Of a stretch of DNA of 64,000 bases, positions 1 to 64,000 are shown one piece after another. The notes below the pieces were generated by a model. That model had not been told where the DNA came from. It was given only the letters and a program-made list of their open reading frames with translations, and ran no database searches. Source of the stretch: a virus; IMG/VR virus record IMGVR_UViG_3300042965_000128, positions 7,234 through 71,233 of that record. One strand, 5' to 3'. How positions within the stretch are numbered: position 1 is the first letter of the stretch; each line of letters opens with the position of its first letter. Both the position numbers and the translations under genes were made by a program.

Positions 1-28
1 GAGGAATCTGGTTGCCCCTCATAATGAT

Positions 29-652
29 GTGCTGAAGCGTTGTTTTTTGAGTTCCTTCGGTGAGGTTTGCTCAAAGCTTATAGAAGATGCGCTGGAAGGG
101 AGAGGGGTGAAGGATGTTGAATGTGTGGATGTAACTGAATTTTTGAAAGATGTGATTCTGGAGTGGATTAAGTGGTATATTTCGGAGTGTATTTTGGAGA
201 GGATAGGAGTTGTGAAGGGCAAGAAGTTTGAAATGGTGGATGTATCCGTGATTGATAAGCTGGTTGATTTGTTTCCTTATTTGTCGGAGTTTTTGATAAG
301 GTTCAAGGAGATGGCAAGGGTTGGTTCATTAAGAAGCTTCAGGATTGTAAGTGTTAACTATGATGGGAAGGTGGTAATGAAGGCAATAGTTTTAGCGGGT
401 GGTGAGGAAAAATCATACGGTGATTTTTTTGGATTTTTAACACCTGTAATTGAGAGCGTTCAGGAGGATGAGTGGTGGAGTGGCTGTAGTTATGTTGCTG
501 CTTATTATGAGCAACTGATCGATCAGATTGTAAAGAATTCTTATGATGAGGGGAGGCTGATACAGTTCTTTGATGTGCTCAAGGTTCATATTGATGAGCG
601 CATAGAGAATTTGAAGAGGATTTTGTGTTCGGGTTTTGAGGTTGTAAAATGA
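29..652 (+). CDS. hypothetical protein (early region; start uncertain at window edge)
   Basis: 207-aa ORF on the coding strand; carries LIEDALEG, similar to the tag in downstream early ORFs. Confidence 0.6.
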   Translation: MLKRCFLSSFGEVCSKLIEDALEGRGVKDVECVDVTEFLKDVILEWIKWYISECILERIGVVKGKKFEMVDVSVIDKLVDLFPYLSEFLIRFKEMARVGSLRSFRIVSVNYDGKVVMKAIVLAGGEEKSYGDFFGFLTPVIESVQEDEWWSGCSYVAAYYEQLIDQIVKNSYDEGRLIQFFDVLKVHIDERIENLKRILCSGFEVVK

Positions 653-715
653 GGTTTAGCTGCTTTGAAGTTGCTGAAGGGGTGTGTGGAGTTAAGGTCA
701 GGTTTACAAAATTAC

Positions 716-744
716 TTGACAAAGGTTTAGTTTTATGGTATAAT
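716..744 (+). promoter_or_regulatory. consensus sigma70 promoter with extended -10
   Basis: TTGACA (716-721), 17-nt spacer, TG-G-TATAAT (739-744); RBS AAGGAGGTG at 772-780. Confidence 0.9.
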
Positions 745-782
745 ATACGCATGAAAGTAAAAATAAAAAACAAGGAGGTGCA

Positions 783-1817
783 GTGATGACGGAAGTAGGG
801 AGAAAAAATTATGGCCCGACCGTTACGGTCGGACAGGCGAAGAGGATTTTAGGCTCCCTGCTAAGCAAGGAGCCCAGGGAGGTTCCCTCTGTGTTTTTAT
901 GGGGACCTCCGGGTATAGGAAAGTCGTCTCTTGTAAAACAGGTTGCTGAAGAAAAGGGAATCGGGATAATAGACCTTAGGCTTTCACTTCTTGACGCCAT
1001 TGATTTGAGGGGGATTCCCTCTGTTAAAGATGACAAATGCTTCTGGACAAGACCTCCGTTCCTTCCAGCTGAGGGAAAAGGAATTTTATTTCTTGATGAA
1101 CTTAACACAGCTTCCCCATCGGTTCAGAACAGCGCCTTACAGCTTGTGCTGGACAGAAGGGTAGGGGAGCATAAGCTTGGTGATGGATGGTATATTGTAG
1201 CAGCGGGAAATAGGAGAGAGGATAGCTCCCTCGTCTTTCAGCTCGCAGATCCACTTCTTTCGAGGTTTGTTCATTTAGAGGTTAATGTCAATGTGGATGA
1301 GTGGCTGAGTTGGGCGATTAGGAATGAGATTGACGAAAGGGTTGTTGGTTTTATTAAATTCCGTCCTGAGCTATTGCTCAGGGTGGAGTCAGGGAAGAGA
1401 CAGAGCATTAACTTCCCATGCCCGCGGGCATGGGAGTTTTGTTCAAAGTTAATATCAAGCGGAGTTGACCCGGTTATGGCGGCGGAGAGTTCGGTTGGTT
1501 TAGGTGCTGCGGCAGAGTTTGCGGGTTATATTGAGGTTTATTCAAAGCTTCCTCCAGTTGAAAAGGTTTTGAGTGGGGAGGTGGAATTTCCGCAGGAGTT
1601 GGAGCCGAGCGCAATATGTGCGCTTGGCGCATCCTTGGTGTCGCACGCAAAGAGTCAAAAGGATGTTGATAGGATACTGGAGATTGTGTTATCCTTTAAG
1701 AGAAGAGAGTTCGGAGTGTATATTTTGAAGCTTCTATATGCCAAAGACAAGGAGAAGGCCAAGAAGAGTTCGAAGTGGGATACTGTCGCTAAGCGCTATT
1801 TGGAGGTGATAATATGA
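783..1817 (+). CDS. MoxR/dynein-related AAA+ ATPase
   Basis: Walker A GPPGIGKS, Walker B ILFLDE, sensor AAGN, LLSRF arginine finger, PRAW; adjacent VWA partner. Confidence 0.9.
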   Translation: MMTEVGRKNYGPTVTVGQAKRILGSLLSKEPREVPSVFLWGPPGIGKSSLVKQVAEEKGIGIIDLRLSLLDAIDLRGIPSVKDDKCFWTRPPFLPAEGKGILFLDELNTASPSVQNSALQLVLDRRVGEHKLGDGWYIVAAGNRREDSSLVFQLADPLLSRFVHLEVNVNVDEWLSWAIRNEIDERVVGFIKFRPELLLRVESGKRQSINFPCPRAWEFCSKLISSGVDPVMAAESSVGLGAAAEFAGYIEVYSKLPPVEKVLSGEVEFPQELEPSAICALGASLVSHAKSQKDVDRILEIVLSFKRREFGVYILKLLYAKDKEKAKKSSKWDTVAKRYLEVII

Positions 1818-3226
1818 AAAAGGTTGGGAGAATATGTATTGAAAAAGCGATATCAAATCTCCTTCTGGATTCACCCTTTTTCGGAAGCTTGATTTTGGAA
1901 GCGGAGCTGAAGGAGACTGAGGAAGTTCCTACGGCGGCGGTTGACGGAAGGGGAAAAATCTTTGTCAATCCGAGATATGTAGAGAGGCTTCAGGTTTCGG
2001 AAGTTCAGGGTTTGCTGGCGCATGAGGCTTTACATCTTGCTCTTTTGCACTTCGTGAGAGAGAGTGGTAGAGATAAGCGGAGGTGGAATATAGCAGCCGA
2101 TTTGGCGGTCAATTCGATATTGGCGGAGAAGCGTTTCGCATTGCCGCCGGGAGGGATTTTCCCGCGGGATTTCGGATTTGAGGATGGTTTAAGCGCTGAA
2201 GAATATTATCGTCTGCTTGAGAAGTTACCACCGCCTCCACAGCCTCCTCCGGGTGGTGAGGGTGAAGAAGAAGGTGAGGGTGGTAATGGTGGTGGAGGTA
2301 GGAGGAGGAGTGAGGGGTTTGATGAGCACAGGATTCCTCCACGAGCGGGTTCTGGTAATGGAGGTGGAAAGGAGGATGGTTCGGAAGGTGGGCAATCGGG
2401 GAAGGATCCTCATCAGAAGGATGATAGTGGTGAGGGTAGAGATGTAGGAGAGAGACATGGTGAGGGTGGTAAGAAGGATGGGGGTAAGGGAGGAAATGAG
2501 CATGGTGATGGGGAGGATGGGAAAAAGGATAAGGATAGAGATGGAGTTCAGGCAGATAATGAGTATGAGGAAAGGGGACTTACGGAAGAAGATATCAGAA
2601 AAATTGAGGCTAAGTGGAAAAGGGCGGTTGCAAGGGCGATGTCGATTAGGAAGAGAGGGGAGCTTCCAGGTTGGTTTGAGCAGATGATTTGTGAGTTATT
2701 TGAACCAAAGCTGAACTGGAGGTTCATACTCAGAGAATTTATTGCGGACAATTGTGTGATATCTGGTGTGGATTGGACGAGAAGGGATAGGAGGTTCCAG
2801 GATGTGTATTTACCTTCACGGAGAGAGAAGGTAGTTAAGTTCGCAATAGCGGTTGACACTTCCGGTTCGATTTCGGATAAGGAGCTCGCGGCGTTTTTCT
2901 CGGAAGTGAATGCGATTTTAGGTTCAAATGGAGCATACGATATAATTTTGATACAGTGTGATGCGGATATTACGAGTGTGAAGGAAATTGCTTATCCAGA
3001 TACAATTGATTGGAGTGAGATCAGGATTGTTGGTAGAGGGGGAACGGATTTCAGGCCGGTGTTCAGGTATCTTGAGGACCATAATGACAATAGGCCGCTG
3101 GTGTATTTTACTGACCTTGAGGGTGTTTTTCCTGAGGCGACACAGCGTAAGGTTTTGTGGGTTGTGGTTGGTAGAAAGAAGGAGGTTCCCTTTGGTGAGG
3201 TGGTGGAACTGGAGGTGGAGTCATGA
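1814..3226 (+). CDS. HEXXH metallopeptidase-like domain + VWA domain protein (DUF2201-like)
   Basis: LAHEALH, WNIAAD, Gly/acidic low-complexity linker, MIDAS VDTSGS, GRGGTDF, YFTD; ATGA overlap with the ATPase. Confidence 0.9.
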   Translation: MKKVGRICIEKAISNLLLDSPFFGSLILEAELKETEEVPTAAVDGRGKIFVNPRYVERLQVSEVQGLLAHEALHLALLHFVRESGRDKRRWNIAADLAVNSILAEKRFALPPGGIFPRDFGFEDGLSAEEYYRLLEKLPPPPQPPPGGEGEEEGEGGNGGGGRRRSEGFDEHRIPPRAGSGNGGGKEDGSEGGQSGKDPHQKDDSGEGRDVGERHGEGGKKDGGKGGNEHGDGEDGKKDKDRDGVQADNEYEERGLTEEDIRKIEAKWKRAVARAMSIRKRGELPGWFEQMICELFEPKLNWRFILREFIADNCVISGVDWTRRDRRFQDVYLPSRREKVVKFAIAVDTSGSISDKELAAFFSEVNAILGSNGAYDIILIQCDADITSVKEIAYPDTIDWSEIRIVGRGGTDFRPVFRYLEDHNDNRPLVYFTDLEGVFPEATQRKVLWVVVGRKKEVPFGEVVELEVES

Positions 3227-3714
3227 GTGAGACCGTGAATGTGAAGAGATTTAGTTTTCCTATTTTGAGTTTGCGGGATTCGGATCTGGTTATATCAGTT
3301 TTAGCGGAATGGGTGATTTTGCGGTTGGAGGAGCTTGTATTCTCAGAGAGGTTAAGTTTTAGTTTTCGGGAGGGGTCTGTGTGTTACGAGGTTAGTAAGA
3401 GGGAATATTATGCGTCTATAGAATATGTGGTTGAGGTGGATGGCAGGAAGGAATTGTGGATTAAAATGGAGAAGGGGAAGGAGAGGGTGAGCAATTTTAT
3501 ATTAGGGGAGGGAGGGATAGGCCTTTTGCCGTTTGATGAGGTGGTTTCGAGGATTGAGGCGATGTTGAATAAGATTTCGGAAGCTGTGATTGCAGCTGAT
3601 GAGGAAATGGGGCGTGTGAGGGAGGTGCTTGCGGGGGATTCTCGTTTCAAGGATGCTTTTAGTAGGGTATTTGAAAAAAGATTAGGGGTGATGAATGAAG
3701 AAGGGAGAAGTTAA
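3223..3714 (+). CDS. early paralog family A, hypothetical
   Basis: ATGA coupling; shares F.FPI.SL and FDEVVS...D.RF with the 3695 and 4161 ORFs. Confidence 0.75.
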   Translation: MSETVNVKRFSFPILSLRDSDLVISVLAEWVILRLEELVFSERLSFSFREGSVCYEVSKREYYASIEYVVEVDGRKELWIKMEKGKERVSNFILGEGGIGLLPFDEVVSRIEAMLNKISEAVIAADEEMGRVREVLAGDSRFKDAFSRVFEKRLGVMNEEGRS

Positions 3715-4192
3715 GAAGGGAGAGGTCAGGAAATTTAGGTTCCCGATCGGCAGTCTGAGCAATGCAGGATTGGTGATGGATGTGTTAGCGGGATGGTTTG
3801 TTGAGACGCTGGAAAGGTTGTGTGAGGGGAAGTTTGCATTTGTTTGTTTTGAGGACGGTGTATCTTCGAAGTGGTATGTCAGGAGCAATCGAAATTTAGT
3901 TCACAGGGTTTATGAGTATGAAGTTATATGTGATGGTGACAGGTGGGTGGTGGTAGTATTGAGTGAGAAGGGTGATTGTAAGGAGTTTTATATTAGGGGT
4001 AAGAAAGTGATGGAGATGGAATTTGAGGAGGTGGTTTCGCAGGTTGAGAGTATACTGGGTGTGATTCGTGAGGCAGTTGAGGTGAGGGAGAAGGAGTCCG
4101 AGCGTGTTGGTAAGATTCTTTCGGAGGATGAACGTTTTGCAGATATATTAAGGAGAATATTTGAGTGCAGGTTGGGGGGTAACGATGGTTAG
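3695..4192 (+). CDS. early paralog family A, hypothetical
   Basis: FRFPIGSL...FEEVVSQVE...EKESERV...EDERFAD. Confidence 0.75.
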   Translation: MKKGEVKKGEVRKFRFPIGSLSNAGLVMDVLAGWFVETLERLCEGKFAFVCFEDGVSSKWYVRSNRNLVHRVYEYEVICDGDRWVVVVLSEKGDCKEFYIRGKKVMEMEFEEVVSQVESILGVIREAVEVREKESERVGKILSEDERFADILRRIFECRLGGNDG

Positions 4193-4667
4193 GAAAGGAG
4201 ATGAAGTTATGAAGCGGGATGATTATATGATATCGATTTCGTTATTGAAGGATAAGAATTTAATAGTCAGGATGTTGATGGAGCGTGTTTATTTAGCTGC
4301 TAAAAAGTTATTGACAAAGGAGATGCGGTTAGATTTTGTGGTGAAGGTGCGTGGTGGTTCGAAGGAGGCGCGTGTGCAGTTGAGTAGTTTGCGTCCGGGT
4401 CAATTGCAGCTGGTTATGACGATAGGTGATGATGTGTTGACTTTTTCGAGGAGTGAAGGTGGGATGAGTTTAGCCTTGAATAATAGGGATATTGAGTTGT
4501 ATACTTTTGATGAAGCGTTGGTGGTTGTGGACAGTGCGGTTGAGTTGCTTGAGGTTGCGCATGTTCTGGTTGAAAAGGAGTCGGAGCGTGTGAGGCGTAT
4601 TTTGTTTGAGGATGATCGGTTTGCTGGGGTTCGTGATTTGCTTGTTTCTGAAAAGTTAGAGCGATGA
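4185..4667 (+). CDS. early paralog family A, hypothetical (start moved from 4161 to ATG 4185; could be later)
   Basis: FDEALVVVD...EKESERVRRILFEDDRFAG matches the 3695 ORF. Confidence 0.7.
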   Translation: MVRKGDEVMKRDDYMISISLLKDKNLIVRMLMERVYLAAKKLLTKEMRLDFVVKVRGGSKEARVQLSSLRPGQLQLVMTIGDDVLTFSRSEGGMSLALNNRDIELYTFDEALVVVDSAVELLEVAHVLVEKESERVRRILFEDDRFAGVRDLLVSEKLER

Positions 4668-5110
4668 GGGCGCTGGTAGGAGAGAGTATGGCTCATAAGG
4701 TGAGTGATGGAGGGTTGGTTAATGTGATTGAGGAGCTTGTGGTTGAGGCGAGGTTGGGTGATATGAGTATGGGTTGGGTATTTGAGCAGTTATTTGGGAG
4801 GGAATTTGAGGTGAGGAGAAGGTTTACGCTGGATGACTTGCGTTTGGCATTTCCTCTGCTTTATGGTTGTGCTGTTTGGAAGCCCGTACTGGGAGATATG
4901 GTATCTTCTCCGGAGCTTGTATGTGTGTTTTATAATGAATACAGGGATGTGCTGGATTTGGTTTTTCTGGATGGGAGGAGGTATTTTGTAGGTGAGGTGG
5001 TATTTCCTGTTGACCTGGATGGGTTTGTGCATCTGTGTCGGGAGTTTTTAAAGTTTATAGAATGTGTGGGAAATGAGTCTGTGGAATCTGGAGGGTTGAA
5101 ATGCTGTTGA
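4664..5110 (+). CDS. early paralog family B, hypothetical
   Basis: LVVEARLG...WVFEQLF...LDDLR..FP.L...FP....F...C.EF shared with the 5228 and 7189 ORFs. Confidence 0.75.
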   Translation: MRALVGESMAHKVSDGGLVNVIEELVVEARLGDMSMGWVFEQLFGREFEVRRRFTLDDLRLAFPLLYGCAVWKPVLGDMVSSPELVCVFYNEYRDVLDLVFLDGRRYFVGEVVFPVDLDGFVHLCREFLKFIECVGNESVESGGLKCC

Positions 5111-5227
5111 GAAGGAATTTGGTTATGGTTTTTGATGCTGGTAATATGGTTTTGATGTTTCTGCATGGTAGAATTTTTTTGATCAGGATTAAGGAGGGAT
5201 TATGGAAGTTTCAAAAGGAGGTGTGAT

Positions 5228-5650
5228 ATGGGTGTATTGCCACAGAGGTTGAGGGATAAGCTGGAGAGGCTATTGGTTGAGGCGAGGCTTGAGGGACTCG
5301 ATTTTAAGTGGGTTTTTGGTCAGCTTTTCAGGATGGGGTTCGATCTTGCATGTGATCTTCGGTTGAGTGATTTGAAGAATTATTATCCTTTTTTGTGGAG
5401 AAATCTCAAGCCTGAAGGGTTCAGGTTGCCGGTTTTTATTGATGAGCCTCGGTGGAGGGCCCGGCTTGATAACGTGGTGTATGATCGTGTGAGTGGGGAT
5501 TGGTATTTGAATGTTATTATTGAATACAGGAGATATAAGATGAGGTTAGATTTTCCACGTGAAGAATCTGAGTTTATGCGTGTATGTGAGGACTTTTACA
5601 GGTTGGTGATGGAGTGTAGTCGGGTAGGTAGTTGGGTGTTGCGGGGGTGA
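5228..5650 (+). CDS. early paralog family B, hypothetical
   Basis: RBS AGGAGGTG; LLVEARLEG...WVFGQLF...LSDLK..YP.L. Confidence 0.8.
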   Translation: MGVLPQRLRDKLERLLVEARLEGLDFKWVFGQLFRMGFDLACDLRLSDLKNYYPFLWRNLKPEGFRLPVFIDEPRWRARLDNVVYDRVSGDWYLNVIIEYRRYKMRLDFPREESEFMRVCEDFYRLVMECSRVGSWVLRG

Positions 5651-5651
5651 G

Positions 5652-6062
5652 ATGCGGGATGTGATTTTGAGTCTGGAGATGGATCTGGAGAGGGTGAGAG
5701 GTGCGGGTAATTTGTTGTGTTTGGTTGATCGGAGGGATGTGTGTGTTTTTTTGATTGATGAGGATGGTAGGTTTGTGCACGATGTGTTGAATTTCCGGTT
5801 TGATTTTGAGGTGCCTGTCCTCGTCAGGGTTTGGTTTTATTCCTCTACGGAGGGTGAGTTTGAGGTGCGGTTAGGGAATGGTTTGTTGCATGGTATGTTG
5901 AGTGGTGAGCGGCTGGAGGTGATTAAGCGGATAGTTGGTTCGGCGTGTGGTGATTGGGAGAGGGAGCTGGCGCGTATTCGTGAGTATGTTGTGAGTTCGG
6001 GTCGGCTGGATGGGGCGTTGAAGTGTGTATTTGAAGGGGTGCTTGAGCGGAGTGTGGAATGA
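5652..6062 (+). CDS. hypothetical early protein
   Basis: tight gene packing; C-terminus VFEGVLER resembles family A ends. Confidence 0.65.
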   Translation: MRDVILSLEMDLERVRGAGNLLCLVDRRDVCVFLIDEDGRFVHDVLNFRFDFEVPVLVRVWFYSSTEGEFEVRLGNGLLHGMLSGERLEVIKRIVGSACGDWERELARIREYVVSSGRLDGALKCVFEGVLERSVE

Positions 6063-6574
6063 TTAATGAGTATAAGGTCAGAGTGTTGTTTGATTTACCG
6101 CATGATATCAGGCGTGTGGTGGATGCGTATGTTTTGCAGCGGTTGATGTTGCTTATTAGGAAGGGGAAGCCTGAGCGTTTCGATGATATTAAGATTGTGG
6201 GTTTTCCTGGTGAGATCATTGCGAATCTGGTGTTTAGTCTTGATGAGGGTAAGAGGGAGGGGTTGAGGCGTATTTTGTCGGGTGATTGTTTGGTTTTGGA
6301 GTATAGTGATGTTTTGAGCAGGCGTAAGGTGGATTTAGCATCGGTTGTTGATGAGGCGGATGAGTTATATGTTCGTATACTGGGTAGTGAGCCCTTGCGT
6401 TCGTTGTTTTGTCTGGTGAAGTATGAGGGAGGAAAGGATAGTATCCTCGCATTTTTTGAGCTCATTGATTTGTTTGTGCATGTGGTTAGTCTTGAGGCGT
6501 TCAAGTATAATCTTGACATAGTTGATTCGCTGGTTGCGGTTTTGTGTGGTCAGGATAAAGAGGTTCCAGTATGA
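6059..6574 (+). CDS. hypothetical early protein
   Basis: ATGA overlaps on both sides. Confidence 0.65.
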   Translation: MINEYKVRVLFDLPHDIRRVVDAYVLQRLMLLIRKGKPERFDDIKIVGFPGEIIANLVFSLDEGKREGLRRILSGDCLVLEYSDVLSRRKVDLASVVDEADELYVRILGSEPLRSLFCLVKYEGGKDSILAFFELIDLFVHVVSLEAFKYNLDIVDSLVAVLCGQDKEVPV

Positions 6575-7110
6575 AGGTATATGATGGGTACCTGATTCGT
6601 GATTTTCTTGAGGAGCTGACTGGTGATATTGAGCGGTATGTGAGTATAAGGCTCAGGGAACTTGATGATATTGTGAGGGGTAGGAAGAGGGGTTCGGTTG
6701 TGTTCACTGATGATCGATTGGGTGTGTTTGGTATGGAGAGGGTGTATGTGGAGTATGAGTATGCTGGTGGTTGTGGCGTGAGGTGGAAGGGGATGGCTTA
6801 TCCTTCTAACGTTGTGTGGGCGGTGACTGAAAGGCTTATTCAGGAGTTTGTGAAGGAGGAGGATAGGAAGGGGATAAATAATGTTATAGGCTTTTTGCTT
6901 TGGTGTGTTAATAATGGTCTGGAGCTGGGTAGAGTTTTAGGTATATATAGGGAGCGGATAGATTTATTTGTGTCGTTGGTGGCGGAGGCGCTTAGAGTGG
7001 AAGAAGAGGTAGTTGAGGGGTTGAGGCGTGAGTATGAGGAAACGGGTATGTGGAAGGAGGTTGCCTCAGCGAAGGTGGAAGAGGTGCTTGATAGGTCTGT
7101 GCGGGGATGA
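6571..7110 (+). CDS. hypothetical early protein
   Basis: ATGA overlap; C-terminus KVEEVLDR. Confidence 0.65.
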   Translation: MKVYDGYLIRDFLEELTGDIERYVSIRLRELDDIVRGRKRGSVVFTDDRLGVFGMERVYVEYEYAGGCGVRWKGMAYPSNVVWAVTERLIQEFVKEEDRKGINNVIGFLLWCVNNGLELGRVLGIYRERIDLFVSLVAEALRVEEEVVEGLRREYEETGMWKEVASAKVEEVLDRSVRG

Positions 7111-7113
7111 ATT

Positions 7114-7166
7114 CGTGCCGGATGAGTAGAGTTTTTCCTCCTTGTTTTGCTCGCTCATCCGGCACG
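7114..7166 (+). other. intergenic hairpin with anti-Shine-Dalgarno loop
   Basis: perfect 13-bp inverted repeat CGTGCCGGATGAG (7114-7126) / CTCATCCGGCACG (7154-7166); loop contains TTTTTCCTCCTTGTTTT. Confidence 0.8.
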
Positions 7167-7188
7167 TGAATATGATTAGGGTGCCGAT

Positions 7189-7608
7189 ATGAGTGTATTG
7201 CATGCGGGTAGGATTGTTAATCGTGTGAGGAGGTTGCTCGTTGAGGAAGTGCTTGAGTGTGATGGGAGCAATGTTTTTGCGAATGTGCTGGGGAGGGTGG
7301 TGCGACATGGGTTCAGGCTTAAAGATGGTTTATCGGTTGATGATTTGCGGAGTAGATATCCAGCGCTGCATGCGGCTGTATGTGATGACTTGTGTTCGTT
7401 GCCCGAGGGTGTGCAGTTGGTAGCGGTGGAGCGGGTGGAGGGATTTTTTGGTGTGTTGTGGTATTTTGTTTTTCTCGGTGAGGGTGTGCGTTATCATCTG
7501 CCGATGGTTTTGCCTTCTGATATGAAGCAATTTAGTGCGCTTGTGCTGGAATTTTTGCGATTTCGTGCGGATAACAGGAGGTTGAGGGGTAGTTGTGGAC
7601 AGCGGTGA
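7189..7608 (+). CDS. early paralog family B, hypothetical
   Basis: RLLVEEVLE...VDDLRSRYPAL...LPSDMKQF..L..EFLRF. Confidence 0.7.
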   Translation: MSVLHAGRIVNRVRRLLVEEVLECDGSNVFANVLGRVVRHGFRLKDGLSVDDLRSRYPALHAAVCDDLCSLPEGVQLVAVERVEGFFGVLWYFVFLGEGVRYHLPMVLPSDMKQFSALVLEFLRFRADNRRLRGSCGQR

Positions 7609-7634
7609 TGCTGGAGTGTCTGGGTTGGTAAGTT

Positions 7635-8177
7635 ATGTTGCATCTTGAGCAGGAGATAGATCGTATTATTTTTGAGGGATATCTGGAGGGGGACTATGTT
7701 GGGTTGGTCACGAGGTCGATTGTGGAGATGAGAAGGTATTTGAAGTTTGTTTATAAGATTATTCATGGTGAGGTTGTTGTGGAGATTGGTAAGGATACAT
7801 CTATGTATGAGGCGGTGATGGATGTAGCTGGTTGTCTGGAGGGGACATCTTTTGATGGTGTTTCTAAGAAAGCGTTGAATTATCTGAAAAGGGTTCGACG
7901 TGATCTGGATAAGGATCATGAAAAGATTTTGTATAGGTTGAAGCGGAGGTGGGTGTTAAGATGGCACTTTTTCTTTTTGCACGATAATGGTTATGTGAGT
8001 CTATCTTTCTGGTTATTGCCCGCGAGTAGTTTGATTAAGAGTTATTATTTGGGCAGTCAGCGGAAGCGGCATTTTGTGATCAGAAGCGGATTGATATCGT
8101 TGAGGCATAATGAGAAGGCTGTGCTGGATTCATTTATGCGGGTTGTGCGTGATTTGAATGAGCGTGGTTGGCAATGA
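7635..8177 (+). CDS. hypothetical early protein
   Basis: 180-aa ORF; N-terminal RIIFEGYLEG tag. Confidence 0.65.
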   Translation: MLHLEQEIDRIIFEGYLEGDYVGLVTRSIVEMRRYLKFVYKIIHGEVVVEIGKDTSMYEAVMDVAGCLEGTSFDGVSKKALNYLKRVRRDLDKDHEKILYRLKRRWVLRWHFFFLHDNGYVSLSFWLLPASSLIKSYYLGSQRKRHFVIRSGLISLRHNEKAVLDSFMRVVRDLNERGWQ

Positions 8178-8338
8178 ATACTGGGTGGACTGGGATTGAG
8201 GGTTTCAATGCTATATTTGTGGGGATGCCGGGACGGTATTTTGTAAGGGAGTGGGGTGAAGGCAGGTTGAATGTGAGCTGGTTGGAACGGATAGCTGGAT
8301 ATTATAGTGGTTGTAATGCTTGTTTCCTCGAAGTTTAA
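8174..8338 (+). CDS. possible 54-aa ORF (not in the ORF track)
   Basis: ATGA overlap with the upstream stop; MNTGWTG...CFLEV. Confidence 0.35.
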   Translation: MNTGWTGIEGFNAIFVGMPGRYFVREWGEGRLNVSWLERIAGYYSGCNACFLEV

Positions 8339-8513
8339 TTAGGGTTTGAGGTGGAGTTGATTTCTGAGGTGCAGTGAGGTGACGACTCGTGTGGTTTGTT
8401 GTTGCTTCGGTTGCTTAATTTTAGAAAGTGGATAATGCTTGATTAAATTTTTTGAATTGGTTAAATTTTCGAAAGGAAAGGTGATAAGTTGAAGCAAACT
8501 TGATGGGATTGGT

Positions 8514-9890
8514 ATGGGTTATCGTTTTGAAGAGGATAAGGTTCAGCCTGTAGTAATTGTTGAGCCGAGGTCGGATGGTTTTTCTGCGTTTGAGCATGAT
8601 GATTATGTGATAAGCACCTATGCTTATTATACCTCGTTACCGGGAGGGCAACGGCTGGAAATACCGTTTGTGGTGCCTGTGAGTTATTTTTATCCTGAGG
8701 TAGATCTTATGGTTGTTGGTCCGGGGAGTGGTGTGGATGAGTTGGTTCAGCCCTTTGTTGTTGATGAGGATAATGTGTATTCATTTGTGGTGCCATTTAG
8801 GGGTTTATCGGTTTTCACGCTGATTGATGATTTTGAGGGGTATGCGGATACTGGTGCGTTGCGTGCGGTGTGGGTTCCGAGTGATGTGGCGAATACGCCT
8901 AATACGCTTGTTGTTGGTGATTCGTTTGGTAGCAAGTTTATGCGTATACAGACGACGAAGAATAATTCGGTTGGTGATTCTGTGCGCAGGACTTTTAGTT
9001 CTGTGCAGGACTGGTCGCAGTATACTGGGGTTCGGTTTCGTGTATTGTGTAATACGAATGCTTTTATGCAGTTTCGTATAATTGATGAGGCAGGTTCGAT
9101 AGTGTATGTAAGTATACCGCAGTATGGGAGTGTAACGAGTGCATATTTTCCTTTTACATCTTTTACAAAGGTTGGTGCTAATTTTGTTGATTTGAGTCGG
9201 GTTCAGGCGATTGAGTTTTATTGTGCGAATGATTCGCAGGTGACTAGTCTTCAGGTTGATGATATATATGTGGTGCGTATGCCGAACTTGATTTTGAAGT
9301 ATCAGCTGGGTGAGGTGCAGTTATCGCCCTCGTTTAATTTTGTGCCGCTTTTGTTTGATGATGGTTCAGCGTATAAGGAGCTGGTTGTTACTGTACTGGA
9401 TGTGACGGGCACGGTGTTAGATATATCGTTTGGTGTTTGGGATAGGAGTAAGGTATTGGATAGGAGTAAGGTGTATGGTGTGCGTTTCTTTGATTTTAGT
9501 GAGCAGGGTTTTGTGGGTGTTAATAATATGTCTTCGTTGCGTGCGCGGGTTTTGTCAGGTGGGGTGTGGGTTGGACTGGATAAGAATGTTGCATTTATGT
9601 TGACATCGGAGTTGCGTAGCAGGTTGAAGCGGTTGTTGTATTATGAGGTAACCCCGAATAATTTTCCTATTGGTTCGGGCACTGTGTCTGGTTTTTTGGT
9701 GAAGGATGGGCGTGTGGTTCGTTCATTATTCAATAATCAGGTCGGTTTAAGTTTTTATCCGAAGGAGGTGTGTTCTGATTTGATAAGGGATGAGCGTTTT
9801 GTTGTTGAGCTATGTCCTTTTCAGCCGCTGGATAGGTGGGTTCTGTTGAATGTGCGTTTGAATTTCAGGGTTGAACGGAGGATAGAATGA
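8514..9890 (+). CDS. putative virion protein with a CBM11/CIA30-like carbohydrate-binding domain
   Basis: IDDFEGY...DWSQYTGVRFRV...PFTSF...VDLSRVQAIEFY...LQVDDI pattern. Confidence 0.6.
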   Translation: MGYRFEEDKVQPVVIVEPRSDGFSAFEHDDYVISTYAYYTSLPGGQRLEIPFVVPVSYFYPEVDLMVVGPGSGVDELVQPFVVDEDNVYSFVVPFRGLSVFTLIDDFEGYADTGALRAVWVPSDVANTPNTLVVGDSFGSKFMRIQTTKNNSVGDSVRRTFSSVQDWSQYTGVRFRVLCNTNAFMQFRIIDEAGSIVYVSIPQYGSVTSAYFPFTSFTKVGANFVDLSRVQAIEFYCANDSQVTSLQVDDIYVVRMPNLILKYQLGEVQLSPSFNFVPLLFDDGSAYKELVVTVLDVTGTVLDISFGVWDRSKVLDRSKVYGVRFFDFSEQGFVGVNNMSSLRARVLSGGVWVGLDKNVAFMLTSELRSRLKRLLYYEVTPNNFPIGSGTVSGFLVKDGRVVRSLFNNQVGLSFYPKEVCSDLIRDERFVVELCPFQPLDRWVLLNVRLNFRVERRIE

Positions 9891-10555
9891 TAGAGTTGAC
9901 GTGGGGTGAATTTAGGAATTTGATTCTGGCACATGACTTGTTGCGTTGTGTCAATTATGTAGATCTTGGTAGGTATTATTTGTTGTGGGTTTCGGTTGAG
10001 AATGTTTTATTCAGGTGTCAGGTATATAAGAATTCATTTGAGGCTTCTGAGTTTGAGGCGTTGCGTGATAGGATCCCGGTTCAGGAGCGTTTTGATGAGG
10101 TTGGGCATAGGGTTATAGCGCGGGGTTTGGGTGTTTTGCCGGGTAATACGGTTTGGGCGGGTGCGATGAATGGTCTGGATTTCAGGTTTGGTATTATTGC
10201 GGGTGTAGAGAACTTTTTTGATATGCAGCTGGATAGGGATAGGTTTTTGTGGGGTGGTCGCTACGTGATAGTGGATGAAGCCGCGATAAATGTGAATGAT
10301 TATATTGAGTTGAGTATAATTGATAAGGATAATGTGCTTGGGTTGTTTGATGTGTATGGTGTGCCACCGGGTGGTTTTCTTGAGCTTAAAAAGTTTGTAA
10401 GGAAGTGGTGGGTGTATAAGACACCGGTATTTGAATTTGTGAGTGAGGATGCTACATATTTGCCTCAGGGTCTTTATATCAGGTGTGGGTATCGGAGTTT
10501 TGGAACGGTTGATAATACACTGTTATTTACACTTTACTTTTTTGAAGATGTTTGA
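9887..10555 (+). CDS. hypothetical phage protein
   Basis: ATGA coupling, 222 aa. Confidence 0.7.
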   Translation: MIELTWGEFRNLILAHDLLRCVNYVDLGRYYLLWVSVENVLFRCQVYKNSFEASEFEALRDRIPVQERFDEVGHRVIARGLGVLPGNTVWAGAMNGLDFRFGIIAGVENFFDMQLDRDRFLWGGRYVIVDEAAINVNDYIELSIIDKDNVLGLFDVYGVPPGGFLELKKFVRKWWVYKTPVFEFVSEDATYLPQGLYIRCGYRSFGTVDNTLLFTLYFFEDV

Positions 10556-10581
10556 TAAGGTTGAGAGTGTGAGGTTTAAAG

Positions 10582-10764
10582 ATGGCTGATAAGGTGGTGG
10601 TAGCAGTGGTTAATGCGAGTGGTGAGGTGGTGAAGGGTGGTGTGCAGGATGGTAAGATCGTGGGTGTTTTAGAGGATGCTAATGTTGAGAAGCGGAAGGT
10701 GGAGAGGAAAATAGATACGCTGATCAGTGAGGTGGTCAAACAAAGGACTGCTGGTAAGGGTTAG
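10582..10764 (+). CDS. small hypothetical protein
   Basis: GAGGT RBS, 60 aa. Confidence 0.55.
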   Translation: MADKVVVAVVNASGEVVKGGVQDGKIVGVLEDANVEKRKVERKIDTLISEVVKQRTAGKG

Positions 10765-10881
10765 AGTTGATGGGTTGGAGAGATTTAAAATGTGGGGAAT
10801 GTGGTTTAATTTAGGCGGAGATTTAATTATAGGCTCTATTTGATTTAAAATTGATTAGAGAAGATTGAAGGGGTGATAGTG

Positions 10882-11121
10882 ATGGCTGATAGAGGTCTTG
10901 AGGGCAAGATCAGAAGAGTTGATATTAAGTTGGATGGTGCGATATCTTATGCGAGGCAATCGCTTGGTGAACTTGATGATGCGATAGATGTTCTAAAGGT
11001 TCTTGTTTCTGCTGGTTATGTGAGTGGTGGTCGGGTGCGGAGGCTTGAGAGGCTGGCGCATGATTTGCATTCGGTCATTGAGAAGCTGGAGGAGTTTTCC
11101 GATGAGTTTATGGAATTTTGA
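10882..11121 (+). CDS. helical-hairpin paralog family member
   Basis: amphipathic heptads with central turn LVSAGYVSGG; start moved from 10873 to ATG 10882. Confidence 0.65.
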   Translation: MADRGLEGKIRRVDIKLDGAISYARQSLGELDDAIDVLKVLVSAGYVSGGRVRRLERLAHDLHSVIEKLEEFSDEFMEF

Positions 11122-11141
11122 ATTTTGGTTGGGTAGTAGAG

Positions 11142-11528
11142 ATGATGAGGGTTAATAGGGTTATAAGCCGGTTGTATGGTATTTTGCGTGGCGATTTGAA
11201 GCGTTATGCCTCTACGGTTTATATTCTTAATACGCCTGTTTTGACGGATTGGGGTGAGTATGTTTTTCGTCCGATAAGCGTTGATGAGGCGCTTGAGTTG
11301 TTGGAGGGTGGTTTTGTTTCGGCGGTTGGGCATGAGGGGACAGCACAGATTCTGTCACAACTGCTCGGTGTGAAGGTTCCTGTGAGTCGGATTCAGATAA
11401 GGATGAATGTTGGTGATAAGGCGTTGGTTTTTAGGGTTTTAACGAGGTTACCTGAGGGGAAGGTTTTGACAGAGGAGGAGTTAAGGAAGCTTCCGTGGAC
11501 GATTGGGTTGTTGGAGCGTGTGCGGTGA
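11142..11528 (+). CDS. acrIII-1: AcrIII-1-type viral ring nuclease (DUF1874 / STIV B116-like) with an N-terminal extension
   Basis: YILN start of core, FVSAVGHEGTAQILSQLLG with the catalytic His, GDKALVF, RLPEGKVL. Confidence 0.85.
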   Translation: MMRVNRVISRLYGILRGDLKRYASTVYILNTPVLTDWGEYVFRPISVDEALELLEGGFVSAVGHEGTAQILSQLLGVKVPVSRIQIRMNVGDKALVFRVLTRLPEGKVLTEEELRKLPWTIGLLERVR

Positions 11529-11761
11529 TGTTTGGTTGGAATATTAGGGAGAGGTTTATTGGTTTTTTGAAGTCGTTGGTAGAGGTGGTCAGGCGTGATG
11601 ACGTAGTTAGTTTGGCTTTTGGTTGTCTCTTTGTTTTGCTGGGATTCGTGGGAGTTTTGTTGAATGCAGAAGGGTTGATTTCGAGATTGCTATCTCTGGT
11701 TTATTGTATTGTGATGATTGTGGGAGTGTGGCTCGTTTTTAACAGTTTAGGGAAGGGATGA
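11528..11761 (+). CDS. small two-TM membrane protein
   Basis: TGATG overlap; two hydrophobic stretches. Confidence 0.55.
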   Translation: MFGWNIRERFIGFLKSLVEVVRRDDVVSLAFGCLFVLLGFVGVLLNAEGLISRLLSLVYCIVMIVGVWLVFNSLGKG

Positions 11762-12159
11762 GGAGATATTTTTTTGTGCTTTATAAGAATCCGTCAAGCA
11801 TTGATGATAGAGAGAATTATGTGGTTGTTTCGCCTGGAGAGTTATTGCTGGCGGTTGGATGGGTGCGGGCGATTATTTCCACAATTGCGATTTTGAGAAT
11901 GGACTTTGAAGCAATCACTTTAAAGCCCTTCATTATTGCTGAGAAGGTTCTTTCAACGAGAATGTTTGTTCATGAATTCACACATTTGAGGCAACAAGAA
12001 GATGATGGACTGATAAAATTCTGTATCAAGTATCTGTGGGAGTGGTTTAAAAATTTCTTTTTCAAAAAAGAGACAAGGTTTAATTTTTTTGAGTCTTATT
12101 GGAATATATCTTATGAGGTTGAGGCGAGGGAGGCAGCAGAGAATTTTCAGAGGGCATGA
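11758..12159 (+). CDS. small zincin-like HEXXH protein (DUF4157-like)
   Basis: FVHEFTHLRQQ...YWNISYEVEAR. Confidence 0.65.
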   Translation: MRRYFFVLYKNPSSIDDRENYVVVSPGELLLAVGWVRAIISTIAILRMDFEAITLKPFIIAEKVLSTRMFVHEFTHLRQQEDDGLIKFCIKYLWEWFKNFFFKKETRFNFFESYWNISYEVEAREAAENFQRA

Positions 12160-12737
12160 GAGTGGGATATTTGGTTGAGGGTGCGATAGGTTTTTCAAGT
12201 TCGCCTTCGTGGATTAGCAGGGTGATAAGGTGGTTTACGAGGTCGAGGTGGTCGCATTGTTTTGTTGTTTGGAAGGTGACTGGACCTGACGATGATGATA
12301 TTCTTTTGGTAGAGGCGGGTGAATTTCAGGTTCAGATAGTTACATTAGGAAAGTATATGAGAGGAAATTACGAATTTGAGATTTTAGATGTATCTTCGTT
12401 GATAAATTCAGAAAAGAAAAAAGAAGCGGATAAAAAGTTAGTGTCAAAAGTTGAAACGCTTTATGGCTGGCTACAATTGATAGGATTTGGAATTGTTATT
12501 TTGTTAAGAAAGTGGTTTGGCTGGAAGAGTAAGAAAAATATCTGGGGGCGGGGCAAAATCTGTTCAGAAGTTGTTGCGGAGTATTTGATTGATTGCGGAA
12601 TTGATTACAAAAGTTTATGCGGTGACAAGGATATAAATTTAATCTCACCAGAGGATATATATAAGTTCTTGGAATCAAGGAATTGTGATGTTATAATGTT
12701 TAAAAGATTTAACAAAAAAAGTAATAGGAGGTGCTGA
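12156..12737 (+). CDS. circularly permuted NlpC/P60 (YiiX/YebB-like) hydrolase
   Basis: IRWFTRSRWSHC (His first), YGW, KICSEVVA (Cys last). Confidence 0.75.
   Translation: MRVGYLVEGAIGFSSSPSWISRVIRWFTRSRWSHCFVVWKVTGPDDDDILLVEAGEFQVQIVTLGKYMRGNYEFEILDVSSLINSEKKKEADKKLVSKVETLYGWLQLIGFGIVILLRKWFGWKSKKNIWGRGKICSEVVAEYLIDCGIDYKSLCGDKDINLISPEDIYKFLESRNCDVIMFKRFNKKSNRRC
12669..12697 (+). promoter_or_regulatory. sigma70-like promoter inside the 3' end of the upstream gene
   Basis: TTGGAA, 17-nt spacer, TG-T-TATAAT, upstream of 12739. Confidence 0.55.
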
Positions 12738-12738
12738 T

Positions 12739-12969
12739 ATGGCGAGAGAAGAAAGGATGAAAGAGTTGGTGGTAGGGAGGTTTAGGAGTGCCCTGAATAT
12801 ACTCTGGGATGCTCTTGAGTTGTTTGAAACTGCCGCGGAGGGTTTAGAGGATTTAGTGGATGAAGATCCTATAGGTTACAGGGCAAGGTATGAGAGGATA
12901 AGGGAGGATCTGAGAAGGATTTGGGACGCGGGAGAGAGGATAGAGAGGGAAATTAGGCGTTTAAGGTAG
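12739..12969 (+). CDS. helical-hairpin paralog family member (divergent)
   Basis: RBS AGGAGGTG; all-helical E/R-rich 76 aa. Confidence 0.65.
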   Translation: MAREERMKELVVGRFRSALNILWDALELFETAAEGLEDLVDEDPIGYRARYERIREDLRRIWDAGERIEREIRRLR

Positions 12970-13268
12970 TGGGTGTGGTGATGGATAGGACTCTGGCGCG
13001 GTTGCTTCATTTTTTATCTGAGAGGTCGTTTGAGCGGCTTCGTGATAGGGTATATGCATTGAAAGAGTTTTTAATGGATAAGATGCTAGGTGAGCTCGCA
13101 GGTTATGTTAAGGAGTTTAAGAGCGTTTTATCAAAAGATGAATATCAGACTTTGATTAAGTTTTTTATGGATTTTGAGGATGTGGTTAAGGAGGATCTGG
13201 AAGAACTTTTGAATGATGTTGAAGCACTTTTGAAGAGGCTGGATAAGATAACTGGTTTCAAGCGTTGA
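12969..13268 (+). CDS. helical-hairpin paralog family member
   Basis: central SVLSKDEYQTL turn. Confidence 0.65.
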   Translation: MGVVMDRTLARLLHFLSERSFERLRDRVYALKEFLMDKMLGELAGYVKEFKSVLSKDEYQTLIKFFMDFEDVVKEDLEELLNDVEALLKRLDKITGFKR

Positions 13269-13315
13269 TCGGTTGTTTGAATTAATTCGGTTTGTTGTGG
13301 TGATTTAAATTAAAA

Positions 13316-13516
13316 TTGATTGAGACCGAGGGGATTAAGTATATTGGTTCCAAGGAAAGATTACTGCCTTATATTTTGGATTTTGTTCGGCGGTTGCGTC
13401 CTCGTGTGGTGCTTGATGCGGTGGGCGAATGGGTGGGTAAGGGGAATGCTGGTGATAAGGAATTTTTGTTTTTTGTTGAGAATGTAGTCGCTGATGGAAG
13501 GGATCAGACGAATTGA
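13316..13516 (+). pseudogene. remnant of a D12-class adenine methyltransferase
   Basis: IKYIGSKERLLPYI...VVLDA (motif X and start of motif I) then stops after 66 aa; no DPPY. Confidence 0.6.
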
Positions 13517-14472
13517 TACTGATGAGGAGCTGCGTTCGAGGTTGCTATCCTTGTGTCGTTTGAGTTACGGTGATATTTGGGTGGATGCGGTTAGGGGTCA
13601 CAGGGTGGGTGTTCTGGATGCTACTAAATTGGAGGATGTGCAACGGATTATGGGTGGGGAAAAAGGCGCGGTTGGTATTGAATGACCCGCCCTATAATTT
13701 GGTGGTTGGTAATGCTAAAAGTGCGTATCTTTTCAAGGTTGATATTGGGGCTTATTTAGAATTTTCACGGGGGTGGATCCAAAATGCTGTTTATGTCATG
13801 GATGCTGATTCGCATTTGTATATATGGGTGGGTGCAGATTACAGGGATGGTTTTCAGCCCCTTCCTGACTTAATGATTTTATTGCGTGAGTTTAAGGAGT
13901 TGAAGCCGCGGAATTTTATCACGATGCGTAATCAGCGTGGTTATGGGACGCGGCGGAATTGGATGTGGGTAAGACAGGAACTTCTTTATTATGTTAAGGG
14001 TAATCCGGAGTTCTATGTGGATGCGGAATATACTGAAATTCCGAAGATAGTCAGGGGTTATTATAAGAAAGTAGGAGGTGAGGTTAAGGAGAATTTAGTG
14101 CGGAGCAGGTCTAAATTTATAAGAGCGGGGAATGTCTGGGTTGATATACAGCAGGTTTTTTACAGGATGGAGGAGAATGTTCCGGGGTGTTATGCGCAGA
14201 AGCCGTTGAAGGCGATTGAACGTATAATTCGTTCTGCCACGAAGGAAGGTGAGTTGGTGGTAGATTTTTTTGCACACTCTGGTACGACGTTGATCGCTGG
14301 AGAAAGACTGAAGAGGGTGGTATATACTTTTGATATTGATCCTGTATTTGCTGAAATAACGATAAGGAGATTGGAGCGTTATAGAAGCACAGGGAAAACG
14401 GGCTGGCAGTGGGAGAGTCCCTTTCCTGAGTTAGGTAGTGCTTTTTTAGTTGGATTGGGTGTTTGGGCTTGA
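13494..14472 (+). pseudogene. N6/N4 DNA methyltransferase (beta class) split by a +1 frameshift
   Basis: ORF 13494 ...VLDATKLEDVQRIMGGEK joins ...ARLVLNDPPYN of ORF 13570 if one A is removed from A5 at 13660-13664; QKP and VDFFAHSGTT downstream. Confidence 0.75.
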
Positions 14473-14513
14473 TTTTTGGAAAATGCTGGTTTAGGATTTG
14501 ATTTGTAGATTGA

Positions 14514-15185
14514 TTGCAGATGCGGGCGATGAAGGTGGCATTGGATATAGGTCATTTGTATAAGAGGAGCAATCCGGGTGATAAGGGAGCATTGTATGAA
14601 GGAATTTATGAGGCTGATTTTGTATTTAATTATGTGAGGAAAGCGTATCAATTACTGGAGGGTGAAAACGGTATTGAAGTTTATATGTCTGATCCCTTGA
14701 AGGGTATTCTGGTTGGTGATTATTGGGAAAGAAGGAGGTGGGTGAATGAGCGGTTTGGTGAGACTGATTTGTATCTTCAATGTCACTTGAATAGTGGGAA
14801 TGGTAATTATGCTTTAGTGATGTGTGTATTGGGTTTTGATTATGATGAGAAGGTTAATAGGGTTAGGCCAGTTGTTCCAGATGAGCTGGTTGAGATTGAA
14901 AGAATGTATGGTCAGGTTTTAGCGATGAATACGCAGAAGTTTTTAGGGCTTCAGGTTAGGGATTTTGATGAAGCGAAGGATTTTGTCTGGAGTTTGAAGA
15001 GGGGAGAAAGAGGGTATGATATAGTTAAGCAGTTCAAGTGTCCCGCATTTGTCTATGAGCCCTGTTTTATAGATAACACATATCATTTTGAGAATTTGAA
15101 AAGTGGGGTGTGGGTAGAGGCTATAGCGAAGGCTATTTGGAGGTCATGTATTGAAATCAGGGATAGGATTAGTTATAATGGGTGA
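14514..15185 (+). CDS. N-acetylmuramoyl-L-alanine amidase (Amidase_3) endolysin
   Basis: VALDIGH, IYEAD, CHLNS, YEPCFID zinc-amidase motifs. Confidence 0.8.
   Translation: MQMRAMKVALDIGHLYKRSNPGDKGALYEGIYEADFVFNYVRKAYQLLEGENGIEVYMSDPLKGILVGDYWERRRWVNERFGETDLYLQCHLNSGNGNYALVMCVLGFDYDEKVNRVRPVVPDELVEIERMYGQVLAMNTQKFLGLQVRDFDEAKDFVWSLKRGERGYDIVKQFKCPAFVYEPCFIDNTYHFENLKSGVWVEAIAKAIWRSCIEIRDRISYNG
15151..15179 (+). promoter_or_regulatory. sigma70-like promoter inside the amidase 3' end
   Basis: TTGAAA, 17-nt spacer, TATAAT. Confidence 0.65.
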
Positions 15186-15187
15186 AG

Positions 15188-15213
15188 GATTAAGGAATTT
15201 AAATAAGGAGGTG
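15188..15213 (+). repeat. duplicated 26-bp leader/RBS, copy 1
   Basis: GATTAAGGAATTTAAATAAGGAGGTG; 24/26 identical to 15540-15565. Confidence 0.75.
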
Positions 15214-15218
15214 CTGTT

Positions 15219-15527
15219 ATGCGTAGATATGGGATGACTTTGGAGGAGTTTGTGGAGGAGATGATAGCGATGGGGAGGGAGTTGGTTAATATGGGTTATA
15301 AGAGGGTGGATGAGTTGAGGCAGTTTTATGGTAAGGTAGATGAATTGAGCAGGTTGCTTGATGAGGCGCATATTGGTGGTGAGTTGTCGACGCGTGAATA
15401 TAGAAATTTAAATGAAAGGCTCACGATGATAATGGATATGGTGAAGGATGCGTCCAGTATAGGTAAGCGTGCTGTGGATGCGTTGAATAAATTTTTAATG
15501 GATGTAGGCGGTTTGTTAAAAAAGTAG
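15219..15527 (+). CDS. helical-hairpin paralog family member
   Basis: starts MRRYG; turn EAHIGGELSTREYRNL. Confidence 0.8.
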   Translation: MRRYGMTLEEFVEEMIAMGRELVNMGYKRVDELRQFYGKVDELSRLLDEAHIGGELSTREYRNLNERLTMIMDMVKDASSIGKRAVDALNKFLMDVGGLLKK

Positions 15528-15539
15528 GTTTAGTGAGAA

Positions 15540-15565
15540 GATTAAAGAATTTTAATAAGGAGGTG
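15540..15565 (+). repeat. duplicated 26-bp leader/RBS, copy 2
   Basis: GATTAAAGAATTTTAATAAGGAGGTG. Confidence 0.75.
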
Positions 15566-15569
15566 TAGC

Positions 15570-15872
15570 ATGAACGGTGATTTTTTAAGGGACATCGTAA
15601 GGAAGTTCAGGGCAGTAGAAGGGCGGTTTGAAAGACATCTACTCGGCATAGTTGACCAGTTTCTGGAGGAGTTAGAGAGAATGCGTGGTGCAGTGGCTGA
15701 TGCAGTGCGGAGGGGTGAAATCTCGCGGGATATACGGGAAGATATTTTAGCGACGGTTGATGCGATTGTTGCTAAGGTAGAAGGTACGGATTCAATTGTC
15801 GGTAAGGTTGGGGAAATAAAGAGGTTGATAGAGGAGTTGAAAGATTATATTGAAGAACGTTATGGCGATTAG
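15570..15872 (+). CDS. helical-hairpin paralog family member
   Basis: turn DAVRRGEISRDIREDI. Confidence 0.8.
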   Translation: MNGDFLRDIVRKFRAVEGRFERHLLGIVDQFLEELERMRGAVADAVRRGEISRDIREDILATVDAIVAKVEGTDSIVGKVGEIKRLIEELKDYIEERYGD

Positions 15873-15955
15873 GGCGGTAACATCGTTTTGTGGTCGTCTG
15901 GTCTCTGTGGAGGCAGATGCGGTTTGGTAGTTGGAATTCGATTTAGTATTTTATT

Positions 15956-16222
15956 TTGGAGTGTATGATGGGGCGTTTTGATAAGTTGCGTTTTTTGCTT
16001 CAGCAGGCGGGTTTGCTGGATGTGAATAAGTGTTTGCTGGATGTTGATTTATCAAAGTCGTTGAAGTTGCTCGAGTTGAGTGGTAGTTTGCACTCTTTGT
16101 CTGATGATGATTTGCGGGCTTTATATGATTTGGTTGAAGAGGAGATTAGGGATAGGAGGGCGGGTTTGTATCGGCTTTTGGGTTTGTTGAAGGATGAAAT
16201 GGCGCGTAGGGGTCTGACATGA
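15956..16222 (+). CDS. small hypothetical helical protein
   Basis: ATGA overlap with the next gene. Confidence 0.55.
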   Translation: MECMMGRFDKLRFLLQQAGLLDVNKCLLDVDLSKSLKLLELSGSLHSLSDDDLRALYDLVEEEIRDRRAGLYRLLGLLKDEMARRGLT

Positions 16223-17772
16223 TTGAACAGCTTTTGAAGATATTTGAGTTTGGTGACCGCTGGTATGTGGATTCGATGAATGGTGATGATGCTAATGATG
16301 GTAGGAGTTGGGCTACTGCGAAGCGGACTATACAGAGTGCGATTGATGTGGCGCAGAGTGGTGATACGATTTTGATAAGGGGTAGTTTTGATGAGGATAT
16401 AACGATTTCGTATAAGCAGTTGCGTATCGTGGGTGTGGGTAGTTCGAGCATTAACGGGACATCGGATTTGTCAAGACCGATCATAACGGTTGATGGTGGT
16501 ACTGTGGTTTGTGTTGGTATTAGTTTGGGTGTGGTGGTTAATGCTGATTGTACTTGTATTTTGCTGGATGATATTAATCCGGTTGAGAGGGGTGATAAGA
16601 TAGTAGAGGTTTTTGGTGCGGTTGATTCTTTGGGGGTTGGCAATTGGATTGGTGATCCCTGGAATGCTGAGGAGTTAACCTCAACGAAGTTAATTGAGAA
16701 GTATTCTGCGTCTGTGGCGGTTAAGCCTTCGCCGGGAGATACGACGCTGGTAGTAAATGGTAATATAGCGGTTGAGCCGTGGTTATCGGTGAGGAAGTTT
16801 ATGCAGCAGGGTCATGCTTTTTTCCCGATTTATATTACGCGGAGCTATGAGGGAATAACTTATGATGAGGGTAATGATGTTTCAATTATTTCGGGTATTG
16901 ATCCACCTTTTACGGCTGATACTTTGCCGGGAGATTGGCCGAAGAATAATATTTATTTGTGTGCGATAAGGGTGCATCCTGATAGTTTTGTGGGTTTTCA
17001 TGCGAGGGGTGAGCAGATAGTTCCTGACAGGCGGAATTTGAAGCATTTGATATCTTCGCAGGGTTTAACGCTTTTGAGTGCGATTTTTGTGAGTTGTATG
17101 ATTCGTGCGTATATAAGTCCTTATATGCAGATTCCTGTTCCTGTGTCGAATTTGATTTTTGATAGTTGTTGGTTTTGGGGTTTGCAGGATATAGGGCGTT
17201 ATCTTTTTAATTTTCTTTGTATACCATTTGGTTCATTTGCGGTGCGTGATAGTGTTTTTTTGGTAACGGAGGGTTCGGGTATTGCGAAGATAACGGGCTT
17301 GTCGGAGGATTTTTTGCGTATGATTGGTGCGCCTTTTACGAAGGATTTTAGGGATTTGCTGGGTGTGGGAGGGTTTTTCCATAATATAATTGCTAACATA
17401 TCGTTTGGTAACTTTGATGCGCCTGTGATAAGGGATTGGGTGAGTTCGAAGGTTCCCATATCGAAGCTTGTGATTGGGCGGGAGGTGTTGTCGGTTGATA
17501 TGAATACTGGTGAGATTGTTATAGGACCGCTTGAGCTTGCATTGCCGTTTGCTGAGAATTTGTGGGTAAATGCGTATTATGCGGGCTTGAATTACAGGAA
17601 TGTTGAGGTTGTGCGTGATGTGGATAGGTGTCCGGCTGGTGATGTTTTGCGTTCGTATAAGGATAAGGCGGCGCTTGGTAATGTTGCTGCGATTGAGGAG
17701 TCGTTGGTGTATGATGTGAGTGCTGTGTTGCAGGGTCTGGTTGCAAAAAAGAGGCTGGAGATTATAAAATGA
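16219..17772 (+). CDS. putative right-handed beta-helix (pectin-lyase-like) virion or surface protein
   Basis: N-terminal WYVD...GDDANDGRSWATAKRTIQSAIDVAQSGDTILIRG cap motif. Confidence 0.65.
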   Translation: MIEQLLKIFEFGDRWYVDSMNGDDANDGRSWATAKRTIQSAIDVAQSGDTILIRGSFDEDITISYKQLRIVGVGSSSINGTSDLSRPIITVDGGTVVCVGISLGVVVNADCTCILLDDINPVERGDKIVEVFGAVDSLGVGNWIGDPWNAEELTSTKLIEKYSASVAVKPSPGDTTLVVNGNIAVEPWLSVRKFMQQGHAFFPIYITRSYEGITYDEGNDVSIISGIDPPFTADTLPGDWPKNNIYLCAIRVHPDSFVGFHARGEQIVPDRRNLKHLISSQGLTLLSAIFVSCMIRAYISPYMQIPVPVSNLIFDSCWFWGLQDIGRYLFNFLCIPFGSFAVRDSVFLVTEGSGIAKITGLSEDFLRMIGAPFTKDFRDLLGVGGFFHNIIANISFGNFDAPVIRDWVSSKVPISKLVIGREVLSVDMNTGEIVIGPLELALPFAENLWVNAYYAGLNYRNVEVVRDVDRCPAGDVLRSYKDKAALGNVAAIEESLVYDVSAVLQGLVAKKRLEIIK

Positions 17773-17800
17773 TCAAGAATGGTTTTAAGGAGGTGATAAG

Positions 17801-18118
17801 ATGTTAAGGCGTGGGCAGAAGAATTTGGAGGAGTTGCATGATTTGTTGTTTGATTCTATATTGGAGATGATTGATGTGTCGAAGCAGATTCAAGCTGATG
17901 CGGAGGAGGTTCGGACTTTGTTTGAGGAGTGTGATGCGATTGCGGAGGATGCGTATAGGAGTGGTGCTTTGACCCGTTCGGAGAGGGACGAGTTATCGTT
18001 TTTCCTTCCGTTTTTGCATGCTGGTGATGTGGCGCGTGAGGGTGGGCAGTTGAACAGGAGTGTTAAGGATGTTTTGCGTAAATTGAATGTTTATATGGAG
18101 CGGCTTAAAAGGAGGTGA
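17801..18118 (+). CDS. helical-hairpin paralog family member
   Basis: RBS AAGGAGGTG; starts MLRRG; turn DAYRSGALTRSERDEL; candidate promoter TTGCAA-18-TAAAAT at 17741-17770. Confidence 0.8.
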   Translation: MLRRGQKNLEELHDLLFDSILEMIDVSKQIQADAEEVRTLFEECDAIAEDAYRSGALTRSERDELSFFLPFLHAGDVAREGGQLNRSVKDVLRKLNVYMERLKRR

Positions 18119-18122
18119 TGGG

Positions 18123-18446
18123 ATGTTGAAAAAGGTTGGTGCTGATGTAGGTCGGGACCTGCGTGAAAAGTTGGATAAACGGGTTTTGCGTGCCGAGGAA
18201 CTTGTTAAGCGGATAGTTGCGAATGTTAAGCGGTTTGCTCGTATTGTGGATGAGTATGTTGCTTTGGTGGAGGATGCGGGTGCTCGTGGGCTTATAAATC
18301 CGGATGATGAGCATTATTTGGGTTCGGCGTTGCTGGTGTATGCGTTGAGGCATTATAGGGAGCTGGAGTGGTTGAGCAGGGAATTGCGTGGTGATGTGGA
18401 GCGGGCGAAGGCTAAGTTAGCGGGATTCTTTGCAGGTAGAGGGTAG
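18123..18446 (+). CDS. helical-hairpin paralog family member
   Basis: start moved to ATG 18123 after AGGAGGTG; MLKKVG; turn DAGARGLINPDDEHYL. Confidence 0.75.
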   Translation: MLKKVGADVGRDLREKLDKRVLRAEELVKRIVANVKRFARIVDEYVALVEDAGARGLINPDDEHYLGSALLVYALRHYRELEWLSRELRGDVERAKAKLAGFFAGRG

Positions 18447-18538
18447 AATTTGCCAGGAATCGGGTTGTGGAGTTATTTGCGGGTTGGATTGAGGAAGTGA
18501 TGGAAGAAATTTGAGTTAATGGGAATCTGGAGGTCAGG

Positions 18539-19123
18539 TTGCGTGGGGTTTGGCTCGGGAGTTTAATTGGTTTATGTTTGTGGTTGTTGTTTTTTGTTTT
18601 GTTTCTGCGGTTTTGTGATGTGTGTTGTAGGGGGCATGATAAGTTAGTTTCTGTGCGGGTGAGTCTGGATGATATTTTGGTGTCGGATGTAGATGATTTT
18701 TTGGATGAGCGTTTGGTTTTGTTGCGGAGTGAGCGTGCGCGTGAGGGTGTGGTTGTATGTGGGAAGTGGCTTGCTGGATATGTTGAGGACCCGATAGGTT
18801 TTGTTCTGAGTATTGCCTGTGTCGAGAGTGATTTGGGGCGTTTGCGTGATGGTCGTGATGGTGAGATAGGGTTGATGCAGTTGAGTCCGTATTGGTTGGA
18901 TCGTTATGGTTTCTTACGGGAGGAGCTTGCGGATGATATGGTTAATGTGTGTTTTGCGGTGGATTTGTTGAGGGAATATTTTGAGCGGTATGGTGATGTT
19001 TTTATGGTGCTGCGGGCATATAATAGGGGTGAGGTCAGGATGTGGAGTGGTCAAAATGAATTGTATCTGAGGAGGTTTTTCGAATGTGCCGAAAGGGTTG
19101 GCTGGCAGAGGAGGGTTGAATAG
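18539..19123 (+). CDS. SLT-type lytic transglycosylase with an N-terminal membrane anchor
   Basis: IACVES (catalytic Glu), GEIGLMQL, AYNRG; hydrophobic N-terminus. Confidence 0.85.
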   Translation: MRGVWLGSLIGLCLWLLFFVLFLRFCDVCCRGHDKLVSVRVSLDDILVSDVDDFLDERLVLLRSERAREGVVVCGKWLAGYVEDPIGFVLSIACVESDLGRLRDGRDGEIGLMQLSPYWLDRYGFLREELADDMVNVCFAVDLLREYFERYGDVFMVLRAYNRGEVRMWSGQNELYLRRFFECAERVGWQRRVE

Positions 19124-19144
19124 TGTTCGGAATTGATTTATTAT
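19116..19144 (+). promoter_or_regulatory. sigma70-like promoter
   Basis: TTGAAT, 17-nt spacer, TATTAT, upstream of 19167. Confidence 0.5.
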
Positions 19145-19166
19145 TAGGTTAAATAAGGAGGTGCTG

Positions 19167-19451
19167 ATGTCTTTGAGAAGGAAAGGTGGGTTGACCATGC
19201 GTGAGAGCGTTAAGTTACTTGAGGAGGCGGCGTGTGCTATTGAGGATGTGGTTGATTTGATAGAGAAGGCGTTGAGGGGAACGCCGCTGTATGATGATGC
19301 GAAGCGGTATTTGATTTCACGTCTGGAGAAGTTGGTGCGCTTGGCTGGTGCTGAGTCCTGGTTGAGCAGAGGATATTATACGATAGAGAGGATGATAAGG
19401 GTTTTTTGGAGGAGTTTGCGGAATAGTTGGTCGTTTATTATAGGAATTTGA
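19167..19451 (+). CDS. small helical protein, possible divergent hairpin-family member
   Basis: RBS AAGGAGGTG; starts MSLRRKG. Confidence 0.65.
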   Translation: MSLRRKGGLTMRESVKLLEEAACAIEDVVDLIEKALRGTPLYDDAKRYLISRLEKLVRLAGAESWLSRGYYTIERMIRVFWRSLRNSWSFIIGI

Positions 19452-19739
19452 GTGGTGGCTGGAATGCGGGTGTTGAAGAACTTTTTTTGGCGGTTGATTG
19501 GTGCGCTGGATGATTATTTGTCATTGAAGGTTCAGTTTTGCGTCGCCTGGATGGTTCTGGTGGTTTTATCTGGCTTCAAAACCGTAGTTGTGGTGATTGC
19601 AGCGATTTTTGGTATTCTTGCCCTTTATATCAGGGAAATTCAAAAACCTGATTCAAATTTAACGAGGATAATAATTGCGTGGTTGACAAAGCAGAATTTT
19701 CTTTCTGGCACAGATGTGCCAAAGAAGAATGAGGAGTAA
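19452..19739 (+). CDS. putative holin
   Basis: two TM segments and a charged C-terminus, beside lysis genes. Confidence 0.5.
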   Translation: MVAGMRVLKNFFWRLIGALDDYLSLKVQFCVAWMVLVVLSGFKTVVVVIAAIFGILALYIREIQKPDSNLTRIIIAWLTKQNFLSGTDVPKKNEE

Positions 19740-20066
19740 TTGGTGTTGTTAAAAATTAAAAAATACTGGTATGTCATCGTTGCGGTTTTGGTTATAGCAG
19801 TTTTTATTGTATTGAGGGTCGGCGTTGATAAGCAGAAACTTTTTTCAATTATCCAGAAAATTTTGAAAAAGCGGGATGAGATTGATAAGGAAATTAAGGT
19901 TCGTGAGGAGTTAAAAGAGAAGAATATCAAAAAGATTGATGCGGAATATGAAAAGAGGAAGACGGAGATTGAGAAGAGAGTTGAGAAGGAATTTCAGGAA
20001 GCGAAGGAGAGAGGATTGCTTGATGAACTGGCAATACGATTATTTGGTAATAAAAATAATAAATAG
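19740..20066 (+). CDS. membrane-anchored coiled-coil protein (i-spanin-like)
   Basis: N-terminal TM followed by a K/E coiled coil. Confidence 0.5.
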   Translation: MVLLKIKKYWYVIVAVLVIAVFIVLRVGVDKQKLFSIIQKILKKRDEIDKEIKVREELKEKNIKKIDAEYEKRKTEIEKRVEKEFQEAKERGLLDELAIRLFGNKNNK

Positions 20067-20077
20067 GAGGTGTTGAA

Positions 20078-20872
20078 GTGGCGTATTTAAGATTTGAGGA
20101 AGCCGATATTGAATATGTAGCAAGGAAATTGAAGATGGATGAAAGGGATGTTGAAAATCTGCTGGACAGCATGGAAGAATTTTCTACATATCAGGATATA
20201 GATGAAGTGCTTGAAATATTGGTATCACCACCGACAAAATGGGAGGATTTTGTTGAAGAACTGGATCTTTATGATTGGACGATAGCGGGATGGGCAGAAG
20301 AGGAGTTAAGAAGAAAGTCGGTGTATTATAAAGAAGAAGAGATAGTTGTGATAAGATACACGCCAAGCGAAATAGCGGATTGGAAGGGTGTGCATTGGAT
20401 TGGTGATGTTCCTGATGGGGTAATTTATTATTGGGAAACTGTGTTTGTCAAGTTAGATGAAATAGGTGATTTGTATGTAGTGTTTAGTTACGATGAGAAG
20501 CGGGATGAATATAGTTCTGTGTGGTGGACAGCGAGTAAGGAAGAGGCGATACGAAGGGCTAAAATAATAGAAAAAGAGGAGAGTAAGAAGGCGAGGGTAG
20601 ATTTAAAAGTGGTAGAGGAGGCTTTAGATACATTGTGGGTTATTTTTACCGATATAGGTCAGAGAGAAGGTTATATAAAACGGAAGGATGGAATAAAGGG
20701 TGGATGGGAATTTACGAGAGAGTTGACGGCGGATGAAATGAATAGTTGGGAGGAAAGAGCATGGTGGGAATTCACAAGTAAATTTGGGTGGTTTTATAAG
20801 TTGAATGCTGAAGAGGAAGAAAAGTTGTGGGAATTGTTTATGGAAAGAATAGCTGATGAGATTGAAATTTAG
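20078..20872 (+). CDS. acidic Trp-rich hypothetical protein
   Basis: RBS AGGAGGTG; strongly E/D-rich 264 aa. Confidence 0.7.
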   Translation: MAYLRFEEADIEYVARKLKMDERDVENLLDSMEEFSTYQDIDEVLEILVSPPTKWEDFVEELDLYDWTIAGWAEEELRRKSVYYKEEEIVVIRYTPSEIADWKGVHWIGDVPDGVIYYWETVFVKLDEIGDLYVVFSYDEKRDEYSSVWWTASKEEAIRRAKIIEKEESKKARVDLKVVEEALDTLWVIFTDIGQREGYIKRKDGIKGGWEFTRELTADEMNSWEERAWWEFTSKFGWFYKLNAEEEEKLWELFMERIADEIEI

Positions 20873-21326
20873 TGAAGTTAAAGAGGCGTTGAAAAGGAAC
20901 TTTAGGATTAGAAATCTTTTTGGTTGGATACTCATTTTTTGTTTGATGCGGGGGCATTTTGTTTTTGCGGGTGATGAAACCTCGGGTATAATCCCTGTTA
21001 AGAAAGGTCAGTCGTTGATTGTTCCGTGGGAGGGGCGACTGGTCAGGCAGGATATCTACGAAAATATGGTGAAATGTGGGCTTGAATTACAAGCTGAAAA
21101 GGAGAAGTGTAAACTTGATTTAGAGAAATCCGAGAAGATTTGTGAAGAAGAATTGAAGACGAAAGATGACATTTGTAATTTGAGGGTGGACGCCGTGAAA
21201 TATGAGAGGGATTTACTCTTGAAATACACTTCTAAAAGGTGGTATGAAAACTGGTTCATACAATTGATTTTTATGGGAGCGTTGACGATAGGTATTGTTT
21301 GGGGCGTTTCTTATGCTTATAGATAA
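20856..21326 (+). CDS. signal peptide + coiled coil + C-terminal TM protein (spanin-like)
   Basis: hydrophobic N-terminal signal, Cys-containing coiled coil, KRWYENW then a TM segment. Confidence 0.5.
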   Translation: MRLKFSEVKEALKRNFRIRNLFGWILIFCLMRGHFVFAGDETSGIIPVKKGQSLIVPWEGRLVRQDIYENMVKCGLELQAEKEKCKLDLEKSEKICEEELKTKDDICNLRVDAVKYERDLLLKYTSKRWYENWFIQLIFMGALTIGIVWGVSYAYR

Positions 21327-21353
21327 TTTAACAATTAAAAAGGAGATGTTGAA

Positions 21354-21611
21354 ATGGCAAAGATATATGTCAAAAAGATGGATGAGTTAGTAGGCGAGGC
21401 GTTGTTTGAGGTGGATAATGTGTCCACCTTGGTGGAAAAAATGGAAGAAGAGACAAGAGAAGCCGGTGAGGTTTATGGCGTATTACCGCCGTGGGAAAGG
21501 AATGAAATTATGGAAAATATTAGAAGAGCGAAGAGATTGACGACGGAGTTATATGATACGATTAAGAGGATAACTCCTCATCTTACAAGCATTTTGAAAC
21601 GAACGCTATGA
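21354..21611 (+). CDS. helical-hairpin paralog family member
   Basis: turn AGEVYGVLPPWERNEI. Confidence 0.7.
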   Translation: MAKIYVKKMDELVGEALFEVDNVSTLVEKMEEETREAGEVYGVLPPWERNEIMENIRRAKRLTTELYDTIKRITPHLTSILKRTL

Positions 21612-21614
21612 AAT

Positions 21615-21643
21615 TTGATGTGAGTAACAAAATATACTATAAT
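21615..21643 (+). promoter_or_regulatory. sigma70-like promoter
   Basis: TTGATG, 17-nt spacer, TATAAT; RBS AGGAGGTG at 21651-21658. Confidence 0.65.
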
Positions 21644-21662
21644 ATGAAACAGGAGGTGTAAA

Positions 21663-21773
21663 ATGAAAGGTGTAGTAGATTATTACGATGACAGAGAAGG
21701 TAAGGTTAAGGCAATGAAGATAGAGCTGAAGTTTGGGAGTTGGTGGGATGAGGACACAGGTTGGTTAAGATGA
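21663..21773 (+). CDS. 36-aa small protein (not in the ORF track)
   Basis: MKGVVDYYDDREGKVKAMKIELKFGSWWDEDTGWLR with its own promoter and RBS. Confidence 0.6.
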   Translation: MKGVVDYYDDREGKVKAMKIELKFGSWWDEDTGWLR

Positions 21774-21779
21774 GGCAGT

Positions 21780-21808
21780 TTGAAATTTGGGACAAAAAGT
21801 GTTATATT
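21780..21808 (+). promoter_or_regulatory. sigma70-like promoter
   Basis: TTGAAA, 17-nt spacer, TG-T-TATATT; RBS AGGAGGT follows. Confidence 0.6.
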
Positions 21809-21825
21809 GAAATAGGAGGTTAAAG

Positions 21826-22107
21826 ATGACGACCGAGACGATAGTGCAGATTATTGTAACAGCAATTCTTTCAGTTATTTTGATAGGTTTGTTAGGTTAT
21901 TTTTTTAGGCGGATAAACGGGATTTTAGAGAGGAAGATAAATGTGCTTGAGAAGACGATTGAGAAGTTGAGTGAATCGGTTGCGAAGATGGAGAGTGACA
22001 TAAAGTTGCTTTTCTTCAGTGTGCGGACGATTGACAAACTTTCGGAAACAATTGATGATATTAAGGATAGGGTATCAAGGTTGGAGGGTAGGTATGAGAA
22101 AAAGTGA
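21826..22107 (+). CDS. single-TM coiled-coil protein (holin/antiholin-like)
   Basis: N-terminal TM; coiled coil ending RVSRLEG. Confidence 0.6.
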   Translation: MTTETIVQIIVTAILSVILIGLLGYFFRRINGILERKINVLEKTIEKLSESVAKMESDIKLLFFSVRTIDKLSETIDDIKDRVSRLEGRYEKK

Positions 22108-22336
22108 TGGTGAGTCAAGAGAAAGGATACAGCCTCAGACGGATGAGGAGATAATTGCGGTGCTTGAGGCGGAGGCGAACAGGTTGATTGAGGAGAATGA
22201 AGATATGACGGATACGAAGGTTCAGTTTGTCAGGAAGCATGTGAAGATGTTGAAGGATGCGATAGAGATTAAGCAGGCGATTGAGCGGATTGAGAAGAAG
22301 TTAGAGGAGAAGGATCGTATTAAGGTTCGGAAGTAG
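22094..22336 (+). CDS. small charged helical protein
   Basis: start moved from 22019 to ATG 22094 after GGAGGG. Confidence 0.55.
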   Translation: MRKSDGESRERIQPQTDEEIIAVLEAEANRLIEENEDMTDTKVQFVRKHVKMLKDAIEIKQAIERIEKKLEEKDRIKVRK

Positions 22337-22354
22337 GGGCAGGTTATTGGTGAG

Positions 22355-22954
22355 ATGAGGCGGTTGTATCGTGGCGAGATAGGGGATGCTATTAAGCGTT
22401 TAGGTCAGTTGGTTGAATATGTGGCGGATGATGTGGATTTGGTTCGTGATTTTTCGCATTGTTTAGAGGAGGTTATTAGGTGTTTGGAGGGTAAGGTTCT
22501 TCCTCGTATCAAGTTTGGGGATAGTGTGATAGAGGAGATGGGTGGTAATCCTCGTCGGTTTGCGCGGCATTTTATGGAATTTTGGTGGAGTGCGGTTGTG
22601 GTTCTTTTTTGTTTGATGGGTCTGAGGCGGTCGATATCTTCGGAGCGTGCGTTGGGTGAGTTCAGGCGGTTGTGGCGTCGGTGGAAGTTATTTATGGATG
22701 ATGTTGGTGAGCGTTTCAGGTGGAGTGTGGGGTTGTATTGGGGGAAAGAGCGGATTAGGGCGAGGACGCTGGGTGAGTTTATAGACAGGTATCCCTTTAA
22801 GCATTTGTGGAAGGATGAGTGGGGGAGGGGTTCGGGTTGTGTGATATGTGCTTATGAGTTTGTTCCGAAGGAGAGGGTTTTTCCCTTGCTTGATTTTACG
22901 ACATATATGGAGATGCTGAATTCTTTGCGTAATGGAGGGGGATTTGAATCTTAG
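22355..22954 (+). CDS. hypothetical protein, paralog of the C-terminal domain of the 22932 ORF
   Basis: C..EV..CL, GGNP..FA..F..FW, YP..HLW and CxxC shared. Confidence 0.7.
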   Translation: MRRLYRGEIGDAIKRLGQLVEYVADDVDLVRDFSHCLEEVIRCLEGKVLPRIKFGDSVIEEMGGNPRRFARHFMEFWWSAVVVLFCLMGLRRSISSERALGEFRRLWRRWKLFMDDVGERFRWSVGLYWGKERIRARTLGEFIDRYPFKHLWKDEWGRGSGCVICAYEFVPKERVFPLLDFTTYMEMLNSLRNGGGFES

Positions 22955-24191
22955 GCGTTTAGTGTTTGATGTTTATGTTCTTGAGTATATAAGGCGATTT
23001 GATAAAAAGGCGGACTATTTATTTAGGGAGAAGTTATGGGAGCTTGTGGATGTGGTTTTGCGTATGGTTGTGGATGCGGTTTTAGAGGAGGCGCGGTATT
23101 TGTTGGATGCGCCTGGTGTGCGTGGTAAGGCGGCGCTAAAATCTGATTTGAACAGGCTTTTTGAGTTAGAGGAGGTTGATAGGTTAGATGAATTTTTTGC
23201 GCTGGCTAAGGATGTTGCGAGGCGTGCTCGTGAGGCGGGAATGCTTTATTTTTCGCATGGCTGGGAGGGGGTGGTTGACAAGGCGTTAGAGCTTTTGCGG
23301 ACGAGTGATTCGTCTACGGCTATGATTTTGGTGGATCAGATTAAGGATATAGCGCATCTGACGGGTATGGTTTTGCCTGAATTGTCGAGGGTAGTGAAGG
23401 AGATGGAGGGTAAGCGGATAGGTGAGATTGTGAGGGATTGCTCGGATGAGGTCAAACGCATTTATGATAAATTGCGATTGGTTTTTCCGGAGGTTCGTGT
23501 AGCGCAGTTGAGGATTGAGAAACCTTCTGATTTTGGTAGGGAGGAGGAGCGGGTGATACCTGGTGTTAAGCCTATGAGGTTGGTGGATATTAAGAAGTGT
23601 ATAATGGAGGTTACGAGTTGTTTAGATAGTTTGCTGCCGGCTTCGAGATTTGAATTAAGCAGGAGTGAGGATGAGGGTGGTAATCCTACGGAGTTTGCGG
23701 GTATATTTACGCATTTTTGGTATTGTTGTAATGCGGTTTTGACTTTGTTTGAGGAAATAAGTTTCAAGCCTGGGATGTTGAGTGCGGTTGATGCAGGTGC
23801 GTTTCGTGATGCGGTTGTGCGTTACTGGGAACATTTTTTGGAGGAGCGAATAAGGAATTTTGATTCGAAGATTAGGGTTTTGTGGGCGCGGTGGCAGGTA
23901 GATGGTAGGAGGATTACGGATTTTGCGAGTTTTTTGAGGAATTATCCGTATAGTCATTTGTGGGATTGGGTTAAGGCGGCTGCTGAGTCGCGGTGTTGTG
24001 ATTGTGTGAAGGAGATGTTGCGTGTGCCTGTGAGGCGTGATATGGATTTGGATCGTTATAGGGACAGGTTAAGGAGGGTTTTTGCGGTTTTAACGGTGCT
24101 TAAGAAGGGTCCGCGTGTGGTAGGTGAGGTTTTGCAGCGGTTGGCGTTTGTTGAGTTCGCTTTAGGTTCAGGTTATGTTGAGGCGGACTAA
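22932..24191 (+). CDS. two-domain hypothetical protein
   Basis: helical N-domain, linker PEVRVAQ, Cys-rich C-domain paralogous to the 22355 ORF. Confidence 0.7.
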   Translation: MEGDLNLRRLVFDVYVLEYIRRFDKKADYLFREKLWELVDVVLRMVVDAVLEEARYLLDAPGVRGKAALKSDLNRLFELEEVDRLDEFFALAKDVARRAREAGMLYFSHGWEGVVDKALELLRTSDSSTAMILVDQIKDIAHLTGMVLPELSRVVKEMEGKRIGEIVRDCSDEVKRIYDKLRLVFPEVRVAQLRIEKPSDFGREEERVIPGVKPMRLVDIKKCIMEVTSCLDSLLPASRFELSRSEDEGGNPTEFAGIFTHFWYCCNAVLTLFEEISFKPGMLSAVDAGAFRDAVVRYWEHFLEERIRNFDSKIRVLWARWQVDGRRITDFASFLRNYPYSHLWDWVKAAAESRCCDCVKEMLRVPVRRDMDLDRYRDRLRRVFAVLTVLKKGPRVVGEVLQRLAFVEFALGSGYVEAD

Positions 24192-25008
24192 GAAGTTTTT
24201 GAATGAGGTTTTGGTTCCTCTGGAGGAGGGTGATAGGGGTTTATTTGTGATCCAGCATCATTGGGCTACGCAGGAGCATTGGGATTTGCGGTTGGAGTGG
24301 CCTGTTGCTGAGGGTGTTGATATTAATGAGGTTTTGGTGAAGGAGTGGGAGGGGAAGGCGGTTGATGAGGGTGATGTATTGACGAGGGTGAAGCGTAGGG
24401 TTTTGCGTAGTTGGGCGATACCGAAGCATCGTTTGCCGAGGAGGGTTGGTGAGCGGTTGATGATGTCTGAGACTGAGTTGCATCCCTGGGAGTATAAGGA
24501 TTTTGAGGGTGAGATACCTGAGGGTAAGTATGGTGCGGGTGTTGTTGAGATATATGATTCTGGGGAGTATGAGGTGCTTGATTATAAGCCTGATGAGGAT
24601 CGTTTGGTTGTTTATTTGAGGGGTGACAGGATTGATGATGTATTTGCGTTTGTGCCCGCGTTTAGGGGGGAGGGGAAAGGGAATCAGTGGTTGGTGATAA
24701 AGGTTGATAAGCGTAAGTGGCTTAGTAGGGAGGCTTCGGTGGTTGTGGCGGTGCATGGTTTGGCTGGTAGTTTGTTGCGTCGTGCGATACGTAAGGATTG
24801 GACGAGGGAGGGTCTTGAAGAGTTATCGGATAAGGAGTTGCAGATGGATCATTTTTTGTGTCATGTTGGTGTGCGTGCGATTAGGGAGGGTTCTGGTTTT
24901 GGTGATTGGACGATAAAGGAGCTGAAGGAATTGCATGATGCGCTGGTGGAGGAGGCTGCGAGGAGGGAGTTGGATTGGGGTTTAGAACATGAAACACCTT
25001 TAGAGTAG
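24175..25008 (+). CDS. LigD-type 3'-phosphoesterase domain + small His-rich C-terminal domain
   Basis: FVIQHH, HWDLRLE, LRSWAIPK, HPWEYKDFEGEIPEGKYGAG.V.IYDSGEY. Confidence 0.85.
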   Translation: MLRRTKKFLNEVLVPLEEGDRGLFVIQHHWATQEHWDLRLEWPVAEGVDINEVLVKEWEGKAVDEGDVLTRVKRRVLRSWAIPKHRLPRRVGERLMMSETELHPWEYKDFEGEIPEGKYGAGVVEIYDSGEYEVLDYKPDEDRLVVYLRGDRIDDVFAFVPAFRGEGKGNQWLVIKVDKRKWLSREASVVVAVHGLAGSLLRRAIRKDWTREGLEELSDKELQMDHFLCHVGVRAIREGSGFGDWTIKELKELHDALVEEAARRELDWGLEHETPLE

Positions 25009-25012
25009 GAAT

Positions 25013-25951
25013 ATGCGTGGAATTTATTTAGTTAAGCCGCATGGGACGTGGTTGATGGAAGGTTATAAGACGCATGTTATTAAGAAGAAGTATTTTCCTA
25101 ATATGGTTGGGGTACCACTTGTTTTGGTTGAGGGAGACAAGGCGTTGGGTGTTATAATTCTTGAGGAGCCTGAGGAGATTGAGGGTTGGGAGGGGTTTAG
25201 GCGTACGCGGGAGTTGCACAGGGTATCGGATGAGGAGGCGGTGAGGTGGTGGGGTGATTTTGATGTGTTGTATTTGTATCCTGTTAGGCGTGTGTTGCGG
25301 TATAAGGAGCCGAGGTCGGTTGAGGTGCCTGTGGGTGTTCAGACTTTTATAAGGGATGTGGTTTTCAAGGAATCTGGTGGTTATTGTTATCCGTCGTGGT
25401 TTGAGCGTATTGGTGATTCTGGTGCTGATGCTGTGGAGGAGGTGCGTAGGGTGATAAAGGAGGTGATGGATTATGGTGAGTGGGAGAAGTATTTTGAGCG
25501 GTTGAGGAGTGTTATTGAGAGAGGTAAGCGGTTGAGGAGTGAGGCGGAGGTGTATTCTTTGATGGATTTGTATAATGATTATGAGGGTGAGGGGCTTGTG
25601 TGTGTTGATGTAGATGGGACGATTTTTAAAAGAGCGGAATTTCCTTATGTGGGTGAGTTGATGGAGGGTGCGCGTGAGGCGTTGAGTGAGTTGCGCAGGA
25701 GGGGTTATAAGATAGTGATTTGGAGTGGGCGGAATAGTTCGTTGGTGAATACGCCTTTGTTGCGGAGTATATCTTTGAATCTGGTGAAGGTTGCGTTGGA
25801 TGTGAATGGTGTTGAGTATGATGCGATTGATTATGGTGAGGCTGGAAAGATACCTTGTGAGATTTATATTGATGACAGGGCGATTGGTTTTAGGGGAGAT
25901 TGGCGTGCGGTTTTGGAAGAGGTTGAGAGGCTTGAAAAGCTGTCAATATGA
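25013..25951 (+). CDS. ASCH-like domain + HAD-family phosphatase fusion
   Basis: GIYLVKPH...GYKT (ASCH-like); VDVDGTI, IWSGR, KIP..IYIDD (HAD motifs I-IV). Confidence 0.75.
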   Translation: MRGIYLVKPHGTWLMEGYKTHVIKKKYFPNMVGVPLVLVEGDKALGVIILEEPEEIEGWEGFRRTRELHRVSDEEAVRWWGDFDVLYLYPVRRVLRYKEPRSVEVPVGVQTFIRDVVFKESGGYCYPSWFERIGDSGADAVEEVRRVIKEVMDYGEWEKYFERLRSVIERGKRLRSEAEVYSLMDLYNDYEGEGLVCVDVDGTIFKRAEFPYVGELMEGAREALSELRRRGYKIVIWSGRNSSLVNTPLLRSISLNLVKVALDVNGVEYDAIDYGEAGKIPCEIYIDDRAIGFRGDWRAVLEEVERLEKLSI

Positions 25952-25960
25952 TGGTAGAAT
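25932..25960 (+). promoter_or_regulatory. sigma70-like promoter
   Basis: TTGAAA, 17-nt spacer, TG-G-TAGAAT. Confidence 0.65.
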
Positions 25961-26000
25961 TTGGTGAAATGAGATTTGGAAAATTTTAGGAGGTTTTGAG

Positions 26001-26333
26001 ATGAGGGTAATAAACAGGTCGCCTATGGTTTTGATGGTTGTGAGTAAGGGTGTTACGGTGGCGGTGTATCCCGGTCAGGAGATTGAGATAGATATGCCGC
26101 ACCCGCATAATCAGCGATTGCTTCAGGGTGGGTTGATCAGGGAGGTGGTGCGTGTATCTGATGTTCCGGTGAGTGTGGAGAAGGGGAAGGAGGTGGGTAG
26201 TGATGGGGCAGGTGGATGGGTTAGTGAGAAGGGGGTTTCGGTTGAGGTGAAGGAAGAAGCGGGTGAGGTTAAGGAGGAGGCAGTTGAAGTTGGGGTGAGT
26301 GAGCCGAGAAAGCGGAGAAGGAAGCGAGGATGA
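26001..26333 (+). CDS. small protein with a low-complexity E/K tail ending RKRRKRG
   Basis: RBS AGGAGG; promoter upstream. Confidence 0.7.
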   Translation: MRVINRSPMVLMVVSKGVTVAVYPGQEIEIDMPHPHNQRLLQGGLIREVVRVSDVPVSVEKGKEVGSDGAGGWVSEKGVSVEVKEEAGEVKEEAVEVGVSEPRKRRRKRG

Positions 26334-26496
26334 TGGTCTAATCTATGCTCTATTAAGATTAAGTGGCTCTGAATTTTGACCGTACACACCTTTATAAACT
26401 GGAATTTATGATCTCGCACGTTTGGAGATGGAGATATAGATTGAGTACACTCGTGGTTGGTGTTGAAGAGGTTTGTTTGTTAGAGCAGGGTGGTTG

Positions 26497-27339
26497 ATGC
26501 GTAGTCCGTTGATGATAGTGGGAGGGAAGCGGTATTTAGCGGAGGAGATAGTTTCGTTGATGCCTTCGCATGAGGTGTATGTGGATGTGTTTGGGGGTGG
26601 AGGGCAGGTTTTGTTTGTGAAGGTGCCTTCGCCGATAGAGGTCTATAATGATATAGATTTTGAATTGGTTAATTTTTTTAGGGTTTTGCGTGATCCGGTG
26701 AAGTTTGAGGAGTTTTATAGGCAGGTGAGTTTGATACCTTATTCGAGGGCTGAGTTTGAGTTTTATAAGGGTTTGGAGCCGCGGGATGATGTTGAGCGTG
26801 CGGTGCGGACGTTTGTTTTGATGGCGCAGAGTTTTGATGGTAGGAAGGTGTCGTGGGGTTATAGTTTGAGTTCTGATGTGCGGTTATCGCGGCGTTATTT
26901 TAACAGGATAAAGGAGTTGCCGTTGATTCATGCGCGTTTGCAGAATGTTTTTATAGAGAATGATGATTTTAGGAGGGTTATTGAGCGTTATGATTCGGAG
27001 AGGACTTTGTTTTATATGGATCCGCCTTATGTTGAGGAGAGGAGGTGTTCGAAGAGGGTTTATGAGTTTGAGATGAGTTTGGATGATCATCGTGATTTGG
27101 TTGATATGCTTTTGAGGATTAGGGGTATGGTGATTTTATCATGTTATTATCATGATGTTTATGGGCCTTTGGTTGAGGCTGGTTGGGAGCGTCGTGATTA
27201 TGAGGTTTTTTGTTGGTCGGTGGCGAAGACTCGTAGGACGGGGATAAGGGGTGAAGGTGCGTTAGCGGGGCATAAGCGTGTGGAGACGGTGTTGATGAAG
27301 TTGAATGGTAGGGGGAAGCAGTTGAGTTTGTGGGGTTGA
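26497..27339 (+). CDS. D12-class (Dam-like) N6-adenine DNA methyltransferase
   Basis: GGKRYLA, YVDVFGGGG, EVYNDID, FYMDPPY; start moved to ATG 26497. Confidence 0.9.
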   Translation: MRSPLMIVGGKRYLAEEIVSLMPSHEVYVDVFGGGGQVLFVKVPSPIEVYNDIDFELVNFFRVLRDPVKFEEFYRQVSLIPYSRAEFEFYKGLEPRDDVERAVRTFVLMAQSFDGRKVSWGYSLSSDVRLSRRYFNRIKELPLIHARLQNVFIENDDFRRVIERYDSERTLFYMDPPYVEERRCSKRVYEFEMSLDDHRDLVDMLLRIRGMVILSCYYHDVYGPLVEAGWERRDYEVFCWSVAKTRRTGIRGEGALAGHKRVETVLMKLNGRGKQLSLWG

Positions 27340-27350
27340 GGTGGTAGAAT
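27322..27350 (+). promoter_or_regulatory. sigma70-like promoter
   Basis: TTGAGT, 17-nt spacer, TG-G-TAGAAT; shares GGTAGAATTTGGT with the 25932 promoter. Confidence 0.55.
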
Positions 27351-27365
27351 TTGGTTAGAGGTTAG

Positions 27366-28148
27366 TTGTGGATGAAGAGGTGTTTGGCCAGTCAGGTTGA
27401 TGCGGTGCGAGACAGGCTTGCGCCTGATATTTGGTATTGGGATGGTAGGGGGTATGTGTTGCGTCGTGAGATTTATGAGCAGATATTGTGGTTATTGGAG
27501 GATATGTTTGCGCAGTTTGGTGGTTGGAGGGGTTTGGTGAGGCGAGTTTGTGTGGTGGGTAGTTTGACGACTTTGCAGTATCATGAGTATACGGATTTTG
27601 ATTTGAATATAGAGGTTGATAAGCGTGAGTTTGCGCGCAGGTTTGGTTTGGAGTGTGGTGGTGATTTGTATGGGTGTATGATGAGGCGGTTGTATGGTTG
27701 GTTGGAGGGTGTGCCTGTGGAGGGGACGTTAAGGACGTTTAGTTTGCATGTTTATTTTTATCCGTTTATTTTGGCGAGTGATAATATATATGTGGTTGAT
27801 TTAGGTGGTAGGGGAGGAGGGTATTGGAAGAAGGGGATGAATTTGGTGCCGTGGTGGTTTGATCCTGATAAGGCGTTTAGGGTGATAAAGTTGCGTGTGG
27901 ATGCGTTGAAGCGTGTGTTTAGTAGTTTATTGGGTGCTGGATGCAGGGATAGTAGGGTGGTTGCTTATTTTAAGGCGTTGGAGTGGTTTTTTAAGGAGTG
28001 GAGGCATAGGCGGTTTGTGTTGGCGAATCGTGGGAGGGGTCATTATTTAGCGTATAGGTTTAGTTCGGATTGGGATAGTGGTAATATAGCGGTGAAGTAT
28101 TTGGGTGAGTGGGCGAAGCCATATAAGTTGTTGATTAAGAAGGGATAA
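27366..28148 (+). CDS. Pol-beta superfamily nucleotidyltransferase
   Basis: VVGSL...YHEYTDFDLNI fits hG[S]..DxD. Confidence 0.65.
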   Translation: MWMKRCLASQVDAVRDRLAPDIWYWDGRGYVLRREIYEQILWLLEDMFAQFGGWRGLVRRVCVVGSLTTLQYHEYTDFDLNIEVDKREFARRFGLECGGDLYGCMMRRLYGWLEGVPVEGTLRTFSLHVYFYPFILASDNIYVVDLGGRGGGYWKKGMNLVPWWFDPDKAFRVIKLRVDALKRVFSSLLGAGCRDSRVVAYFKALEWFFKEWRHRRFVLANRGRGHYLAYRFSSDWDSGNIAVKYLGEWAKPYKLLIKKG

Positions 28149-28152
28149 GGCG

Positions 28153-28398
28153 ATGCGTTTCAGGAAGGGTGAGAATGTTTCGTTATATGTTTATGGTGAT
28201 AGTGGGTTGGGATTGGTTGGGAATGTTTTGTATCCTGATGGGGTTTGGCGTATGGGTTTGAGTTTGGTTGAGTTGGTTGGTTTCTGGAGGGGTGTGTATA
28301 AGCTGGATTTGGGTGTTTTAGATGTGGTTGGGTTGTATCTTGTTGAGGTTTTGGGTGGGGGTTATGATTTGCGGTTTGGTTTTGTGGTGGAGGATTGA
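28153..28398 (+). CDS. small beta-rich hypothetical protein
   Basis: resembles the N-domain of the next ORF (PDG...L.E....GVY). Confidence 0.55.
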   Translation: MRFRKGENVSLYVYGDSGLGLVGNVLYPDGVWRMGLSLVELVGFWRGVYKLDLGVLDVVGLYLVEVLGGGYDLRFGFVVED

Positions 28399-28404
28399 TG
28401 TTAG

Positions 28405-29244
28405 ATGGAGCGGTATAGTTTGGGAAGTATGGTTTATATTTTAGTGACGCCTCTGGATGAGCAGGGAAATTATGTGAGTGGTGTTGGTGTTTTGATGGAT
28501 ATTTTGCGTCCGGATGGTGAGGTTGTGCGGAATATACCGTTGGTGGAATCAGGGTTGAGTGGTGTTTATTATGCGGTGTATGGTGATACGGATATTTTAG
28601 GGGATTATTTGTATGTGGTGTATGCGGTGGATTTTGAGCCTGCGTGTGGTTTATTCAGGGTAGTTTCAGGGGAGGTTGTATCGGGATACAGGGTTCATAT
28701 TCGTGCGGTTGATGATGCGGGAAATGGTGTAAGTGGTGTGCTTGTTGGTATTTATAGTGGTGCTGGTGGTGTGGATCTGGTTTTGATGCGTGTGACTGGT
28801 GTGGATGGTTCGGTGGATGTCCAGCTGCCGCAAGGTGAGTATGTTTTAAGGGCCTGGCATGATGGTATGTTTTTTGAGGATGTGGTGGTGCGGGTCAATA
28901 GTGATATGACTGTGTTGATGTCTGGTATATATGTTGATGTGGGTATGCCGCAGGATGCGCGGTTGATTCGTATATATGGTTTTTTAGCGGATCTCGGATT
29001 GAGTCTGGATAGGGTGCATAAGGCGGAGGTTTTATTTACGCTTGCGGATGTGCCGCAGTTTGTTGATAATACCTTGTTGTTGCGGTTTCCGGTTCGTGCG
29101 GTTATAGACAGGCGGACGGGTTTTTTTTATGCGGATGTTGTGCGTGGTATTCGTGTTATAGTTGCGTGTCCTGATGCGCAGTTTTATCGGTTGATAAGGG
29201 TTCCGGATACTGGTTTCGCTGTTAGGTTGCGGGATTTGTTGTGA
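28405..29244 (+). CDS. Ig/transthyretin-like beta-sandwich virion protein
   Basis: D..GN.VSGV repeated twice; TGVDG...LPQGEY.L. Confidence 0.55.
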   Translation: MERYSLGSMVYILVTPLDEQGNYVSGVGVLMDILRPDGEVVRNIPLVESGLSGVYYAVYGDTDILGDYLYVVYAVDFEPACGLFRVVSGEVVSGYRVHIRAVDDAGNGVSGVLVGIYSGAGGVDLVLMRVTGVDGSVDVQLPQGEYVLRAWHDGMFFEDVVVRVNSDMTVLMSGIYVDVGMPQDARLIRIYGFLADLGLSLDRVHKAEVLFTLADVPQFVDNTLLLRFPVRAVIDRRTGFFYADVVRGIRVIVACPDAQFYRLIRVPDTGFAVRLRDLL

Positions 29245-29606
29245 TGAAGGCGTTTGATGAGTTTATAAGGGATATTTTGCGTGGGGGTCTGGTTGAGGTG
29301 GAAGGTGCTGGTGATGATGGTGATGGTGGTGATGTTATGCGTTCGGTGGTGGATGGTGTGCGTGTATTTGTTGAGTGGTTGCGTTCGTTGAGTGATGATG
29401 ATTTGATGAGGGTGGTTGATGCGATAAGTTCTTTGATTGAGATGGGTTTGCTTGATACGTTGTTGCGTGATACGGTGGAGTTCAGGGTATTTATGCTGGT
29501 GGCGAAGTTGGTGGTGCTTGAGGTTTGTGCACGTGTGGGGATAGTGCGGTATGGTTTTGAATCTGGTGAGTTGAGGGTGGATATGCTCGTTGAGTCAGAT
29601 GCTTGA
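29241..29606 (+). CDS. hypothetical protein
   Basis: GTGA overlap, 121 aa. Confidence 0.6.
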   Translation: MMKAFDEFIRDILRGGLVEVEGAGDDGDGGDVMRSVVDGVRVFVEWLRSLSDDDLMRVVDAISSLIEMGLLDTLLRDTVEFRVFMLVAKLVVLEVCARVGIVRYGFESGELRVDMLVESDA

Positions 29607-29631
29607 TTAGATTGATTTTTTGTGTTAGTAT
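29603..29631 (+). promoter_or_regulatory. sigma70-like promoter
   Basis: TTGATT, 17-nt spacer, TG-T-TAGTAT, ahead of the hairpin-protein cluster. Confidence 0.5.
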
Positions 29632-29657
29632 GTGGTTAGCAGGAATTGGAGGTGTGA

Positions 29658-29957
29658 GTGATGGATGAGATAAGGAGCAAGAAGGAGGCGGCGAGTAGGC
29701 TTTCTAAGGAGATTGCGAGTATTTCGAAGAACATCTGGATTGCCCTTGCGAATTTGAGTTTTGTTGTGAACGATATTGAGGATAGGATAAGGCGTAATGA
29801 GTTTTTTTTGGGGTCTAAGGCGAATGAAGAGATATTGCGGCATGTGCGCAGGATGCATAGTTTTTATGATCGGCAACTTCGTCATGGGTATATTGGGGAT
29901 TTGTTATGGTATGAGCTGGTTAAGGTTTTGGAAAAGGAATTGGGTGTGAGGCTTTGA
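29658..29957 (+). CDS. small helical protein, possible hairpin-family member
   Basis: RBS GGAGGTG; all-helical 99 aa. Confidence 0.65.
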   Translation: MMDEIRSKKEAASRLSKEIASISKNIWIALANLSFVVNDIEDRIRRNEFFLGSKANEEILRHVRRMHSFYDRQLRHGYIGDLLWYELVKVLEKELGVRL

Positions 29958-30034
29958 TGGTTGTGGATTTTTGGTTGATGTGGTTGAATGGATTGGTTGG
30001 TGCGGATGGTTGATATGTTTGGTGATGGATAGAG

Positions 30035-30361
30035 ATGGGTGTGTATACATATAAGTTTAAGAAGTTTATAGCAGAGTTGCTTGAGGGTCCGGTGAAAAGG
30101 CATTTTACGGAGGTTTATGCGTTGCTGGATGATATTGAGGAATTGTTGAATATTGCTTATGAGGACGAGGGGATTTTGGGTCCGGGTTATGAGCAGGTGA
30201 GGCGGGTGTTTGATGAGATGAAGGGGCGGATTTTTGAGTATGAGGAGATGTTTCAGGAGTTGATGGATCTGGCTGAGTCTTTGGAGGAGGAGGCGGAGAG
30301 GAAGGAGCGTGAGTGGTTGAAGAGGAAGGAGGAGATGAGGAAGTTGAAGGAGGGTAAATAA
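30035..30361 (+). CDS. helical-hairpin paralog family member
   Basis: turn IAYEDEGILGPGYEQV. Confidence 0.7.
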   Translation: MGVYTYKFKKFIAELLEGPVKRHFTEVYALLDDIEELLNIAYEDEGILGPGYEQVRRVFDEMKGRIFEYEEMFQELMDLAESLEEEAERKEREWLKRKEEMRKLKEGK

Positions 30362-30376
30362 TAGGGGAGGCGCGCG

Positions 30377-30634
30377 ATGACGTGGAGAGATTTTGTGAGT
30401 AAGGTTGTGCAGATTATAGATAAGGAGCTTGATTTATTGAAGCGTTTGAATAAGTGGAATACGGATATTGAGTTTGATGTGAGGGATGCGCTTAAGCAGG
30501 GTAGTGTGAGTAGGCGTGTGCATGATCGGATAGTGCTCGGGTTATGTGGTCCGAAGATTCAGGATGTTTGGGATATGATAAGGATTTTGGAGGATTTGCG
30601 TGATTATATATTGAGGCTTCCCCCGAGGAGGTGA
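30377..30634 (+). CDS. helical-hairpin paralog family member
   Basis: turn DALKQGSVSRRVHDRI. Confidence 0.75.
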   Translation: MTWRDFVSKVVQIIDKELDLLKRLNKWNTDIEFDVRDALKQGSVSRRVHDRIVLGLCGPKIQDVWDMIRILEDLRDYILRLPPRR

Positions 30635-30638
30635 AGAG

Positions 30639-30881
30639 ATGAAGAGAGAGGATTTGGTTAAGCGTGTGGAGGAGAAGGTTGTTATAGAGGAGGAGGTGGT
30701 GGAAGAGCTGGAGAGTCTGGAAGATATGCTTGAGAAGGTGATTAATGATGCGTATAATTCGGGTCTGCTGACAGAGGGTGAGTATGAGGAAATAATGGAG
30801 ATGATTGATGAAAAGAGGAGAGTTTTGTATGATATCAAGCGGAGAGTGGAAGGTTTAATAGATGTGGTGGATGAGTTGTAG
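30639..30881 (+). CDS. helical-hairpin paralog family member (acidic)
   Basis: turn DAYNSGLLTEGEYEEI. Confidence 0.8.
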   Translation: MKREDLVKRVEEKVVIEEEVVEELESLEDMLEKVINDAYNSGLLTEGEYEEIMEMIDEKRRVLYDIKRRVEGLIDVVDEL

Positions 30882-30883
30882 TC

Positions 30884-31066
30884 ATGTTTAAGCGTTATTC
30901 GGTGGTTGAGGTTCGTGGTGTGAAGCGGGTGAATGTGTTTTGCAGGAAGTGTGGTTTCATACATGATGCTTCGGTTGATTGTAAGCTTGAGAGTGTTAAG
31001 GTTCTGGAACCTGGAGGGATTAAGATTCGTCGGAATGGGATTAAGGATGATGAGGTTGAGGGGTGA
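30884..31066 (+). CDS. small Cys-containing (Zn-ribbon-like) protein
   Basis: FCRKCGFIH. Confidence 0.45.
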   Translation: MFKRYSVVEVRGVKRVNVFCRKCGFIHDASVDCKLESVKVLEPGGIKIRRNGIKDDEVEG

Positions 31067-31993
31067 ATGATGTTTTTTAGGGTGGCATCTGTTCCGTTTA
31101 AGGTGATAGGAGGGTTTGATAAGTTCAGGCGTTATGCTGAGAGTTCTGAAGTAGCGGCTAATTTGATAGATACAGCGATTTTTGAGAAGTTGTCGCCTGT
31201 TTATAAGATCTCGCCTGATCCTAAGGATTATGGGTTTTTGTCGGCGTTGGCGGTTCGTGCGAATGTTCCGAATAATAATGGTGATGCGATATCGCGTGAG
31301 GAGCTTTTCAGGTATAGGCCGCACAGGGGGTGCAGGACATTTGAGACGTTTATAAACTCGCCATTGCATATAAATCATTTTAGTCAGGAGCCTTCGCTTG
31401 CGCGTGGTTTCATAATTGATGCGATTTATAATGACCGTGATGAGCCGTTTGAGTTTGTTGAGGTTGTTGTGGCTGTAGATAAGACGAAGGATCCTTATCT
31501 GGCGGATATGTTGTTGAGTGGTAAGATTAATAAGTTTTCGATGGGTTCGCTTGTGGAGGCGATAAAGTGTAGTTTGAGTAGTTGTGGTAAGGTGGCGCAT
31601 AGTGAGGATGAGTTGTGTGACCATTTGAAGAGGCAGCGTATGCAGTATGTGAATGGGGAGCTTGTGTTTGGCTGGAATATAGGTGTTGATTATGAGGAGT
31701 TGAGTGTGGTTTCTAACCCTGCGGAGCGGTTTGCGACAACGCGTCATATATTTGGTGGGTTGCCTTCGCATTTGACGAGTTTTGTGCGGAGTTTACCTGC
31801 GCGGACTCGTGTGGGTTTGATGGAGCGGTATGCGGCTGCGCATTCTCGCAGGGGTTTGGTGGTATGGGCGGACTTGTTTGAGCTTGATGATGCGGATCGT
31901 GCGGAGATTGCCGATTTTTTGAGGGTTTATGCGGGTCGTATTCCAGAATCGGTTGTGAGGGCGTTGAAGAAGGTTTTGTCGGTGGTGGAGTGA
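31067..31993 (+). CDS. prohead (capsid maturation) protease
   Basis: NNNGDA..REEL, TF...P.HINH, RGFIIDA, FSMG, CS..CG...CDH, ELSVVSNPA; position before scaffold and capsid genes. Confidence 0.75.
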   Translation: MMFFRVASVPFKVIGGFDKFRRYAESSEVAANLIDTAIFEKLSPVYKISPDPKDYGFLSALAVRANVPNNNGDAISREELFRYRPHRGCRTFETFINSPLHINHFSQEPSLARGFIIDAIYNDRDEPFEFVEVVVAVDKTKDPYLADMLLSGKINKFSMGSLVEAIKCSLSSCGKVAHSEDELCDHLKRQRMQYVNGELVFGWNIGVDYEELSVVSNPAERFATTRHIFGGLPSHLTSFVRSLPARTRVGLMERYAAAHSRRGLVVWADLFELDDADRAEIADFLRVYAGRIPESVVRALKKVLSVVE

Positions 31994-32019
31994 GATTTTG
32001 CTCGATTTTTGGTTTCGAT

Positions 32020-32048
32020 TTGACTTGGGTGGGTTTTTTGCATATAAT
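32020..32048 (+). promoter_or_regulatory. sigma70-like promoter for the scaffold/capsid operon
   Basis: TTGACT, 17-nt spacer, TATAAT. Confidence 0.75.
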
Positions 32049-32071
32049 TGAATTAAAGGATAAGAAGGTGG

Positions 32072-33667
32072 ATGATGTTTGATTTAAACAAGAGGCTGGA
32101 GAATTTGAAGTTGCGTTATGCTAATGCAGACCCGGTGGGTAGGGATCTGTTGCGTGATATTATTTTGAATCTTGCTGCGATGAGTGGTCAGCTTGATTCG
32201 GTGAGGAAGTGGATGGAGGATGTGGATTTGCAGCGGGTTAGGGCGCAGGAGGAAGAGAAGAGTCCGCCTGTGGAGGAAGTCAAGCCTGAGCCTGCGCCTG
32301 AGAAGGAGCCTGAGGTGGAGCCTGCGGTTGTGCCTGTGGAGGAGAAGTCGCCTGTGGAGCCTGTTGAGGAGAAGCGAGAGGTTGAGCCTGAGAAGGAGGT
32401 GTCTACAGATACGAAGTTGCTTGAGATAAGGGATGCGCTTAAGGATGTTGTGAAGCGGTTGTCGGATTTGTGGGAGAAGGTGGAGGATATAGAGGATGCG
32501 GTTGCGCAGCATAAGCGTTTGATAGAGCGGATGATGGGTTCGCCTGAAGAGTTTTTGAAGAAGAAGAAGGAGCTGGAGGAGAAGGATGTGATAACTCCGC
32601 AGGAGTTTGGATTAAGATTTTATTCAGATGAGAAGAATGGTCCGGGGAATTATAAATTTCGTATAAGGAGGAAAGCAATGGCGGAGAATAAAGAGGAGAA
32701 AAAAGAGGAGATAAAGGAGGAGGAGAAGAAGGAGGAGGTGAAGGAGGGATCACTTGATCCTACGGCGAGGAGGAAGAGAAGGCTTGCGCTGTTGAGGAGT
32801 GCGCAGGGTGATGAGAAGCCCAGGACGCTGTCGGATTTTTACAAGGTGAAGGAGGATATTGAGAAGATGAAGAAGCTGCCGCAGATACCTGAAACGCCTT
32901 ATGTTACGGAGGAGCAGTTGAGGTCAAGGTTTGAGCGTGAGAAGGAGAAGTATCCGCTGTGGTTGAAGAAGCTTGCGGCTGATTACGATGCTGACAGGAA
33001 TGTGTGGTACATATTGCATGATGGCAAGCCCCTTTACGAAGTTTCCTATTCGAAGTCGTTAGCGCCTACGGTAGATGATTTTGCGAGCAGGACATTCGGG
33101 AAGCTTCTTCTGAAGGATTTTATCCAGCTTGGTGATGAGGAGTTCATCAGGAAGTATGGTGCGAATCCATGCCCCGGTGAGGGTGAGAAGGAGGAGAAGA
33201 AGGAGCCTAAGGAGGAGAAGAAGGAAGGGTTCGAGTTGAGGTTCATGCAGGGTTTAGGGCTCGTGAAGCAGATGCTGGATAAGAACCTGGTTGATAATCC
33301 CTTGAAGGCTGCGCTGTTTGAGGAGATGACGAGGAGGGGTGTGCAGGATCCGGTTTCGATAATTGAAACCGCATTCAGGCAGGCCGCGGGAAGGTTTTTT
33401 GATACGGTGGTAGCACTTGCGAGGAAGTATGCGGATTTAGATTCGAAGACATTTGCTGAGATTGAGGCTTTTGTGAAGGAAGCGCGTGTGCAGGAGATTC
33501 ATGGTGAAGAGGATATGAGTTTTACGGAGAAGGTGGCTGCGCAGGAGTTGAGGAGAAGGGCTGCTGAAGGTTCAATTCCACTTCTGTCCGATTCGGTTCC
33601 TTACGATCCTTTGAGGGAAGCGATTCCGAAGCCACAGAATTGGCAGGCGGTGAGAAAAAATAAATAG
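32072..33667 (+). CDS. putative capsid scaffolding protein
   Basis: highly charged with P/E and EEKKEE tracts; lies between protease and capsid genes. Confidence 0.6.
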   Translation: MMFDLNKRLENLKLRYANADPVGRDLLRDIILNLAAMSGQLDSVRKWMEDVDLQRVRAQEEEKSPPVEEVKPEPAPEKEPEVEPAVVPVEEKSPVEPVEEKREVEPEKEVSTDTKLLEIRDALKDVVKRLSDLWEKVEDIEDAVAQHKRLIERMMGSPEEFLKKKKELEEKDVITPQEFGLRFYSDEKNGPGNYKFRIRRKAMAENKEEKKEEIKEEEKKEEVKEGSLDPTARRKRRLALLRSAQGDEKPRTLSDFYKVKEDIEKMKKLPQIPETPYVTEEQLRSRFEREKEKYPLWLKKLAADYDADRNVWYILHDGKPLYEVSYSKSLAPTVDDFASRTFGKLLLKDFIQLGDEEFIRKYGANPCPGEGEKEEKKEPKEEKKEGFELRFMQGLGLVKQMLDKNLVDNPLKAALFEEMTRRGVQDPVSIIETAFRQAAGRFFDTVVALARKYADLDSKTFAEIEAFVKEARVQEIHGEEDMSFTEKVAAQELRRRAAEGSIPLLSDSVPYDPLREAIPKPQNWQAVRKNK

Positions 33668-33680
33668 GAGGTGACGAGCA

Positions 33681-34376
33681 ATGATAGATACAAAAAGAAG
33701 TAGGGTAGAACAGAGGCCATTTTTCAAGGTAGATCCCACTGCGGTGTGGGAAGCGGGGCAGATAGCAACGCTAAAGAATATTGGAGGGGAGACGGTGGTT
33801 ACATTGCTGACGGATCCTGTGAATGAGGTTCCGCTTGGTGTATTCTGGAGACCGAAGGCAATAACACTTACTGAGGCTGTTAAGGAGAGGGTCAAGTTAA
33901 TTGGAACCGAGAATATTTCGCTTTCACACGCGAATATTGAGGATGCTTCAGAAATTGTGACTGATTTATCGGAGGCCACGAGGTATACAAGGGGAACGGA
34001 TTATACGATTAACTATGTGAATGGGTTGGTTGCGAGGATTGCTACGGGTGGTATTGCTGATGGTCAGGAAGTTCTTGTGACTTACAGGTATAAGAAGACG
34101 GCACAGGAGATAGCGATGCAACCACAGAGGTTTGAGCGTGTTCCTGATGCGACCCTGGGTTCCGGAATGGTAACAGTGATAATGGGGCATGCGATTATCT
34201 ATACTGACCAGTATGATACTTCACAGCAGTATTCGTTGAATGCGGCGTTGTATGTGAATGAGCAGGGCAGGTTCACTTCTGCGAATACCGGTAGCAGGGT
34301 TGTTGGAAAGGTTATAGCGGTGCCAACGGTGGGGTATCCACTGCTTGGTGTTGAATTAAGACCGACGATTATTTAA
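33681..34376 (+). CDS. putative head decoration/cement protein with an inserted beta-sandwich
   Basis: directly upstream of the capsid gene; GSGMVTV...YTDQYD...LYV...G.FT; insert RGTDYTINYVNG. Confidence 0.65.
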   Translation: MIDTKRSRVEQRPFFKVDPTAVWEAGQIATLKNIGGETVVTLLTDPVNEVPLGVFWRPKAITLTEAVKERVKLIGTENISLSHANIEDASEIVTDLSEATRYTRGTDYTINYVNGLVARIATGGIADGQEVLVTYRYKKTAQEIAMQPQRFERVPDATLGSGMVTVIMGHAIIYTDQYDTSQQYSLNAALYVNEQGRFTSANTGSRVVGKVIAVPTVGYPLLGVELRPTII

Positions 34377-34395
34377 AAATAATGTATAAGGAGGT

Positions 34396-35619
34396 GTGAA
34401 AATGGGAAATCCTTATCTACCAAAAGATATTGAGGAGTTAATACCAAAAAGAAAACCGCAGGTAGGTTCGCAGACAGAACCTCAGGTTCAGTCTCAGCCT
34501 CAGGTTTCTGGGAAGAAGATTGACCCGCTTGAGGTTGAGCAGAAGCTGAGGTGGGTGGATGCGAGGACTGGTGAGGAGATTAATCCACCCGCGTTTGGTG
34601 GTTATACCAGGGCGGGAACTCCTCGGTATAGTGAAGGCAGGATGTTTACTGATAAGGGTGAGTTGAATGCGAGTGATAAGGCGGATGCATGGAGGAATAT
34701 CCAGCACTTTTTCAACGTGTTGAGTTCTTCGAAGCCGATGTTGATACCGAGGGGGCAGACGCTTGAGCAGTATATGAGTGTTCTTGCGGAGTATCTGTCG
34801 GATCCAACTGGAGTTGGGTTTGCAAGGGTAGGTCAGGAGCTCCTCAATCCTATCAGAGAGGTTATAGATTATGAGGGTTGGGCACGAAAAATACTCACCG
34901 TGAGACCCGTTCATCGTGGTGAAGTAGTCAAATACGATAGGGATGTGTTTGTGCTTGCCTGGGTGATTGGAGAGGATGGTCAGACGCCTGAGAGTGCGGT
35001 TGGTGGTGAGCACTTCTATCCGCCTGAATTTGAGGTTACGGCACTTCCTACTCTGGAGCTGAGGAATATCTTTCAGGCACAGTATGATATAATTGCGAGG
35101 ACACAGGACAGGGCCAGGCAGGCGATTGAGTATCAGGAGGATATGGCTTGTAAGAGACTTCTCGAGAGGGCAGCAACGACTGTGAATAAGGTGATTGGTT
35201 TTTCGGCACTTGATCTCAGTTCGATTGAGCAGTTGAGGCTCCAGGTTGAGAGACACAGGTTAATTGCTGATAAGATACTTATTAACAGGGCGGAGCTTTC
35301 GGATATAATCAATCTGATACCTCAGGTTGACCCTGTTACACAGAGGACATTGTTCATGCTCGGGTATGTTGGGCAGATTTACAATATGTCCATCATTGTG
35401 AGTGCTGGTGTGAATACATTTGAGGTTGTATTGCCTGGAGAGGTATATGTGGTGACATTGCCCGAGTATTTAGGTGGAATGCCTATAAGGGTTGAGTTAA
35501 CGAGTCAGCCGGTCAATATGTTCTGGACTGGAAGGGCGGCACAGGGTTGGTTCTGGTATTCGTTGCTGTCGATGATAATAATCAATCCTGCGGGTGTAGC
35601 GAAGGGAATAAAAATTTAA
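34396..35619 (+). CDS. major capsid protein (HK97 fold)
   Basis: NPIREVIDYEGWARK, PPEFEV, YDIIARTQDRARQAIEYQED, C-terminal IINPAGV; recalled resemblance to Bxz1-like myovirus capsid proteins. Confidence 0.85.
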   Translation: MKMGNPYLPKDIEELIPKRKPQVGSQTEPQVQSQPQVSGKKIDPLEVEQKLRWVDARTGEEINPPAFGGYTRAGTPRYSEGRMFTDKGELNASDKADAWRNIQHFFNVLSSSKPMLIPRGQTLEQYMSVLAEYLSDPTGVGFARVGQELLNPIREVIDYEGWARKILTVRPVHRGEVVKYDRDVFVLAWVIGEDGQTPESAVGGEHFYPPEFEVTALPTLELRNIFQAQYDIIARTQDRARQAIEYQEDMACKRLLERAATTVNKVIGFSALDLSSIEQLRLQVERHRLIADKILINRAELSDIINLIPQVDPVTQRTLFMLGYVGQIYNMSIIVSAGVNTFEVVLPGEVYVVTLPEYLGGMPIRVELTSQPVNMFWTGRAAQGWFWYSLLSMIIINPAGVAKGIKI

Positions 35620-35640
35620 GATAAGGTAGGAGGTGTTAAA

Positions 35641-36429
35641 ATGAGAAGAGTATCAAGAGACGAGATAATAAGGGAGTTAGATGTATGTGCAGAGATGCTT
35701 GAGAAGGAGGGGTTGACTTCGTTTGCGAGGGATATAGACAAGATAACTGCGAGGATAGAGGATGGTGCGTCGTTGAATGATGTGAGTCATGATATACTGG
35801 ATGTTCTGCAGAGGCTTGAGGATGTAGCGTATTGGCGTGCTGCTGAGGAAGAAAAGAAAGAGGAGGAGAAGGAAGAGAAGAAGGAGGCTTGGTTAAGGAG
35901 AAGGTATGCTGATGAGGATGAGGAGGAGAAGGAAGAGAAGAAGGAAGCATGGTTAAGGAGAAGGTATGCTGATGAGGATGAAGAGGAAGAGGAAAGAAAG
36001 GAAGCGAGGAGAAGGGCACTGAGGAGAGCGTTGTTGAGAAGAAGGTTTGCAGAGGAGGACGAAGAAGAGGAAGAGAGGAAGGAGGCTTGGTTGAGAAGAA
36101 GGTATGCTGGTGAGGATGAGGATGAAGAGGAAGAGGAAAGAAAGGAGGCGAGGAGGAGGGCGTTGAGAAGGGCTCTATTGAGGGCAAGACTCGCTGAGGA
36201 AGAAGAGGAGAAAGAAAAGGAGGAGAAGGAAGCGGAGTTCAGACCACGACTGAGATATAGGTTCAGGAGACCACTATACGAATATGAATATGAACCGCCC
36301 TACCGTTACGAGTATGAATACGAGCAACCGTATCGTTACGAATATGAATATGAGCCACCGTATCGTTACGAATATGAGTATGAGCCCTTGCCTCGCTTGA
36401 GGAGAAGAAGACTGCTCAGGAGGATTTAG
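35641..36429 (+). CDS. repetitive Arg/Glu block protein with a Tyr-Glu repeat tail
   Basis: strong RBS; helical N-domain, repeats EEEKKEAWLRRRYA and RKEARRRALRRALL, then (YEYEYEPPYR)x4. Confidence 0.8.
   Translation: MRRVSRDEIIRELDVCAEMLEKEGLTSFARDIDKITARIEDGASLNDVSHDILDVLQRLEDVAYWRAAEEEKKEEEKEEKKEAWLRRRYADEDEEEKEEKKEAWLRRRYADEDEEEEERKEARRRALRRALLRRRFAEEDEEEEERKEAWLRRRYAGEDEDEEEEERKEARRRALRRALLRARLAEEEEEKEKEEKEAEFRPRLRYRFRRPLYEYEYEPPYRYEYEYEQPYRYEYEYEPPYRYEYEYEPLPRLRRRRLLRRI
35860..36230 (+). repeat. coding tandem repeats (60-bp unit plus larger nested units)
   Basis: 35881-35940 and 35941-36000 are nearly identical; a further copy follows near 36080. Confidence 0.85.
36277..36396 (+). repeat. 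4 x 30-bp coding tandem repeat
   Basis: TACGA(A/G)TATGA(A/G)TA(T/C)GA(A/G)... units at 36277, 36307, 36337, 36367. Confidence 0.9.
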
Positions 36430-36771
36430 TTGTTTAGTTTTCGTGTAGTTGCGGAGGTTGCGAGGCTGGTAGAGAAGGTGATACTGATGAATAAGGAGGA
36501 ATCGCTCATTAAGGATGTTCTTTTTAATCCGAATTTTCTTTTTCGTTTGAGGGAGGAGTTACCTGAGTTGCGAGAGGGTGGATTTGTGATAACGATAAGT
36601 GAGGTTGATTCGCCTGAGGGCAGGATTGTAGGTGGTAGTATCAGGAAGGATGGTGCGGTTTTTGATCTTGGTTCGGTTATAATATCGGAGGAAGGTGTGA
36701 AGCCACTTGGTGGATTAAGATCATATATGGATTTGATAAGATTTATTTCGAGTGTTGAAGAAAAGGATTAA
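36430..36771 (+). CDS. hypothetical protein
   Basis: abuts the upstream stop; RBS AGGAGG. Confidence 0.6.
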   Translation: MFSFRVVAEVARLVEKVILMNKEESLIKDVLFNPNFLFRLREELPELREGGFVITISEVDSPEGRIVGGSIRKDGAVFDLGSVIISEEGVKPLGGLRSYMDLIRFISSVEEKD

Positions 36772-36788
36772 ATTAAGGGGGTGAAACG

Positions 36789-37409
36789 ATGGAAAGAACA
36801 GAGATTAAAAGAGAGGGAGTGGGGAAGAAGGGGTTGATGGAACTTTTTAAGGAGAAGGCACCTATATGGGTGCGTAATAATTCTGCGAGGGTGCTGGGTG
36901 AGCCTGTGTATATCTTTTTGAGGTTGGGTGATGAGCATCGTTCGGTCAAGGTTGATCCAATCCCGCCTGGTGATGAGCCTGTTTGTTTAACTGATAAGGT
37001 TCCACATAAGTTTTTGGAGGAGTGCACTGACCTGTTCAGGCTGGTTGATAAGGGGATTCTTGAGGTTGTGATGCCTGAGGATGCGGAGGCTTATTATAGG
37101 GCGAATCCGGGGAAGAAGGAGGTGGTGAGGCAGAAGATAAGGAGTTTGATAGAGGCGTCGGAGTCCGGTGGTGCACGTTTCCAGCAGATGATTGGCAGGA
37201 CAGTGATGAGGCAGGCACCGGGTGCTGCGGTTACTACTGGTTCTTTTGAGGTTTCGCCGCGTGTGAAGTGGCTTGTAGCGGCTTATAAGGCGGGTGTTCT
37301 ATCAAAGGAAGGTTTTAGGGTGGAATTGAGTGCAATATCAGACGCATTGACAGAGGTTGATAAGGATTATTTGCGTTCAAATATCAAGGATATTGATGTT
37401 TTGGGTTGA
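36789..37409 (+). CDS. hypothetical head-region protein
   Basis: RBS GGGGGTG, 206 aa. Confidence 0.7.
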   Translation: MERTEIKREGVGKKGLMELFKEKAPIWVRNNSARVLGEPVYIFLRLGDEHRSVKVDPIPPGDEPVCLTDKVPHKFLEECTDLFRLVDKGILEVVMPEDAEAYYRANPGKKEVVRQKIRSLIEASESGGARFQQMIGRTVMRQAPGAAVTTGSFEVSPRVKWLVAAYKAGVLSKEGFRVELSAISDALTEVDKDYLRSNIKDIDVLG

Positions 37410-37919
37410 TTGTGTGTCATGCCGGAGCTGATGCGTGTGGATGCAAGCACTCCCTTCGGTGAGATAAGAAGGGAGGTGCTGGAGTGGTATCAGCTCACGG
37501 AGGAGGCTGCACGGAATTTGTATAATTCGTTTGAGAGTGTGGATGAGTGTTTGCGGTTTGCAGTTGATATTGGGTTGAGGAGTCCTGCGGATTTTTGTGG
37601 GAAGATATATGTTCTTGCTTCTGGTGAATTTCCTGTTATAGATGTTGCGAAGCGTGTTTCGGCGACTGGTGCGTTTAAGCGTTTTTCCGATTTCGTTCAG
37701 GGTGTTCTTGACAAATTAAGGAGTGAGCCTTTAAATCCGCAGGTTTTGAGGCAACTTGGTGTTTCGCAGCAATTTATTGTTGAGGGGATGGAATCTGCGT
37801 TACGGTTTGCAAGGGATGAGCAGGATCTGGTTATGATGTTGAATTCGATAACGCCTGAGTTTGGGAAGCGTCTTTTTTCGGAGTGGGTGGTGAGTGAACG
37901 AAGGATGATGGGAGGGTGA
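37410..37919 (+). CDS. hypothetical protein
   Basis: packed ORF. Confidence 0.6.
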   Translation: MCVMPELMRVDASTPFGEIRREVLEWYQLTEEAARNLYNSFESVDECLRFAVDIGLRSPADFCGKIYVLASGEFPVIDVAKRVSATGAFKRFSDFVQGVLDKLRSEPLNPQVLRQLGVSQQFIVEGMESALRFARDEQDLVMMLNSITPEFGKRLFSEWVVSERRMMGG

Positions 37920-37923
37920 GCTG

Positions 37924-38166
37924 ATGGAAACGAAGGACCTTGCACTTGCGGCATATTTGCGTATGAAGGGTTTTAAGCTGTGTGATGTCAGGAAGGTGGA
38001 TGGGGAGTTTGCTTTTCGGTTTGAGGACACTGCGGAGATATATAAGGCGTCGCTTGAGTATGTGAATAGTGATTTTGCGCGGTTTGAGGCGGCGATGCGT
38101 GGGTTGAAGAAGTTGATACGTTCTTTGAGGGAGCGTGAGGAAGCGAAGGTTAGTAATAGCAGGTGA
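37924..38166 (+). CDS. DUF5659-like small phage protein
   Basis: TKDLALAAYL..KGFKL...F.FED pattern. Confidence 0.6.
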   Translation: METKDLALAAYLRMKGFKLCDVRKVDGEFAFRFEDTAEIYKASLEYVNSDFARFEAAMRGLKKLIRSLREREEAKVSNSR

Positions 38167-38172
38167 TGGGTA

Positions 38173-39054
38173 ATGGCACTTTCATTATCTTTAGCGAGGA
38201 ATGTTCGTGTTTTTCCGAAGGATTTTGATGCGCGTATACGGTTTGAAGTAAGGGACCAGTTTGATCGGTTAGTAGATTTAGTTGATTGGTTGCTTGTTCT
38301 TTATGGTGATAGAGAGAAGGTTGATGAGGATCCTAATAGGGTAGAGCGGGTAGGGGAGGGTGTTTTTGATTTCAAATATGAAAAGGATAAGTTATCCCGT
38401 TTCAGGGAGTTGTTTCTTGAATTAAAGGGGAAGAAGGCGTCGGATCCGGGTGAGGAATTTTTTTATGTGCATCTTTTTAAGCCGATAACGCCTGTTGTGA
38501 TGACGCATATAATATATTTGCGTAATCAGATTGATAAGGCGTTGAAGTCTGTGGGTAGGCCGATAGATGAATTTTTTAAGCCTGATGATAATGTTATAGC
38601 GGTTGATAAGGTCATGGATAGTTTGCCATTTGGGTATAGTGATGAGCATTGTGTTTTGTATCTGGAGCTGGGTTTGAGTTTGATTAATGCTCGTCCACCT
38701 TATACTGCGTTTACGCTTGAGGATTTTCCGTTTGCGGTGGCGGGTATGCTTTTGGTGGATGCGGCGACCATAGTGGCGCTTGAGAGTCAGGGTTTGTTTT
38801 CGATTGATACTGATTTTGATTATAGTTTGGGTGGGAAGTCATTTGTTGTGAGGCATGCGGATGCTATATCATCCTTTTTGAGGGATATAGCGGAGCGGTT
38901 TAACCAGAATCTGCGCATGTTTAAGTCGATGTACAGAACGAAGGGAACGGTGATGGTTCAGGTTCCGTTCGGTTGGGGATTTGGGCGATTTTTATCTGTT
39001 GTGCCGACTGGTTGGTTTGCGCGGTTTGGTTTGGGTGTTACGCGGTTGTATTAG
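38173..39054 (+). CDS. putative head-tail adaptor (neck) protein
   Basis: position; YSDE...YL..GL..IN..PP.T.F, DFDYS.GG.S. Confidence 0.55.
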   Translation: MALSLSLARNVRVFPKDFDARIRFEVRDQFDRLVDLVDWLLVLYGDREKVDEDPNRVERVGEGVFDFKYEKDKLSRFRELFLELKGKKASDPGEEFFYVHLFKPITPVVMTHIIYLRNQIDKALKSVGRPIDEFFKPDDNVIAVDKVMDSLPFGYSDEHCVLYLELGLSLINARPPYTAFTLEDFPFAVAGMLLVDAATIVALESQGLFSIDTDFDYSLGGKSFVVRHADAISSFLRDIAERFNQNLRMFKSMYRTKGTVMVQVPFGWGFGRFLSVVPTGWFARFGLGVTRLY

Positions 39055-39073
39055 GTTGGTGAGGCAAGTGTTG

Positions 39074-39319
39074 ATGCGGGTTATAGCAAGCTTGAGGAGG
39101 GTGATGTGGGATATTTATGGTGATAAGACGGTTATAGATAGGTTGGTTAAGGAGTGGTTAGGGAAAAAGGGTGTTATAGGTATTGGGTTTAAGGAGGTTG
39201 AGGGAGAGGCGCACATAGTTTTTTATGTTTTACCACCTTTCAGGAGGGATGATTATCCTTATGAGGCATGTGGATATAGAGTGATTGTAGAACCTTCCGG
39301 GCCGATTTTTGTTTTGTGA
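39074..39319 (+). CDS. small hypothetical protein
   Basis: start moved from 38981 to ATG 39074 after GAGG; GVIGIG...IVFYV. Confidence 0.5.
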   Translation: MRVIASLRRVMWDIYGDKTVIDRLVKEWLGKKGVIGIGFKEVEGEAHIVFYVLPPFRRDDYPYEACGYRVIVEPSGPIFVL

Positions 39320-40204
39320 GTGGTTATGTGGTGGAAGGCGCCATATCAGAAGTTATTTGCGTCTCGGGTAATTCCGATAGCGGTTTATAACAATTATAGA
39401 TTGTTGGAGATTGCGGGTGAGCCTGTGCATGTGCTTGTTAGGGTTCGTGCGGAGTATTGTGCGAAGCGGTTGGTGAAGGTGGTTGATAGCGGGCAGCTGG
39501 AGCGGTATGAGGATCAGCGTGTAGCGGTTTGGTGGGTCTGGCGTTCTGGTGTTGATTATGATGAGGAATTTCCTGATATAAGGGATATTGTTGTGCGGGT
39601 TGATGGTGTTGAGGGGGTGAATGTATATGCGGTTGAGTTTATGGAGCAGATGCATCATTTTTATGTTAGAGATGTCAGGGATGATTTAGGGCATAGGGTT
39701 GGTATATTTTTCAGGAGGGACATTTTGGATAGCGAGCATAGGATCGAGTGTGCTTATTTCCCTATTCATCCTGATTTTGATATTCATACTGGGCAGGTTT
39801 ATATAGGTGAGTCTGCGTTATCGAAGTATGGGTGGAGGCAACTCCGCTGGAGGACGTATTATAGAGGGAGGGTTTTGCATGATGTTATAATAGTGGCATT
39901 TCCCGATTTGAGGAGGGATTTGGTATTGGATAGGCATGGGTGGGTGCCTGAGTCAAGGTATGATGTGTGGACGAGTGCGCCGCCTTTTGCACCAATTTTA
40001 TATGAGCATGATGTGCTGGTGCGGTTGAATGGGTTGCGATATGAGATCAGGAATATGGTGCCGAATCTGGTGGAGGGTGTTTTGGTGCAGCAGGATTTTG
40101 AGGTTAGTGAAATATCGCCCTCAAGTCCTGTTTATGATATTGCTGTTGATTCGTTGAAGGGGACGTTGAAGGGCTTTCCTGAAAGGAAGGTGTACAGTGG
40201 TTGA
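39320..40204 (+). CDS. putative head closure/neck protein
   Basis: position; GEPVHV..R, WT...P.L...D.LV....RY. Confidence 0.5.
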   Translation: MVMWWKAPYQKLFASRVIPIAVYNNYRLLEIAGEPVHVLVRVRAEYCAKRLVKVVDSGQLERYEDQRVAVWWVWRSGVDYDEEFPDIRDIVVRVDGVEGVNVYAVEFMEQMHHFYVRDVRDDLGHRVGIFFRRDILDSEHRIECAYFPIHPDFDIHTGQVYIGESALSKYGWRQLRWRTYYRGRVLHDVIIVAFPDLRRDLVLDRHGWVPESRYDVWTSAPPFAPILYEHDVLVRLNGLRYEIRNMVPNLVEGVLVQQDFEVSEISPSSPVYDIAVDSLKGTLKGFPERKVYSG

Positions 40205-40457
40205 TTATACGCCTATAATCAAAGCATTTGGTGATGCTATTAAGAAGAGGATGAAACAATTATTTGAGAGTGTTGTGGATGATTTGTTTTTGGAAATGTT
40301 GCGTGAATCAGATTTGGATGTTGTGAGGCGTGCTATGAAGAGTGAGGTAGGGCATGGGCGGTATGTGTTTAAGGTGGGTGGCTTTTTGTTTCATAGAGAG
40401 GGTTTTGGTCGCACTGGTATTTTGAAGAAGATGGCTGAAGCATCGGAGGAGAGGTAG
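40197..40457 (+). CDS. hypothetical neck-region protein
   Basis: overlap-packed ORF. Confidence 0.55.
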   Translation: MVDYTPIIKAFGDAIKKRMKQLFESVVDDLFLEMLRESDLDVVRRAMKSEVGHGRYVFKVGGFLFHREGFGRTGILKKMAEASEER

Positions 40458-41060
40458 ATGTTTGTTTCGTTGAGGAATTATTTGATACAGGAGTTTACGA
40501 TTTTTTTGAAGGCGGTTTTGAGCGCTGTCAGGGATGGTCGTGTTAAGGTGCGGAATTGGGATAATAAGGTTTTGAGTCTGGATGGTGCTGATGTGTGGGT
40601 ATCAACTCCGGATTTTTGGGCTCCGCAGCGGACGCCTGCCGTGACGGTTGAGATTTCTTCGGTTACGGCTGACTTTACGAGTATTGCGAAGGGTTTTTCA
40701 AGATTAGAGGAGAATAAGAAGCAGTTTTTGTATCTTGCGAATAGCACTGTTGATTTAACCTGTTTTGGGCGTTCGGTTCAGGAGCGTGATACGCTCGTTG
40801 ATTTGGTGAGTTTCTTTTTGATGAGGAGGGACGCGTTTGATTATTTCGGTTCTCGTGGGATACGATTTGCTGAGGCGGTTCGTGTGTCTGGTATGGGTGA
40901 AGAAACTCCTCCTGGGCAGGATTTCAAGATATATTTTGGGAGTTTGTCTGTAGTTGTGAATACGGAGACGCACATAGTTGAGGAGGCGCCATATACCTTG
41001 AAGGAGGTAGTGGTCGAGTATGTTGGTAGGATTGCGCTTGAGCTTCGTGAAGGTACTTGA
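40458..41060 (+). CDS. putative tail terminator/completion protein
   Basis: directly upstream of the sheath gene; PAVTV, RS..ERD.L.D. Confidence 0.6.
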   Translation: MFVSLRNYLIQEFTIFLKAVLSAVRDGRVKVRNWDNKVLSLDGADVWVSTPDFWAPQRTPAVTVEISSVTADFTSIAKGFSRLEENKKQFLYLANSTVDLTCFGRSVQERDTLVDLVSFFLMRRDAFDYFGSRGIRFAEAVRVSGMGEETPPGQDFKIYFGSLSVVVNTETHIVEEAPYTLKEVVVEYVGRIALELREGT

Positions 41061-41101
41061 TAATTAGGTTGAAAACGGTTAAGATAAGGATAATGGTCGT
41101 A

Positions 41102-41130
41102 TTGGATTTAAATTCCATTTTTGATAAAAT
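41102..41130 (+). promoter_or_regulatory. sigma70-like promoter for the tail sheath
   Basis: TTGGAT, 17-nt spacer, TG-A-TAAAAT. Confidence 0.45.
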
Positions 41131-41147
41131 TTGGAGGAGAGGTTGAT

Positions 41148-42899
41148 ATGGCTACGAGGCTGCCTGGTGTTGTAGTAAGGATAGTTCCCGATATAGGTAG
41201 GCCGACTTTACCTGCTTTTCCGCGTTATGTTTGTGTTATAGGGCAGGGGGAGCACAGGTTGCTTGTTCGTAATGAGGCGGTGGTGCGTGGTTCAGGTGAT
41301 GTCGATCTGCTTATGAGTGTTCCGGTGGAGGAAATACTGATGGTTGGTGATTCGCCAGATCGGTCTGATTATTTGCTTGATACGGATTATGAGGTTTATG
41401 TGCGTGATGGTGTAAGGGTCGGGATAAGGTGGAAGGAGTTAACACCTGCAGTTATAGGACCTGGTGTAGGTGAACCCTTTGATCTTTCTGTGAAGTATAG
41501 ACTTGTTTTGGATGTGGACGGGAGAGGGGCGCTGACAATAAGTTTGCCTCAGCGTTCGGATGTTACGGCGAGTGAGGTTGTGACAGCGATTAATACTGCG
41601 CTGGTGAATGATGCGAGGTATGGTGGTGCTTATGGTAGTGTTGCGAGTGCTGTAGATGGGAGGGTGAAGTTGACTTCGGTGGTTTTAGGTGTGTCCGGTT
41701 CGATTACTATTTATCCTGATGCGTTGGGTTGTGAGGAGATAATTTTTGGTGACCTGGATGGTGATGGTGATACAGGTGGTTTGGAGAGTTTGTATCAGGT
41801 GAGGGGTAGCGGAAGGGCGAGACCACAGGAAGGGTATGTTTATTATGTAACATACAGGTATACAGCGCCTGATGCGACTTATGAGCCGCAGTTGTATTTT
41901 GATCTGGGGCCGCTTATGAGGGATCATGGTGAATTATTTTTGGGTGACCCGACGAGGAAGTTGAATCCGATTGTTGCGATGGCGAAGCTGGCGTTTCAGG
42001 ATCACCCTGAGCGTATACCCGGGTTGGTTGTGATACAACTTGATTTGCGGAATGCTGCGGATCCTTATAATCCAACTATAGATGAGTTGAGGGCGGCGTA
42101 TAATGCGGTGATTGATAAGCTCGAGCGGATAACATACGGCAAGTTGTATCTCGTTGCTGATACCACGGATGGTGTGATTATCAATGCACTTTTGAATCAT
42201 GTTAAGAGGATGAGTAATCCTGAGATTAAGGCGGAGCGTATGTTGATAATTTCTTTGCCTGCGGGTAGTACTGTTCAGGATTATGTGGAGAAAGCACCGA
42301 CTTATTTTTCGGAGAGGGTGATGTTGTTTTATCCACCGGAGATTAATGCTACGATAGATGTGAGTTATAAGTTTAGGTTGCCTGGGTATTATGGAGGGTT
42401 GGTGTATGCAGCGCGTAAGACGGCGCTGCCCGTTGGTAGGCCGATTAATATGGAGCCGCTTGCGAATTTAGATCTGGTTGGTAAGCCCCTGACTTATAAT
42501 GAGAAGAGGGCGTTGCTGGGTGCTGGTGTGGCGGTGATAGATTACTATGGTGGTAGGGTTGTGATACTGCATGGTATAACTACGCGGACTGATTTTGTGA
42601 TATTGGAGGAGGAGAATGTTGTGGATATTGCGGATTATGTTAAGGCGGTGTGGCGTCAGCGATTGGAGCAGATATTTTTGAATAGGCCGATTGATGAGGG
42701 TTTGTTGAGGGATATGGTGGTTTTCTCTGGCACGCTTCTGGATTCGATGGTCAGGGATAGGATTTTGTCAGATTATAAGGATATTTCGGCTGTTCAGGAT
42801 GAGTCGGATCCGCGGATGGTTAGGGTTCGTGGAAGGGTTAAGCCTATGTTCCACACGCTTTATATCGATGTTGAATTTGTGTTTGCAACTGTGTTATAA
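41148..42899 (+). CDS. contractile tail sheath protein
   Basis: MATRLPGVVV start; HVKRMS...ER, HGITT, C-terminal DPR.V.V...VKPMF..LYI.V.F. Confidence 0.9.
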   Translation: MATRLPGVVVRIVPDIGRPTLPAFPRYVCVIGQGEHRLLVRNEAVVRGSGDVDLLMSVPVEEILMVGDSPDRSDYLLDTDYEVYVRDGVRVGIRWKELTPAVIGPGVGEPFDLSVKYRLVLDVDGRGALTISLPQRSDVTASEVVTAINTALVNDARYGGAYGSVASAVDGRVKLTSVVLGVSGSITIYPDALGCEEIIFGDLDGDGDTGGLESLYQVRGSGRARPQEGYVYYVTYRYTAPDATYEPQLYFDLGPLMRDHGELFLGDPTRKLNPIVAMAKLAFQDHPERIPGLVVIQLDLRNAADPYNPTIDELRAAYNAVIDKLERITYGKLYLVADTTDGVIINALLNHVKRMSNPEIKAERMLIISLPAGSTVQDYVEKAPTYFSERVMLFYPPEINATIDVSYKFRLPGYYGGLVYAARKTALPVGRPINMEPLANLDLVGKPLTYNEKRALLGAGVAVIDYYGGRVVILHGITTRTDFVILEEENVVDIADYVKAVWRQRLEQIFLNRPIDEGLLRDMVVFSGTLLDSMVRDRILSDYKDISAVQDESDPRMVRVRGRVKPMFHTLYIDVEFVFATVL

Positions 42900-42900
42900 T
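42871..42900 (+). promoter_or_regulatory. possible sigma70 promoter for the tail tube
   Basis: TTGAAT, 18-nt spacer, TG-T-TATAAT. Confidence 0.45.
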
Positions 42901-42918
42901 GATTGAGGAGGTTTTGAG

Positions 42919-43362
42919 ATGACGTTGCCACATACAGATACGAGGGTTTTTTATAGCTATGAGATTAAGATAAGGGGTGAGACGGTTGGTACATTGCAGG
43001 AGTTTTCGCCTTCTGCGAGGAAGACGGTTGAGCGTGTCAGGGAGATAAGTTTTGCGCAGGGGACAAGGGTTAAGGAAATTGTTCCTGGTGTGGTAGACTT
43101 CACGGTTACTGTATCGAAACTGATGCTTTATACGAGAAAGTTGACGGAGGTTTTAGGAGGTAAGGAAATTCATAGTATTGAGGATATAGTGGAGCCTTTC
43201 GAGATATATGAGTATTGTCACAAGCCTGGTGGTGAAACTGAGGTTGTGGTTTATCATGGTTGTCAAATAGAGTCGTATGATTATACGGTGAGTGTGAGGG
43301 AGACGTTGATTACGGAGAGGGCGACTATACAGGTTGCTTATGTGACGAAGGGTGGAACATAA
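42919..43362 (+). CDS. tail tube protein
   Basis: 147 aa after the sheath; VG.LQEFSP, REI, EIVPG, YHGC.I.SY, ITERATI. Confidence 0.85.
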   Translation: MTLPHTDTRVFYSYEIKIRGETVGTLQEFSPSARKTVERVREISFAQGTRVKEIVPGVVDFTVTVSKLMLYTRKLTEVLGGKEIHSIEDIVEPFEIYEYCHKPGGETEVVVYHGCQIESYDYTVSVRETLITERATIQVAYVTKGGT

Positions 43363-43438
43363 TAGGATTAGATTTATCTGGATGATTTAGGAATTCTGGC
43401 TTAGGCCGGCGATAAAATCCGACATAGAGGAGGATCGA

Positions 43439-43966
43439 ATGGTTGAGCAGGTTTCGGGATTGCAGTCGCTTGTGGATTTTTTGAAGAATTTGGATTTTAA
43501 GTCTAAGTTTGTGAATTTGGATTTGAGGTCGTTGTTGATGCGGGGTTATGTTCGTTCAGGGGAGATTGTTTTGTCGAAGGAGTTGAGGGTTGAGGTGCGT
43601 ACACTGCTTGTGAATGAGTGGATAAAGTGTAAGGAGGTTTTAGGGCAGTATAGGGATCCGGAGGCGGGTAATTTTGCGTTTATGGTTGAATATCTTGTAT
43701 ATGCGTTGATAACTGTGAATGGTGTTCAGCCTGTGATGGATATGCATGAGATACAGGAGTTTAGGGAGAAGCATGGTAGGGAGCCTACGATGGAGGAGCA
43801 GATACGGTATGTGTTGATGAATGTGTATCCTCCTTTTGTGGTTGAGCTTTTGTGGATGGTAGCGTGGAAATTTAAGCAGGATTTTGAGGAAGTTTTTATG
43901 CAACGGATTATTAATGAGTTTAGTGCTATTTCGGAGGAGATGAAGCGTGGAGTTGCTAGCGCTTGA
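43439..43966 (+). CDS. putative tail assembly chaperone
   Basis: between tube and tape measure; RTL...E, YAL..VNG. Confidence 0.6.
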   Translation: MVEQVSGLQSLVDFLKNLDFKSKFVNLDLRSLLMRGYVRSGEIVLSKELRVEVRTLLVNEWIKCKEVLGQYRDPEAGNFAFMVEYLVYALITVNGVQPVMDMHEIQEFREKHGREPTMEEQIRYVLMNVYPPFVVELLWMVAWKFKQDFEEVFMQRIINEFSAISEEMKRGVASA

Positions 43967-44219
43967 GGACAAGATACCTTATTGGATGGTGGAGAGTGTG
44001 TGTGCAGATTATAGTAAAACACCTGTGGAGCTTATGCAGATGTCTGTGTATCAGATAATGTTGTTGTTTTTGGCGAAGCGTCGTGCGGATGTGCGTGTGC
44101 GGTATTTGGTAGAGGAGATAAAGGCGTGGTTGAATCCTGATGCTTATATGCGGATTATGGAGGTTGAGCGGAATAAGCGTGTGAATGTGCTTTATATGAA
44201 GGAGGCTAGTCGGAAGTAG
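43947..44219 (+). CDS. second tail chaperone-like ORF
   Basis: GTG start with GGAGGA RBS at 43933-43938. Confidence 0.55.
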   Translation: MELLALEDKIPYWMVESVCADYSKTPVELMQMSVYQIMLLFLAKRRADVRVRYLVEEIKAWLNPDAYMRIMEVERNKRVNVLYMKEASRK

Positions 44220-44224
44220 GGTGA

Positions 44225-46441
44225 GTGGCGATGGCTGAGATTGAGCAGAAAGATGTGATTGCTAACGTTAGAACGAACCTTGATGAGGTTTTTAAACGGA
44301 TGGAGGAGGAGCTGAAGAAGATCAGGGTGATGTCTGAGAAGGATGTCAAGGAGTTGGATCGTCGGGAGAGGTTTATTAAGGAAAGGTGGAGGTATTTGCG
44401 GTTGGAAGCGCGTACTTTGCAGGAAATTCTTGGTGTTTTGTATAAGCATGATAGGAGTTTGTTTACACAGGTGGATTGGTTGCGGATTATGCATGAGATT
44501 AGAGAGCGGTTACTGACTGTGAGTGGTAAGGATTATGCGATATTGGAGCGCACGATGCCTATTTTTGAGGAGATTACGAAGCAGTTAGGTGTTGCCTCGT
44601 ATGAAGCAGAGCGATTCACAAGGCAACTTATTTATTCAACTGGTCCCGTGAGGGAGGGTCTTCCGTGGTATATGCGTATAGGCAGGACTATAAGTAGTAT
44701 GGCTGAGGGCACGCACAGGTTAACTGCTGCTTCGAGGGTATATGTTACACAGACCGGTGAGGTGGTGGCTAAGCAGACGCTGAGTGCGTCGTTGTTACAG
44801 TCACTTGCGAGTGGTCTTCAGAATATGATCAGGTCGTTGACGAGGGGTTTGGCGTTGTGGGCGGCGATTGGTGTTGCGTTGTATGAGATTGTGCAGCGGT
44901 CGATCAAGTTTAATGGGGAGTTGAAGGCTATTCAAGCGGGTATGGGGTTGATTGATGAACGGTTCAGGCTCGGGAATACATATTTGGTGCAGTGGGTTAG
45001 GGTGGCGGAGACTATAACACGGTGGACAGGGAGGACGTTAGGTGAGGTGATGGAGTGGGTGGAGAATATTAAGTATTCGGGTATATTGTTGGGCACGTTG
45101 GGTAAGAATCTGGATTATGTGTATCATACGGCGACTGCTCTGGAGGCGGTGCAGAGGGCGTTTAATGTGAATTTGAGTGATGCAGCTTCGATAATACAGC
45201 GTTTGCAGTTGAGTTATGGTATGATAGGTGAGGCTGCGGTGGGTTTGGGAAAAAGGGAGGAAATGATTGTTTCACAGGCTACTAAGTTTTATTTGGGGCT
45301 TGTGAATGCGGCGGCACCGCTTGCGAAGTTGGGTATTCAGACCTCAAAGGTTGTTTCGGATATGGGAGAGTTGGTGGGATTGGCTGATGAGTATGATTTG
45401 AGTGTGCGTGATGTAACCACTTATTACTTGTCATTACTTGCGTTGAAGAAGGAGGATGTTGAGCGTAGTGGTGCTTTGAGGGATGTATCGCTTGAGACAT
45501 TGCGGAATTTTACGCAGATGGCGGCGAAGGCCACGAGTATGTCGTTGTCGTGGAAGGTTATGGTTGCTACGCTTGCGGGTGAGCGTTTCATGAATATAGT
45601 GGATCTTGAGAGGCGTTTTATGAATGTGGGTGAGGCGGCAAGTTTGATACAGCGGGCGGCGATGTTCCCTTTTAGGGTAGGTGTTCTCATGCGGATGGAT
45701 CCGCAGTGGCAGCGGGCGTTTGGTGAGCAGCTTCGTAAGGGTGATGAGCATGCTATGGCTATTTTGCGTGCCCTGTATTCATTATATGGTTCCTCCCTGG
45801 AGGGCATAGGTATCAATTTTGAGATGTTCAGGGCACTTGCTATTTCGAATTTGACTGGAAGGGAACTTACTGAGGCGCAGAAGGAGCAATTGAAGAGGAT
45901 TGAGGAACAGATGAAGTATGCGGAGCGTCCTGTGGAGCTTGGGATGGATATTCTGACGGAGACGAAGGGTATAAGTGCGTATTTGAATAAGCTGCTTGGT
46001 TGGGTAATCAGGGGAGTTATGTTTCTGGGTAGGCTTGCTGGTGTGGAGAAGGCAACGGAAAAAGTTGAAAGAGGGCTCAAGGCTGCTTCTTCGGAAATGG
46101 TGATCGCCTCTTCAGAAAGTGGAAAAGCTTTAGGGAGACGTCTTGAGAGCGTCATAGAGAGTATTGAGGGAACAGAGGAGCACATGTCTGATCTGGAAGT
46201 GCTCTGGGAGGAGTGGAGTAAGACGGAGAGGGAGAGGTGGATAAGTGAACAAAGGGCAAGGGTTGCGGGAATAGTCGAATCAGCAAGAAAAATTGGTGTA
46301 GAGATTAAGATGGAGGCAATAACGGATCCTTATTCGTTGAAAAGGATGTTGGAGGAGATCAAGAGAGAGCTTGAGAGGAAGATGGCTGCTGTAATGACGA
46401 GTGCGACTGCCACAACGGAAAGGGCCATTACTGGGAAGTGA
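44225..46441 (+). CDS. putative tape measure protein
   Basis: 738-aa mostly helical protein with a hydrophobic segment, after tube and chaperones. Confidence 0.65.
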   Translation: MAMAEIEQKDVIANVRTNLDEVFKRMEEELKKIRVMSEKDVKELDRRERFIKERWRYLRLEARTLQEILGVLYKHDRSLFTQVDWLRIMHEIRERLLTVSGKDYAILERTMPIFEEITKQLGVASYEAERFTRQLIYSTGPVREGLPWYMRIGRTISSMAEGTHRLTAASRVYVTQTGEVVAKQTLSASLLQSLASGLQNMIRSLTRGLALWAAIGVALYEIVQRSIKFNGELKAIQAGMGLIDERFRLGNTYLVQWVRVAETITRWTGRTLGEVMEWVENIKYSGILLGTLGKNLDYVYHTATALEAVQRAFNVNLSDAASIIQRLQLSYGMIGEAAVGLGKREEMIVSQATKFYLGLVNAAAPLAKLGIQTSKVVSDMGELVGLADEYDLSVRDVTTYYLSLLALKKEDVERSGALRDVSLETLRNFTQMAAKATSMSLSWKVMVATLAGERFMNIVDLERRFMNVGEAASLIQRAAMFPFRVGVLMRMDPQWQRAFGEQLRKGDEHAMAILRALYSLYGSSLEGIGINFEMFRALAISNLTGRELTEAQKEQLKRIEEQMKYAERPVELGMDILTETKGISAYLNKLLGWVIRGVMFLGRLAGVEKATEKVERGLKAASSEMVIASSESGKALGRRLESVIESIEGTEEHMSDLEVLWEEWSKTERERWISEQRARVAGIVESARKIGVEIKMEAITDPYSLKRMLEEIKRELERKMAAVMTSATATTERAITGK

Positions 46442-46444
46442 ACG

Positions 46445-47125
46445 ATGGCAGCTGGAGATTTAATGTTGATTAAGGTTTTGGACAAGCACGCGTTGGAGGA
46501 GGGTGGGACAATTGTTAAGCGGTTTGTGTTTTTGCCTGTTAATCCTTATGCGGTGTCTTTTTCAATACCGAAGGTTTATAGTGAGGTTAGGGTTTCTACA
46601 CCTTTGCGTATAGTGATTCAGGATTGGGGGACGGCTTTGATCGAGATAACTGTCAATGCGGTGACGGGGCGGATTTTGCCTTTTGCGAAGGCGTTTGAAA
46701 GGATTAAGAAGGAGTATCAGGACATAACTTATGAGGATTTGATTTCATTCGCTACTTCGGACGAGGTTGAACTCTTGATGGGTGAGGATGCTTTGTCGAG
46801 AGTTAAAACACTTGAAACGTATTTGTTGGCAGTGCCCACTACGGAGGATGAATTCAGGAAGAAGGTTGCGGGTGGAGATTTTTTGCGTTTTTCTCGTTTC
46901 AGATATCTTATGATGAAGCTTTTGGAGGACATATACATGCGATTTGATGCCAATGAGGATGTGATGGCATTGGAGTGGATGAAGGGTATTTATTATGGGG
47001 TTATGACTAATTTTGAATACAGAATTGCGGTTGAATCGCTGTGGAATATAAGGTATAGCTTTTCATTTAAGGCGTTTCCTTCGTTTTTTGAGTCTATCGA
47101 TGTGAAGGAGGGTGTGGTCGTATGA
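46445..47125 (+). CDS. baseplate tube-initiator-like protein, paralog 1
   Basis: FLPVNPY, DWG, TGRILPF, EWMK..Y.G, LWNI.YSF.FK. Confidence 0.6.
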   Translation: MAAGDLMLIKVLDKHALEEGGTIVKRFVFLPVNPYAVSFSIPKVYSEVRVSTPLRIVIQDWGTALIEITVNAVTGRILPFAKAFERIKKEYQDITYEDLISFATSDEVELLMGEDALSRVKTLETYLLAVPTTEDEFRKKVAGGDFLRFSRFRYLMMKLLEDIYMRFDANEDVMALEWMKGIYYGVMTNFEYRIAVESLWNIRYSFSFKAFPSFFESIDVKEGVVV

Positions 47126-47781
47126 GTGATAGGCTTTTTGTGAAGGTTTTTGATAGATGGTCCTTTGATAAGGGTATTGTGAAGGAGAAGGTGTTTTTGC
47201 CCATCAATCCTTATTCGGTTACATTCAGGACGGGAAGGGTTGTTAATGAGATGCAAACTACAAGGATGGGTAGGTTTGTGTTACTGGATTGGGGAGTTGA
47301 AATGACGGATATGACGATAGAGTCGCAAACGGGGAGGATTTTACCATTTAACGAGGTCTTCAAGGATATAGGTAGATTTGAGGATTTGACATACATAGAC
47401 CTTGTGTCTCATCCAATAATGAAATCTGAAAAGAGTTTGCCGTTGGATTTACCTCTTGAGAGGAGAGTTGAGGAATTGCTTAGCAGGCTTAGGGATGTTT
47501 CGGATGATTCGTCTGATATTGAGGAATTTTCAAAATATAGATATTTGTTGGTTAAAGCGTTGGAACATGTTTATAGGAATTTCAATGCAAATAATGAGAT
47601 TATGTGTATGGAGTGGATGAAGAGGAGGTATTTTGGGGTGATTGCGGAGTTTTCGTATGAAATATCGGTTCTGTCGCTGTGGAACATTAAGTTCTCTTTT
47701 AGGTTTAAGTGTTTTCCTCGTGTTTCATTGCTGGATAAGTTTTTGAATACATATAACGAAGAGGTTGTAAGGAGGCGGTGA
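47122..47781 (+). CDS. baseplate tube-initiator-like protein, paralog 2
   Basis: same motifs as the 46445 ORF. Confidence 0.6.
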   Translation: MSDRLFVKVFDRWSFDKGIVKEKVFLPINPYSVTFRTGRVVNEMQTTRMGRFVLLDWGVEMTDMTIESQTGRILPFNEVFKDIGRFEDLTYIDLVSHPIMKSEKSLPLDLPLERRVEELLSRLRDVSDDSSDIEEFSKYRYLLVKALEHVYRNFNANNEIMCMEWMKRRYFGVIAEFSYEISVLSLWNIKFSFRFKCFPRVSLLDKFLNTYNEEVVRRR

Positions 47782-49682
47782 TGCGGATTAGAGTAGGAGA
47801 TCTGGAGCTTGAATATAAGGCACCATTGCCACATTTTAGACCTGATTTTTTAATTGTGTTGCCCTCTTCGGTTGATATTTTTAGGGGAAGGGAGGAGTGG
47901 AGTGATTATTTTGGGGTGTTGGAAGGTGAAATGAAGAAGTGTATCAGATTACTTTCGCCGGATGTTATTTCATCGGATGTTGAGGATTTATTGAAGGAGA
48001 AGGGGGTCGATGTGTTTTTGGTTTTGCTTAACTCCTTTGTTTCGTCCGTGACTGTTACGAGGTCGAGAGAAGAGGGTACAGCGCATATAAATTTGGAGTT
48101 TCCCAATTATGCGGAGCCGCTGTTTGATAGTGTGAAGCGGGTCCTTGATCAGCCTCTCTCTTCGATGGTTCCATTGCGGATTTATATGAGGGGGAGATTC
48201 GTGAACAGGATGTATCCTGTTTTTACGGGTTATATCACGCATACATCGTATTCTAATAAGGGTGGATATTGGAGTATAACGGTGGATTGCACGGATACAT
48301 TAAAATTGCTTTCTATAAACCCGATTAATGTTAATCCTGGGATAGCGGAACGAAGGATTTTTGGGAGGGTTTTTGAGATTGAGGAAGAGAGAAAGGAGAT
48401 AGGTTTTAAGTTTTCTGCGTGGGCATTTCCCTTTACGAATTTGACACTTGAGGAAACGATAAAATATCTTATTGAGGGGACCGCTGGGAAGGGAATAGAG
48501 AAGGAGGTGGGTAGGATAGCTATTGATGGGATTGGAACGCTTGAGATGTGGTGGAACCCTATTTTGGAAACGGATGAGGAGAAGTCGAGTAAGAAGGTTC
48601 CTAAACCCCTCAAATATGAGATAAGTCCTTATTCGTTTTTTAAACCTAAGGTTAAGATATGCACGCAATATCATATAACTCCTTATAAGTATATGGATCT
48701 GGCTACTCGCCAGATGTTCTCTTCTGAGATGGTATCGAGATTGGATGTGATAAGGGAGATAACTGAGCGGACATTCCATGAATTTTTTGCTGATGAGGTT
48801 GGAGATTTTGTTTTGATACCTATGCGATTGAATTATCAGTTTTTGAAGGGTGATTTTGTCGATAAGAGTGGTTTGGCGCGTTTTCCTTCAAGGGCGGATG
48901 TGGATGATGGGACTTATATTTTGATGGATGATGAGTTGTTAAATTTGAATGTATCGTTCTCGGATAAGGAAGTTTACACTGCGGTTGATGTTTATGGTGA
49001 GTATCCATTTGCTACTGGTTCGAATGAGTATGTGGAGTGGGCGATGCGTGGATTTGCGCAGGATCCTTTTCTTTTGCGGCGTTTGGGTTTGCGCTGGTTG
49101 AGGCAGAAGATACCATTGATTAATAATTTGGACCTTCTTTTGCAGAATGATAAAAAAATGTTGGAGAATTTACAGAAGCAGCGGGATGACCTCATGGAAA
49201 TGCTGCAGAAGGAGGGTGATCCAAAAAAGAGGGAGGAAATCGAAAATAAGTTGAGGTTAATTGAGGAATTGGTTAATAGCAGTTTGAATGTGAGGAAGAA
49301 AAGTGGAGGTGATATACAGGCTCTGTTAAATAGTTTTGCGGATGCGTGGATGAGATTTATTAATAGCAAGGCTTATTCGGGGTCTGCTTCTTTGATTTTG
49401 CGTCCTGAGATGGTGCCTGCTAAACCTGTTTATATACCTGATAGGAAGGAAATTTTTTATATTGATTCAGTGACGCATACGATAAGTGTAGGTGGGAATG
49501 CCACCACGGAGTTATCTTTAATATTCGGGAGAAAGGTGGATGAAACAGTAGATTTTATGGATGATCTTATGAAGCTTCATAGCCCTGAAAAGATACCAGA
49601 GTCAATATGGAAGAATATTGCTACGGTGGCTAAGGAATATGGAAAGAAGAAGGAAGAGGAAGCGAAGAAGAGGGTTAAATGA
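47778..49682 (+). CDS. baseplate hub protein (gp27/P2 gpD-like)
   Basis: PVFTGYI, C.D.LK.L, EFFADE.G, LRPEM, FYIDSVTH. Confidence 0.7.
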   Translation: MMRIRVGDLELEYKAPLPHFRPDFLIVLPSSVDIFRGREEWSDYFGVLEGEMKKCIRLLSPDVISSDVEDLLKEKGVDVFLVLLNSFVSSVTVTRSREEGTAHINLEFPNYAEPLFDSVKRVLDQPLSSMVPLRIYMRGRFVNRMYPVFTGYITHTSYSNKGGYWSITVDCTDTLKLLSINPINVNPGIAERRIFGRVFEIEEERKEIGFKFSAWAFPFTNLTLEETIKYLIEGTAGKGIEKEVGRIAIDGIGTLEMWWNPILETDEEKSSKKVPKPLKYEISPYSFFKPKVKICTQYHITPYKYMDLATRQMFSSEMVSRLDVIREITERTFHEFFADEVGDFVLIPMRLNYQFLKGDFVDKSGLARFPSRADVDDGTYILMDDELLNLNVSFSDKEVYTAVDVYGEYPFATGSNEYVEWAMRGFAQDPFLLRRLGLRWLRQKIPLINNLDLLLQNDKKMLENLQKQRDDLMEMLQKEGDPKKREEIENKLRLIEELVNSSLNVRKKSGGDIQALLNSFADAWMRFINSKAYSGSASLILRPEMVPAKPVYIPDRKEIFYIDSVTHTISVGGNATTELSLIFGRKVDETVDFMDDLMKLHSPEKIPESIWKNIATVAKEYGKKKEEEAKKRVK

Positions 49683-50623
49683 GGTTGGATATTTTGAAAA
49701 TAAAGCGTGTAGACGTTGAAAAGCTTGTGATGGAGGGTGAATCTTTGAGCACGGGGACATATTACAGGAATATTTTTATAACGTCGCCTTCCGGTACGCT
49801 TTTTGTTCCGAAGCCTTTTGACCCTGAGGGTATGCAGAAGCTAGGTGAGGGTCAACTGGCTGTGGTGTTGTTTGACGATAATGAGCGACCATTCTGTGTG
49901 GGGTATGTGGAGATTAATTTTCCACAGAAGCTCGCTGAGTATTTGGAGCGTAAGGTTCAGCCTGGAGAGCAATTGATTAAGAATCCAGCCGGGCAGGAGC
50001 TATATTTTGACAGGCTTGGTAGTATCAAATTGATACGGAATAGGGATGGTTTTGAGTATGATGCTGGTGAGCGTAAGTTAAGTTTTATGGGGCAGTTGTG
50101 TAGTTTTGTTATTCAGGGATTTGAGATGGTGTTTGGATTGGTGCGGCGTGGTATGATAGGTTTGATAGAGTTAGGAGATCTTGCGCATGAATTTGTTTTG
50201 CGTATTACGCGAAAGTTAACGGGTTTGAGGGTGGTTGAACTTTCGCTTGGTGATTTGTTTGATGAGTTAGGTATTCCGATTTTGGGTTTGAGGTCTCGTG
50301 CGAGGGCATTGTTGAAGGTTTTTAATGATGCTGGTATATCGGTTTCGGAAATATCTATTGATTCGCTTGGAAATATAAAATTTAAGTTTAGTGAGGTTGG
50401 TGGAGAATTCATGAATGCGGAGTTGCAGGGTTTAAAGGCGGAATTGAAGGTGATGGAGTTTGACATAGGGCAAACGCCTAAAAAGGAGAAGGTTCTTTTA
50501 GGTGAGACTTTTTATAACCTTTTTGTGAACCATGTTCATTCTACGCCCATGGGGCCGTCGTCTCCGCCGACTGTGGTATTGCCGAATGAAGTGGTATTGT
50601 CAAAGACAACTAAAACCGATTAA
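49679..50623 (+). CDS. baseplate central spike (gpV-like)
   Basis: C-terminal NHVH.TPMGPSSPP metal-binding tip motif. Confidence 0.7.
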   Translation: MRLDILKIKRVDVEKLVMEGESLSTGTYYRNIFITSPSGTLFVPKPFDPEGMQKLGEGQLAVVLFDDNERPFCVGYVEINFPQKLAEYLERKVQPGEQLIKNPAGQELYFDRLGSIKLIRNRDGFEYDAGERKLSFMGQLCSFVIQGFEMVFGLVRRGMIGLIELGDLAHEFVLRITRKLTGLRVVELSLGDLFDELGIPILGLRSRARALLKVFNDAGISVSEISIDSLGNIKFKFSEVGGEFMNAELQGLKAELKVMEFDIGQTPKKEKVLLGETFYNLFVNHVHSTPMGPSSPPTVVLPNEVVLSKTTKTD

Positions 50624-50633
50624 GGAGGAGGAG

Positions 50634-50894
50634 ATGTTGAGTAAGGATGGTTTAAAGGCGGTTTTGCTTGAGAAGCTTGAGTCGATGGGTTTTCCACGAA
50701 CGTATGAGGTGCAGGGTAAGGTTCAGGATACTGGTTTGGAGAAGTTGTGTGATGCTATTGCTTCTGCGGTTGTGGAGTATATAACGGCGAATGCGGAGGT
50801 TCATATTCCTACCGGGACGGTTGTGGTTTCGGTGTCTGGGACTGGTGTTGTTTATACGGTGAATCCTGCTGATATTGTTTTGAAGGTGGTGTGA
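50634..50894 (+). CDS. small spike-associated protein
   Basis: start moved to ATG 50634 after AAGGAGGAGG; AIASAVVEYI..NAEV. Confidence 0.55.
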   Translation: MLSKDGLKAVLLEKLESMGFPRTYEVQGKVQDTGLEKLCDAIASAVVEYITANAEVHIPTGTVVVSVSGTGVVYTVNPADIVLKVV

Positions 50895-50895
50895 A

Positions 50896-51543
50896 ATGCC
50901 TGAGATCTGGATGCCGGGGAAGCCTGTATTGCCGACGAAGGAATTTAGGGTCAGGTTACCTGATGGTAAGGAGGCTGTATTTGCGGGTGCAGAGTGTTTG
51001 GCTGACTGGATTGCTTATGTTCTTTGTAGGGCGTTTGGTAAGGATGTTGTTCCTATAACTTATCGGTCGCTTGATGTTTTGGAAAAGGTGATGATGGCTT
51101 ATTATGCGTCGGGAAATATAACCGCTATAGTGACTGCGCTTGGTGCAATACCCGGGCTGGAGATGCTGGAGCGGTATTATAATTTAGTGCTGGAATATGA
51201 GCGTATGGCATTGAATATTTATGGGTCTTATGTGAAGTTATTGCAGAGTGCGGTTGAAGATTTTGTTCAGGTGGTAACGGGGAAATGGCCAGAATTTTTG
51301 AAGGAGAATCCGTGGGTGATACAGTGTTCTGGTGTGCAGATGATATTTGAGTTGATAGAGGTGTGGACAAACTGGTTGGTGAGTTATGTTGAGGGCTGGG
51401 TTTTTACATATAAGCGTGCGTTGAGGTGGTTGGAGCAGCTGGGGGTGCCCTCTATTGTGAATCATCGTTATTTCACGACGGCGTTGATGGCAATTCGGTA
51501 TGCGAAAGCGGTTTTACAGCAGGTTTGTCCTGATAAAATATAG
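50896..51543 (+). CDS. hypothetical baseplate-region protein
   Basis: packed ORF. Confidence 0.6.
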   Translation: MPEIWMPGKPVLPTKEFRVRLPDGKEAVFAGAECLADWIAYVLCRAFGKDVVPITYRSLDVLEKVMMAYYASGNITAIVTALGAIPGLEMLERYYNLVLEYERMALNIYGSYVKLLQSAVEDFVQVVTGKWPEFLKENPWVIQCSGVQMIFELIEVWTNWLVSYVEGWVFTYKRALRWLEQLGVPSIVNHRYFTTALMAIRYAKAVLQQVCPDKI

Positions 51544-51546
51544 GGT

Positions 51547-52245
51547 GTGGTGATGGATATAGTGGGTTTGAATGATGTGCGTGTGACGCGTTCGGCACAG
51601 GGTTATGACCTCGTTTTGGATGCGAGTGGGCGATTGGGCATTGTTAGAGGGGCGGATAAGCTGATTGTGCAGGTGTTACGTGCAATTTATAATAGTGAGG
51701 TATTAGGTGCGGTTATAAACATGCCTGTGGATTACTTTAGGCGTGACATATTTTATGAAGCGCTTGAGCGGTTGCGTCGTGTGCAGGTTTTGAAAACGCA
51801 TGATGAGGAGCCTGACATTAAGGGTTTTAATGTGTATGTATCGGAGGATGGTGTATCTTTCAGGAGATTGAATTTGGTGCCGCTTCTCGATGAGTTTGTT
51901 TTTGAGGTGGAGAATGAGATTGAGTTGTTTTTCAGGATAGAGGTTGAGTTTAGGGATGGGAGTGCTTCTTTTTATACAGCGATTAAGGCGAGGGCTACTG
52001 AAGATTATAGGAGGCAACGGATGGTTATAACTGACAGGTGGGTTATGCGTGAAGGTAATGGTTTAATTCTGTTTAGGTTTAAGCAGAAACGGTTTTTTGT
52101 TGCGGATGAGTTGATGCAGGCGGTTGAGTCTATAGTGGTGGGTGGTGGTGATGACCCTCGTGCTCTGAATGTTGTGGTGAAGATTCGTTCCTTGGGGCAT
52201 TCGTTACCACAGATTTCGTTGGAATTACAGCGGTTATTACCTTAG
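51547..52245 (+). CDS. baseplate wedge/sheath initiator (gp25-like) with an insertion
   Basis: DLVLD.SG.L..VRG.DKL..QV and C-terminal DPR.L.V.V.I. Confidence 0.55.
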   Translation: MVMDIVGLNDVRVTRSAQGYDLVLDASGRLGIVRGADKLIVQVLRAIYNSEVLGAVINMPVDYFRRDIFYEALERLRRVQVLKTHDEEPDIKGFNVYVSEDGVSFRRLNLVPLLDEFVFEVENEIELFFRIEVEFRDGSASFYTAIKARATEDYRRQRMVITDRWVMREGNGLILFRFKQKRFFVADELMQAVESIVVGGGDDPRALNVVVKIRSLGHSLPQISLELQRLLP

Positions 52246-52259
52246 TGAGGAGGTGAGGT

Positions 52260-53645
52260 ATGGAGATAAGGACGCTTGAGAGCATATTGAGTGATTTGAG
52301 GAGGTTGGCGAGGATTTATTATCCCGAGTTTGATACTGGTGAGGGTGCGGTTCTCAATGATTTGCTTTTCAGGATTCATGCTTATGCCGGGCAATTGTTT
52401 CTTGCAGAGATGTCTAAGATTTTGGCACAGATGATGGTAAGTGAGCTGGAAGGCGGTGCGCTGGATGAGGAGGCGCAGAAGTATGGGTTGGAGCGTAAGC
52501 CTGGATTGAAGGCGAAGGGTAAGGTTGTTTTTTACGCTTATGCTCCTCCGCCACCTGCGGGTGTGCGTATTCCTGCGGGGACACGGGTTTCAACGCGGTT
52601 CGGGGTTGGTCAATACTCGTTTGTGACCACGCGGGAGGAAATTTTGATGCCGAGTGATTATGTTATGGATAGGAGGAGGTATGAGGTGGAGGTTCCGGTT
52701 GAAGCGGTTGAGGAAGGCAGAGATTATAATGTTGGTGTTGGTATGATAAGGACTATTGATGTTCCGGTTGCGGGTATTGATGGTGTTGTTAATTTTGAGC
52801 CTGTTGTGGGAGGCACGGATGCTGAGGATGATGCTGAGTTCAGAGATAGGTTATTGCGGCGTATTCTCGGCAGGAATTTTGGTTCAGTCATAACTTATGA
52901 GAGTTTGATTAAGGATAATTTTGATGTGCAGGATGTTCGTGTTTTAGGTCCTGGTCATGAATTTTTCAGGTTAACTGGTCCGGATGCGGTTGTAATTTTT
53001 GAGGAGACGGCTGCGTATTCGGAGAATTTTGTTTATAATCAGGCGCTGAATCCTGAGAGGAGGTTTTATTTGCAGAATCAGCCTGTTGTTGAGGTTGTGA
53101 GGGTTTTGGTGAATGGTGAGCCTATAGATGATTATGTTTTGGTGAAGGATATGGGTAGCACAAGGGATTCAATCTTTGCGAGGGATTATGTGCAGGTTAC
53201 ACGGGCGCTCAGTGATGGGGATGCTGTTTCAATCATCTATAATGGTTCGCTTATAGGACGGATACAGGAATTTCTGGATAAGGATGATGTGCGTGTTCCT
53301 GCTCTGAATTTGTGGGTGCGGTTGGGAAGAAGATATAATGTGAATTTACGACTCCGTGTATCTTTTAAAAAGGGTTTTGATGTGGTGTCGGAGCGTATTA
53401 AAATAAGGGAAGCGTTGAGTTTAATGATGTTGACCTATGATCTTGGTGAGCATATTGATAAGTCGGATGTGGTATCGTGTGTGCAGAAGGGTTTTGCGGA
53501 TGTTGTTATTAGTTCGGTGGATTGGGTTAAGGTAGAGTGGTGGGAGGGCAGGAGTTTGTATGATGAGGTTCTTGTTGAGGAGAATGAGCGGTTGATAGTT
53601 CCCTTTAATGGGTATGTGCGGTTGGGTAATATTGTATTCTTATGA
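52260..53645 (+). CDS. baseplate J-like wedge protein
   Basis: LD..A..YGLERK...A.G.V, IPAGT.V, VEAVE.G..YNV, GG.DAEDD.EFR.R. Confidence 0.9.
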   Translation: MEIRTLESILSDLRRLARIYYPEFDTGEGAVLNDLLFRIHAYAGQLFLAEMSKILAQMMVSELEGGALDEEAQKYGLERKPGLKAKGKVVFYAYAPPPPAGVRIPAGTRVSTRFGVGQYSFVTTREEILMPSDYVMDRRRYEVEVPVEAVEEGRDYNVGVGMIRTIDVPVAGIDGVVNFEPVVGGTDAEDDAEFRDRLLRRILGRNFGSVITYESLIKDNFDVQDVRVLGPGHEFFRLTGPDAVVIFEETAAYSENFVYNQALNPERRFYLQNQPVVEVVRVLVNGEPIDDYVLVKDMGSTRDSIFARDYVQVTRALSDGDAVSIIYNGSLIGRIQEFLDKDDVRVPALNLWVRLGRRYNVNLRLRVSFKKGFDVVSERIKIREALSLMMLTYDLGEHIDKSDVVSCVQKGFADVVISSVDWVKVEWWEGRSLYDEVLVEENERLIVPFNGYVRLGNIVFL

Positions 53646-53655
53646 GGGATGAGTT

Positions 53656-54693
53656 ATGGCGGATTTAGATATTAAGGAGGCGCTTGATAAGGTTTTTTGG
53701 GATTTGAGTGAAGGCACGGTGGTGTCGCGTGTTTTGGATCTTTTGCAGAAGGGTGTGTATGCACCTATTTATGATGACATTTCACGTTTGTATAGGATGT
53801 GGTTTCCTCACAAGGCGGAGGATCTCGCAGTTTTTGGAGGCATGTTTAATGTTGCGAATAGGACCGCTGCGTTTAGTGATTTATTCAGAAGTTTTGAGGT
53901 TTATAGGATGAAGGTGCTGGGTTTATGGCTTGCTTCGGTTCATGCGCCGACTTTGCGGGGATTGAATTTTATAGGTGGTGCTTTTACAGCGCAACCGATT
54001 TTTGTTGAGCGTATTGAGGATGTGTTTGAGGCGGCGTGGTGGTTAGGTGTTTATGAAAATGATATGCCTAAGGGTTCGTTTTTAGATGGTACGGTTGTGG
54101 GGGTTGAGCCATGGTATTTGGATCCGATTTATAAGGAGCCTCGCACCTGGCTTCGTTCGGTGTTTGATATGTCTACATGTTTTGTGATTGAGGTTTTTGG
54201 TGATAAGGCGAGTGGTGATTTGATATGGAATGATGAGGAGAGGGAGGAATTTGAGTATTGGCTTAGGCGATTTTTGCCGCCGGTTAAGGTTTATGTCAAG
54301 TATTTTGAAAATAGAGAGCCTAATTTGCCTAATAGATACTATCTGTGGGGACTGGGTTATGGTGGATCGTTTGCTTTGCATAATATGGAGAGGGTTGCTG
54401 ATATTTTTTATGTGCTTACTGGTGATGCGGTTCGTGAGGGAAGTGCGAGTTTAGAGACGGAGTTTAGGGATGTGGAGGATGGGGTGTATGTTTTTTCGAT
54501 TTTTGATTTTATTTTGTCGGATGTGATGGAGCGACGTATTTTTTATGATACGGGTAGTGGATGGGTGGAGGTGAAACCTTTTGGTATGATTGTGGTTTCG
54601 AATGGTCAGGTGCGTTTTAAGGTGGAGGTTAGTAAAATTTCAAGTATTGAGAATTATAGATTTATATCAATGATGGTTAAAGCGAAAGGATAG
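53656..54693 (+). CDS. putative baseplate wedge (gpI-like) protein
   Basis: position between baseplate J and the fibre gene. Confidence 0.5.
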   Translation: MADLDIKEALDKVFWDLSEGTVVSRVLDLLQKGVYAPIYDDISRLYRMWFPHKAEDLAVFGGMFNVANRTAAFSDLFRSFEVYRMKVLGLWLASVHAPTLRGLNFIGGAFTAQPIFVERIEDVFEAAWWLGVYENDMPKGSFLDGTVVGVEPWYLDPIYKEPRTWLRSVFDMSTCFVIEVFGDKASGDLIWNDEEREEFEYWLRRFLPPVKVYVKYFENREPNLPNRYYLWGLGYGGSFALHNMERVADIFYVLTGDAVREGSASLETEFRDVEDGVYVFSIFDFILSDVMERRIFYDTGSGWVEVKPFGMIVVSNGQVRFKVEVSKISSIENYRFISMMVKAKG

Positions 54694-54696
54694 GAG

Positions 54697-57600
54697 GTGA
54701 TAAGGATGAAGAGGTCACGTTATTTTGATGATATGCTTGTTTCGGCGCTTCAATTGAATTATGGTGAGCAGACTAAGGTTGAGGGTATATTGGAGCGTAT
54801 TCGTGCGGTTATACAGCGTGGTAGGGTTAGTGGATTGGGATTAGCGTCGGCGCCCGGGAATTTGCTTGTGATACAGCCTGGTGAGGGGTATACGATGCTC
54901 GGTGAGCGGATTTATGTTGAGTCGGAATATACTGTGGCACCGCCTGCTCCACCAAGCGGAGAGAAGTTTTATTATGTGTACTTGAAGTATAAGGAGGAGG
55001 TGGTCAGCGGGACTGAAGCGCCGTTATATGGTGGGGGTACGACTGAGCCGACTGAGATCAAGGATTCGTTCGAGGTGGTTTTTTCTGAAACAATTGAGAG
55101 CAATCCTACGGATAAGATACTTATAGGTAGGATTAAAGTTAATTCGAGCGGTGCGATTCTGGAAATTAAGGATTATAGGGTTGATTTCCTTAGGTCGCGA
55201 TTGTCGGTGTCGCAACCTTCACTTATTACGGGTGTGTTTGTTGTGGATGCTGGTTCGCAGATAAGTTCTGGGACTGGAAGGTTGGAGCTGAGCAGGGATA
55301 GTACTGGATATAGATTTCGTTGGAAACGTCCTGGTGGTGAGTGGGGGAATTATAGTCCTTATTTGACCAGTGATGGTATTTATAGAGTTGAGGGTGATAT
55401 ACCAGAAACATATTTGAGGGTTAATGTTATTGTTAGTTTGCTCCCTGCTTTGGATGTTGGTGGATCAATGGTTGAGGATTTGGTTGTGTATGATATATAT
55501 GATAGGGTTTCAGCGGGATACTTTGCGGATTTGTTTTCGGGAAAGGATTTAGCGCATAGGTTGATGCTCGGGAGTGGTATGGTCACGGAGCGGAACCCGC
55601 ATGGGTTGACCCTTGCAGATTTAGGTGAGCGCGTGGAGGTGCTTTTGCCTGAGCGTGTTACGGGAATATGGAAACGCTCTAACAGGGATTTCTTAAAGGT
55701 TCAGAAGGTGAGTGGTTTGCCATCGGCGATACAGATAACGACTGCTGTGGGTGAGGATGCCTATTATGTGCGTGGGCGGAGGTTGAATAATATTTCGCCA
55801 AGTTTGATTAATCTGAATGATATTTATGGTGGTGATGATGTTTATGAGATTATAGAGGTTTATGTGGACGAGAATGGCACCACGAGGACCTCAAAGCGTA
55901 TGGCATATAGGTCAGGGTTGCGGAATATCAGTAAGATGTATGTGTGTTATGTTGGGGATATACCCGCGGGTTCCTATGCGGTAGGATTTAAGATTGAGGG
56001 TGGGAAGAAGTATATATGTTTTAAGAGGAGTGCTGAGCCCACTGAGCGTGTGCAGTGGAAGGAGGTGGATGATAATACGGCGGGATATTTTGCATTGGTT
56101 AATTCAGATGGATATACGGTATTGGTGAATATTTTACCTCCGCCTAATGCATGGCCAGGTGGAGAGACTTATGATGAGTTTGATGTATATGATTTAGTTG
56201 ATGAATGGGTAAATTTGAAGTTAGCTTCGGTTGTGTTTGATGCAATAACACCCGAGGTCAAGGAGATTTATGATATTCGCAGATTTGGAACTACGGGTAT
56301 GCTTTTTGTGAATGAGGATGCTTTTTCGGATATTGATGCGTCGGTTGCGGAGGGATATCTTGAAGGGATGTTTGCGAAGGCGATGACGGATGGTGTTTTG
56401 CAGGGGCTCAAGGCATGGAAGAAGAGTGATGATACGGTTGCAATAACTGGTGGGATGATTTTCCTGAAGGGTAGAAAGATTGAAATTAGTTATAATGAAG
56501 TGAGTGGATTTGGTTCTACATATCCGAATGGTTTGTGGTATGTTGGTATAAAGGAGAATGATAAGACTGTGGGTGGTTTCGGATGGTTCGTTACGAATGA
56601 TTTATCTAAATTTGAAAATCAGGTTGGTAGATATGATATGCCTGTTGGAGTTGTTTTAGTTTGCAGTGTGTATGTTGCGAGTAATGTTATACAATATGTT
56701 TTTGATGAGCGTAGGGCAGTTAGCTTCAGGTCTGGGTTTGGTTCACTGCCTCAACCCATAAGGGAACTTTTATTGGGAGATCATTTGAGGAAATTACGAG
56801 TCTATAAGGTTGATACTGGTATAGTTATTGCTTCTGGAGTGAGGTTGATGGATGGGCAGTGGATTGCTGAGAAGGGAAGTGGTACCTGCTTTTTGATTAA
56901 GTTTGATGAAAATGCAAATGATCTGGTTTTGATGACAGGCATTTCGAGTGGTATAGGCAATGCTGTTAGTTTTGATAAGGTTCAAGTGATTATAGATGAA
57001 AATCAGCTTTATGTGTATTCGAGAGCACCAATTTTTCCTGCTCTGGTTAGTATGAGTGATAATTATCATGGTCTTTTTGCAGAGTCAAGGGCGAGTGGGC
57101 GTGTCGGTGTGTATGGTAAGAATTCAAACACGAGTGGTGTTAATTATGGTGTTGTGGGCGAAGTTGTATCAGCGAGTGGTTATGGTGTATATGGTATAGG
57201 TAATGCGGGTGTGGGTGTGTATGGTGTTAGCAATTGGATAGGTATCAGGGGTGTAGCCACTGGGGATGGTACTAATACTAATCATCGTTATGGGATAGTA
57301 GGTGTGGGTTCGGCTGATGTGTCTGGGTATTATGGTGTAGTTGGTGTAAGAGGTTCTGTAAGTTTACCGAGTAGTTTATCAGGCTATACCGGTTGGGCAA
57401 TTGGGGTTTCGGGACGCATAGATTCGACTGTGAGTGGGACTTATACGGTTCACGGTGTGGAAGGATATGTAATAACTTCTTCGGGAACGAGCGGTGGATA
57501 CTCTGCAAGAGGTGTAACAGGTTATGTTAGTCATGGTGCGTCTGTGACAGGCATAGTTTGTGGTGTTTATGGTGAAATAGCGGGTTCAAATGCAAGTGCA

Positions 57601-58545
57601 GGTTATGGTGTTTATGGTGTGGGTAATGCGGGTATAGGTGTTCGTGGATATAGCACAGGGAAGGATGGTGTGCGGGGAGAGTCATCGGCGTCTCATTGGG
57701 CGGGTGTTTATGGTAGGTCAACAGCGGCGAACGGTTTTGGTGTTTATGGACATGTGGAATCGGACGTCGAAGGATGTTCTTTAGTTGCAATTGGCGGTTC
57801 TGTTATGGCGGGTGCTGCTAAGCAGAATGTGTATGGAATATCTTTAACAGCAGATGCATTCACATTTGAGAATGTAAATGCTTATGGTGTTGCGGCCACG
57901 GCTTGGTCTTATTCAAATTCAAAAGCTTACGGTGTTAACGGTGCAGCATACGGAGGAGGAACTAATTATGGTGTTTATGGTGAAGCATCAGGAGGGGATG
58001 CAAATTATGGTGTTTATGGTAAAGCAAGAGGAGGGGATGTAAATTATGGTGTTTATGGTAAAGCAGAAGGAGGGAATGTAAATTATGCTGGTTATTTTGA
58101 TGGGTTACTTAGAGTAATTGGAAGTATAGATAAGAAAGGAACGTGCAATTTTAAGATAACGCATCCGCTGGATCCAAAAAAATGGTTGCTTCATACCAGT
58201 ATTGAATCAGATAGGCCCCTCTTATTATACGCAGGTTCTGGAAGGTTAAGTGGTGGGCGCTGTGTGATTACTTTGCCGGCTTATTTTGAAGCATTGGCAG
58301 GTTCTAAACCGCGTCATGTGATTTTATCTTGTAAAAATGGCTGGTCTGGATTATATGTTAACGGTGGTGTAATCGATGGTAAGTTTGAGGTTTTGGCGGC
58401 TGATGGTGGAAATCCTGAACAGGAGTTTGATTGGATGGTAGTTATTGAGCGTGATGATGAATATATGAGGAAGCATCCTTTTATAGTTGAGGTCGAGAAA
58501 ACACCGGCTGAACTGCAACAAGAAGGTTTGCAAGAAAATGATTAG
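54697..58545 (+). CDS. tail fibre / receptor-binding protein
   Basis: 1282 aa; NPHGLT, long G-V-Y-G beta-roll repeats, C-terminal F.I.HPLDP...H..IES domain. Confidence 0.8.
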   Translation: MIRMKRSRYFDDMLVSALQLNYGEQTKVEGILERIRAVIQRGRVSGLGLASAPGNLLVIQPGEGYTMLGERIYVESEYTVAPPAPPSGEKFYYVYLKYKEEVVSGTEAPLYGGGTTEPTEIKDSFEVVFSETIESNPTDKILIGRIKVNSSGAILEIKDYRVDFLRSRLSVSQPSLITGVFVVDAGSQISSGTGRLELSRDSTGYRFRWKRPGGEWGNYSPYLTSDGIYRVEGDIPETYLRVNVIVSLLPALDVGGSMVEDLVVYDIYDRVSAGYFADLFSGKDLAHRLMLGSGMVTERNPHGLTLADLGERVEVLLPERVTGIWKRSNRDFLKVQKVSGLPSAIQITTAVGEDAYYVRGRRLNNISPSLINLNDIYGGDDVYEIIEVYVDENGTTRTSKRMAYRSGLRNISKMYVCYVGDIPAGSYAVGFKIEGGKKYICFKRSAEPTERVQWKEVDDNTAGYFALVNSDGYTVLVNILPPPNAWPGGETYDEFDVYDLVDEWVNLKLASVVFDAITPEVKEIYDIRRFGTTGMLFVNEDAFSDIDASVAEGYLEGMFAKAMTDGVLQGLKAWKKSDDTVAITGGMIFLKGRKIEISYNEVSGFGSTYPNGLWYVGIKENDKTVGGFGWFVTNDLSKFENQVGRYDMPVGVVLVCSVYVASNVIQYVFDERRAVSFRSGFGSLPQPIRELLLGDHLRKLRVYKVDTGIVIASGVRLMDGQWIAEKGSGTCFLIKFDENANDLVLMTGISSGIGNAVSFDKVQVIIDENQLYVYSRAPIFPALVSMSDNYHGLFAESRASGRVGVYGKNSNTSGVNYGVVGEVVSASGYGVYGIGNAGVGVYGVSNWIGIRGVATGDGTNTNHRYGIVGVGSADVSGYYGVVGVRGSVSLPSSLSGYTGWAIGVSGRIDSTVSGTYTVHGVEGYVITSSGTSGGYSARGVTGYVSHGASVTGIVCGVYGEIAGSNASAGYGVYGVGNAGIGVRGYSTGKDGVRGESSASHWAGVYGRSTAANGFGVYGHVESDVEGCSLVAIGGSVMAGAAKQNVYGISLTADAFTFENVNAYGVAATAWSYSNSKAYGVNGAAYGGGTNYGVYGEASGGDANYGVYGKARGGDVNYGVYGKAEGGNVNYAGYFDGLLRVIGSIDKKGTCNFKITHPLDPKKWLLHTSIESDRPLLLYAGSGRLSGGRCVITLPAYFEALAGSKPRHVILSCKNGWSGLYVNGGVIDGKFEVLAADGGNPEQEFDWMVVIERDDEYMRKHPFIVEVEKTPAELQQEGLQEND
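57964..58086 (+). repeat. 3 x 39-bp coding tandem repeat plus a partial copy
   Basis: AATTATGGTGTTTATGGT(G/A)AAGCA...GGAGGG(G/A)ATG(C/T)A at 57964, 58003, 58042. Confidence 0.9.
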
Positions 58546-58583
58546 ATTAAAAAAAGGAATGAAGGTATGAAGGAGGTGATAAT

Positions 58584-58877
58584 ATGGGTTTGGTGATGTC
58601 TTCGGTGCAGGCTGTCACTTTTGATCGTGGTAGTATAGGTAGAGTGTTGATTTTGCCGGATTCACGTCATATCGTGGTAGATCTTATTTTTGGATATGTA
58701 GATCAAGCAACTGGTCAATTTGTTGCTGTGCGTGGTCGTTCGGTTGAAATTAAGGGTGCAGATTTTGATTCGCTTGCGCAGAGGTTGACTACTGGTAAGT
58801 CGCTTTATGAGGAGATAAAGACCGCGATTTGGGAGAAGTTGATAGAGATGGGTGTGGTTAGTGGAACGATAGAGTAG
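58584..58877 (+). CDS. small fibre-associated protein
   Basis: RBS AAGGAGGTG; follows the fibre gene. Confidence 0.65.
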   Translation: MGLVMSSVQAVTFDRGSIGRVLILPDSRHIVVDLIFGYVDQATGQFVAVRGRSVEIKGADFDSLAQRLTTGKSLYEEIKTAIWEKLIEMGVVSGTIE

Positions 58878-58878
58878 C

Positions 58879-58907
58879 TTGTAACAGCTCTAAAAGATTA
58901 GTATAAA
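58879..58907 (+). promoter_or_regulatory. possible sigma70 promoter for the DNA metabolism module
   Basis: TTGTAA, 17-nt spacer, TATAAA. Confidence 0.35.
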
Positions 58908-58921
58908 GTGGGAGATAGGAG

Positions 58922-59224
58922 ATGAAGATTGGGATAGAAAGGGTATTTTTTGATTCGGTGAATGTTAAAACGGTGGTTTTGGATTTTATGAATAAGGTTG
59001 TGGTTGTGGATTTTGTGTTAGGTTCTGGTGATGTGGAGGTTTTGCCACAGCGGTTGACGCTTGATTTACAGGATTTACTTTTGCGGCGTGTGGAAGGTAA
59101 GGAGGTGTTAGGTGATTTTTTAGTGGATTGGCTTAAAGCCTCTATATTGCGTGTGCTGTTAGGTTCGGGTAGCAGGGAAGATGCTTCAAAGGTTACCGAG
59201 GGATTACCGGGAGAGGCAAAATGA
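58922..59224 (+). CDS. small hypothetical protein, weakly similar to the 58584 ORF
   Basis: V.FD...I/V..V.....VVD...G pattern shared. Confidence 0.55.
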   Translation: MKIGIERVFFDSVNVKTVVLDFMNKVVVVDFVLGSGDVEVLPQRLTLDLQDLLLRRVEGKEVLGDFLVDWLKASILRVLLGSGSREDASKVTEGLPGEAK

Positions 59225-60303
59225 AGATTCTGTTTTATGGTGATGTTCATCATGGTTCATCTTTGCGGTATGGTAGGGATATTGGTGGTGTGAATTCGCG
59301 GTTGAAGGCTTCGTTGGCGGTTGAGGATGCGGTTTATAGGGTTGCCAGGGAGGATAATGTTGATTTGATTGTGTTTTTGGGTGACCTGGTGGAGTTGAGT
59401 TCTCGTGCGCATATAAATGATGTGGTGCGTCGGCACATTTTGAATATGGCTGATATTCCTCGTGTTTTTGTGGTGGGCAATCATGACTTATTTTATAAGG
59501 AGTTGGATTTTTTTGGTAATGTGAATGATATTTTTGCGGATTTGGGCTGGCGTGTTGTTGAGCGGATCGAGATTTTGGATCTGAATGGTTTATCTTTGGG
59601 GTTTGCGGGGTGGAAGTCGGATGATTCTGAGTTGATTGATGTTGTTATGCGTATGAGGGATGTGCGGCTATGGTTTTTGCATAAGGAGATAAAGGGAGGT
59701 TATTTGCGTAAGAACCTGGTTGCGGAGGAGGGTATTTTGTTGGATGGTGTTCATGTGGGTGGGTGGGTTGTGGTGGGGCACCATCATGTCCCCTATGTTG
59801 ATGAGGTGAGGAGGATTTTGTTTGCGGGTTCGGTTCATAGGGTTGATTTGAATGATTGTGATGGGTTGGAGCGTGGTTGTTATATATGGGATAGTGAGGA
59901 GCCTGATGTTTTTACATTTGTGAGGTTGGAGAATGTTTCGCAGCTTGATCTGGTTGAGGTGTGTGTGGGTGATGATTTTGATGCCGAGCGTTTTTTGAAG
60001 GAAGTTTTAGTTTCAAGGAAGGGGAATTGTGTGGTATTGCGGATTACGGCGAGGAAGGAGGTGTTGGAATGGTTTTTGCGTAATAGAGTGGATATTATGG
60101 GTGAATGTGGTCTGGAGAATCTGACTATTCAGCCGGTTGTATTACAACCCGAGGTGGTCAGGGATGATGTGTTGAGGGTGGTAGGTGCGGCCACGTCGCA
60201 GGATGAGCGGTTGTGGAATTTTGTTAATTTTTCGAAGACGGAGCTTGACAAGGAAGTTCTTTTCAAGGTAGGGAAGGAGATTTTAGCATCATGTTCAGAG
60301 TAA
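59221..60303 (+). CDS. sbcD: Mre11/SbcD-like metallophosphoesterase nuclease
   Basis: GDVH, FLGDL, VGNHD, GHHH, AGS motifs; next to Rad50. Confidence 0.85.
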   Translation: MKILFYGDVHHGSSLRYGRDIGGVNSRLKASLAVEDAVYRVAREDNVDLIVFLGDLVELSSRAHINDVVRRHILNMADIPRVFVVGNHDLFYKELDFFGNVNDIFADLGWRVVERIEILDLNGLSLGFAGWKSDDSELIDVVMRMRDVRLWFLHKEIKGGYLRKNLVAEEGILLDGVHVGGWVVVGHHHVPYVDEVRRILFAGSVHRVDLNDCDGLERGCYIWDSEEPDVFTFVRLENVSQLDLVEVCVGDDFDAERFLKEVLVSRKGNCVVLRITARKEVLEWFLRNRVDIMGECGLENLTIQPVVLQPEVVRDDVLRVVGAATSQDERLWNFVNFSKTELDKEVLFKVGKEILASCSE

Positions 60304-62390
60304 AGGCAATAGAGTTTGAGAATGCTTTTGTTTTTAATGGTTCCTATAGGATAAATTTTCCCGAGCGGGGTCTGGTTTTGATTGAGGGTATGAATGAGGA
60401 TGCTGGTGGTTCGAATGGTGCGGGGAAGACATCTTTTTTGAATTTGATACCGACGGCATTGTTTGAGCAGAATGGTTCCGGTTTAATTAAGGATTTAGTG
60501 ATAAACAGGTTTTGTGAGAGTTGTGAGATACGGCTTGTGCTGGATAATGGCTTATTGGTTGTTTATACCCGATCTCGGAGGGGGAAGTCGGATTGGTTTT
60601 TGGTGAAGGATGGTAAGCAGGTGCGTGGTAAGAGTTTGAGTGAAACTAAGAATTTGATTTTTGATGCGTTGCGTGTCACTTACGAGCAATATTCATCGGT
60701 TGTGCATTTGCGTCAGGGTGGTACTCTGGGTTTCTGGGAGTTATCGCCCTCCGAAAGGGTGAAAATGATATCTGATATTTTGGGGTTGGGCAGGTATGAG
60801 GTTGCTTCGCAGCGTGCGAGGGAGTTTGTGAATGATCTGGATAAGGGCGTTGCTGGTTTGAGGGCTGAGTTATCGACGCTTGAGGGTGTTATGAATAAGT
60901 TGAAGGATGAATTATCTACGCGGAGGGCGCTTTTGATTGATACTTCTGTTCATGTTGAGGAGGGTAGACGGTTGAGTGAGCTTGTTAAATCTAAGAGTGA
61001 GGAGTTGAAGGATTGGTTGAAGGAGCTTGGTAGTCTGGAATTGAAGATGAAGACGTTGAAGGATGAGCAGCGGCGGATAGGTATGGAAATAGCGGATAAG
61101 GAGCGGTTGAAGGAGGAGCGTGCGCGGAATATGCATCGTATTGAGTCGTTACTTAAGGATATAGTGAAGATGGAGGAGGAGCACAGGTTATTGAGTGAGC
61201 GAGTGAAGATGAAGGATGAGTTATCGGCGGAATTATTCAAGTTGAGGACGTTGCTTGAGCGGAGGAAGGATGAATGTAGCAGGAAGGAGGGAAAGATAAT
61301 TGAATTGAGAAAGATTCTGGAGTTGCGTGTTTCGGATGATTGTCCTGTTTGTGGTCGTCCAATCGATAGCAGGACATTTGATCAGAGAAGGAAGCATATT
61401 GAGGGTGAGATTTTGGGGCTGGAGAAGGAGGTTGATTTGATGAAGAGAGAGATAGATGAGCTTAAAATGAGAATCTCTGGTGTTGAGCGTGAGTTGGCGA
61501 GTTTGCATGGAGTGGAGGGTCGGTTGATGGCTATTGAGCAGGTGATTTCTGCTTCGAAGAAGGAGGAATTGGAGAGGGGTCTGTCATTTGAAAAAGAGCA
61601 GATTGAGTTGTTGGAGAGGGATATAATGGATTTGAAGGGGAAGCTCGTTGCGTTTGGTTCGGAACAGGATTTGAATGAACGGTTTTGGGAGGTGAAGCGT
61701 AGGGTTGTAGCGCTTGAGCAGGAGATAGGTTCGTTGAATAAGGAGATTGAGCGCATAAATCGTGTGATTATGGAGCAGGAATCCGTGCGTAAGCGTATAG
61801 CGGAGATTGAGGATGAGTTGCGCAGGCTGGAGGCAGAGATCAGGAAGAAGCAGGATTTGGTATTCGAGGAGGAGCGAAAGATTTTATATTATAAGTGGTG
61901 GGTAGATGGTTTCAAGCGTTTTCAGTTGATTGAGATATCGAATGCGATTGAGTTATTGCAGGAGCGATTGCAGTTTTATGCGGGTTCGTTGTTTGAAGAC
62001 AGGATGGTAATAGAGCTTGATGTTTTTGCACAGAAAAAAACGAAGAAGGAGGAGCTTGATTTTAAGCATGAGATAAATATGCGTATTAATGATGGTTTGA
62101 TACCGCTGTCTGGCTATTCTGGTGGGGAGAAACAGTTATTGTCGTTGGTGTTAATGCTTTCATTGAATGATATTTTGGGGTTCAGGTTTTTGATACTTGA
62201 TGAGGTGTTTGGTAGTTTAGATGAGCTGAATCGTGAGCGTGTGATCAGGCTTTTGCGTGAGGTTTCAAAGGAGAAGCTCGTGCTGGTAGTGACGCATATA
62301 GATGATGTGAAGACTGCGCTTGAATGGGATAGGATTTTGCGGGTTATTCGTCGGAATGGTTCATCGAGGCTTGAGGAGGTTGTGTTGTGA
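60291..62390 (+). CDS. sbcC: Rad50/SbcC-like SMC ATPase
   Basis: Walker A GSNGAGKT, coiled coil with CPVCG zinc hook, YSGGEK, LILDEVFGSLD, VTH. Confidence 0.92.
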   Translation: MFRVKAIEFENAFVFNGSYRINFPERGLVLIEGMNEDAGGSNGAGKTSFLNLIPTALFEQNGSGLIKDLVINRFCESCEIRLVLDNGLLVVYTRSRRGKSDWFLVKDGKQVRGKSLSETKNLIFDALRVTYEQYSSVVHLRQGGTLGFWELSPSERVKMISDILGLGRYEVASQRAREFVNDLDKGVAGLRAELSTLEGVMNKLKDELSTRRALLIDTSVHVEEGRRLSELVKSKSEELKDWLKELGSLELKMKTLKDEQRRIGMEIADKERLKEERARNMHRIESLLKDIVKMEEEHRLLSERVKMKDELSAELFKLRTLLERRKDECSRKEGKIIELRKILELRVSDDCPVCGRPIDSRTFDQRRKHIEGEILGLEKEVDLMKREIDELKMRISGVERELASLHGVEGRLMAIEQVISASKKEELERGLSFEKEQIELLERDIMDLKGKLVAFGSEQDLNERFWEVKRRVVALEQEIGSLNKEIERINRVIMEQESVRKRIAEIEDELRRLEAEIRKKQDLVFEEERKILYYKWWVDGFKRFQLIEISNAIELLQERLQFYAGSLFEDRMVIELDVFAQKKTKKEELDFKHEINMRINDGLIPLSGYSGGEKQLLSLVLMLSLNDILGFRFLILDEVFGSLDELNRERVIRLLREVSKEKLVLVVTHIDDVKTALEWDRILRVIRRNGSSRLEEVVL

Positions 62391-62414
62391 TTGAGGCATG
62401 GGATTTAGTGAGGG

Positions 62415-63719
62415 ATGAAGGTTGTTTTTGTAGATGTTGATTCCCTGGGATTGACTTCGGTAGAGGATGCGAAGTGGATTTTTGATAATTTTGATAGGTC
62501 TGGGTACATAATAATCTGGGTTTTTGAGGATTTTCCCTTTAAATCCGGTTCTGCGTTGGAGGTGTTTATTGAATCAAGGGGTTTTGTGATTTTTAAGGTT
62601 TTGAACCCTGCGCGGTTTATATACAGTTTGATGCATTTGCCACTGTGGTATAGGGTGGATGGGTTTATCGTTTGTTCGAGGAACGAAGGTTTTGTTCCCT
62701 TGCTGGGTTGTGGTGTAGATGCGATATGGTTTTCGGAGCATGATGTGGTTGACTTTTTCTTTTATGAGTCGCAGGGTTTAAATCCTGAGCGGTTTCTGGA
62801 TTATGCTGTCATTATGGATTATGCGAGTGAGAACGGAATTAGGGTTGATGAGGAGAGGTTGCTGGGTTTTTTGAGGACATATTCCCTAGAGGATATTTCG
62901 CATGAGTTAGTGCGGGATGTGGTTATGGAGGCGGAGCTGGATTTTTTGCTGAAGGGTGACTTTTATAAGGTTCTCTGTGAGCGGAAGCGGAGATTAGCAT
63001 TGGAAGTTGATGAGGGTATTGATATTTTTGAGATTGGTAAGGTGCTTTATGGTTCTAAAAGATTTTTAGTCAGTAAGGAGAGAGTGGATAGGGCTTTACT
63101 GGAGTGGCGGTTCAGGTGTCGGCAGATGTTGATGAGTGGGTGTAGGGTATGTGGGGGAATTTTGGAGAGGAAGAAGTGGGTGCTGGGTAAGGTGGTAGGG
63201 GGTGCAGGTAAGGTGTGTGGTAAGGTGGTCATTATTGGTGAGGCGCCCGGTGAGGAGGAAGAGGAGAAGGGTAAGCCCTTTGTTGGTAAGAGTGGTGAGT
63301 TGTTGAACAGATGGCTTGAGATAGCGGGTTTGAGCAGGCATGATGCGTGGATTACGAATGCTACTTTGTGTAGGTTGAGGAATGCGGAGGGTAAGGCGGT
63401 GGCTCCTGATAAGAATGTAGTTGAGGCATGCAGGTGGCATGTTGAGGCAGATGTAATGGATTCGTTGATGTGTAATGGTAAGGTTATGATCTGGGCGCTT
63501 GGTAGGGTTGCGCTTGACTCGTTGAAGGATTTGGTGAATGTTGCGAATGCGAGGCATGGGTTGCATAAATTGAGTTTTGATGGGTTTGAAATCTGGTTGT
63601 TATATTTGTTTCATCCTTCTGCGATTTTACGTTCAAATGATGGTTCCTCGCATTTAAGCGTTATAAATATTTTGAAGTCTCTTGAGAAGGAGGAAGGTTT
63701 TGCGTGGTTTAGAAAATAG
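62415..63719 (+). CDS. udg: family-4 uracil-DNA glycosylase with a long N-terminal domain
   Basis: CRVC, IIGEAPG.EE...GKPFVGKSG, ITNA..CR, HPS.ILR. Confidence 0.8.
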   Translation: MKVVFVDVDSLGLTSVEDAKWIFDNFDRSGYIIIWVFEDFPFKSGSALEVFIESRGFVIFKVLNPARFIYSLMHLPLWYRVDGFIVCSRNEGFVPLLGCGVDAIWFSEHDVVDFFFYESQGLNPERFLDYAVIMDYASENGIRVDEERLLGFLRTYSLEDISHELVRDVVMEAELDFLLKGDFYKVLCERKRRLALEVDEGIDIFEIGKVLYGSKRFLVSKERVDRALLEWRFRCRQMLMSGCRVCGGILERKKWVLGKVVGGAGKVCGKVVIIGEAPGEEEEEKGKPFVGKSGELLNRWLEIAGLSRHDAWITNATLCRLRNAEGKAVAPDKNVVEACRWHVEADVMDSLMCNGKVMIWALGRVALDSLKDLVNVANARHGLHKLSFDGFEIWLLYLFHPSAILRSNDGSSHLSVINILKSLEKEEGFAWFRK

Positions 63720-63741
63720 GGCATGCTCTGTTAGGGAGAGT

Positions 63742-64000
63742 ATGTTTTTGGATTATGTGAACAGGCGGTTTTTGCTGGTAGGTAGTGATGATTATGTTCC
63801 GCTGGTGAGTGCGAAGTTGATACCTGGTGGTATATCCTTTAGTGTTTGGGATTTGATGAATTTTGTTGCGTGGTTGAGGGATAAGGGGTTTGATTTTGTG
63901 GATGCTTCGGATAGGGCATTTGAGATAGCTGAGGCGTATATGAAGTATGTGGAGGAGCAGCGGTTGCGCAAGCAATGCACGGAGCGGATTGTTTTGGAAA
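63742..64000 (+). CDS. partial ORF running off the window end
   Basis: MFLDYVNRRF... stays open to 64000; start could be TTG 63700. Confidence 0.55.
   Translation, partial: MFLDYVNRRFLLVGSDDYVPLVSAKLIPGGISFSVWDLMNFVAWLRDKGFDFVDASDRAFEIAEAYMKYVEEQRLRKQCTERIVLE

Follow-up and report, generated by a model that had tools for sequence, protein, structure and literature searches.

Do the thirteen small open reading frames (ORFs) dispersed over positions 10882-30881 of the window, that is, of the whole 64,000-nt stretch of viral DNA analysed here, form one protein family, and what might its members do for the virus? The ORFs come from a large, cytosine-poor tailed phage of the myovirus type, with 11% C in its DNA, and the record represents an estimated 29% of the phage genome. 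All 13 are present on the coding strand, with the starts given in an earlier note on this region, and encode, in position order, proteins of 79, 76, 99, 102, 100, 105, 107, 94, 85, 99, 108, 85, and 80 aa; the six motif strings quoted in that note match the ORFs letter for letter.

The earlier note had proposed a family of about 13 members, most of them sharing a central turn. Motif and profile comparisons show eight of these, all on the plus strand, as apparent paralogs of 80-108 aa that are highly diverged from one another, namely, 15219-15527 (102 aa; turn EAHIGGELSTREY), 15570-15872 (100 aa; DAVRRGEISRDIRE), 17801-18118 (105 aa, net charge -4; DAYRSGALTRSERDEL), its tandem neighbour 18123-18446 (107 aa, net charge +4; DAGARGLINPDDEHYL), 21354-21611 (85 aa; EAGEVYGVLPPWERNEI), 30035-30361, the second gene of a quartet (108 aa, net charge -9; IAYEDEGILGPGYEQV), 30377-30634 (85 aa, net charge +3; DALKQGSVSRRVHDRI), and 30639-30881 (80 aa, net charge -14; DAYNSGLLTEGEYEEI). 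The pattern [DE]A-x3-G-x-[LIV]-[STNP] was found six times in the 20,490 residues of the 92 plus-strand ORFs, against 0.5 matches expected (500 shuffles; mean 0.5, maximum 3). All six matches, in 15219, 15570, 17801, 18123, 30377, and 30639, lie at residues 37-63 of the respective proteins, and the pattern occurs nowhere else among the 92; 15219 matches both the strict and the mid form of the motif, and 15570 and 30377 match the mid form. In 21354 and 30035, the motif is present with a one-residue insertion, such that the turn is common to eight of the 13 ORFs.

Similarity beyond the motif points to the same eight. Pairwise comparison gave p < 0.01 against shuffles for 12 of the 78 pairs of the 13 ORFs (0.78 expected), 10 of which lie inside the eight, and when hhalign was applied to the 666 pairs that 37 small ORFs allow, the top 12 included 7 from within the family, where all probabilities are below 40%. 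Iterated profiles accompanied by reversed and shuffled decoys recovered only the eight, above all decoys, with 15219, 18123, and 21354 entering at E values of 8e-5, 1.3e-4, and 1.4e-4, respectively. Individual pairs include 17801 and 30639 (phmmer E 6e-5), 15219 and 21354 (hhalign 27% over 73 columns), and 30035 and 30639 (phmmer E 6.5e-5; hhalign 39.8% over 58 columns), the last with the proviso that a high score against 30639 is obtained with reversed 30035 too (67, compared with 75 for the real sequence). The 30639 protein is the hub of the similarity network. The 15570 and 30377 proteins form a sub-group (phmmer E 1.6e-3; Smith-Waterman p about 1e-5 against shuffles) that is linked to the core chiefly through the motif, 15570 reaching only E 1e-3 against the core profile, near its reversed decoy. 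Between sub-groups, the similarity is short and weak, BLASTP aligning 17801 with 30639 over 21 residues, and the shared turn, a widespread structural device, could be convergent. At the DNA level, a 30-nt segment at the motif is 77% similar between the tandem genes 17801 and 18123 (17924-17953 and 18249-18278), a remnant of tandem duplication. As an aside, 30639 and an unrelated LigD phosphoesterase domain give a pairwise E of 0.001, comparable to the values within the family, so that lone pairwise E-values mean little.

The remaining five ORFs, also on the plus strand, score no better than reversed decoys, and their membership is unsupported; they show only the generic coiled-coil similarity that the earlier note had taken to speak against a family, which is not the case for the eight. 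The borderline ORF 10882-11121 (79 aa) reaches a profile E of 0.027 (reversed decoy, 0.016), with two pairwise p values below 0.01; 12969-13268 (99 aa, or 95 aa if counted from the ATG at 12981) reaches 0.014, whereas its reversed decoy reaches 0.00097; and 19167-19451 (94 aa) reaches 0.026, close to its decoys. The profile search gave nothing above decoys for 12739-12969 (76 aa), and 29658-29957 (99 aa), the first gene of the quartet, was absent from the best 30 rows of that search and matched nothing in Pfam or PHROG.

Structural modelling is consistent with the all-helical character claimed earlier for the whole set, in the 3 of the 13 proteins that were modelled (17801, 12969, and 18123). 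AlphaFold2 predicted a hairpin for 17801 (helix 2-53, turn 54-58, helices 59-66 and 69-104; pLDDT 74.5) and also for 12969 (helix 3-46, turn 47-51, helix 52-91; pLDDT 72.6). The turn of the latter, KSVLS followed by KDEY, has no glycine, and the modelled protein is analogous to the family in shape. Each family protein is modelled as a long α-helical hairpin, the turn of which would consist of a glycine helix cap followed by a helix start of the [ST]-x-x-E type, a kind of turn shared with SHOCT-like and GA-like two-helix modules. When 17801 and 18123 were modelled together, as the earlier note had recommended for neighbouring pairs, an antiparallel four-helix bundle was predicted, with an ipSAE of 0.89-0.90 in three runs (best of three controls, 0.00), pLDDT of 90 and 91 (90 for 18123 as the partner), and contact agreement of 98%. 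Of 80 solved complexes, 58 reach the ipSAE mark used, as do 2 of 110 mismatched pairs; these counts apply only roughly here because the complex run used custom alignments. The alignments were shallow (3 and 4 rows). The hairpins would pair through heptad-spaced hydrophobic faces, and the two predicted partners carry the opposite net charges given above. Neighbouring copies probably pair into four-helix bundles, hetero- and homodimers being inseparable by complex prediction because close cousins of the true partner also pass.

The translation signals of the family are unusually strong. The strong ribosome-binding sites reported previously are borne out, with runs matching AAGGAGGTGA of 9, 9, 10, 10, 6, 5, 5, and 9 nt in the eight genes; five of them (15219, 9; 15570, 9; 17801, 10; 18123, 10; 30639, 9) have runs of 9-10 nt, compared with a mean of 4.9 nt in 84 other ORFs, 5 of which reach at least 9 nt. 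Judged from these sites, the family proteins are probably abundant. The duplicated leader is likewise present, as TTAAATAAGGAGGTGCTG at 15199 and, with 83% identity, at 15551 within the copy upstream of 15570 (15540-15569, plus strand), and a third copy (19149-19166), 100% identical to the 18-nt one at 15199, lies upstream of 19167. Four of the five candidate promoters, all on the plus strand, were recovered, the one at 29603 falling below the threshold of 9 of 12 matches. The segment 15151-15218 combines a promoter-like site (TTGAAA-17-TATAAT at 15151-15179; 11 of 12 matches) with the leader and Shine-Dalgarno (SD) run of 15219; both hexamers are identical in the related strain L003, a conservation that is not independent evidence because the site falls within the 3'-terminal part of the amidase gene. 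The site preceding 12739 (12669-12697; TTGGAA-17-TATAAT with an extended TG; 10 of 12) has TTGACA as its -35 in L003, and weaker sites (9 of 12 each) lie upstream of 17801 (17741-17770, with the -10 identical in L003) and, together with the leader, upstream of 19167 (19116-19166). Individual sites of this kind are weak evidence because the shuffled region also holds many of them (46 observed vs 31.7 +/- 5.0).

The family genes evolve faster than their neighbours. Relative to L003, dN/dS is 0.25-0.63 for family members (15219, 0.36; 15570, 0.63; 17801, 0.32; 18123, 0.25) and 0.06-0.28 for larger neighbours, and amino acid identity is 82-88% for the family and 85-96% for 11 larger neighbours; among the outliers, dN/dS is 0.19 for 12969 and 1.04 for 10882, the latter resting on 16 changes only. 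Gene content varies as well, and the family genes sit where related strains diverge from one another. The 21354 gene is absent from L003, which has ORFs of 183 and 127 aa in its place, and after 15570 L003 carries extra small ORFs, among them a frameshifted ORF pair with a similar turn; 19167 corresponds to a 68-aa ORF, and 12739, which contains a strain breakpoint, aligns over 33 residues inside a 48-aa ORF. A 34-kb contig from another study loses collinearity at 12843-12940, 15897-15966, 18439-18540, 19405-19463, and 20196-21779, and all five breaks fall within or next to a small ORF. Family genes would thus come and go between strains in the form of short cassettes. On independent contigs, orthologues with about 80-95% identity were found for 15219 (P0004, P0007, P0012, and P0015), 30377 (P0010, P0014, P0018, and P0019), and 30639 (P0017 and P0032), and a search for family matches in L001, L002, and Rctr197k found none. 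Among 1.84 billion representatives, the profile had 21 matches, of which 9 are the phage's own proteins or their orthologues and 12 are long repeat proteins; the matches outside the relatives are repeat proteins only, with SHOCT-like or GA-like turns scoring about 8 bits per repeat. Searches of Pfam, PHROG, and PDB matched no family, and no characterised homologue was found. By these comparisons, the family is confined to a small group of large hot-spring phages, namely, this phage and those closely related to it, and it is a real orphan family whose fold is a common one.

Could the resemblance instead be fortuitous? Unrelated orphan helical ORFs might have converged on a favoured turn, a glycine C-cap followed by an S/T-x-x-E N-cap, which is also seen in designed hairpins and in unrelated repeats of the SHOCT-like and GA-like kinds; the weak similarity beyond the motif, the reversed decoys close to marginal members, and the arrival of 12969 at the same hairpin through a different turn fit such convergence. 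We nevertheless consider it improbable, given that the motif is 12 times more frequent than expected, is confined within the proteome to these ORFs and stands at the same relative position, that several pairs align across 58-73 columns, that p is below 0.01 for 10 of the 28 pairs inside the family, and that the tandem pair shares DNA similarity and three cassettes a leader. Even further from the evidence is the notion that the ORFs are untranslated chance frames of a cytosine-poor strand. The 11% C does skew codon content, and dN/dS of 10882 is about 1, but the ORFs fill the spaces left in a dense gene array that runs on one strand, bear unusually strong SD sites, and remain open in relatives, with dN/dS of 0.19-0.63 in 6 of the 7 small ORFs tested; the eight are shown to be real coding genes.

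Genomic context suggests two further roles. In phage T4, the genes of the small core proteins gp67 and gp68 adjoin those of the protease and the scaffold, and the internal proteins of T4 are hypervariable. Here, the quartet 29658-30881, with its three family members, lies directly upstream of the genes for the head maturation protease (31067; phrog_18299, E 2e-30), a putative scaffold (32072; named from its position and acidic repeats, with no family match), and the major capsid protein (34396). The family might therefore comprise internal head or prohead-core proteins packed with the scaffold, possibly cut by the protease, that aid assembly or are ejected with the DNA, and the strong SD sites suit abundant proteins of this sort. 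The placement by the head genes fits both a structural and an accessory role. We regard the head role as rather unlikely: five of the eight members are encoded 9-15 kb away amid lysis-type and DNA-modification genes, the alignment of members reveals no common N-terminal targeting or cleavage motif, and the more distant relative L001 retains the flanking genes for protease, scaffold, and capsid but lacks the quartet, which is therefore dispensable for that head. A role in the lysis module, as regulators or adaptors close to the membrane with the SHOCT-like turn at its inner face, is doubtful to a greater degree still. Lysis-type genes do adjoin the family: an Amidase_3 gene (14514-15185) precedes 15219 and 15570, an SLT transglycosylase gene follows 17801 and 18123, and 21354 is upstream of a spanin-like gene (21826; phrog_739, E 8e-6). 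Moreover, SHOCT-like domains are predicted from comparative genomics, without experiment, to anchor proteins at the inner leaflet, as stated in an excerpt of that study (PMC11237479). However, the sole experiment described in the excerpted SHOCT paper failed to support even oligomerisation (PMC3581485), Pfam models do not establish SHOCT membership, the proteins, long hairpins of a soluble type, have negative GRAVY values and lack a hydrophobic segment, and the quartet is away from the lysis genes.

We favour, with a probability of about 0.5, the reading in which the eight are diverged, lineage-specific paralogs that form pairing hairpins with an accessory binding role. The proteins are small, probably highly translated, devoid of a catalytic motif, fast-evolving, and gained or lost between strains, and therefore would most likely be abundant binding or adaptor proteins, without enzymatic activity, that belong to the accessory ("moron-like") genome; their targets would probably be host factors, such as those of defence or takeover. 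Essential structural parts they are unlikely to be.

Among known systems, the WXG100 proteins, such as EsxA-EsxB (PF06013), are helical hairpins of ~100 aa encoded by side-by-side genes and paired into four-helix bundles. The earlier comparison with them holds as one of architecture, the family consisting of hairpins of about 100 aa with adjacent genes and a modelled four-helix bundle (17801/18123), whereas its turn lacks W-x-G and its setting is a phage rather than type VII secretion; a Pfam search of the family found no match to PF06013, and no secretion ATPase was present among 20 neighbouring genes scanned. Rop/Rom of ColE1 plasmids is similarly a helical hairpin that forms an antiparallel dimer and four-helix bundle, but the helices of the family are nearly twice as long, with nothing pointing to RNA binding; Foldseek gave no significant fold match (best PDB E 0.77; a lengthened ROP variant, 9cfs_A, among the weak rows at E 3.0), nor was there a sequence match. 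The closest likeness of the turn is to the SHOCT and SHOCT-like modules (PF09851, PF20612, PF22746, and PF08044) and the GA-like repeats (PF22775). SHOCT-like modules likewise have two amphipathic helices connected through a short turn, in which a strongly conserved glycine precedes [LIV]-[ST]-x-x-E; the SHOCT motif is described in the excerpted PMC3581485. The four long proteins among the six outside repeat-protein matches scanned with Pfam carry SHOCT-like or GA-like domains, and the Pfam models SHOCT_2 and SHOCT each matched 2 of 23 members below threshold (best E 0.031 and 0.22, respectively). SHOCT, however, spans about 30 aa and is usually C-terminal in multidomain proteins, whereas each protein of the phage family is a hairpin of 80-108 aa on its own, with the turn at its centre and helices that are much longer.

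All 13 of the small ORFs that an earlier note had proposed as a family of helical-hairpin proteins were found at their claimed starts (ORFs are named here by start position in the window, and all lie on the + strand), with lengths of 76 to 108 aa, and the six turn sequences quoted for them were recovered exactly. The proposed family of about 13 members stood only in part: five lines of evidence concur that eight ORFs cohere (15219, 15570, 17801, 18123, 21354, 30035, 30377, and 30639) and that five are outliers (10882, 12739, 12969, 19167, and 29658). When the 92 ORFs of at least 40 aa that tile the + strand of the window were compared all against all with phmmer, 30639 was linked to 17801 (E 6e-5) and 30035 (6.5e-5), and 30377 to 15570 (1.6e-3), with weaker links between 30639 and 21354 (2e-3) and between 18123 and 17801 (0.01). 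Iterated profiles, run against a database containing reversed and shuffled decoys, expanded to 15219, 17801, 18123, 21354, 30035, and 30639, with 15570 and 30377 marginal (E 1e-3, best decoy 9e-4 to 2e-3). A profile built from a 23-row alignment that included orthologues placed no ORF beyond the eight training sequences above the decoys; 12969 reached 0.014 and its own reversed sequence 0.00097, and 10882 and 19167 behaved similarly. Smith-Waterman scores compared with 400 shuffles gave p below 0.01 in 12 of 78 pairs (0.78 expected), 10 of which connect two of the eight, the other 2 involving 10882. When 37 small ORFs were aligned pairwise with hhalign (666 pairs), 7 of the best 12 pairs fell within the eight, each with a probability below 40%. 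Finally, the motif [DE]A...G.[LIV][STNP] has six matches in the 20,490-residue proteome, always central and solely in ORFs of the eight, compared with 0.5 matches on average and never more than 3 across 500 shuffled proteomes.

The BLASTP alignment of 17801 with 30639 extends over just 21 residues, and 30639 reaches an E value of 0.001, comparable to those of within-family pairs, with a phosphoesterase domain to which it is unrelated; the case for the family thus depends on the summed evidence and on no single pair. The LigD-PE protein 24175 was rejected as a relative of 30639, as the aligned part belongs to the phosphoesterase domain that Pfam names LigD_N (residues 75-160) and not to a helical hairpin. 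Likewise, 12969 was considered as a cryptic member and rejected, its hairpin shape matching but its profile score falling below that of its reversed decoy, and it is kept as "analogous."

The small ORFs have the properties of genuine genes. Eight of them, comprising the five outliers and three family members, were looked up by exact sequence in a public protein collection, and all eight are called as genes there, in clusters of one to seven members with uninformative names. Full-length counterparts of 7 of the 13 ORFs are present in L003, a collinear related strain with 83-94% nucleotide identity. The dN/dS values relative to L003 were 0.36 for 15219, 0.63 for 15570, 0.32 for 17801, and 0.25 for 18123, and, among the outliers, 0.19 for 12969 and 1.04 for 10882, the latter from 16 changes only, compared with 0.06-0.28 for 11 larger neighboring genes. 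These values indicate that the small genes are coding and are under purifying selection weaker than that acting on their neighbors.

The source virus record comprises 71,233 bases, 64,000 of which make up the window, and its estimated completeness is 29%, so that the complete genome is probably much longer. The major capsid protein (34396-35619, +) is 45% identical to that of the related Virus Rctr197k and 34% identical to the head protein of Bacillus phage G; the head maturation protease (31067, +; phrog_18299, E 2e-30) and the tail sheath protein (41121, +) point to a large myovirus-type phage. When words were sampled from a 6.9-kb stretch, 24-48% of them were present in runs from other studies labeled "hot springs metagenome," and the runs listed as containing it included no RNA run. 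A tRNA scan found no tRNAs. The + strand consists of 11% C, 33.7% G, 31.5% T, and 23.8% A, with a GC skew of 0.37-0.63 in each 2-kb bin of the window and ORF tiling on the + strand alone. The poverty in C is common to the close relative L003 (1,778 of 18,277 bases), and C is again the rarest base in L001 (2,290 of 20,084), a further relative with a capsid protein 64% identical, in which G exceeds C less strongly (G:C about 1.9 vs. 3.1). At the left end of the window, 1814-3226 encodes a DUF2201 metallopeptidase plus VWA-like protein (E 5e-42 and 5e-24). The product of 11118-11528 is STIV_B116-like (PF08960, E 9e-28); this family takes its name from an archaeal virus but occurs here in a phage carrying peptidoglycan hydrolases.

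Differences between the window and L003 concentrate at the small ORFs. ORF 21354 is absent from L003, its position being occupied by other ORFs; L003 contains about 470 extra bases after 15570, in which two ORFs separated by a frameshift encode a similar turn, as well as extra DNA following 19167, and a breakpoint lies within 12739. A 34-kb contig from another study has the same breakpoints as L003, the contigs aligned to the region being informative on collinearity and breakpoints only. The two ORFs after the 15570 orthologue (L003 7848-8145; 52 and 56 aa, overlapping in different frames) face only 83 bases in the window, and, read jointly, their sequences resemble another hairpin gene with a similar turn, putatively interrupted by a frameshift. 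Elsewhere, the window has an intact N6_N4 DNA methyltransferase gene (13570-14472), whose counterpart in L003 (5496-6236) is split into three short ORFs with about 410 bases missing (window 13355-13769); L003 may have a pseudogene here or may be misassembled.

Other paralogs were also observed in the window. The proteins encoded at 15956-16222 and 29241-29606 (88 and 121 aa) are a possible small-protein pair (hhalign 40%, E 3e-4), and a homolog of 29241 is apparently retained in the distant relative L001 (4402-4776). Two sets lie upstream, at 3223-7608: 3223, 3695, and 4161 (phmmer 2e-20 to 2e-6), to which 5652 is weakly linked, and 4664, 5228, and 7189 (7e-9 to 1e-6; hhalign 88% between 5228 and 7189). 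Genes 46445 and 47122 are tandem duplicates (46445-47781, E 4e-47), and at 22355-24191 the sequence of a 199-aa protein recurs in the C-terminal part of the adjacent 419-aa protein (E 6e-17), with the DNA also shared (D5).

The translation signals of the family are strong, as the earlier note had claimed: a perfect match of 9-10 nt to AAGGAGGTGA precedes five of the eight members, and five of the other 84 ORFs, including 19167. The 97-aa ORF at 58584-58877, outside the region of the 13 ORFs, has a 10-nt Shine-Dalgarno match and is unrelated to the family (hhalign 2%). The leader described as duplicated, TTAAATAAGGAGGTGCTG, is indeed present at 15199 and 15551 (83%), with a third copy at 19149. 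Of the five candidate promoters, four correspond to sigma-70-like sites (15151, 11/12; 12669, 10/12; 17741 and 19116, 9/12 each) and the one at 29603 does not; this DNA is rich in sites of this kind (46 vs. 31.7 +/- 5.0 in shuffles), and the promoter hexamers are mostly conserved in L003 but situated in coding 3' ends.

The AlphaFold2 model of 17801, obtained with the 23-row alignment, consists of helices at residues 2-53, 59-66, and 69-104 with a turn at 54-58 (mean pLDDT 74.5, peaking at the motif). The products of the adjacent genes 17801 and 18123 are predicted to bind each other, with an ipSAE of 0.89-0.90 in three runs compared with 0.00 for the best of three controls, pLDDT of 90 and 91, and contact agreement of at least 98%; of 80 solved complexes, 58 pass the ipSAE mark, as do 2 of 110 mismatched pairs, a calibration that is only rough given the shallow custom alignments. 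The heptad-spaced contacts along both helices, with helix 1 antiparallel to helix 1 of the other chain, make the predicted complex a four-helix bundle, and the two proteins carry opposite net charges (-4 and +4). Because 17801 and 18123 are paralogs, a homodimer might form as well. The hairpin fold and the four-helix-bundle dimer are thus modeled features. The outlier 12969 is also modeled as a hairpin (helices 3-46 and 52-91, turn 47-51; pLDDT 72.6), so that the earlier label of helical hairpin may extend beyond the family.

Neither Pfam, PHROGs, nor the PDB has a record of the family. None of the 13 ORFs matched Pfam or PHROGs at E below 0.001, and the best match of the family profile to PDB sequences (E 0.011) was to a protein named "sohair," other matches including designed helical proteins, keratin, and chemoreceptors, which marks them as generic. 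Of 5.8 billion proteins searched through a word index, 19 matched, all of them the phage's own proteins or close orthologues on few contigs. The family profile, compared exhaustively with 1.84 billion representatives, matched 21, comprising 9 family members or orthologues and 12 long repeat proteins. Four of these 12 were scanned with Pfam and contain GA_3, SHOCT, SHOCT-like_DUF2089-C, or DUF1707 repeats; in the one read row by row (P0020, 22 repeats), each repeat contributes 8.3 bits at profile positions 27-65, so that its significance is a sum over repeats. Profile searches with this family call for caution: its hallmark, the glycine-capped turn, is a helix-turn-helix device of a generic sort and attracts false matches to repeat proteins. 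The profile had no match in L001, L002, or Virus Rctr197k, the analysis of L003 covering its 18-kb locus, and a search of viral contigs for related loci with the protein P0009 found nothing. The best feature score in the ESM Atlas was 0.81, under the lead threshold, and the structure matches were generic helical bundles. Foldseek searches with the 17801 model yielded at best E 0.77 in the PDB and 0.38 in BFVD; the matches were generic hairpins, namely uncharacterized small phage proteins, with an Acb2/Tad1-hairpin protein only at rank 48 (E 1.7). Literature searches on SHOCT, on jumbo and hot-spring phages, and on phage helical-hairpin paralogs listed no description of the family.

The eight small genes are real and constitute a lineage-restricted family with strong translation signals. 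We infer that their products are abundant, non-enzymatic, fast-evolving accessory binding proteins, with a host-directed role, in counter-defence or takeover, favored, and assign this statement as a whole a probability of about 0.5. Small orphan helical proteins account for a large share of the unexplained gene content of phages, and several known counter-defence proteins share such size and shape. The main rival, which we consider unlikely, is an internal head or core role, at least for the quartet 29658, 30035, 30377, and 30639, which is suggested by its position upstream of the protease gene 31067; the more distant L001 retains the nucleotidyltransferase-like, 29241-like, protease, scaffold, and capsid genes without the quartet. 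Convergence without common ancestry would agree with the short pairwise alignments and is improbable in view of the summed evidence for the eight. A lysis-linked, membrane-proximal role, highly improbable in our estimate, might be read from the spanin-like gene at 21826 (+) and from the Amidase_3 and SLT transglycosylase genes in the same region, which by Pfam also includes genes for a STIV_B116-like protein, two DNA methyltransferases, a LigD-type phosphoesterase, and a HAD hydrolase. That the ORFs are non-coding is hardly credible given their dN/dS values, among which that of 10882 alone is near unity.

Within the favored host-directed role, a specific and decidedly speculative scenario would have the eight or more paralogs serve as a combinatorial kit, in which charge-complementary hairpins, such as 17801 with 18123, or 30639 (-14) or 30035 (-9) with 30377 (+3), would mix into many four-helix bundles acting as anti-defence decoys or inhibitors, with cassettes swapped by the strains as if in an arms race. 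Every bundle would show a different surface, setting a fast-evolving stoichiometric set against host defence proteins, and some members might be packaged and delivered along with the DNA. As it stands, the family is a compact example: a large hot-spring phage carries eight or more copies of a single hairpin scaffold, which have strong translation signals, whose neighboring members are predicted to pair, and which differ in presence from strain to strain through gain and loss. Should the pairing and a host target be demonstrated, it would exemplify a phage diversifying a minimal binding scaffold; otherwise, it would be a well-bounded orphan family.

Among known systems, SHOCT is described in PMC3581485 as a two-helix unit with a strongly conserved turn Gly and a conserved Glu at the beginning of helix 2. 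These turn features are present in the family: the Gly occurs in 23 of 23 alignment rows, a Glu follows six residues later in four of the eight paralogs by our own reading of the alignments, and the turn is placed between two helices in the 17801 model. With a conserved Gly followed by [LIV]-[ST]-x-x-E between two amphipathic helices, the turn is thus of the SHOCT-like kind. Nevertheless, the gathering scores of SHOCT (PF09851) and SHOCT_2 (PF20612) were not reached, 2 of the 23 members and orthologues matching each model (best E 0.22 and 0.031, respectively), and a Pfam scan of 10 proteins at E up to 1 returned no SHOCT match. Furthermore, SHOCT domains span about 30 aa and are mostly C-terminal in multidomain proteins, whereas the members of this family stand alone, are 80-108 aa long, and have the motif at their center (residues 37-63). 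The turn is therefore treated here as a shared structural device rather than as SHOCT membership.

Like WXG100 proteins (PF06013), the family members are hairpins of about 100 aa, with a predicted pairing with the product of the adjacent gene (or, possibly, homodimerization). However, WXG100 has a central W-x-G turn, whereas the family turn is A-x3-G and lacks Trp, bearing out the earlier claim that there is no WXG motif. The PF06013 model matched none of 10 scanned proteins at E up to 1 and does not appear in the list of 25 families (out of 43) matched by member set A2 at E up to 10, the 18 others matching at most one member each. WXG100 also goes with a type VII secretion ATPase, none of which was detected by Pfam in 20 larger proteins scanned in this tailed-phage context. 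For Rop of ColE1, there was no PDB sequence match, and Foldseek placed a ROP variant at E 3.0 (best overall 0.77). T4-type internal head or prohead core proteins occur in virions and carry an N-terminal signal for targeting to, or cleavage by, the head protease; the one point of agreement here is the location of the quartet beside the protease gene, and the family alignment has no common N-terminal motif except basic residues. The fold and turn of the family are ordinary; its novelty is the presence of eight or more stand-alone paralogs within one phage lineage.

Follow-up and report, generated by a model that had tools for sequence, protein, structure and literature searches.

Herpesvirus proteases of the fold considered here cut after Ala. 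Among phages, T4, phiKZ and SPN3US are described in one account (PMC5694885) as packaging internal head proteins and processing them at short motifs, and cleavage follows Glu in all of T4, phiKZ, 201phi2-1 and SPN3US. We analysed a window of 64 kb, the whole stretch of DNA under study, out of a 71-kb phage record; every gene in it lies on one strand (+ for all features below) and GC skew is about 0.5. The region 11142-36429 is probably ordinary tailed-phage DNA of a large genome, in which a head-morphogenesis module comes after a set of accessory genes. These accessory genes include those for an AcrIII-1 ring nuclease, which is intact, and for two DNA methyltransferases, an amidase, a lytic transglycosylase, a LigD-phosphoesterase protein and a HAD hydrolase. 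The head module runs from protease through scaffold, Ig-like decoration protein and HK97-fold capsid protein to a charged repeat protein, an order common to 20-odd related loci; fused protease-scaffold forms occur in relatives. An earlier note had proposed a capsid-cargo system here, in which the motif [RK]-x-[AGS] marks proteins packaged and processed by the head protease, an anti-CRISPR among them. Such a system was not supported. The loose "basic, any, small" pattern is at chance outside head proteins; a narrower form is kept in the protease and scaffold, where it may mark cut positions.

The proposed cargo set comprised AcrIII-1, the 22932, LigD-phosphoesterase, HAD and NTase-like proteins, together with a number of small proteins whose N-termini are basic. 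Using per-protein shuffles, we counted 474 occurrences of [RK]-x-[AGS] against 506.4 expected in the 91 + strand ORFs (20,384 aa), a density of 2.33 per 100 aa; overall the motif does not exceed chance. It turns up about once per 43 residues everywhere, since Arg or Lys makes up 13.7% of residues and Ala, Gly or Ser 18.8%, and as written the pattern is too loose to be informative. There were 78 motifs against 91.9 expected in early genes, 162 against 174.1 in tail genes, 145 against 156.3 in the 39 non-structural ORFs of the earlier finding and 36 against 38.2 in the five proteins named as cargo (a count of 36 or more in 356 of 500 shuffles). Motif density in tail and early genes was thus similar to that in the named proteins, and the enrichment that had been looked for over these genes did not appear. 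The AcrIII-1 ORF has one motif against 3.0 expected. In the head module (5 ORFs) the count was 60 against 44.8 (3 of 500 shuffles), falling to 42 against 37.0 (91 of 500) without the repeat protein.

Short basic N-termini and domain junctions, both offered as marks of cargo, gave a similar picture. A motif lay in the first 8 residues of 19 of 91 ORFs, against 12.8 +/- 3.2 for interior 8-mers, and such ORFs came from every group (early 3/20, middle 8/39, head 4/5, tail 3/23, end 1/4); Arg or Lys occupied positions 2-4 in 46 of 91. A random interior position had a motif end within +/-3, 10 or 15 residues at probability 0.15, 0.38 and 0.51, and because random positions match at 0.38 (+/-10), the hits at non-structural "junctions" can be ascribed to chance. 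All the quoted motif strings are present at the genes named, but two misfit the motif: KRCLA-S is R-x-x-A, and MRRLYRG has Tyr in place of a basic residue three places before Gly.

Two of the genes concerned, 22355-22954 (199 aa) and 22932-24191 (419 aa), are paralogues without an assigned function that match nothing in Pfam or PHROG; in the 22932 protein, the C-terminal half repeats the 22355 protein (BLASTP, residues 32-170 against 219-363, 30% identity, E 3e-17), and the 'linker' EVRVA-Q directly precedes that half. The protein at 24175-25008 has a LigD 3'-phosphoesterase domain (PF13298, E 3.9e-21, residues 75-160), with SREA-S and LRRA-I 24-43 residues beyond its end. A C-terminal HAD-type hydrolase domain was confirmed in the protein at 25013-25951 (PF00702, E 4.6e-6, residues 156-252; phrog_1238, E 1.8e-16, residues 193-305). 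Its 'junction' motif is about 35 residues off the Pfam domain border, and the ASCH domain assigned to its N-terminal part found no backing, as residues 1-126 alone matched no Pfam family at E <= 1. The protein at 27366-28148 was called an NTase, and a G-S ... D-x-D pattern is readable in its sequence; it has a homologue in the relative L001 (664-1407), and the identity was not borne out by any Pfam or PHROG match.

The gene at 31067-31993 encodes a predicted prohead (head maturation) protease of 308 aa (phrog_18299, 'head maturation protease', E 2.2e-30). Across 12 stand-alone homologues, H104, S158 (in S158-M159-G160), C168 and C173 are invariant, and C184 and H186 near-invariant. When an AlphaFold2 model (pLDDT 64.3) was compared with the PDB using Foldseek, the top three matches were all T4 gp21 (5jbl, probability 0.90-0.97, E 0.016-0.025), with no fold match at E <= 0.001; the model thus weakly suggests a T4 gp21-type fold. 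Two motif sites quoted in the earlier note are conserved. At R5-V6-A7 (FRVA-S, 31079-31087) the column has [RK]-x-A in 22 of 28 proteases, and R22-Y23-A24 (RRYA-E, 31130-31138), in a conserved F-x-K-x-A, has it in 23 of 28. The former lies within a confidently modelled N-terminal strand, residues 3-15 (mean pLDDT 87 for residues 11-20, 50 for residues 1-10), and the latter within a modelled helix, residues 17-26. Conservation of residues 7 and 24 in these elements could reflect structure and not cutting.

The following gene, 32072-33667, is assigned to the scaffolding protein by its position between the protease and capsid genes. The product (531 aa) is Glu/Lys-rich with low-complexity linkers and had no match in Pfam or PHROG; relatives such as L002 (977 aa) have fused protease-scaffolds, and the C-terminal part of these fusions is homologous to that of the scaffold here. 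N-terminal site 1, R15-Y16-A17 (LRYA-N, 32114-32122), shows [RK]-x-[AGS] in 12 and [RK]-x-A in 11 of 15 scaffolds. R55-V56-R57-A58, followed by Q (RVRA-Q, 32234-32245; [RK]-x-A in 10/15 and [RK]-A in 11/15 at the column), aligns with a conserved basic-basic-Ala-Gln that ends an N-terminal basic peptide directly before a hypervariable Pro/Ala/Glu linker. A third site with a conserved basic...Ala, R494-R495-R496-A497 (33551-33562), 34 residues from the C-terminus, was absent from the earlier list. Its pattern, written after the scaffold alignments had been inspected, is basic at P2-P4 plus Ala, then x-x-[GS]-[SN]-hydrophobic, and all 20 scaffolds compared, split or fused, have it 31-47 residues from their end. 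In the scaffold alignment [RK]-x-[AGS] had the most conserved positions (7, against 1-6 for eight control patterns); in the capsid family it had 6, not above control patterns (3-17).

We then counted narrower motifs, chosen post hoc from the examples in the earlier note, in four head proteins, leaving out the repeat protein. There were 24 [RK]-x-A against 15.2 expected (4 of 500 shuffles; a second estimate gave 15.6, z 2.6), compared with a slight depletion in all other proteins (127 against 147.2). The counts were 8 against 2.2 for [RK][RK]-x-A and 4 against 0.5 for R-[YF]-A, neither reached in any of 500 shuffles. Across the genome (98 ORFs) RYA occurs just 8 times, and the head module accounts for 6. 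The five cargo proteins were at chance for all three motifs (15 against 12.1, 1 against 1.9 and 1 against 0.7, respectively). Glu-type motifs showed no excess in head proteins ([LIASG]-x-E 47 against 45.9; [ASG]-x-E 24 against 26.1), and those of the T4/phiKZ kind have no conserved position in the protease alignment and only 1-2 in the scaffold, none N-terminal. Judged by these counts and alignments, the narrower basic-x-Ala motif in head proteins is real, and its conserved positions are plausible maturation cut sites. The claim that the 31067 protease cleaves after R/K-x-small therefore survives in part: basic-x-Ala is kept at the protease sites (22/28 and 23/28) and scaffold sites (12/15 and 10/15) that had been pointed out, but the loose form is at chance.

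A conserved 231-aa protein with an Ig-like segment (33681-34376; phrog_807 and phrog_18315, E ~4e-8, residues 76-146) is a candidate head decoration protein, with a homologue at the equivalent position in 28 of 50 loci. The HK97-fold major capsid protein (34396-35619; phrog_2522, E 6.2e-53) has 407 aa from GTG 34396, or 405 aa from ATG 34402 in its database form; it matched PDB 6wkk_A (phage G gp27) at E 2.5e-38 over residues 138-403, and has 436 homologues at E <= 1e-10. Its model (pLDDT 77) is below 50 for residues 1-49 and at 86-89 in blocks 61-100. R57-T58-G59 (407-aa numbering, 34564-34572), with [RK]-x-G at the column in 99 of 118 homologues, sits where, in the model, the disordered N-terminus gives way to the ordered part. 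R72-A73-G74 (same numbering, 34609-34617) belongs to a conserved [RK]-[SAT]-G (101/118) where a hairpin, modelled with confidence, makes its turn (strands 63-68 and 74-80, 405-aa numbering). Conservation of this turn could be structural instead of marking a cut site.

The one strong outlier for the loose motif was the highly charged repeat protein (262 aa, 35641-36429; 18 against 7.7 expected, z 4.45), recognised from its sequence and DNA tandem repeats. It consists of a helical N-terminal domain, EEKKEAWLRRRYA(D/G)EDEEE repeats, YRYEYEYEPP repeats and a basic C-terminus, and its gene carries tandem repeats at 35860-36005 (period 60), 35892-36221 (period 144) and 36277-36386 (period 30). The three RRYA copies are not independent, because they stem from the 60- and 144-nt repeats. 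A homologue was found only in L001/L004 (59% identity over the N-terminal 49 residues), in which RRYA is not kept and a PYEYR repeat takes its place; a weak match to DUF7273 (E 4.7e-4) was below cut-off.

The AcrIII-1/DUF1874 (STIV B116-like) ring-nuclease homologue at 11142-11528 (128 aa from ATG) matched PF08960 at E 9e-28 (score 96.8 bits, cut-off 26; the match covers residues 34-127 in the 136-aa ORF that starts at an in-frame upstream TTG, 11118) and phrog_5063 at E 1.7e-23. It keeps every column conserved at >=85% among 121 sequences, including S60, G63, H64, R83, D92, R102, P104, E105 and G106, and by this measure is intact. The 25-residue N-terminal extension, or leader (11142-11216), contains K-R-Y-A (RYA at 11202-11210), ending two residues ahead of the conserved core. 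Its translation is probable: by position the best start is ATG 11142, which follows the upstream stop by 20 nt, the other in-frame starts have no better ribosome site, and none of five candidate starts has a canonical AGGAGG. Ahead of the VYILN core, most family members (93/121) carry 0-3 residues, and 17/121 carry at least 12. The leader is common only to the near-identical P0133; P0137 (55% identical) has a loosely alignable 24-residue extension that ends F-K-T-P-S and lacks the motif.

The idea that R/K-x-A/G/S is the recognition motif of the protease and labels a whole packaged, processed set is close to refuted, and we give it hardly any credence. The quoted strings do exist, EVRVA-Q stands just before a domain paralogous to the 22355 protein, and T4, phiKZ and SPN3US offer a precedent (PMC5694885). 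The named proteins, however, carry the motif at chance and at the density of tail and early genes, their junction hits are those of random positions and miss the LigD and HAD borders, basic N-termini are general, the 5-7 residues that would be removed are too few for a targeting leader, and the motifs enriched in head proteins are at chance in them. A restricted version has AcrIII-1 as sole passenger, with a leader that mimics the protease and scaffold N-termini, enters the procapsid and is removed after K-R-Y-A. If true, a ready-made ring nuclease would enter the host along with the DNA, and we consider this improbable. It would suit a leader that is probably translated, atypical of the family and loosely paralleled in P0137, and the rare RYA also occurs at the conserved protease and scaffold N-terminal sites. 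The exact 9-mer GCGTTATGC (G-CGT-TAT-GC) is found at just three places in the window, at the leader end (11201-11209) and at the N-terminal sites of protease (31129-31137) and scaffold (32113-32121), against 0.23 expected (0/100 shuffles reach 3), and all three proteins start Met-Met. The alignment of the leader with the protease N-terminus has a score reached by 4.1% of shuffles (0.041). Against this, x-R-Y-A once given, the 9-mer depends on no more than CGT for Arg (21.6% of its codons), TAT (92%) and a G in front, and with one mismatch it is at chance (10 against 10.1). From composition, about 0.45 of some 96 other proteins should carry RYA within their first 30 residues, so one extra RYA leader is unremarkable. 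The shuffle fraction against the scaffold N-terminus is 0.37, and a family profile of the protease N-terminus (window protease E 3.2e-12) misses AcrIII-1, which is absent among the 12 best matches listed, those at E >= 0.28. The P0137 leader has no motif, PF08960 was found in 0 of 4 related viral records searched (all incomplete, 37-66%), the gene is located amid methylase and lysis-type accessory genes, with the head module 20 kb downstream, and two full-text literature matches on AcrIII-1 in virions gave no report of packaging. The link of the leader to head proteins through KRYA and the 9-mer is suggestive only. Most likely, the AcrIII-1 homologue is expressed normally and works in the cytoplasm, breaking down cyclic tetra-adenylate, and its extension is a lineage-specific addition with a coincidental KRYA ending; the packaged and processed set, anti-CRISPR included, is not upheld.

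The conservation of basic-x-Ala may indicate cut sites. Alternatively, it may reflect structure or binding: in the protease, the first strand and helix, and in the scaffold, amphipathic basic helices with capsid protein, portal or DNA as binding partners; the protease would then cut elsewhere (for example after Glu) or cut only the capsid protein. This second possibility is rather unlikely. The protease sites do lie in modelled secondary structure, in which Ala and Lys/Arg are natural helix residues; the best fold match of the protease is T4 gp21, and PMC5694885 gives Glu cutting for T4, phiKZ, 201phi2-1 and SPN3US. In addition, [AGS]-x-E stands directly before a conserved (R/K)-M-F in 72 of 118 capsid homologues, where a Glu-type cut may thus occur, but the window capsid protein has Y-S-E there and its closest relative F-S-T-E. 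Glu-type motifs are moreover neither enriched in the head proteins nor conserved in the protease alignment, with 1-2 positions in the scaffold; the C-terminal (20/20) and basic-basic-Ala-Gln scaffold sites fall exactly at borders of conserved peptide and hypervariable linker, where cuts are expected; and herpesvirus proteases of the same fold cut after Ala.

In the reading we prefer, the 31067 protease would have the T4 gp21/herpesvirus assemblin fold and would cut the scaffold after Ala at some of the basic-x-Ala sites. These cuts would release the scaffold both from its capsid-binding C-terminal tail and from the N-terminal basic peptide, and the disordered N-terminal part of the capsid protein would be removed near the conserved R-T-G. 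The candidate sites in protease and scaffold resemble the release and maturation sites of herpesviruses, and the proposed scaffold cutting, which we infer here, would parallel that by herpesvirus assemblin at those two sites.

The window covers bases 7234-71233 of a source record of 71,233 bases, and in both window and record all long open reading frames (ORFs) lie on the plus strand. G and C account for 21,572 and 7,020 of the 64,000 window bases (33.7% and 11.0%), and GC skew was between 0.37 and 0.63 in every 2-kb bin. Across the whole record, GC skew was 0.51 and AT skew -0.14; the closest related locus (L001) showed a GC skew of 0.34, and more distant relatives 0.00-0.18. No tRNA genes were detected in the window by a tRNA scan, and neither a portal nor a large terminase was identified among the window ORFs scanned. 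CheckV estimated the 64.8-kb record containing L001 to be only 37% complete, and the 71-kb source record may therefore likewise represent only part of a much larger phage genome. The window proteome was taken as 91 non-overlapping plus-strand ORFs of at least 40 residues (20,384 residues in total; 98 ORFs in the whole record), called mechanically with the longest start. For comparison, 50 related loci were gathered from viral collections and GenBank.

The head genes of the window encode a head maturation protease (31067-31993), a scaffold (32072-33667), a candidate decoration protein with an Ig-like segment, whose position is kept in relatives (33681-34376), the major capsid protein (34396-35619) and a repeat protein with charged tracts (35641-36429). 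These genes include the protease-scaffold-capsid set of a lineage that contains Virus Rctr197k, phage G, PaBG, phiRSL1, Erwinia jumbo phages and 155-kb mycobacteriophages; the order of the module, its fused and split forms and its conserved sites were all directly observed. A 60-residue ORF (30884-31066) abuts the start codon of the protease. It begins M-F-K-R-Y-S and carries a one-mismatch copy of the 9-mer GCGTTATGC at 30892-30900. Its C-x2-C at residues 20-23 may, together with His 27 and Cys 33, form a zinc-ribbon-like site. Elsewhere in the window are an AcrIII-1 homologue (11118/11142-11528), two adjacent paralogues (22355-22954 and 22932-24191; 30% identity, E 3e-17), an NTase-like gene (27366-28148), two DNA methyltransferases, an amidase, a lytic transglycosylase and numerous small ORFs that match no family. 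The paralogues overlap by 23 bases and have in common the motifs GGNP...F..FW and YP(F/Y).HLW and several Cys residues. The window has one NTase-like copy, 3 kb upstream of the protease; L001 has two paralogous copies (664-1407 and 1756-2463) just upstream of its own protease.

It had been claimed earlier that a loose motif, [RK]-x-[AGS], is the cut site of the head protease and also marks a set of packaged proteins. On shuffling each of the 91 proteins separately, 506.4 occurrences were expected and 474 were observed. The motif was at chance in the non-structural genes assigned to the proposed system (145 against 156.3 expected) and in the five proteins named as cargo, namely the AcrIII-1, 22932, LigD-phosphoesterase, HAD and NTase-like proteins (36 against 38.2), and the AcrIII-1 ORF itself contained one copy where three were expected. 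Tail genes held 162 copies (174.1 expected) and early genes 78 (91.9 expected), and the density outside the head genes was 1.8-2.6 per 100 residues in every gene group. The earlier note had itself named an equal frequency in tail and replication proteins as evidence against its proposal, and similar densities in the non-head groups are what we found; the motif is neither specific to the cargo nor enriched in it.

Its suggested role at leader and domain junctions of non-structural proteins fared no better, since the chance that a loose motif ends within 10 residues of a random interior position is 38%, rising to 51% for 15 residues, and the motifs quoted as junctions in LigD and HAD lie 24-43 and approximately 35 residues, respectively, from the Pfam borders. 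Two of the examples quoted, KRCLA-S and MRRLYRG, do not fit the motif at all. Short basic N-termini had also been read as a sign of cargo; these are a general property of the proteome, with Arg or Lys at positions 2-4 in 46 of 91 ORFs, and 19 of 91 ORFs, drawn from all gene groups, have a loose motif within the first eight residues. Pfam confirmed the LigD phosphoesterase and HAD domains, and gave no support at E <= 1 to the labels 'ASCH' and 'NTase'. The loose motif consists of three residues from classes that total a third of the proteome, and it turns up at any junction inspected, which makes the negative result a useful caution.

A single protein, the repeat protein, was a strong outlier, with 18 loose motifs against 7.7 expected (z 4.45). 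The RRYA, RRFA, KKEA and RKEA copies in this protein arise from tandem repeats in the DNA with periods of 60 and 144 nt, and a 30-nt repeat encodes YRYEYEYEPP. In the sole homologue detected, from L001 (7116-7697), the helical domain at the N-terminus is retained, as are tracts of acidic and of basic residues and a repeat of the aromatic-Glu-Pro type (PYEYR); RRYA is not. The tandem repeats in the DNA account for the excess. The layout of the protein is very unusual: a small N-terminal domain of helical character, tracts that switch between poly-acidic and poly-basic, the YRYEYEYEPP repeat and an Arg-rich C-terminus, and its position is kept in the closest relative only. A search of the ESM Atlas with the N-terminal domain gave no usable feature match, returning generic small helical models only. 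Our guess would be an internal head protein or one that interacts with DNA.

A narrower form of the motif behaved differently in the head proteins. In the protease, scaffold, Ig-like segment protein and capsid protein taken together, patterns chosen after inspection of the examples in the earlier note were found more often than expected: [RK]-x-A 24 times against 15.2 (4 of 500 shuffles), [RK][RK]-x-A 8 times against 2.2 and R-[YF]-A 4 times against 0.5 (0 of 500 shuffles for each). A second run gave 24 against 15.6 for [RK]-x-A in the head proteins, and 127 against 147.2 in all other proteins. Neither the five cargo proteins nor the tail genes departed from chance for the narrow motifs, and Glu-type motifs were not enriched in the head proteins (47 and 24 observed against 45.9 and 26.1 expected). 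The proposal that the protease cuts after R/K-x-small residue finds partial, comparative support: basic-x-Ala is enriched, and is kept among relatives, in head proteins, whereas the loose form is at chance.

Conservation of these sites was monitored in the protease, which belongs to a family of head maturation proteases (phrog_18299, E 2.2e-30). Searches with it found no Pfam family at E <= 0.001 (DUF3105 alone appeared, below threshold) and no PDB sequence match at E <= 10. The structural model is of modest quality (pLDDT 64.3). Among PDB entries, Foldseek placed T4 gp21 (5jbl; probability 0.90-0.97, TM 0.29-0.55, E 0.016-0.025) in the first three positions and the HCMV protease at rank 38, and none reached E <= 0.001. 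Each of 12 stand-alone proteases, comprising the database entry of the query and 11 homologues, has H104 and S158, and nearly all have H186; these Ser and His residues could form a catalytic set. The same 12 sequences have a Cys/His cluster within the catalytic domain, in which C168 and C173 are invariant and C184 and H186 nearly invariant; the cluster (residues 168-186) suggests a metal-binding insertion. We know of no comparable cluster in T4 gp21.

In 28 non-identical protease sequences, [RK]-x-A is kept at residue 7 (22/28), residue 24 (23/28) and residue 112 (23/28), and a Glu-type pattern is kept nowhere. The first two positions correspond to FRVA-S and RRYA-E, so that these two examples of the earlier note are conserved sites. 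Two of the conserved sites fall within secondary structure in a model of moderate confidence, and the basic-x-Ala sites may be purely structural. The family is widespread, with tblastn matches to the protease in 317 phage records and to the capsid protein in 323.

The product of 32072-33667 has no family match and was called a scaffold because of its position, its composition and its C-terminal homology to fused protease-scaffold proteins. Across 15 scaffolds, a basic peptide that makes up the N-terminal 20-25 residues is conserved and carries two sites. One aligns with LRYA-N of the window protein (12/15), and the other, basic-basic-Ala-Gln, aligns with RVRA-Q (10/15) and lies directly before a hypervariable Pro/Ala/Glu linker; both had been picked out in the earlier reading. 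Glu-type motifs are not conserved at these N-termini. In the full alignment, which is unreliable in part owing to regions of low complexity, [RK]-x-[AGS] was conserved at 7 positions, compared with 1-6 for eight control patterns. All 20 scaffolds compared, whether split or fused, contain a further site that is absent from the earlier list: a basic...Ala element with x-x-[GS]-[SN]-hydrophobic after it, located 31-47 residues before the C-terminal end. The pattern describing it was written after inspection.

In the window, two neighbouring genes encode protease and scaffold, and fused protease-scaffold proteins of 977-1359 residues occur in L002, L003, L023, L028 and L031, among others. Over a wider set of relatives the single protein spans 950-1849 residues (for example L002 2232-5165 and L003 2827-5823; also L023, L028, L031 and L043-L050), and the split form is present in the window and about 20 other loci. 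The split scaffold starts at a basic peptide that is internal to the fused L002 form (MAKKAMGNKAKLTKKA). We propose that the protease would cut the scaffold after Ala, once at the N-terminal peptide and once near the C-terminus, and judging from the conserved residues an Ala-type specificity is possible for the protease family.

The capsid protein has an HK97 fold (phrog_2522, E 6.2e-53; PDB 6wkk_A, E 2.5e-38, residues 138-403). We aligned 118 of the 120 homologues listed, those of at least 355 residues. [RK]-x-G is kept at two N-terminal positions (99/118 and 101/118), and conserved [RK]-x-[AGS] positions were no more numerous than those of control patterns. In a model of moderate confidence (pLDDT 77), disorder extends over residues 1-49; R-T-G, the first of the conserved sites, falls at the edge of the ordered part, and the second lies within a hairpin turn. 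[AGS]-x-E precedes (R/K)-M-F in 72 of 118 homologues, and a Glu-type cut in the capsid protein is possible from this pattern, although the window protein has Y-S-E at that place. At the extreme N-terminus (window 34402-34420), nearly all 118 homologues (from the set P0001-P0120) have the tripeptide N-P-Y, with P4 invariant and N3 and Y5 each kept in at least 90% of 60; it lies in the region modelled as disordered and probably acts in assembly.

The identification of 11142-11528 as an AcrIII-1 homologue was borne out by sequence. The protein matched PF08960 with 96.8 bits against a cut-off of 26 (E 9e-28), and 171 homologues were found at E <= 1e-5, with PF08960 in all 120 of those listed. Alignment of 121 members showed S60, G63, H64, R83 and D92 to be identical throughout and R102, P104, E105 and G106 to be identical in all but one; no strongly conserved residue is missing from the window protein. 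The active site is presumably marked by a catalytic His in the G-H motif. By homology, the protein is a member of the AcrIII-1/DUF1874 (STIV B116-like) viral ring nucleases, a family that degrades cyclic tetra-adenylate and so defeats type III CRISPR, according to an excerpt of PMC8284326.

The homologue carries a 25-residue N-terminal extension (the leader), which ends K-R-Y-A two residues ahead of the core. In 93 of 121 members only 0-3 residues precede the core; 12 or more are present in 17, and these are unrelated in sequence. A AAGGAGGTG-type ribosome site precedes approximately half of the genes and is absent at all five candidate starts of this gene. Initiation at the in-frame TTG codons 11184 or 11196 would yield a protein of family-typical length (114 and 110 residues, respectively), but no ribosome site precedes either codon. 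ATG 11142 is in a better position, 20 nt past the upstream stop, and because the rival starts have no better ribosome site, the leader is probably translated.

If the leader is real, could it direct AcrIII-1 into the head? We considered that AcrIII-1 alone is carried in the capsid. RYA is rare, occurring eight times in the record (protease 2, scaffold 1, repeat protein 3, tail protein 1 and the leader 1), and the 9-mer GCGTTATGC occurs three times in the window, at the leader and at the N-terminal sites of protease and scaffold (0.23 expected; 0 of 100 shuffles reach three). All three proteins start with Met-Met, and the alignment score of the leader with the protease N-terminus was reached by 4.1% of shuffles. 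However, by arithmetic from composition, about 0.45 proteins among the roughly 96 others would be expected to have RYA within the first 30 residues, and given x-R-Y-A the 9-mer follows once Arg is encoded by CGT (21.6% of Arg codons), Tyr by TAT (92%) and a G stands in front. The sole homologue with an alignable leader ends F-K-T-P-S, PF08960 was absent from four of four related viral records searched (each 37-66% complete), and the gene lies 20 kb away from the head module. A profile of 27 protease N-termini recovered the window protease (E 3.2e-12; next best E 0.28), and AcrIII-1 was not among the 12 matches listed. We consider it unlikely that AcrIII-1 is carried in this way. It is less likely still that the leader copies the M-M ... 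(K/R/L)-R-Y-A of protease and scaffold, loads AcrIII-1 into the procapsid and is removed by an Ala-specific, assemblin-like protease, so that pre-made enzyme would be delivered with the DNA.

The broader idea, that the loose motif marks a packaged and processed set, is highly improbable in view of its chance frequency in the named proteins and similar counts in tail and early genes. A common N-terminal targeting peptide of the kind found in T4-type cargo was not detected by profile, and only the leader of AcrIII-1 has an R-Y-A end. Candidate homologies of the leader gained no support either. That with the protease N-terminus failed on the family profile and was weak in pairwise comparison (shuffle fraction 0.041). 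That with the scaffold N-terminus gave a shuffle fraction of 0.37; the scaffold profile gave no matches, and since it missed the window scaffold itself (E 6.5) it has little power. DNA alignment of the leader showed little beyond the initial ATGAT and GCGTTATGC, and as a wider DNA motif GCGTTATGC was discarded (10 one-mismatch matches against 10.1 expected). No report of packaged AcrIII-1 was found in the excerpts consulted from the literature on AcrIII-1 in virions. The evidence does not support a capsid-cargo system.

Were such packaging true, it would be the first packaged ring nuclease, together with a new basic-x-Ala specificity for a widespread, uncharacterised head-protease family; phages would pre-load an enzyme against cyclic-oligoadenylate signalling, altering the view of the timing of type III CRISPR evasion. 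The result that survives is more modest: a large, uncharacterised family of head proteases keeps basic-x-Ala sites at both ends of the scaffold as well as at the N-terminus of the protease itself.

The capsid protein and protease are homologous to those of Virus Rctr197k, phage G, PaBG, phiRSL1, Erwinia Y3-like phages and 155-kb mycobacteriophages, with identities below 45% (44.7% for the capsid protein of Virus Rctr197k). The 280-residue 6wkk chain of Bacillus phage G gp27 aligns only with window residues 138-403, leaving the N-terminal part unmatched. We found no cleavage-site data for phage G, PaBG, phiRSL1 and their kin in the texts searched, and the available portion of a bioRxiv paper on phage G mentions the capsid protein and proteases and not processing sites. 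The AcrIII-1 homologue has PF08960 and the invariant residues in common with the STIV B116 / SIRV1 gp29 family, and differs in its leader, which 93 of 121 relatives lack.

In staphylococcal phage 80alpha, the capsid and scaffold proteins share a short N-terminal peptide with the same end motif, which is removed by the prohead protease. The window protease and scaffold similarly share M-M ... R-Y-A within 17-24 residues, although the sequences are unrelated and the window motif is basic-x-Ala. As in T4 (gp21, with capsid targeting of IPI-III), phiKZ (gp175) and SPN3US (gp245), the window has a prohead protease, putatively of the same fold class (best match 5jbl), encoded beside a scaffold and an HK97-fold capsid protein. 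Glu-type motifs set the window apart from those systems, showing no enrichment in the head proteins and no conservation at the N-termini of protease and scaffold, and in contrast to T4-type cargo the candidates have no common leader that we could find and carry the loose motif at chance. Herpesvirus cut sites lie between Ala and Ser. The fused protease-scaffold proteins of relatives resemble the herpesvirus UL26/UL26.5 layout, and the basic...Ala site in 20 of 20 scaffolds is similar in position to the herpesvirus maturation site; the window differs in having separate protease and scaffold genes and no detectable sequence relation to herpesvirus proteins. An excerpt of PMC4498786 describes herpesvirus assemblin (UL26) as fused to the scaffold (UL26.5), with one cut freeing the protease and a second, near the scaffold C-terminus, freeing the scaffold from the capsid protein, and the two cuts proposed here would be analogous to these release and maturation sites. 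The proteases of T4, phiKZ, 201phi2-1 and SPN3US cut after Glu (A/S/G/L/I-x-E), as stated in PMC5694885. Cleavage after Ala would thus be nearer to herpesvirus assemblin than to T4 and phiKZ, and would bear on how specificity has evolved within what may be a shared fold.

Follow-up and report, generated by a model that had tools for sequence, protein, structure and literature searches.

A bacteriophage member of the AcrIII-1/DUF1874 ring-nuclease family without the usual start codon and with a probable N-terminal helix that is short and loosely conserved

Introduction

The closest described counterparts of the gene analysed here are the AcrIII-1 ring nucleases of viruses with crenarchaeal hosts, represented among solved structures by SIRV1 gp29 (PDB 2x4i; cA4 complex 6scf), AFV3-109 (2j6b) and STIV B116 (2j85). 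For gp29, a preprint account describes His47 as the general acid, with an activity loss of more than 2500-fold in the H47A variant, and credits R85 with locking the closed dimer; it names N8, S11, N13, S49, T50, R66 and Q81 as cA4 contacts, to which I69 and L92 add contacts through their main chain (bioRxiv 10.1101/778746).

Not every viral member of the family behaves as an anti-CRISPR. SIRV2 gp37, a native AcrIII-1 homologue, is described in a second preprint as the product of a middle/late gene that has no anti-CRISPR action during infection and that moonlights through interaction with a host protein, and in the same account an early anti-defence promoter lies over just 2 of 24 crenarchaeal viral ring-nuclease genes (10.1101/2023.01.10.523387). 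The result for gp37 means that 'anti-CRISPR' is no safe functional label for every viral member, and the timing of gp37 expression together with the scarcity of early promoters makes the timing of these enzymes a real question in the field, to which the present locus gives no answer.

Related proteins are also found outside archaeal viruses. The cellular ring nuclease Crn2, as in the Marinitoga Csx1-Crn2 fusion (PDB 8y6z/8y7f/8y7g), has the same domain as the protein described here (E 3.2e-06 to 1.7e-04) and is host-encoded, CRISPR-associated or fused to Csx1, whereas the present gene stands alone in a phage. Among the matches listed by tblastn, the closest named phage relatives are DUF1874/YddF-type proteins of Fusobacterium phages, Vibrio phage Rostov 7, Aquificae Conch Spring virus and Hydrogenobaculum phage 1, with 38-57% identity and E values down to 1e-19; all 40 of the 40 matches listed begin at query residue 22 or later, and the N-terminal leader discussed below is present in none of them.

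Other phages carry anti-defence proteins into the cell within the virion. T4 IPI is a packaged anti-defence protein with a capsid-targeting sequence, and P1 DarA/Hdf has likewise been described as a packaged anti-defence protein. What these proteins have in common with the present gene is only the idea of an anti-defence protein that acts before phage gene expression; no link in sequence or context was found.

The original prediction for the locus, made from the sequence alone, saw a DUF1874/AcrIII-1 ring nuclease with a basic leader and raised delivery of the enzyme in the virion. The account favoured here, with moderate confidence, is that of a cA4 ring nuclease recognised by homology, in which the usual ATG has been lost, translation starts at a pair of ATG codons further upstream and the resulting extension is young, weakly constrained and tolerated.

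The phage fragment and the surroundings of the gene

The window, that is, the whole stretch of 64,000 nucleotides that was analysed, is taken from an IMG/VR virus record, linear and 71,233 nt long with a CheckV completeness of 29%, of which it covers positions 7234-71233. Its Amidase_3, SLT and Baseplate_J domains, and the AGGAGGTG-type ribosome sites found upstream of most of its genes, show the 71-kb contig to be a fragment from an uncultivated tailed bacteriophage and not from an archaeal virus. The source setting is hot-spring or sediment metagenomes, and the phage is very divergent; among deposited phages there is no close relative of the contig, its baseplate protein matches Halorubrum viruses only, at 27-32% identity, and a search of the genome-contig collection returned 3 distant loci. 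A Pfam search of 80 ORFs recognised an N-acetylmuramoyl-L-alanine amidase (Amidase_3), an SLT transglycosylase, a Baseplate_J protein, two DNA methyltransferases, an SbcCD-like pair and a UDG, left the majority of the ORFs without a family and recognised no cas genes in the window; tRNA genes were not found either.

The credible genes of the window are all on the + strand, whose GC skew is between +0.41 and +0.62 across all sixteen 4-kb intervals. A scan of positions 7000-16500 gave 24 promoter-like sites, compared with 17.1 +/- 4.8 in shuffled sequence, and 6 terminator-like sites, compared with 5.2 +/- 2.8. Since all genes share one strand and neither scan does better than the shuffles, an early operon, outside which the original prediction had placed the gene, is not definable from the sequence.

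The ring-nuclease gene belongs to a tight co-directional block, in which it is preceded, in order, by genes for proteins of 458, 222, 60 and 79 aa without assigned function and followed by genes for a 77-aa hydrophobic protein, a protease-like and a papain-like protein and then by a methyltransferase and an endolysin gene, the latter about 3 kb downstream. The following features are needed here:

11142..11528, + strand, including the stop codon: putative coding sequence of a 128-aa DUF1874/AcrIII-1-family protein (ORF call, PF08960, AF2 model)
11217..11498, + strand: PF08960 domain proper, residues 26-119 (Pfam profile; pLDDT mostly above 90)
11331..11333, + strand: CAT codon of His64, which corresponds to the catalytic His47 of SIRV1 gp29 (alignments to gp29)
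11528..11761, + strand: downstream gene for the 77-aa hydrophobic small protein, whose own ATG overlaps the ring-nuclease TGA (TGATG)

The TGATG overlap shows that the genes of the block are tightly packed and probably coupled. Family searches with the 77-aa protein gave none, and NCBIfam returned zero matches for the ring-nuclease protein and 8 of its neighbours. The 458-aa protein, encoded about 1.2 kb upstream of the ring nuclease, is hypervariable and has weak leads to carbohydrate-binding modules; between the window and L006, a related locus of the window's own type, it is only 56% identical, compared with 82-97% for the other 19 proteins that were compared. With this protein on one side and the endolysin on the other, the neighbourhood is late-looking; genes for head, portal, protease or packaging functions were not recognised next to the ring-nuclease gene. 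The ring nuclease itself is 96.1% identical in the window and L006 (range of the 19 other pairs, 56-96.8%), and its place as the second most conserved protein of the neighbourhood points to selection on the enzyme.

Family assignment and catalytic residues

The ORF opens on the + strand with ATG ATG at 11142/11145 and closes with the TGA at 11526-11528. A minus-strand ORF at 11016-11333 (105 aa) was set aside, as the + strand frame holds the Pfam domain. The 128-aa product matches PF08960.15 (STIV_B116-like, formerly DUF1874) with an E value of 7.7e-28 and 97 bits against a gathering score of 26, the match covering positions 1-99 of the 101 in the profile, and a profile search at the level of the contig agrees. 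In PHROGs it matches phrog_5063, which has no assigned function, at E 1.4e-23. The best sequence match among solved structures is AFV3-109 (2j6b; E 7.4e-19), with further matches to STIV B116 (2j85), SIRV1 gp29 (2x4i and its cA4 complex 6scf) and the Marinitoga Csx1-Crn2 fusion. An AF2 model built with 110 aligned relatives has a mean pLDDT of 86.7, with most of the core above 90, and in a Foldseek comparison with the PDB it retrieves 2j6b with E 2.1e-10, an rmsd of 2.0 and a TM score of 0.83 by target, and the chains of 6scf with TM scores of 0.82-0.85.

The product contains FVSAVGHEGTA at residues 58-68 and RLPEGKVL at residues 102-109, and with these both motifs quoted in the original prediction, SAVGH and RLPEG.VL, were found. 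On the strength of the Pfam, PDB-sequence and AF2/Foldseek matches and the two motifs, the assignment of the gene as a genuine bacteriophage member of the AcrIII-1/DUF1874 (Crn2) ring-nuclease family, as judged from sequence and model, is solid, and the DUF1874/AcrIII-1 core that had been claimed for it, with its catalytic His and its fold, is borne out.

Residue conservation was read from alignments made in the present analysis. Alignment with gp29 pairs H47 with H64, N8 with N30, T50 with T67, R66 with R83, R85 with R102 and L92 with L109. Four contact positions differ, S11, N13, S49 and Q81 of gp29 being replaced by V33, T35, G66 and R98, and these four residues match the consensus of the closest subfamily in the 110-sequence alignment. 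Across the 110 aligned family members, S60, G63, H64, R83 and D92 are invariant, and N30, R102, L103, P104, E105 and G106 nearly so. By homology, the protein would have what the family requires for cA4 cleavage, with activity and dimer formation both predicted on that basis. The product would dimerise and bind cA4 at the interface, where the ligand would be cleaved with His64 as general acid, and the removal of cA4 would switch off the cA4-activated effectors of type III CRISPR or of another cA4-dependent defence. That the host has a cA4-based defence is a reasonable inference from the presence of a ring nuclease.

The protein is like the solved AcrIII-1 members in its Pfam match, its modelled fold, its catalytic His, its Asn, Thr, Leu and two Arg contact residues and in being encoded by a virus. 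It differs from them, at 24-43% identity, in that its phage has a bacterial host and the solved members come from crenarchaeal ones, and in its probable 25-residue basic helix and missing canonical ATG, the solved members being without a leader. A strict definition of an anti-CRISPR calls for viral origin and for protection of the virus from type III CRISPR during infection; of these two, it is the viral origin that the IMG/VR record and the phage domains give for this gene.

The missing canonical start and the candidate start codons

Of 29 related loci drawn from viral and metagenome collections, 25 have an ATG 1-6 codons ahead of the conserved Tyr/Phe in the first strand. Four loci depart from this pattern: L006, the 96% identical relative of the window's own type, in which the canonical ATG is likewise absent; L009, where the DUF1874 domain forms the C-terminus of a 547-aa ORF; L010, with an ATG 9 codons ahead; and L011, which has no in-frame start codon. 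In the window, the site of the relatives' ATG reads ACG GTT, and the features that bear on the start are these:

11122..11141, + strand: 20-nt spacer from the stop of the upstream 79-aa gene (TGA 11119-11121) to the ATG pair, with the weak SD-like GGTTGGGTAG (sequence, duplex energy)
11142..11216, + strand: putative N-terminal extension, codons 1-25 (MMRVNRVISRLYGILRGDLKRYAST), reading from the first ATG
11172..11198, + strand: three in-frame TTG codons (11172, 11184 and 11196), candidate internal starts (reading-frame scan; weak SD pairing)
11214..11219, + strand: ACG GTT (Thr25-Val26) at the site of the relatives' ATG (comparison of 29 related loci)

Judged from these sequences, the start-codon anomaly, i.e., the loss of the usual family ATG directly before the first beta-strand in the lineage of the window, is real. 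With the family's usual start codon lost, the protein probably begins with an additional helix, short and loosely conserved.

The start-like codons in frame upstream of the core are TTG 11118, ATG 11142 and 11145, and TTG 11172, 11184 and 11196. The statement that the only in-frame ATGs upstream of the core are codons 1 and 2 was confirmed, and the in-frame TTG at 11196 that had been singled out as an alternative is present; it is accompanied, however, by further in-frame TTGs at 11118, 11172 and 11184. The leader had been given as 23 aa. Its basic character holds, with 6 K/R and 1 D, but its length is 25 residues to the Pfam domain and 26 before the Tyr of YILN.

TTG 11118 was rejected as a start. 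L006 carries a GG insertion between the upstream stop and the ATGs, which turns the sequence there into GGGGGT, and has no indel after the ATGs; contigs of run X7, which are of the L006 type, carry the identical GG insertion behind 11130, and contigs of runs X1, X5 and X6 have no listed leader difference. An indel of 2 nt is not a multiple of three, which marks the stretch 11122..11141 as non-coding, and its position upstream of the ATGs means that coding starts no earlier than these; a frame opened at TTG 11118, where SD pairing is weak as well (-3.3 kcal/mol), would be shifted by the indel in L006 and X7.

SD energies were calculated with a generic anti-SD motif that may not match the host's 16S rRNA, and on this measure the ATG pair has the best pairing of the six in-frame candidates in the window (-5.0 kcal/mol), compared with -3.8, -3.3 and -2.9 kcal/mol for TTG 11172, 11184 and 11196, the last being the weakest ribosome-binding signal of all candidates. 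The internal TTGs pair more weakly than 90-96% of 71 putative starts. The SD pairing of the ATG pair in the window is itself weak: just 18% of putative starts pair no better, and its value is reached by 53% of 1902 internal start-like codons. In L006 the ATG pair reaches -9.8 kcal/mol, beating the median of -8.4 for the 71 putative starts, and the internal TTGs remain at -3.9, -4.3 and -2.9 kcal/mol. The 20-nt gap to the upstream gene is typical, as consecutive selected genes are separated by 28 nt or less in 37 of 70 cases, the 70 including the gap that holds the ring-nuclease gene.

Codon usage divides the leader. Codons 15-25 are coding-like, with a score that is reached by 0.2% of 1246 non-coding windows, which indicates that the protein extends well upstream of the canonical start. 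Codons 2-14 score -0.39, a value reached by 18% of non-coding windows and undercut or equalled by 5% of in-frame windows, and such a low score is also predicted by a start at TTG 11184 or 11196. The score of the leader as a whole (8.0, 25th percentile of in-frame segments) was discarded as support for the full leader, as it is carried by codons 15-25 only. From the roughly 7% of stop triplets expected from base composition, the chance of an open stretch of 18-24 codons is estimated at about 0.2-0.3.

On this sequence evidence, translation would be initiated at the ATG pair 11142/11145, adding about 25 residues, and we regard this as the probable start; initiation at an internal TTG between 11172 and 11196 appears rather improbable, and what is left of the probability goes to other possibilities, namely that the gene is silent or that it starts at a non-canonical codon near 11214. 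The leader is probably translated. Ribosomes ending the upstream gene would reach the ATG pair 20 nt further on, and the outcome would be a basic, amphipathic, helix-prone extension of 24-25 residues ahead of an otherwise standard enzyme.

Composition, distribution and age of the extension

The 6 K/R and the single D of the leader stand ahead of a core that is near neutral (12 K/R and 13 D/E). AF2 places residues 3-22 in a single helix with a pLDDT of about 55 and without confident packing against the core. The hydrophobic moment of the leader is 0.63, which is reached by 3% of shuffles (p 0.03) and marks the helix as amphipathic; in the relatives P0001 and P0125 it is 0.61 and 0.51.

The leader is confined to four protein relatives (P0001, P0123, P0124 and P0125), all 95-100% identical to the window protein. 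Of 171 word-index hits, P0001 (96% identity) and P0005 (55%) are the only ones that cover it, and the 90% cluster of P0001 consists of four 128-aa sequences, all four with the leader. An exhaustive search of 1.84 billion representatives returned 1911 proteins at E <= 1e-3; residues 1-6 are aligned by none of the best 150 of these 1911, and the few among the best 150 that align from residue 7-18 carry unrelated sequence there. P0125 departs from the window protein at 5 of 25 residues in the leader and at 2 of 103 in the core (Fisher p 0.003), the leader changing about ten times faster per residue; the leader differences are R3V, R6K, S9G, G13S and I14V, all upstream of TTG 11184. The DNA of P0005 and P0125 was not found in the viral and genome contig collections.

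P0005 is a 128-aa protein, 55% identical to the window's, with an extension of 24 residues. Homology of this extension with the leader was considered, on the basis of an ungapped score of 14 (shuffle p 0.004 among 7 comparisons), and rejected, as it is contradicted by the tree and by the helix moment of P0005, which is only 0.20. In a tree of 60 core sequences, from which seven rows without the motif had been dropped beforehand, the window clade stands apart from the other extension-bearing groups, and P0005 joins proteins with CxC...CxC extensions, across a starred 97/90 branch from the window clade. The likeness is treated here as chance or convergence.

The original prediction also held that homologues begin close to YILN. 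This applies to the majority, with at most 5 residues before the Tyr in 90 of 115 word-index hits and 78 of 138 new representatives of the exhaustive search, but not to all: 6-14 residues precede it in 10 of 115 and 17 of 138, 15-40 residues in 12 of 115 and 15 of 138, and more than 40 in 3 of 115 and 28 of 138. In 8 of 42 extensions of 15-60 residues a Met lies beside the canonical site, and these may be over-called. The extensions are unrelated to one another, and include Pro-rich ones, ones with Cys pairs (CxC...CxC) and a weak RHH match (E 0.004, below the cut-off). That the extensions of other lineages are quite different indicates that extensions arise easily in the DUF1874 family. The leader of the present protein, as far as comparison of sequences can tell, would be a lineage-specific, recent and loosely constrained addition.

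Alternative explanations

A start at an internal TTG (11184, 11196 or 11172) would yield a near-canonical ring nuclease of 110-118 aa with a tail of 7-15 residues, and 11142-11183 would be untranslated and open by chance. This reading, which we hold to be doubtful, accords with the position of all leader differences from P0125 at residues 3-14, ahead of TTG 11184, with the change from non-coding-like codons 2-14 to clearly coding-like codons 15-25, with the extensions of 6-14 residues known from the family (10/115 and 17/138) and with the use of TTG as a start codon by other genes of the phage. Those apparent TTG starts, however, all follow strong GGAGG sites (18539, 19740 and -481), whereas the internal TTGs have the weakest SD pairing at this locus (-2.9 to -3.8, and -2.9 to -4.3 in L006, compared with -5.0 and -9.8 for the ATGs), and their use would stretch the spacer to 50-74 nt. 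In the supposedly untranslated stretch, moreover, 12 of the 13 codons (2-14) are common in the phage and the lone rare one, AGC, is GGT in L006, four of the five replacements in P0125 stay within the class of the residue (R>K, I>V, S>G, G>S) and the frame is open in 5 of 5 distinct sequences of the clade.

If the leader is translated, it may still be either a by-product or a signal. As a newly evolved signal for the capsid or virion, or for another location such as the membrane or entry site, it would let a pre-made ring nuclease enter with the DNA and destroy cA4 before phage expression, the role raised in the original prediction. Such a signal would fit the predicted amphipathic helix of 20 residues with its net charge of +5, the packaged proteins of P1 and T4 and the late-looking surroundings with the hypervariable 458-aa protein and the endolysin. 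It would also, if true, solve the timing problem of natively late-expressed AcrIII-1 homologues, a problem that is real for the family, SIRV2 gp37 being described as natively middle/late and as failing as an anti-CRISPR (10.1101/2023.01.10.523387). We nevertheless consider a dedicated signal very improbable. A targeting signal conserved among relatives was not found, since only relatives with 95% identity or more have the leader, which is less well conserved than the core and changes ten times faster per residue; its placement in the AF2 model is of low confidence, none of the genes alongside was recognised as a head, portal, protease or packaging gene, and extensions elsewhere in the family (CxC...CxC, Pro-rich, weak RHH) are unrelated to it. 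The evidence points to a neutral consequence of start-codon loss rather than to a functional leader, and the extension would be a tolerated by-product of start-codon migration. A third reading leaves the leader aside and concerns the enzyme, which could be a bona fide DUF1874 enzyme with another role, be it late cA4 clean-up, action against another cA4 system or moonlighting through a host protein as for SIRV2 gp37. The rarity of early promoters over crenarchaeal ring-nuclease genes (2/24) and the place of the gene in a co-directional block with protease-like, papain-like, methyltransferase and endolysin genes are in line with this, but the enzyme has kept its catalytic His and the main cA4-contact residues, and the identity of 96.1% between the window and L006 is the second highest in the neighbourhood, so that such a role is judged unlikely. 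The preferred account remains that of a predicted cA4 ring nuclease whose start has migrated to the ATG pair.

Significance for the ring-nuclease family

The gene adds to the AcrIII-1/Crn2 family a bacteriophage member from a very divergent, uncultivated phage of a thermal habitat. For annotation, the lesson is that its start is uncertain by 10-18 codons. The leader, if it is functional, could bear on the timing or placement of ring nucleases during infection. More generally, the comparison across the family shows that the small, single-domain DUF1874 proteins repeatedly gain unrelated N-terminal extensions, of which the one described here would be a recent case.

Fusion and N-Terminal Extensions in Other DUF1874 Proteins

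Outside the phage studied here, the DUF1874 domain occurs with N-terminal additions of several kinds. One metagenome contig (L009) contains the following frame:
L009 4681-6324: 547-codon open frame with a C-terminal DUF1874 domain, fused ring nuclease
This frame encodes a fused ring nuclease, the DUF1874 domain spanning residues 416-511 of the 519 residues scanned and the large N-terminal part giving weak TPR matches. The junction sequence recurs identically in a second locus (L011), but there without an in-frame start. The N-terminal extensions found in other DUF1874 lineages are mutually different and unrelated, as seen among the proteins compared:
P0024 and P0130: DUF1874 proteins with an unrelated extension
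P0025, P0026, P0028, P0032, P0033 and P0039: six-protein group with an unrelated extension
P0115: DUF1874 protein with an unrelated extension
One extension type comprises about 50 residues with two cysteine pairs (CxC...CxC), another is a Pro/His/Thr-rich stretch (PHPAIHTPPRPT...) conserved in six DUF1874 proteins, and a third may be a ribbon-helix-helix segment, its RHH_1 match (E 0.004) falling short of the cut-off.

Gene Content Around the Ring Nuclease

Directly 3' of the ring-nuclease gene and the 77-aa gene that follows it lie two genes with PHROG matches, each start overlapping the preceding stop by 4 nt:
Window 11758-12737 (+): 133-aa and 193-aa proteins
The 133-aa protein carries an HExxH-like motif (HEFTH) and matches phrog_15610, annotated "protease" (E 1.1e-07), and the 193-aa protein matches phrog_1128 (E 2.3e-15). 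The related locus L006, whose ring nuclease is 96% identical to that of the window, was used for a comparison of the encoded proteins, in which one protein stood out:
Window 8514-9890 (+), L006 3373-4734: 458-aa protein
Its identity between the two loci is only 56%, against 82-97% for the other 19 block proteins compared, and its first ~30 residues are conserved. Leads to carbohydrate-binding modules from a protein atlas are weak (TM scores <=0.38); the protein may evolve fast and serve to bind a receptor or glycans.

Pfam searches assigned further genes of the window:
783-3226 (+): MoxR-type AAA+ ATPase (AAA_5), then DUF2201 putative metallopeptidase with VWA-like protein
13585-14472 (+): DNA methyltransferase, N6_N4_Mtase
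24175-25008 (+): LigD 3'-phosphoesterase domain, DNA-repair-type
26497-27339 (+): DNA methyltransferase, D12-class N6-adenine
59221-62390 (+): SbcD/SbcC-like pair (Metallophos; SMC_N/SbcC Walker B), DNA-repair-type
62415-63719 (+): 434-aa protein with C-terminal UDG-superfamily domain, DNA-repair-type
The AAA_5 and DUF2201/VWA-like genes (E 4.6e-42 and 4.7e-24 for the latter) are a conserved two-gene pair, here carried by a phage. The N6_N4_Mtase gene may be split or truncated in L006, since the matching frame there has just 123 aa vs 295 aa in the window.

Strand Asymmetry and Genome Size

Strand asymmetry is extreme: when positions 1-64000 are divided into 4-kb windows, each of the sixteen has a GC skew between +0.41 and +0.62. 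All credible genes of this stretch lie on the + strand, third codon positions hold only 5% C and 14% A, and the many long frames of the minus strand are spurious. The whole 71-kb record (G000) is estimated by CheckV to be 29% complete and a protein identical to the window's ring nuclease (P0123) sits on a 130,488-nt contig, so the genome of this phage is probably well above 130 kb.
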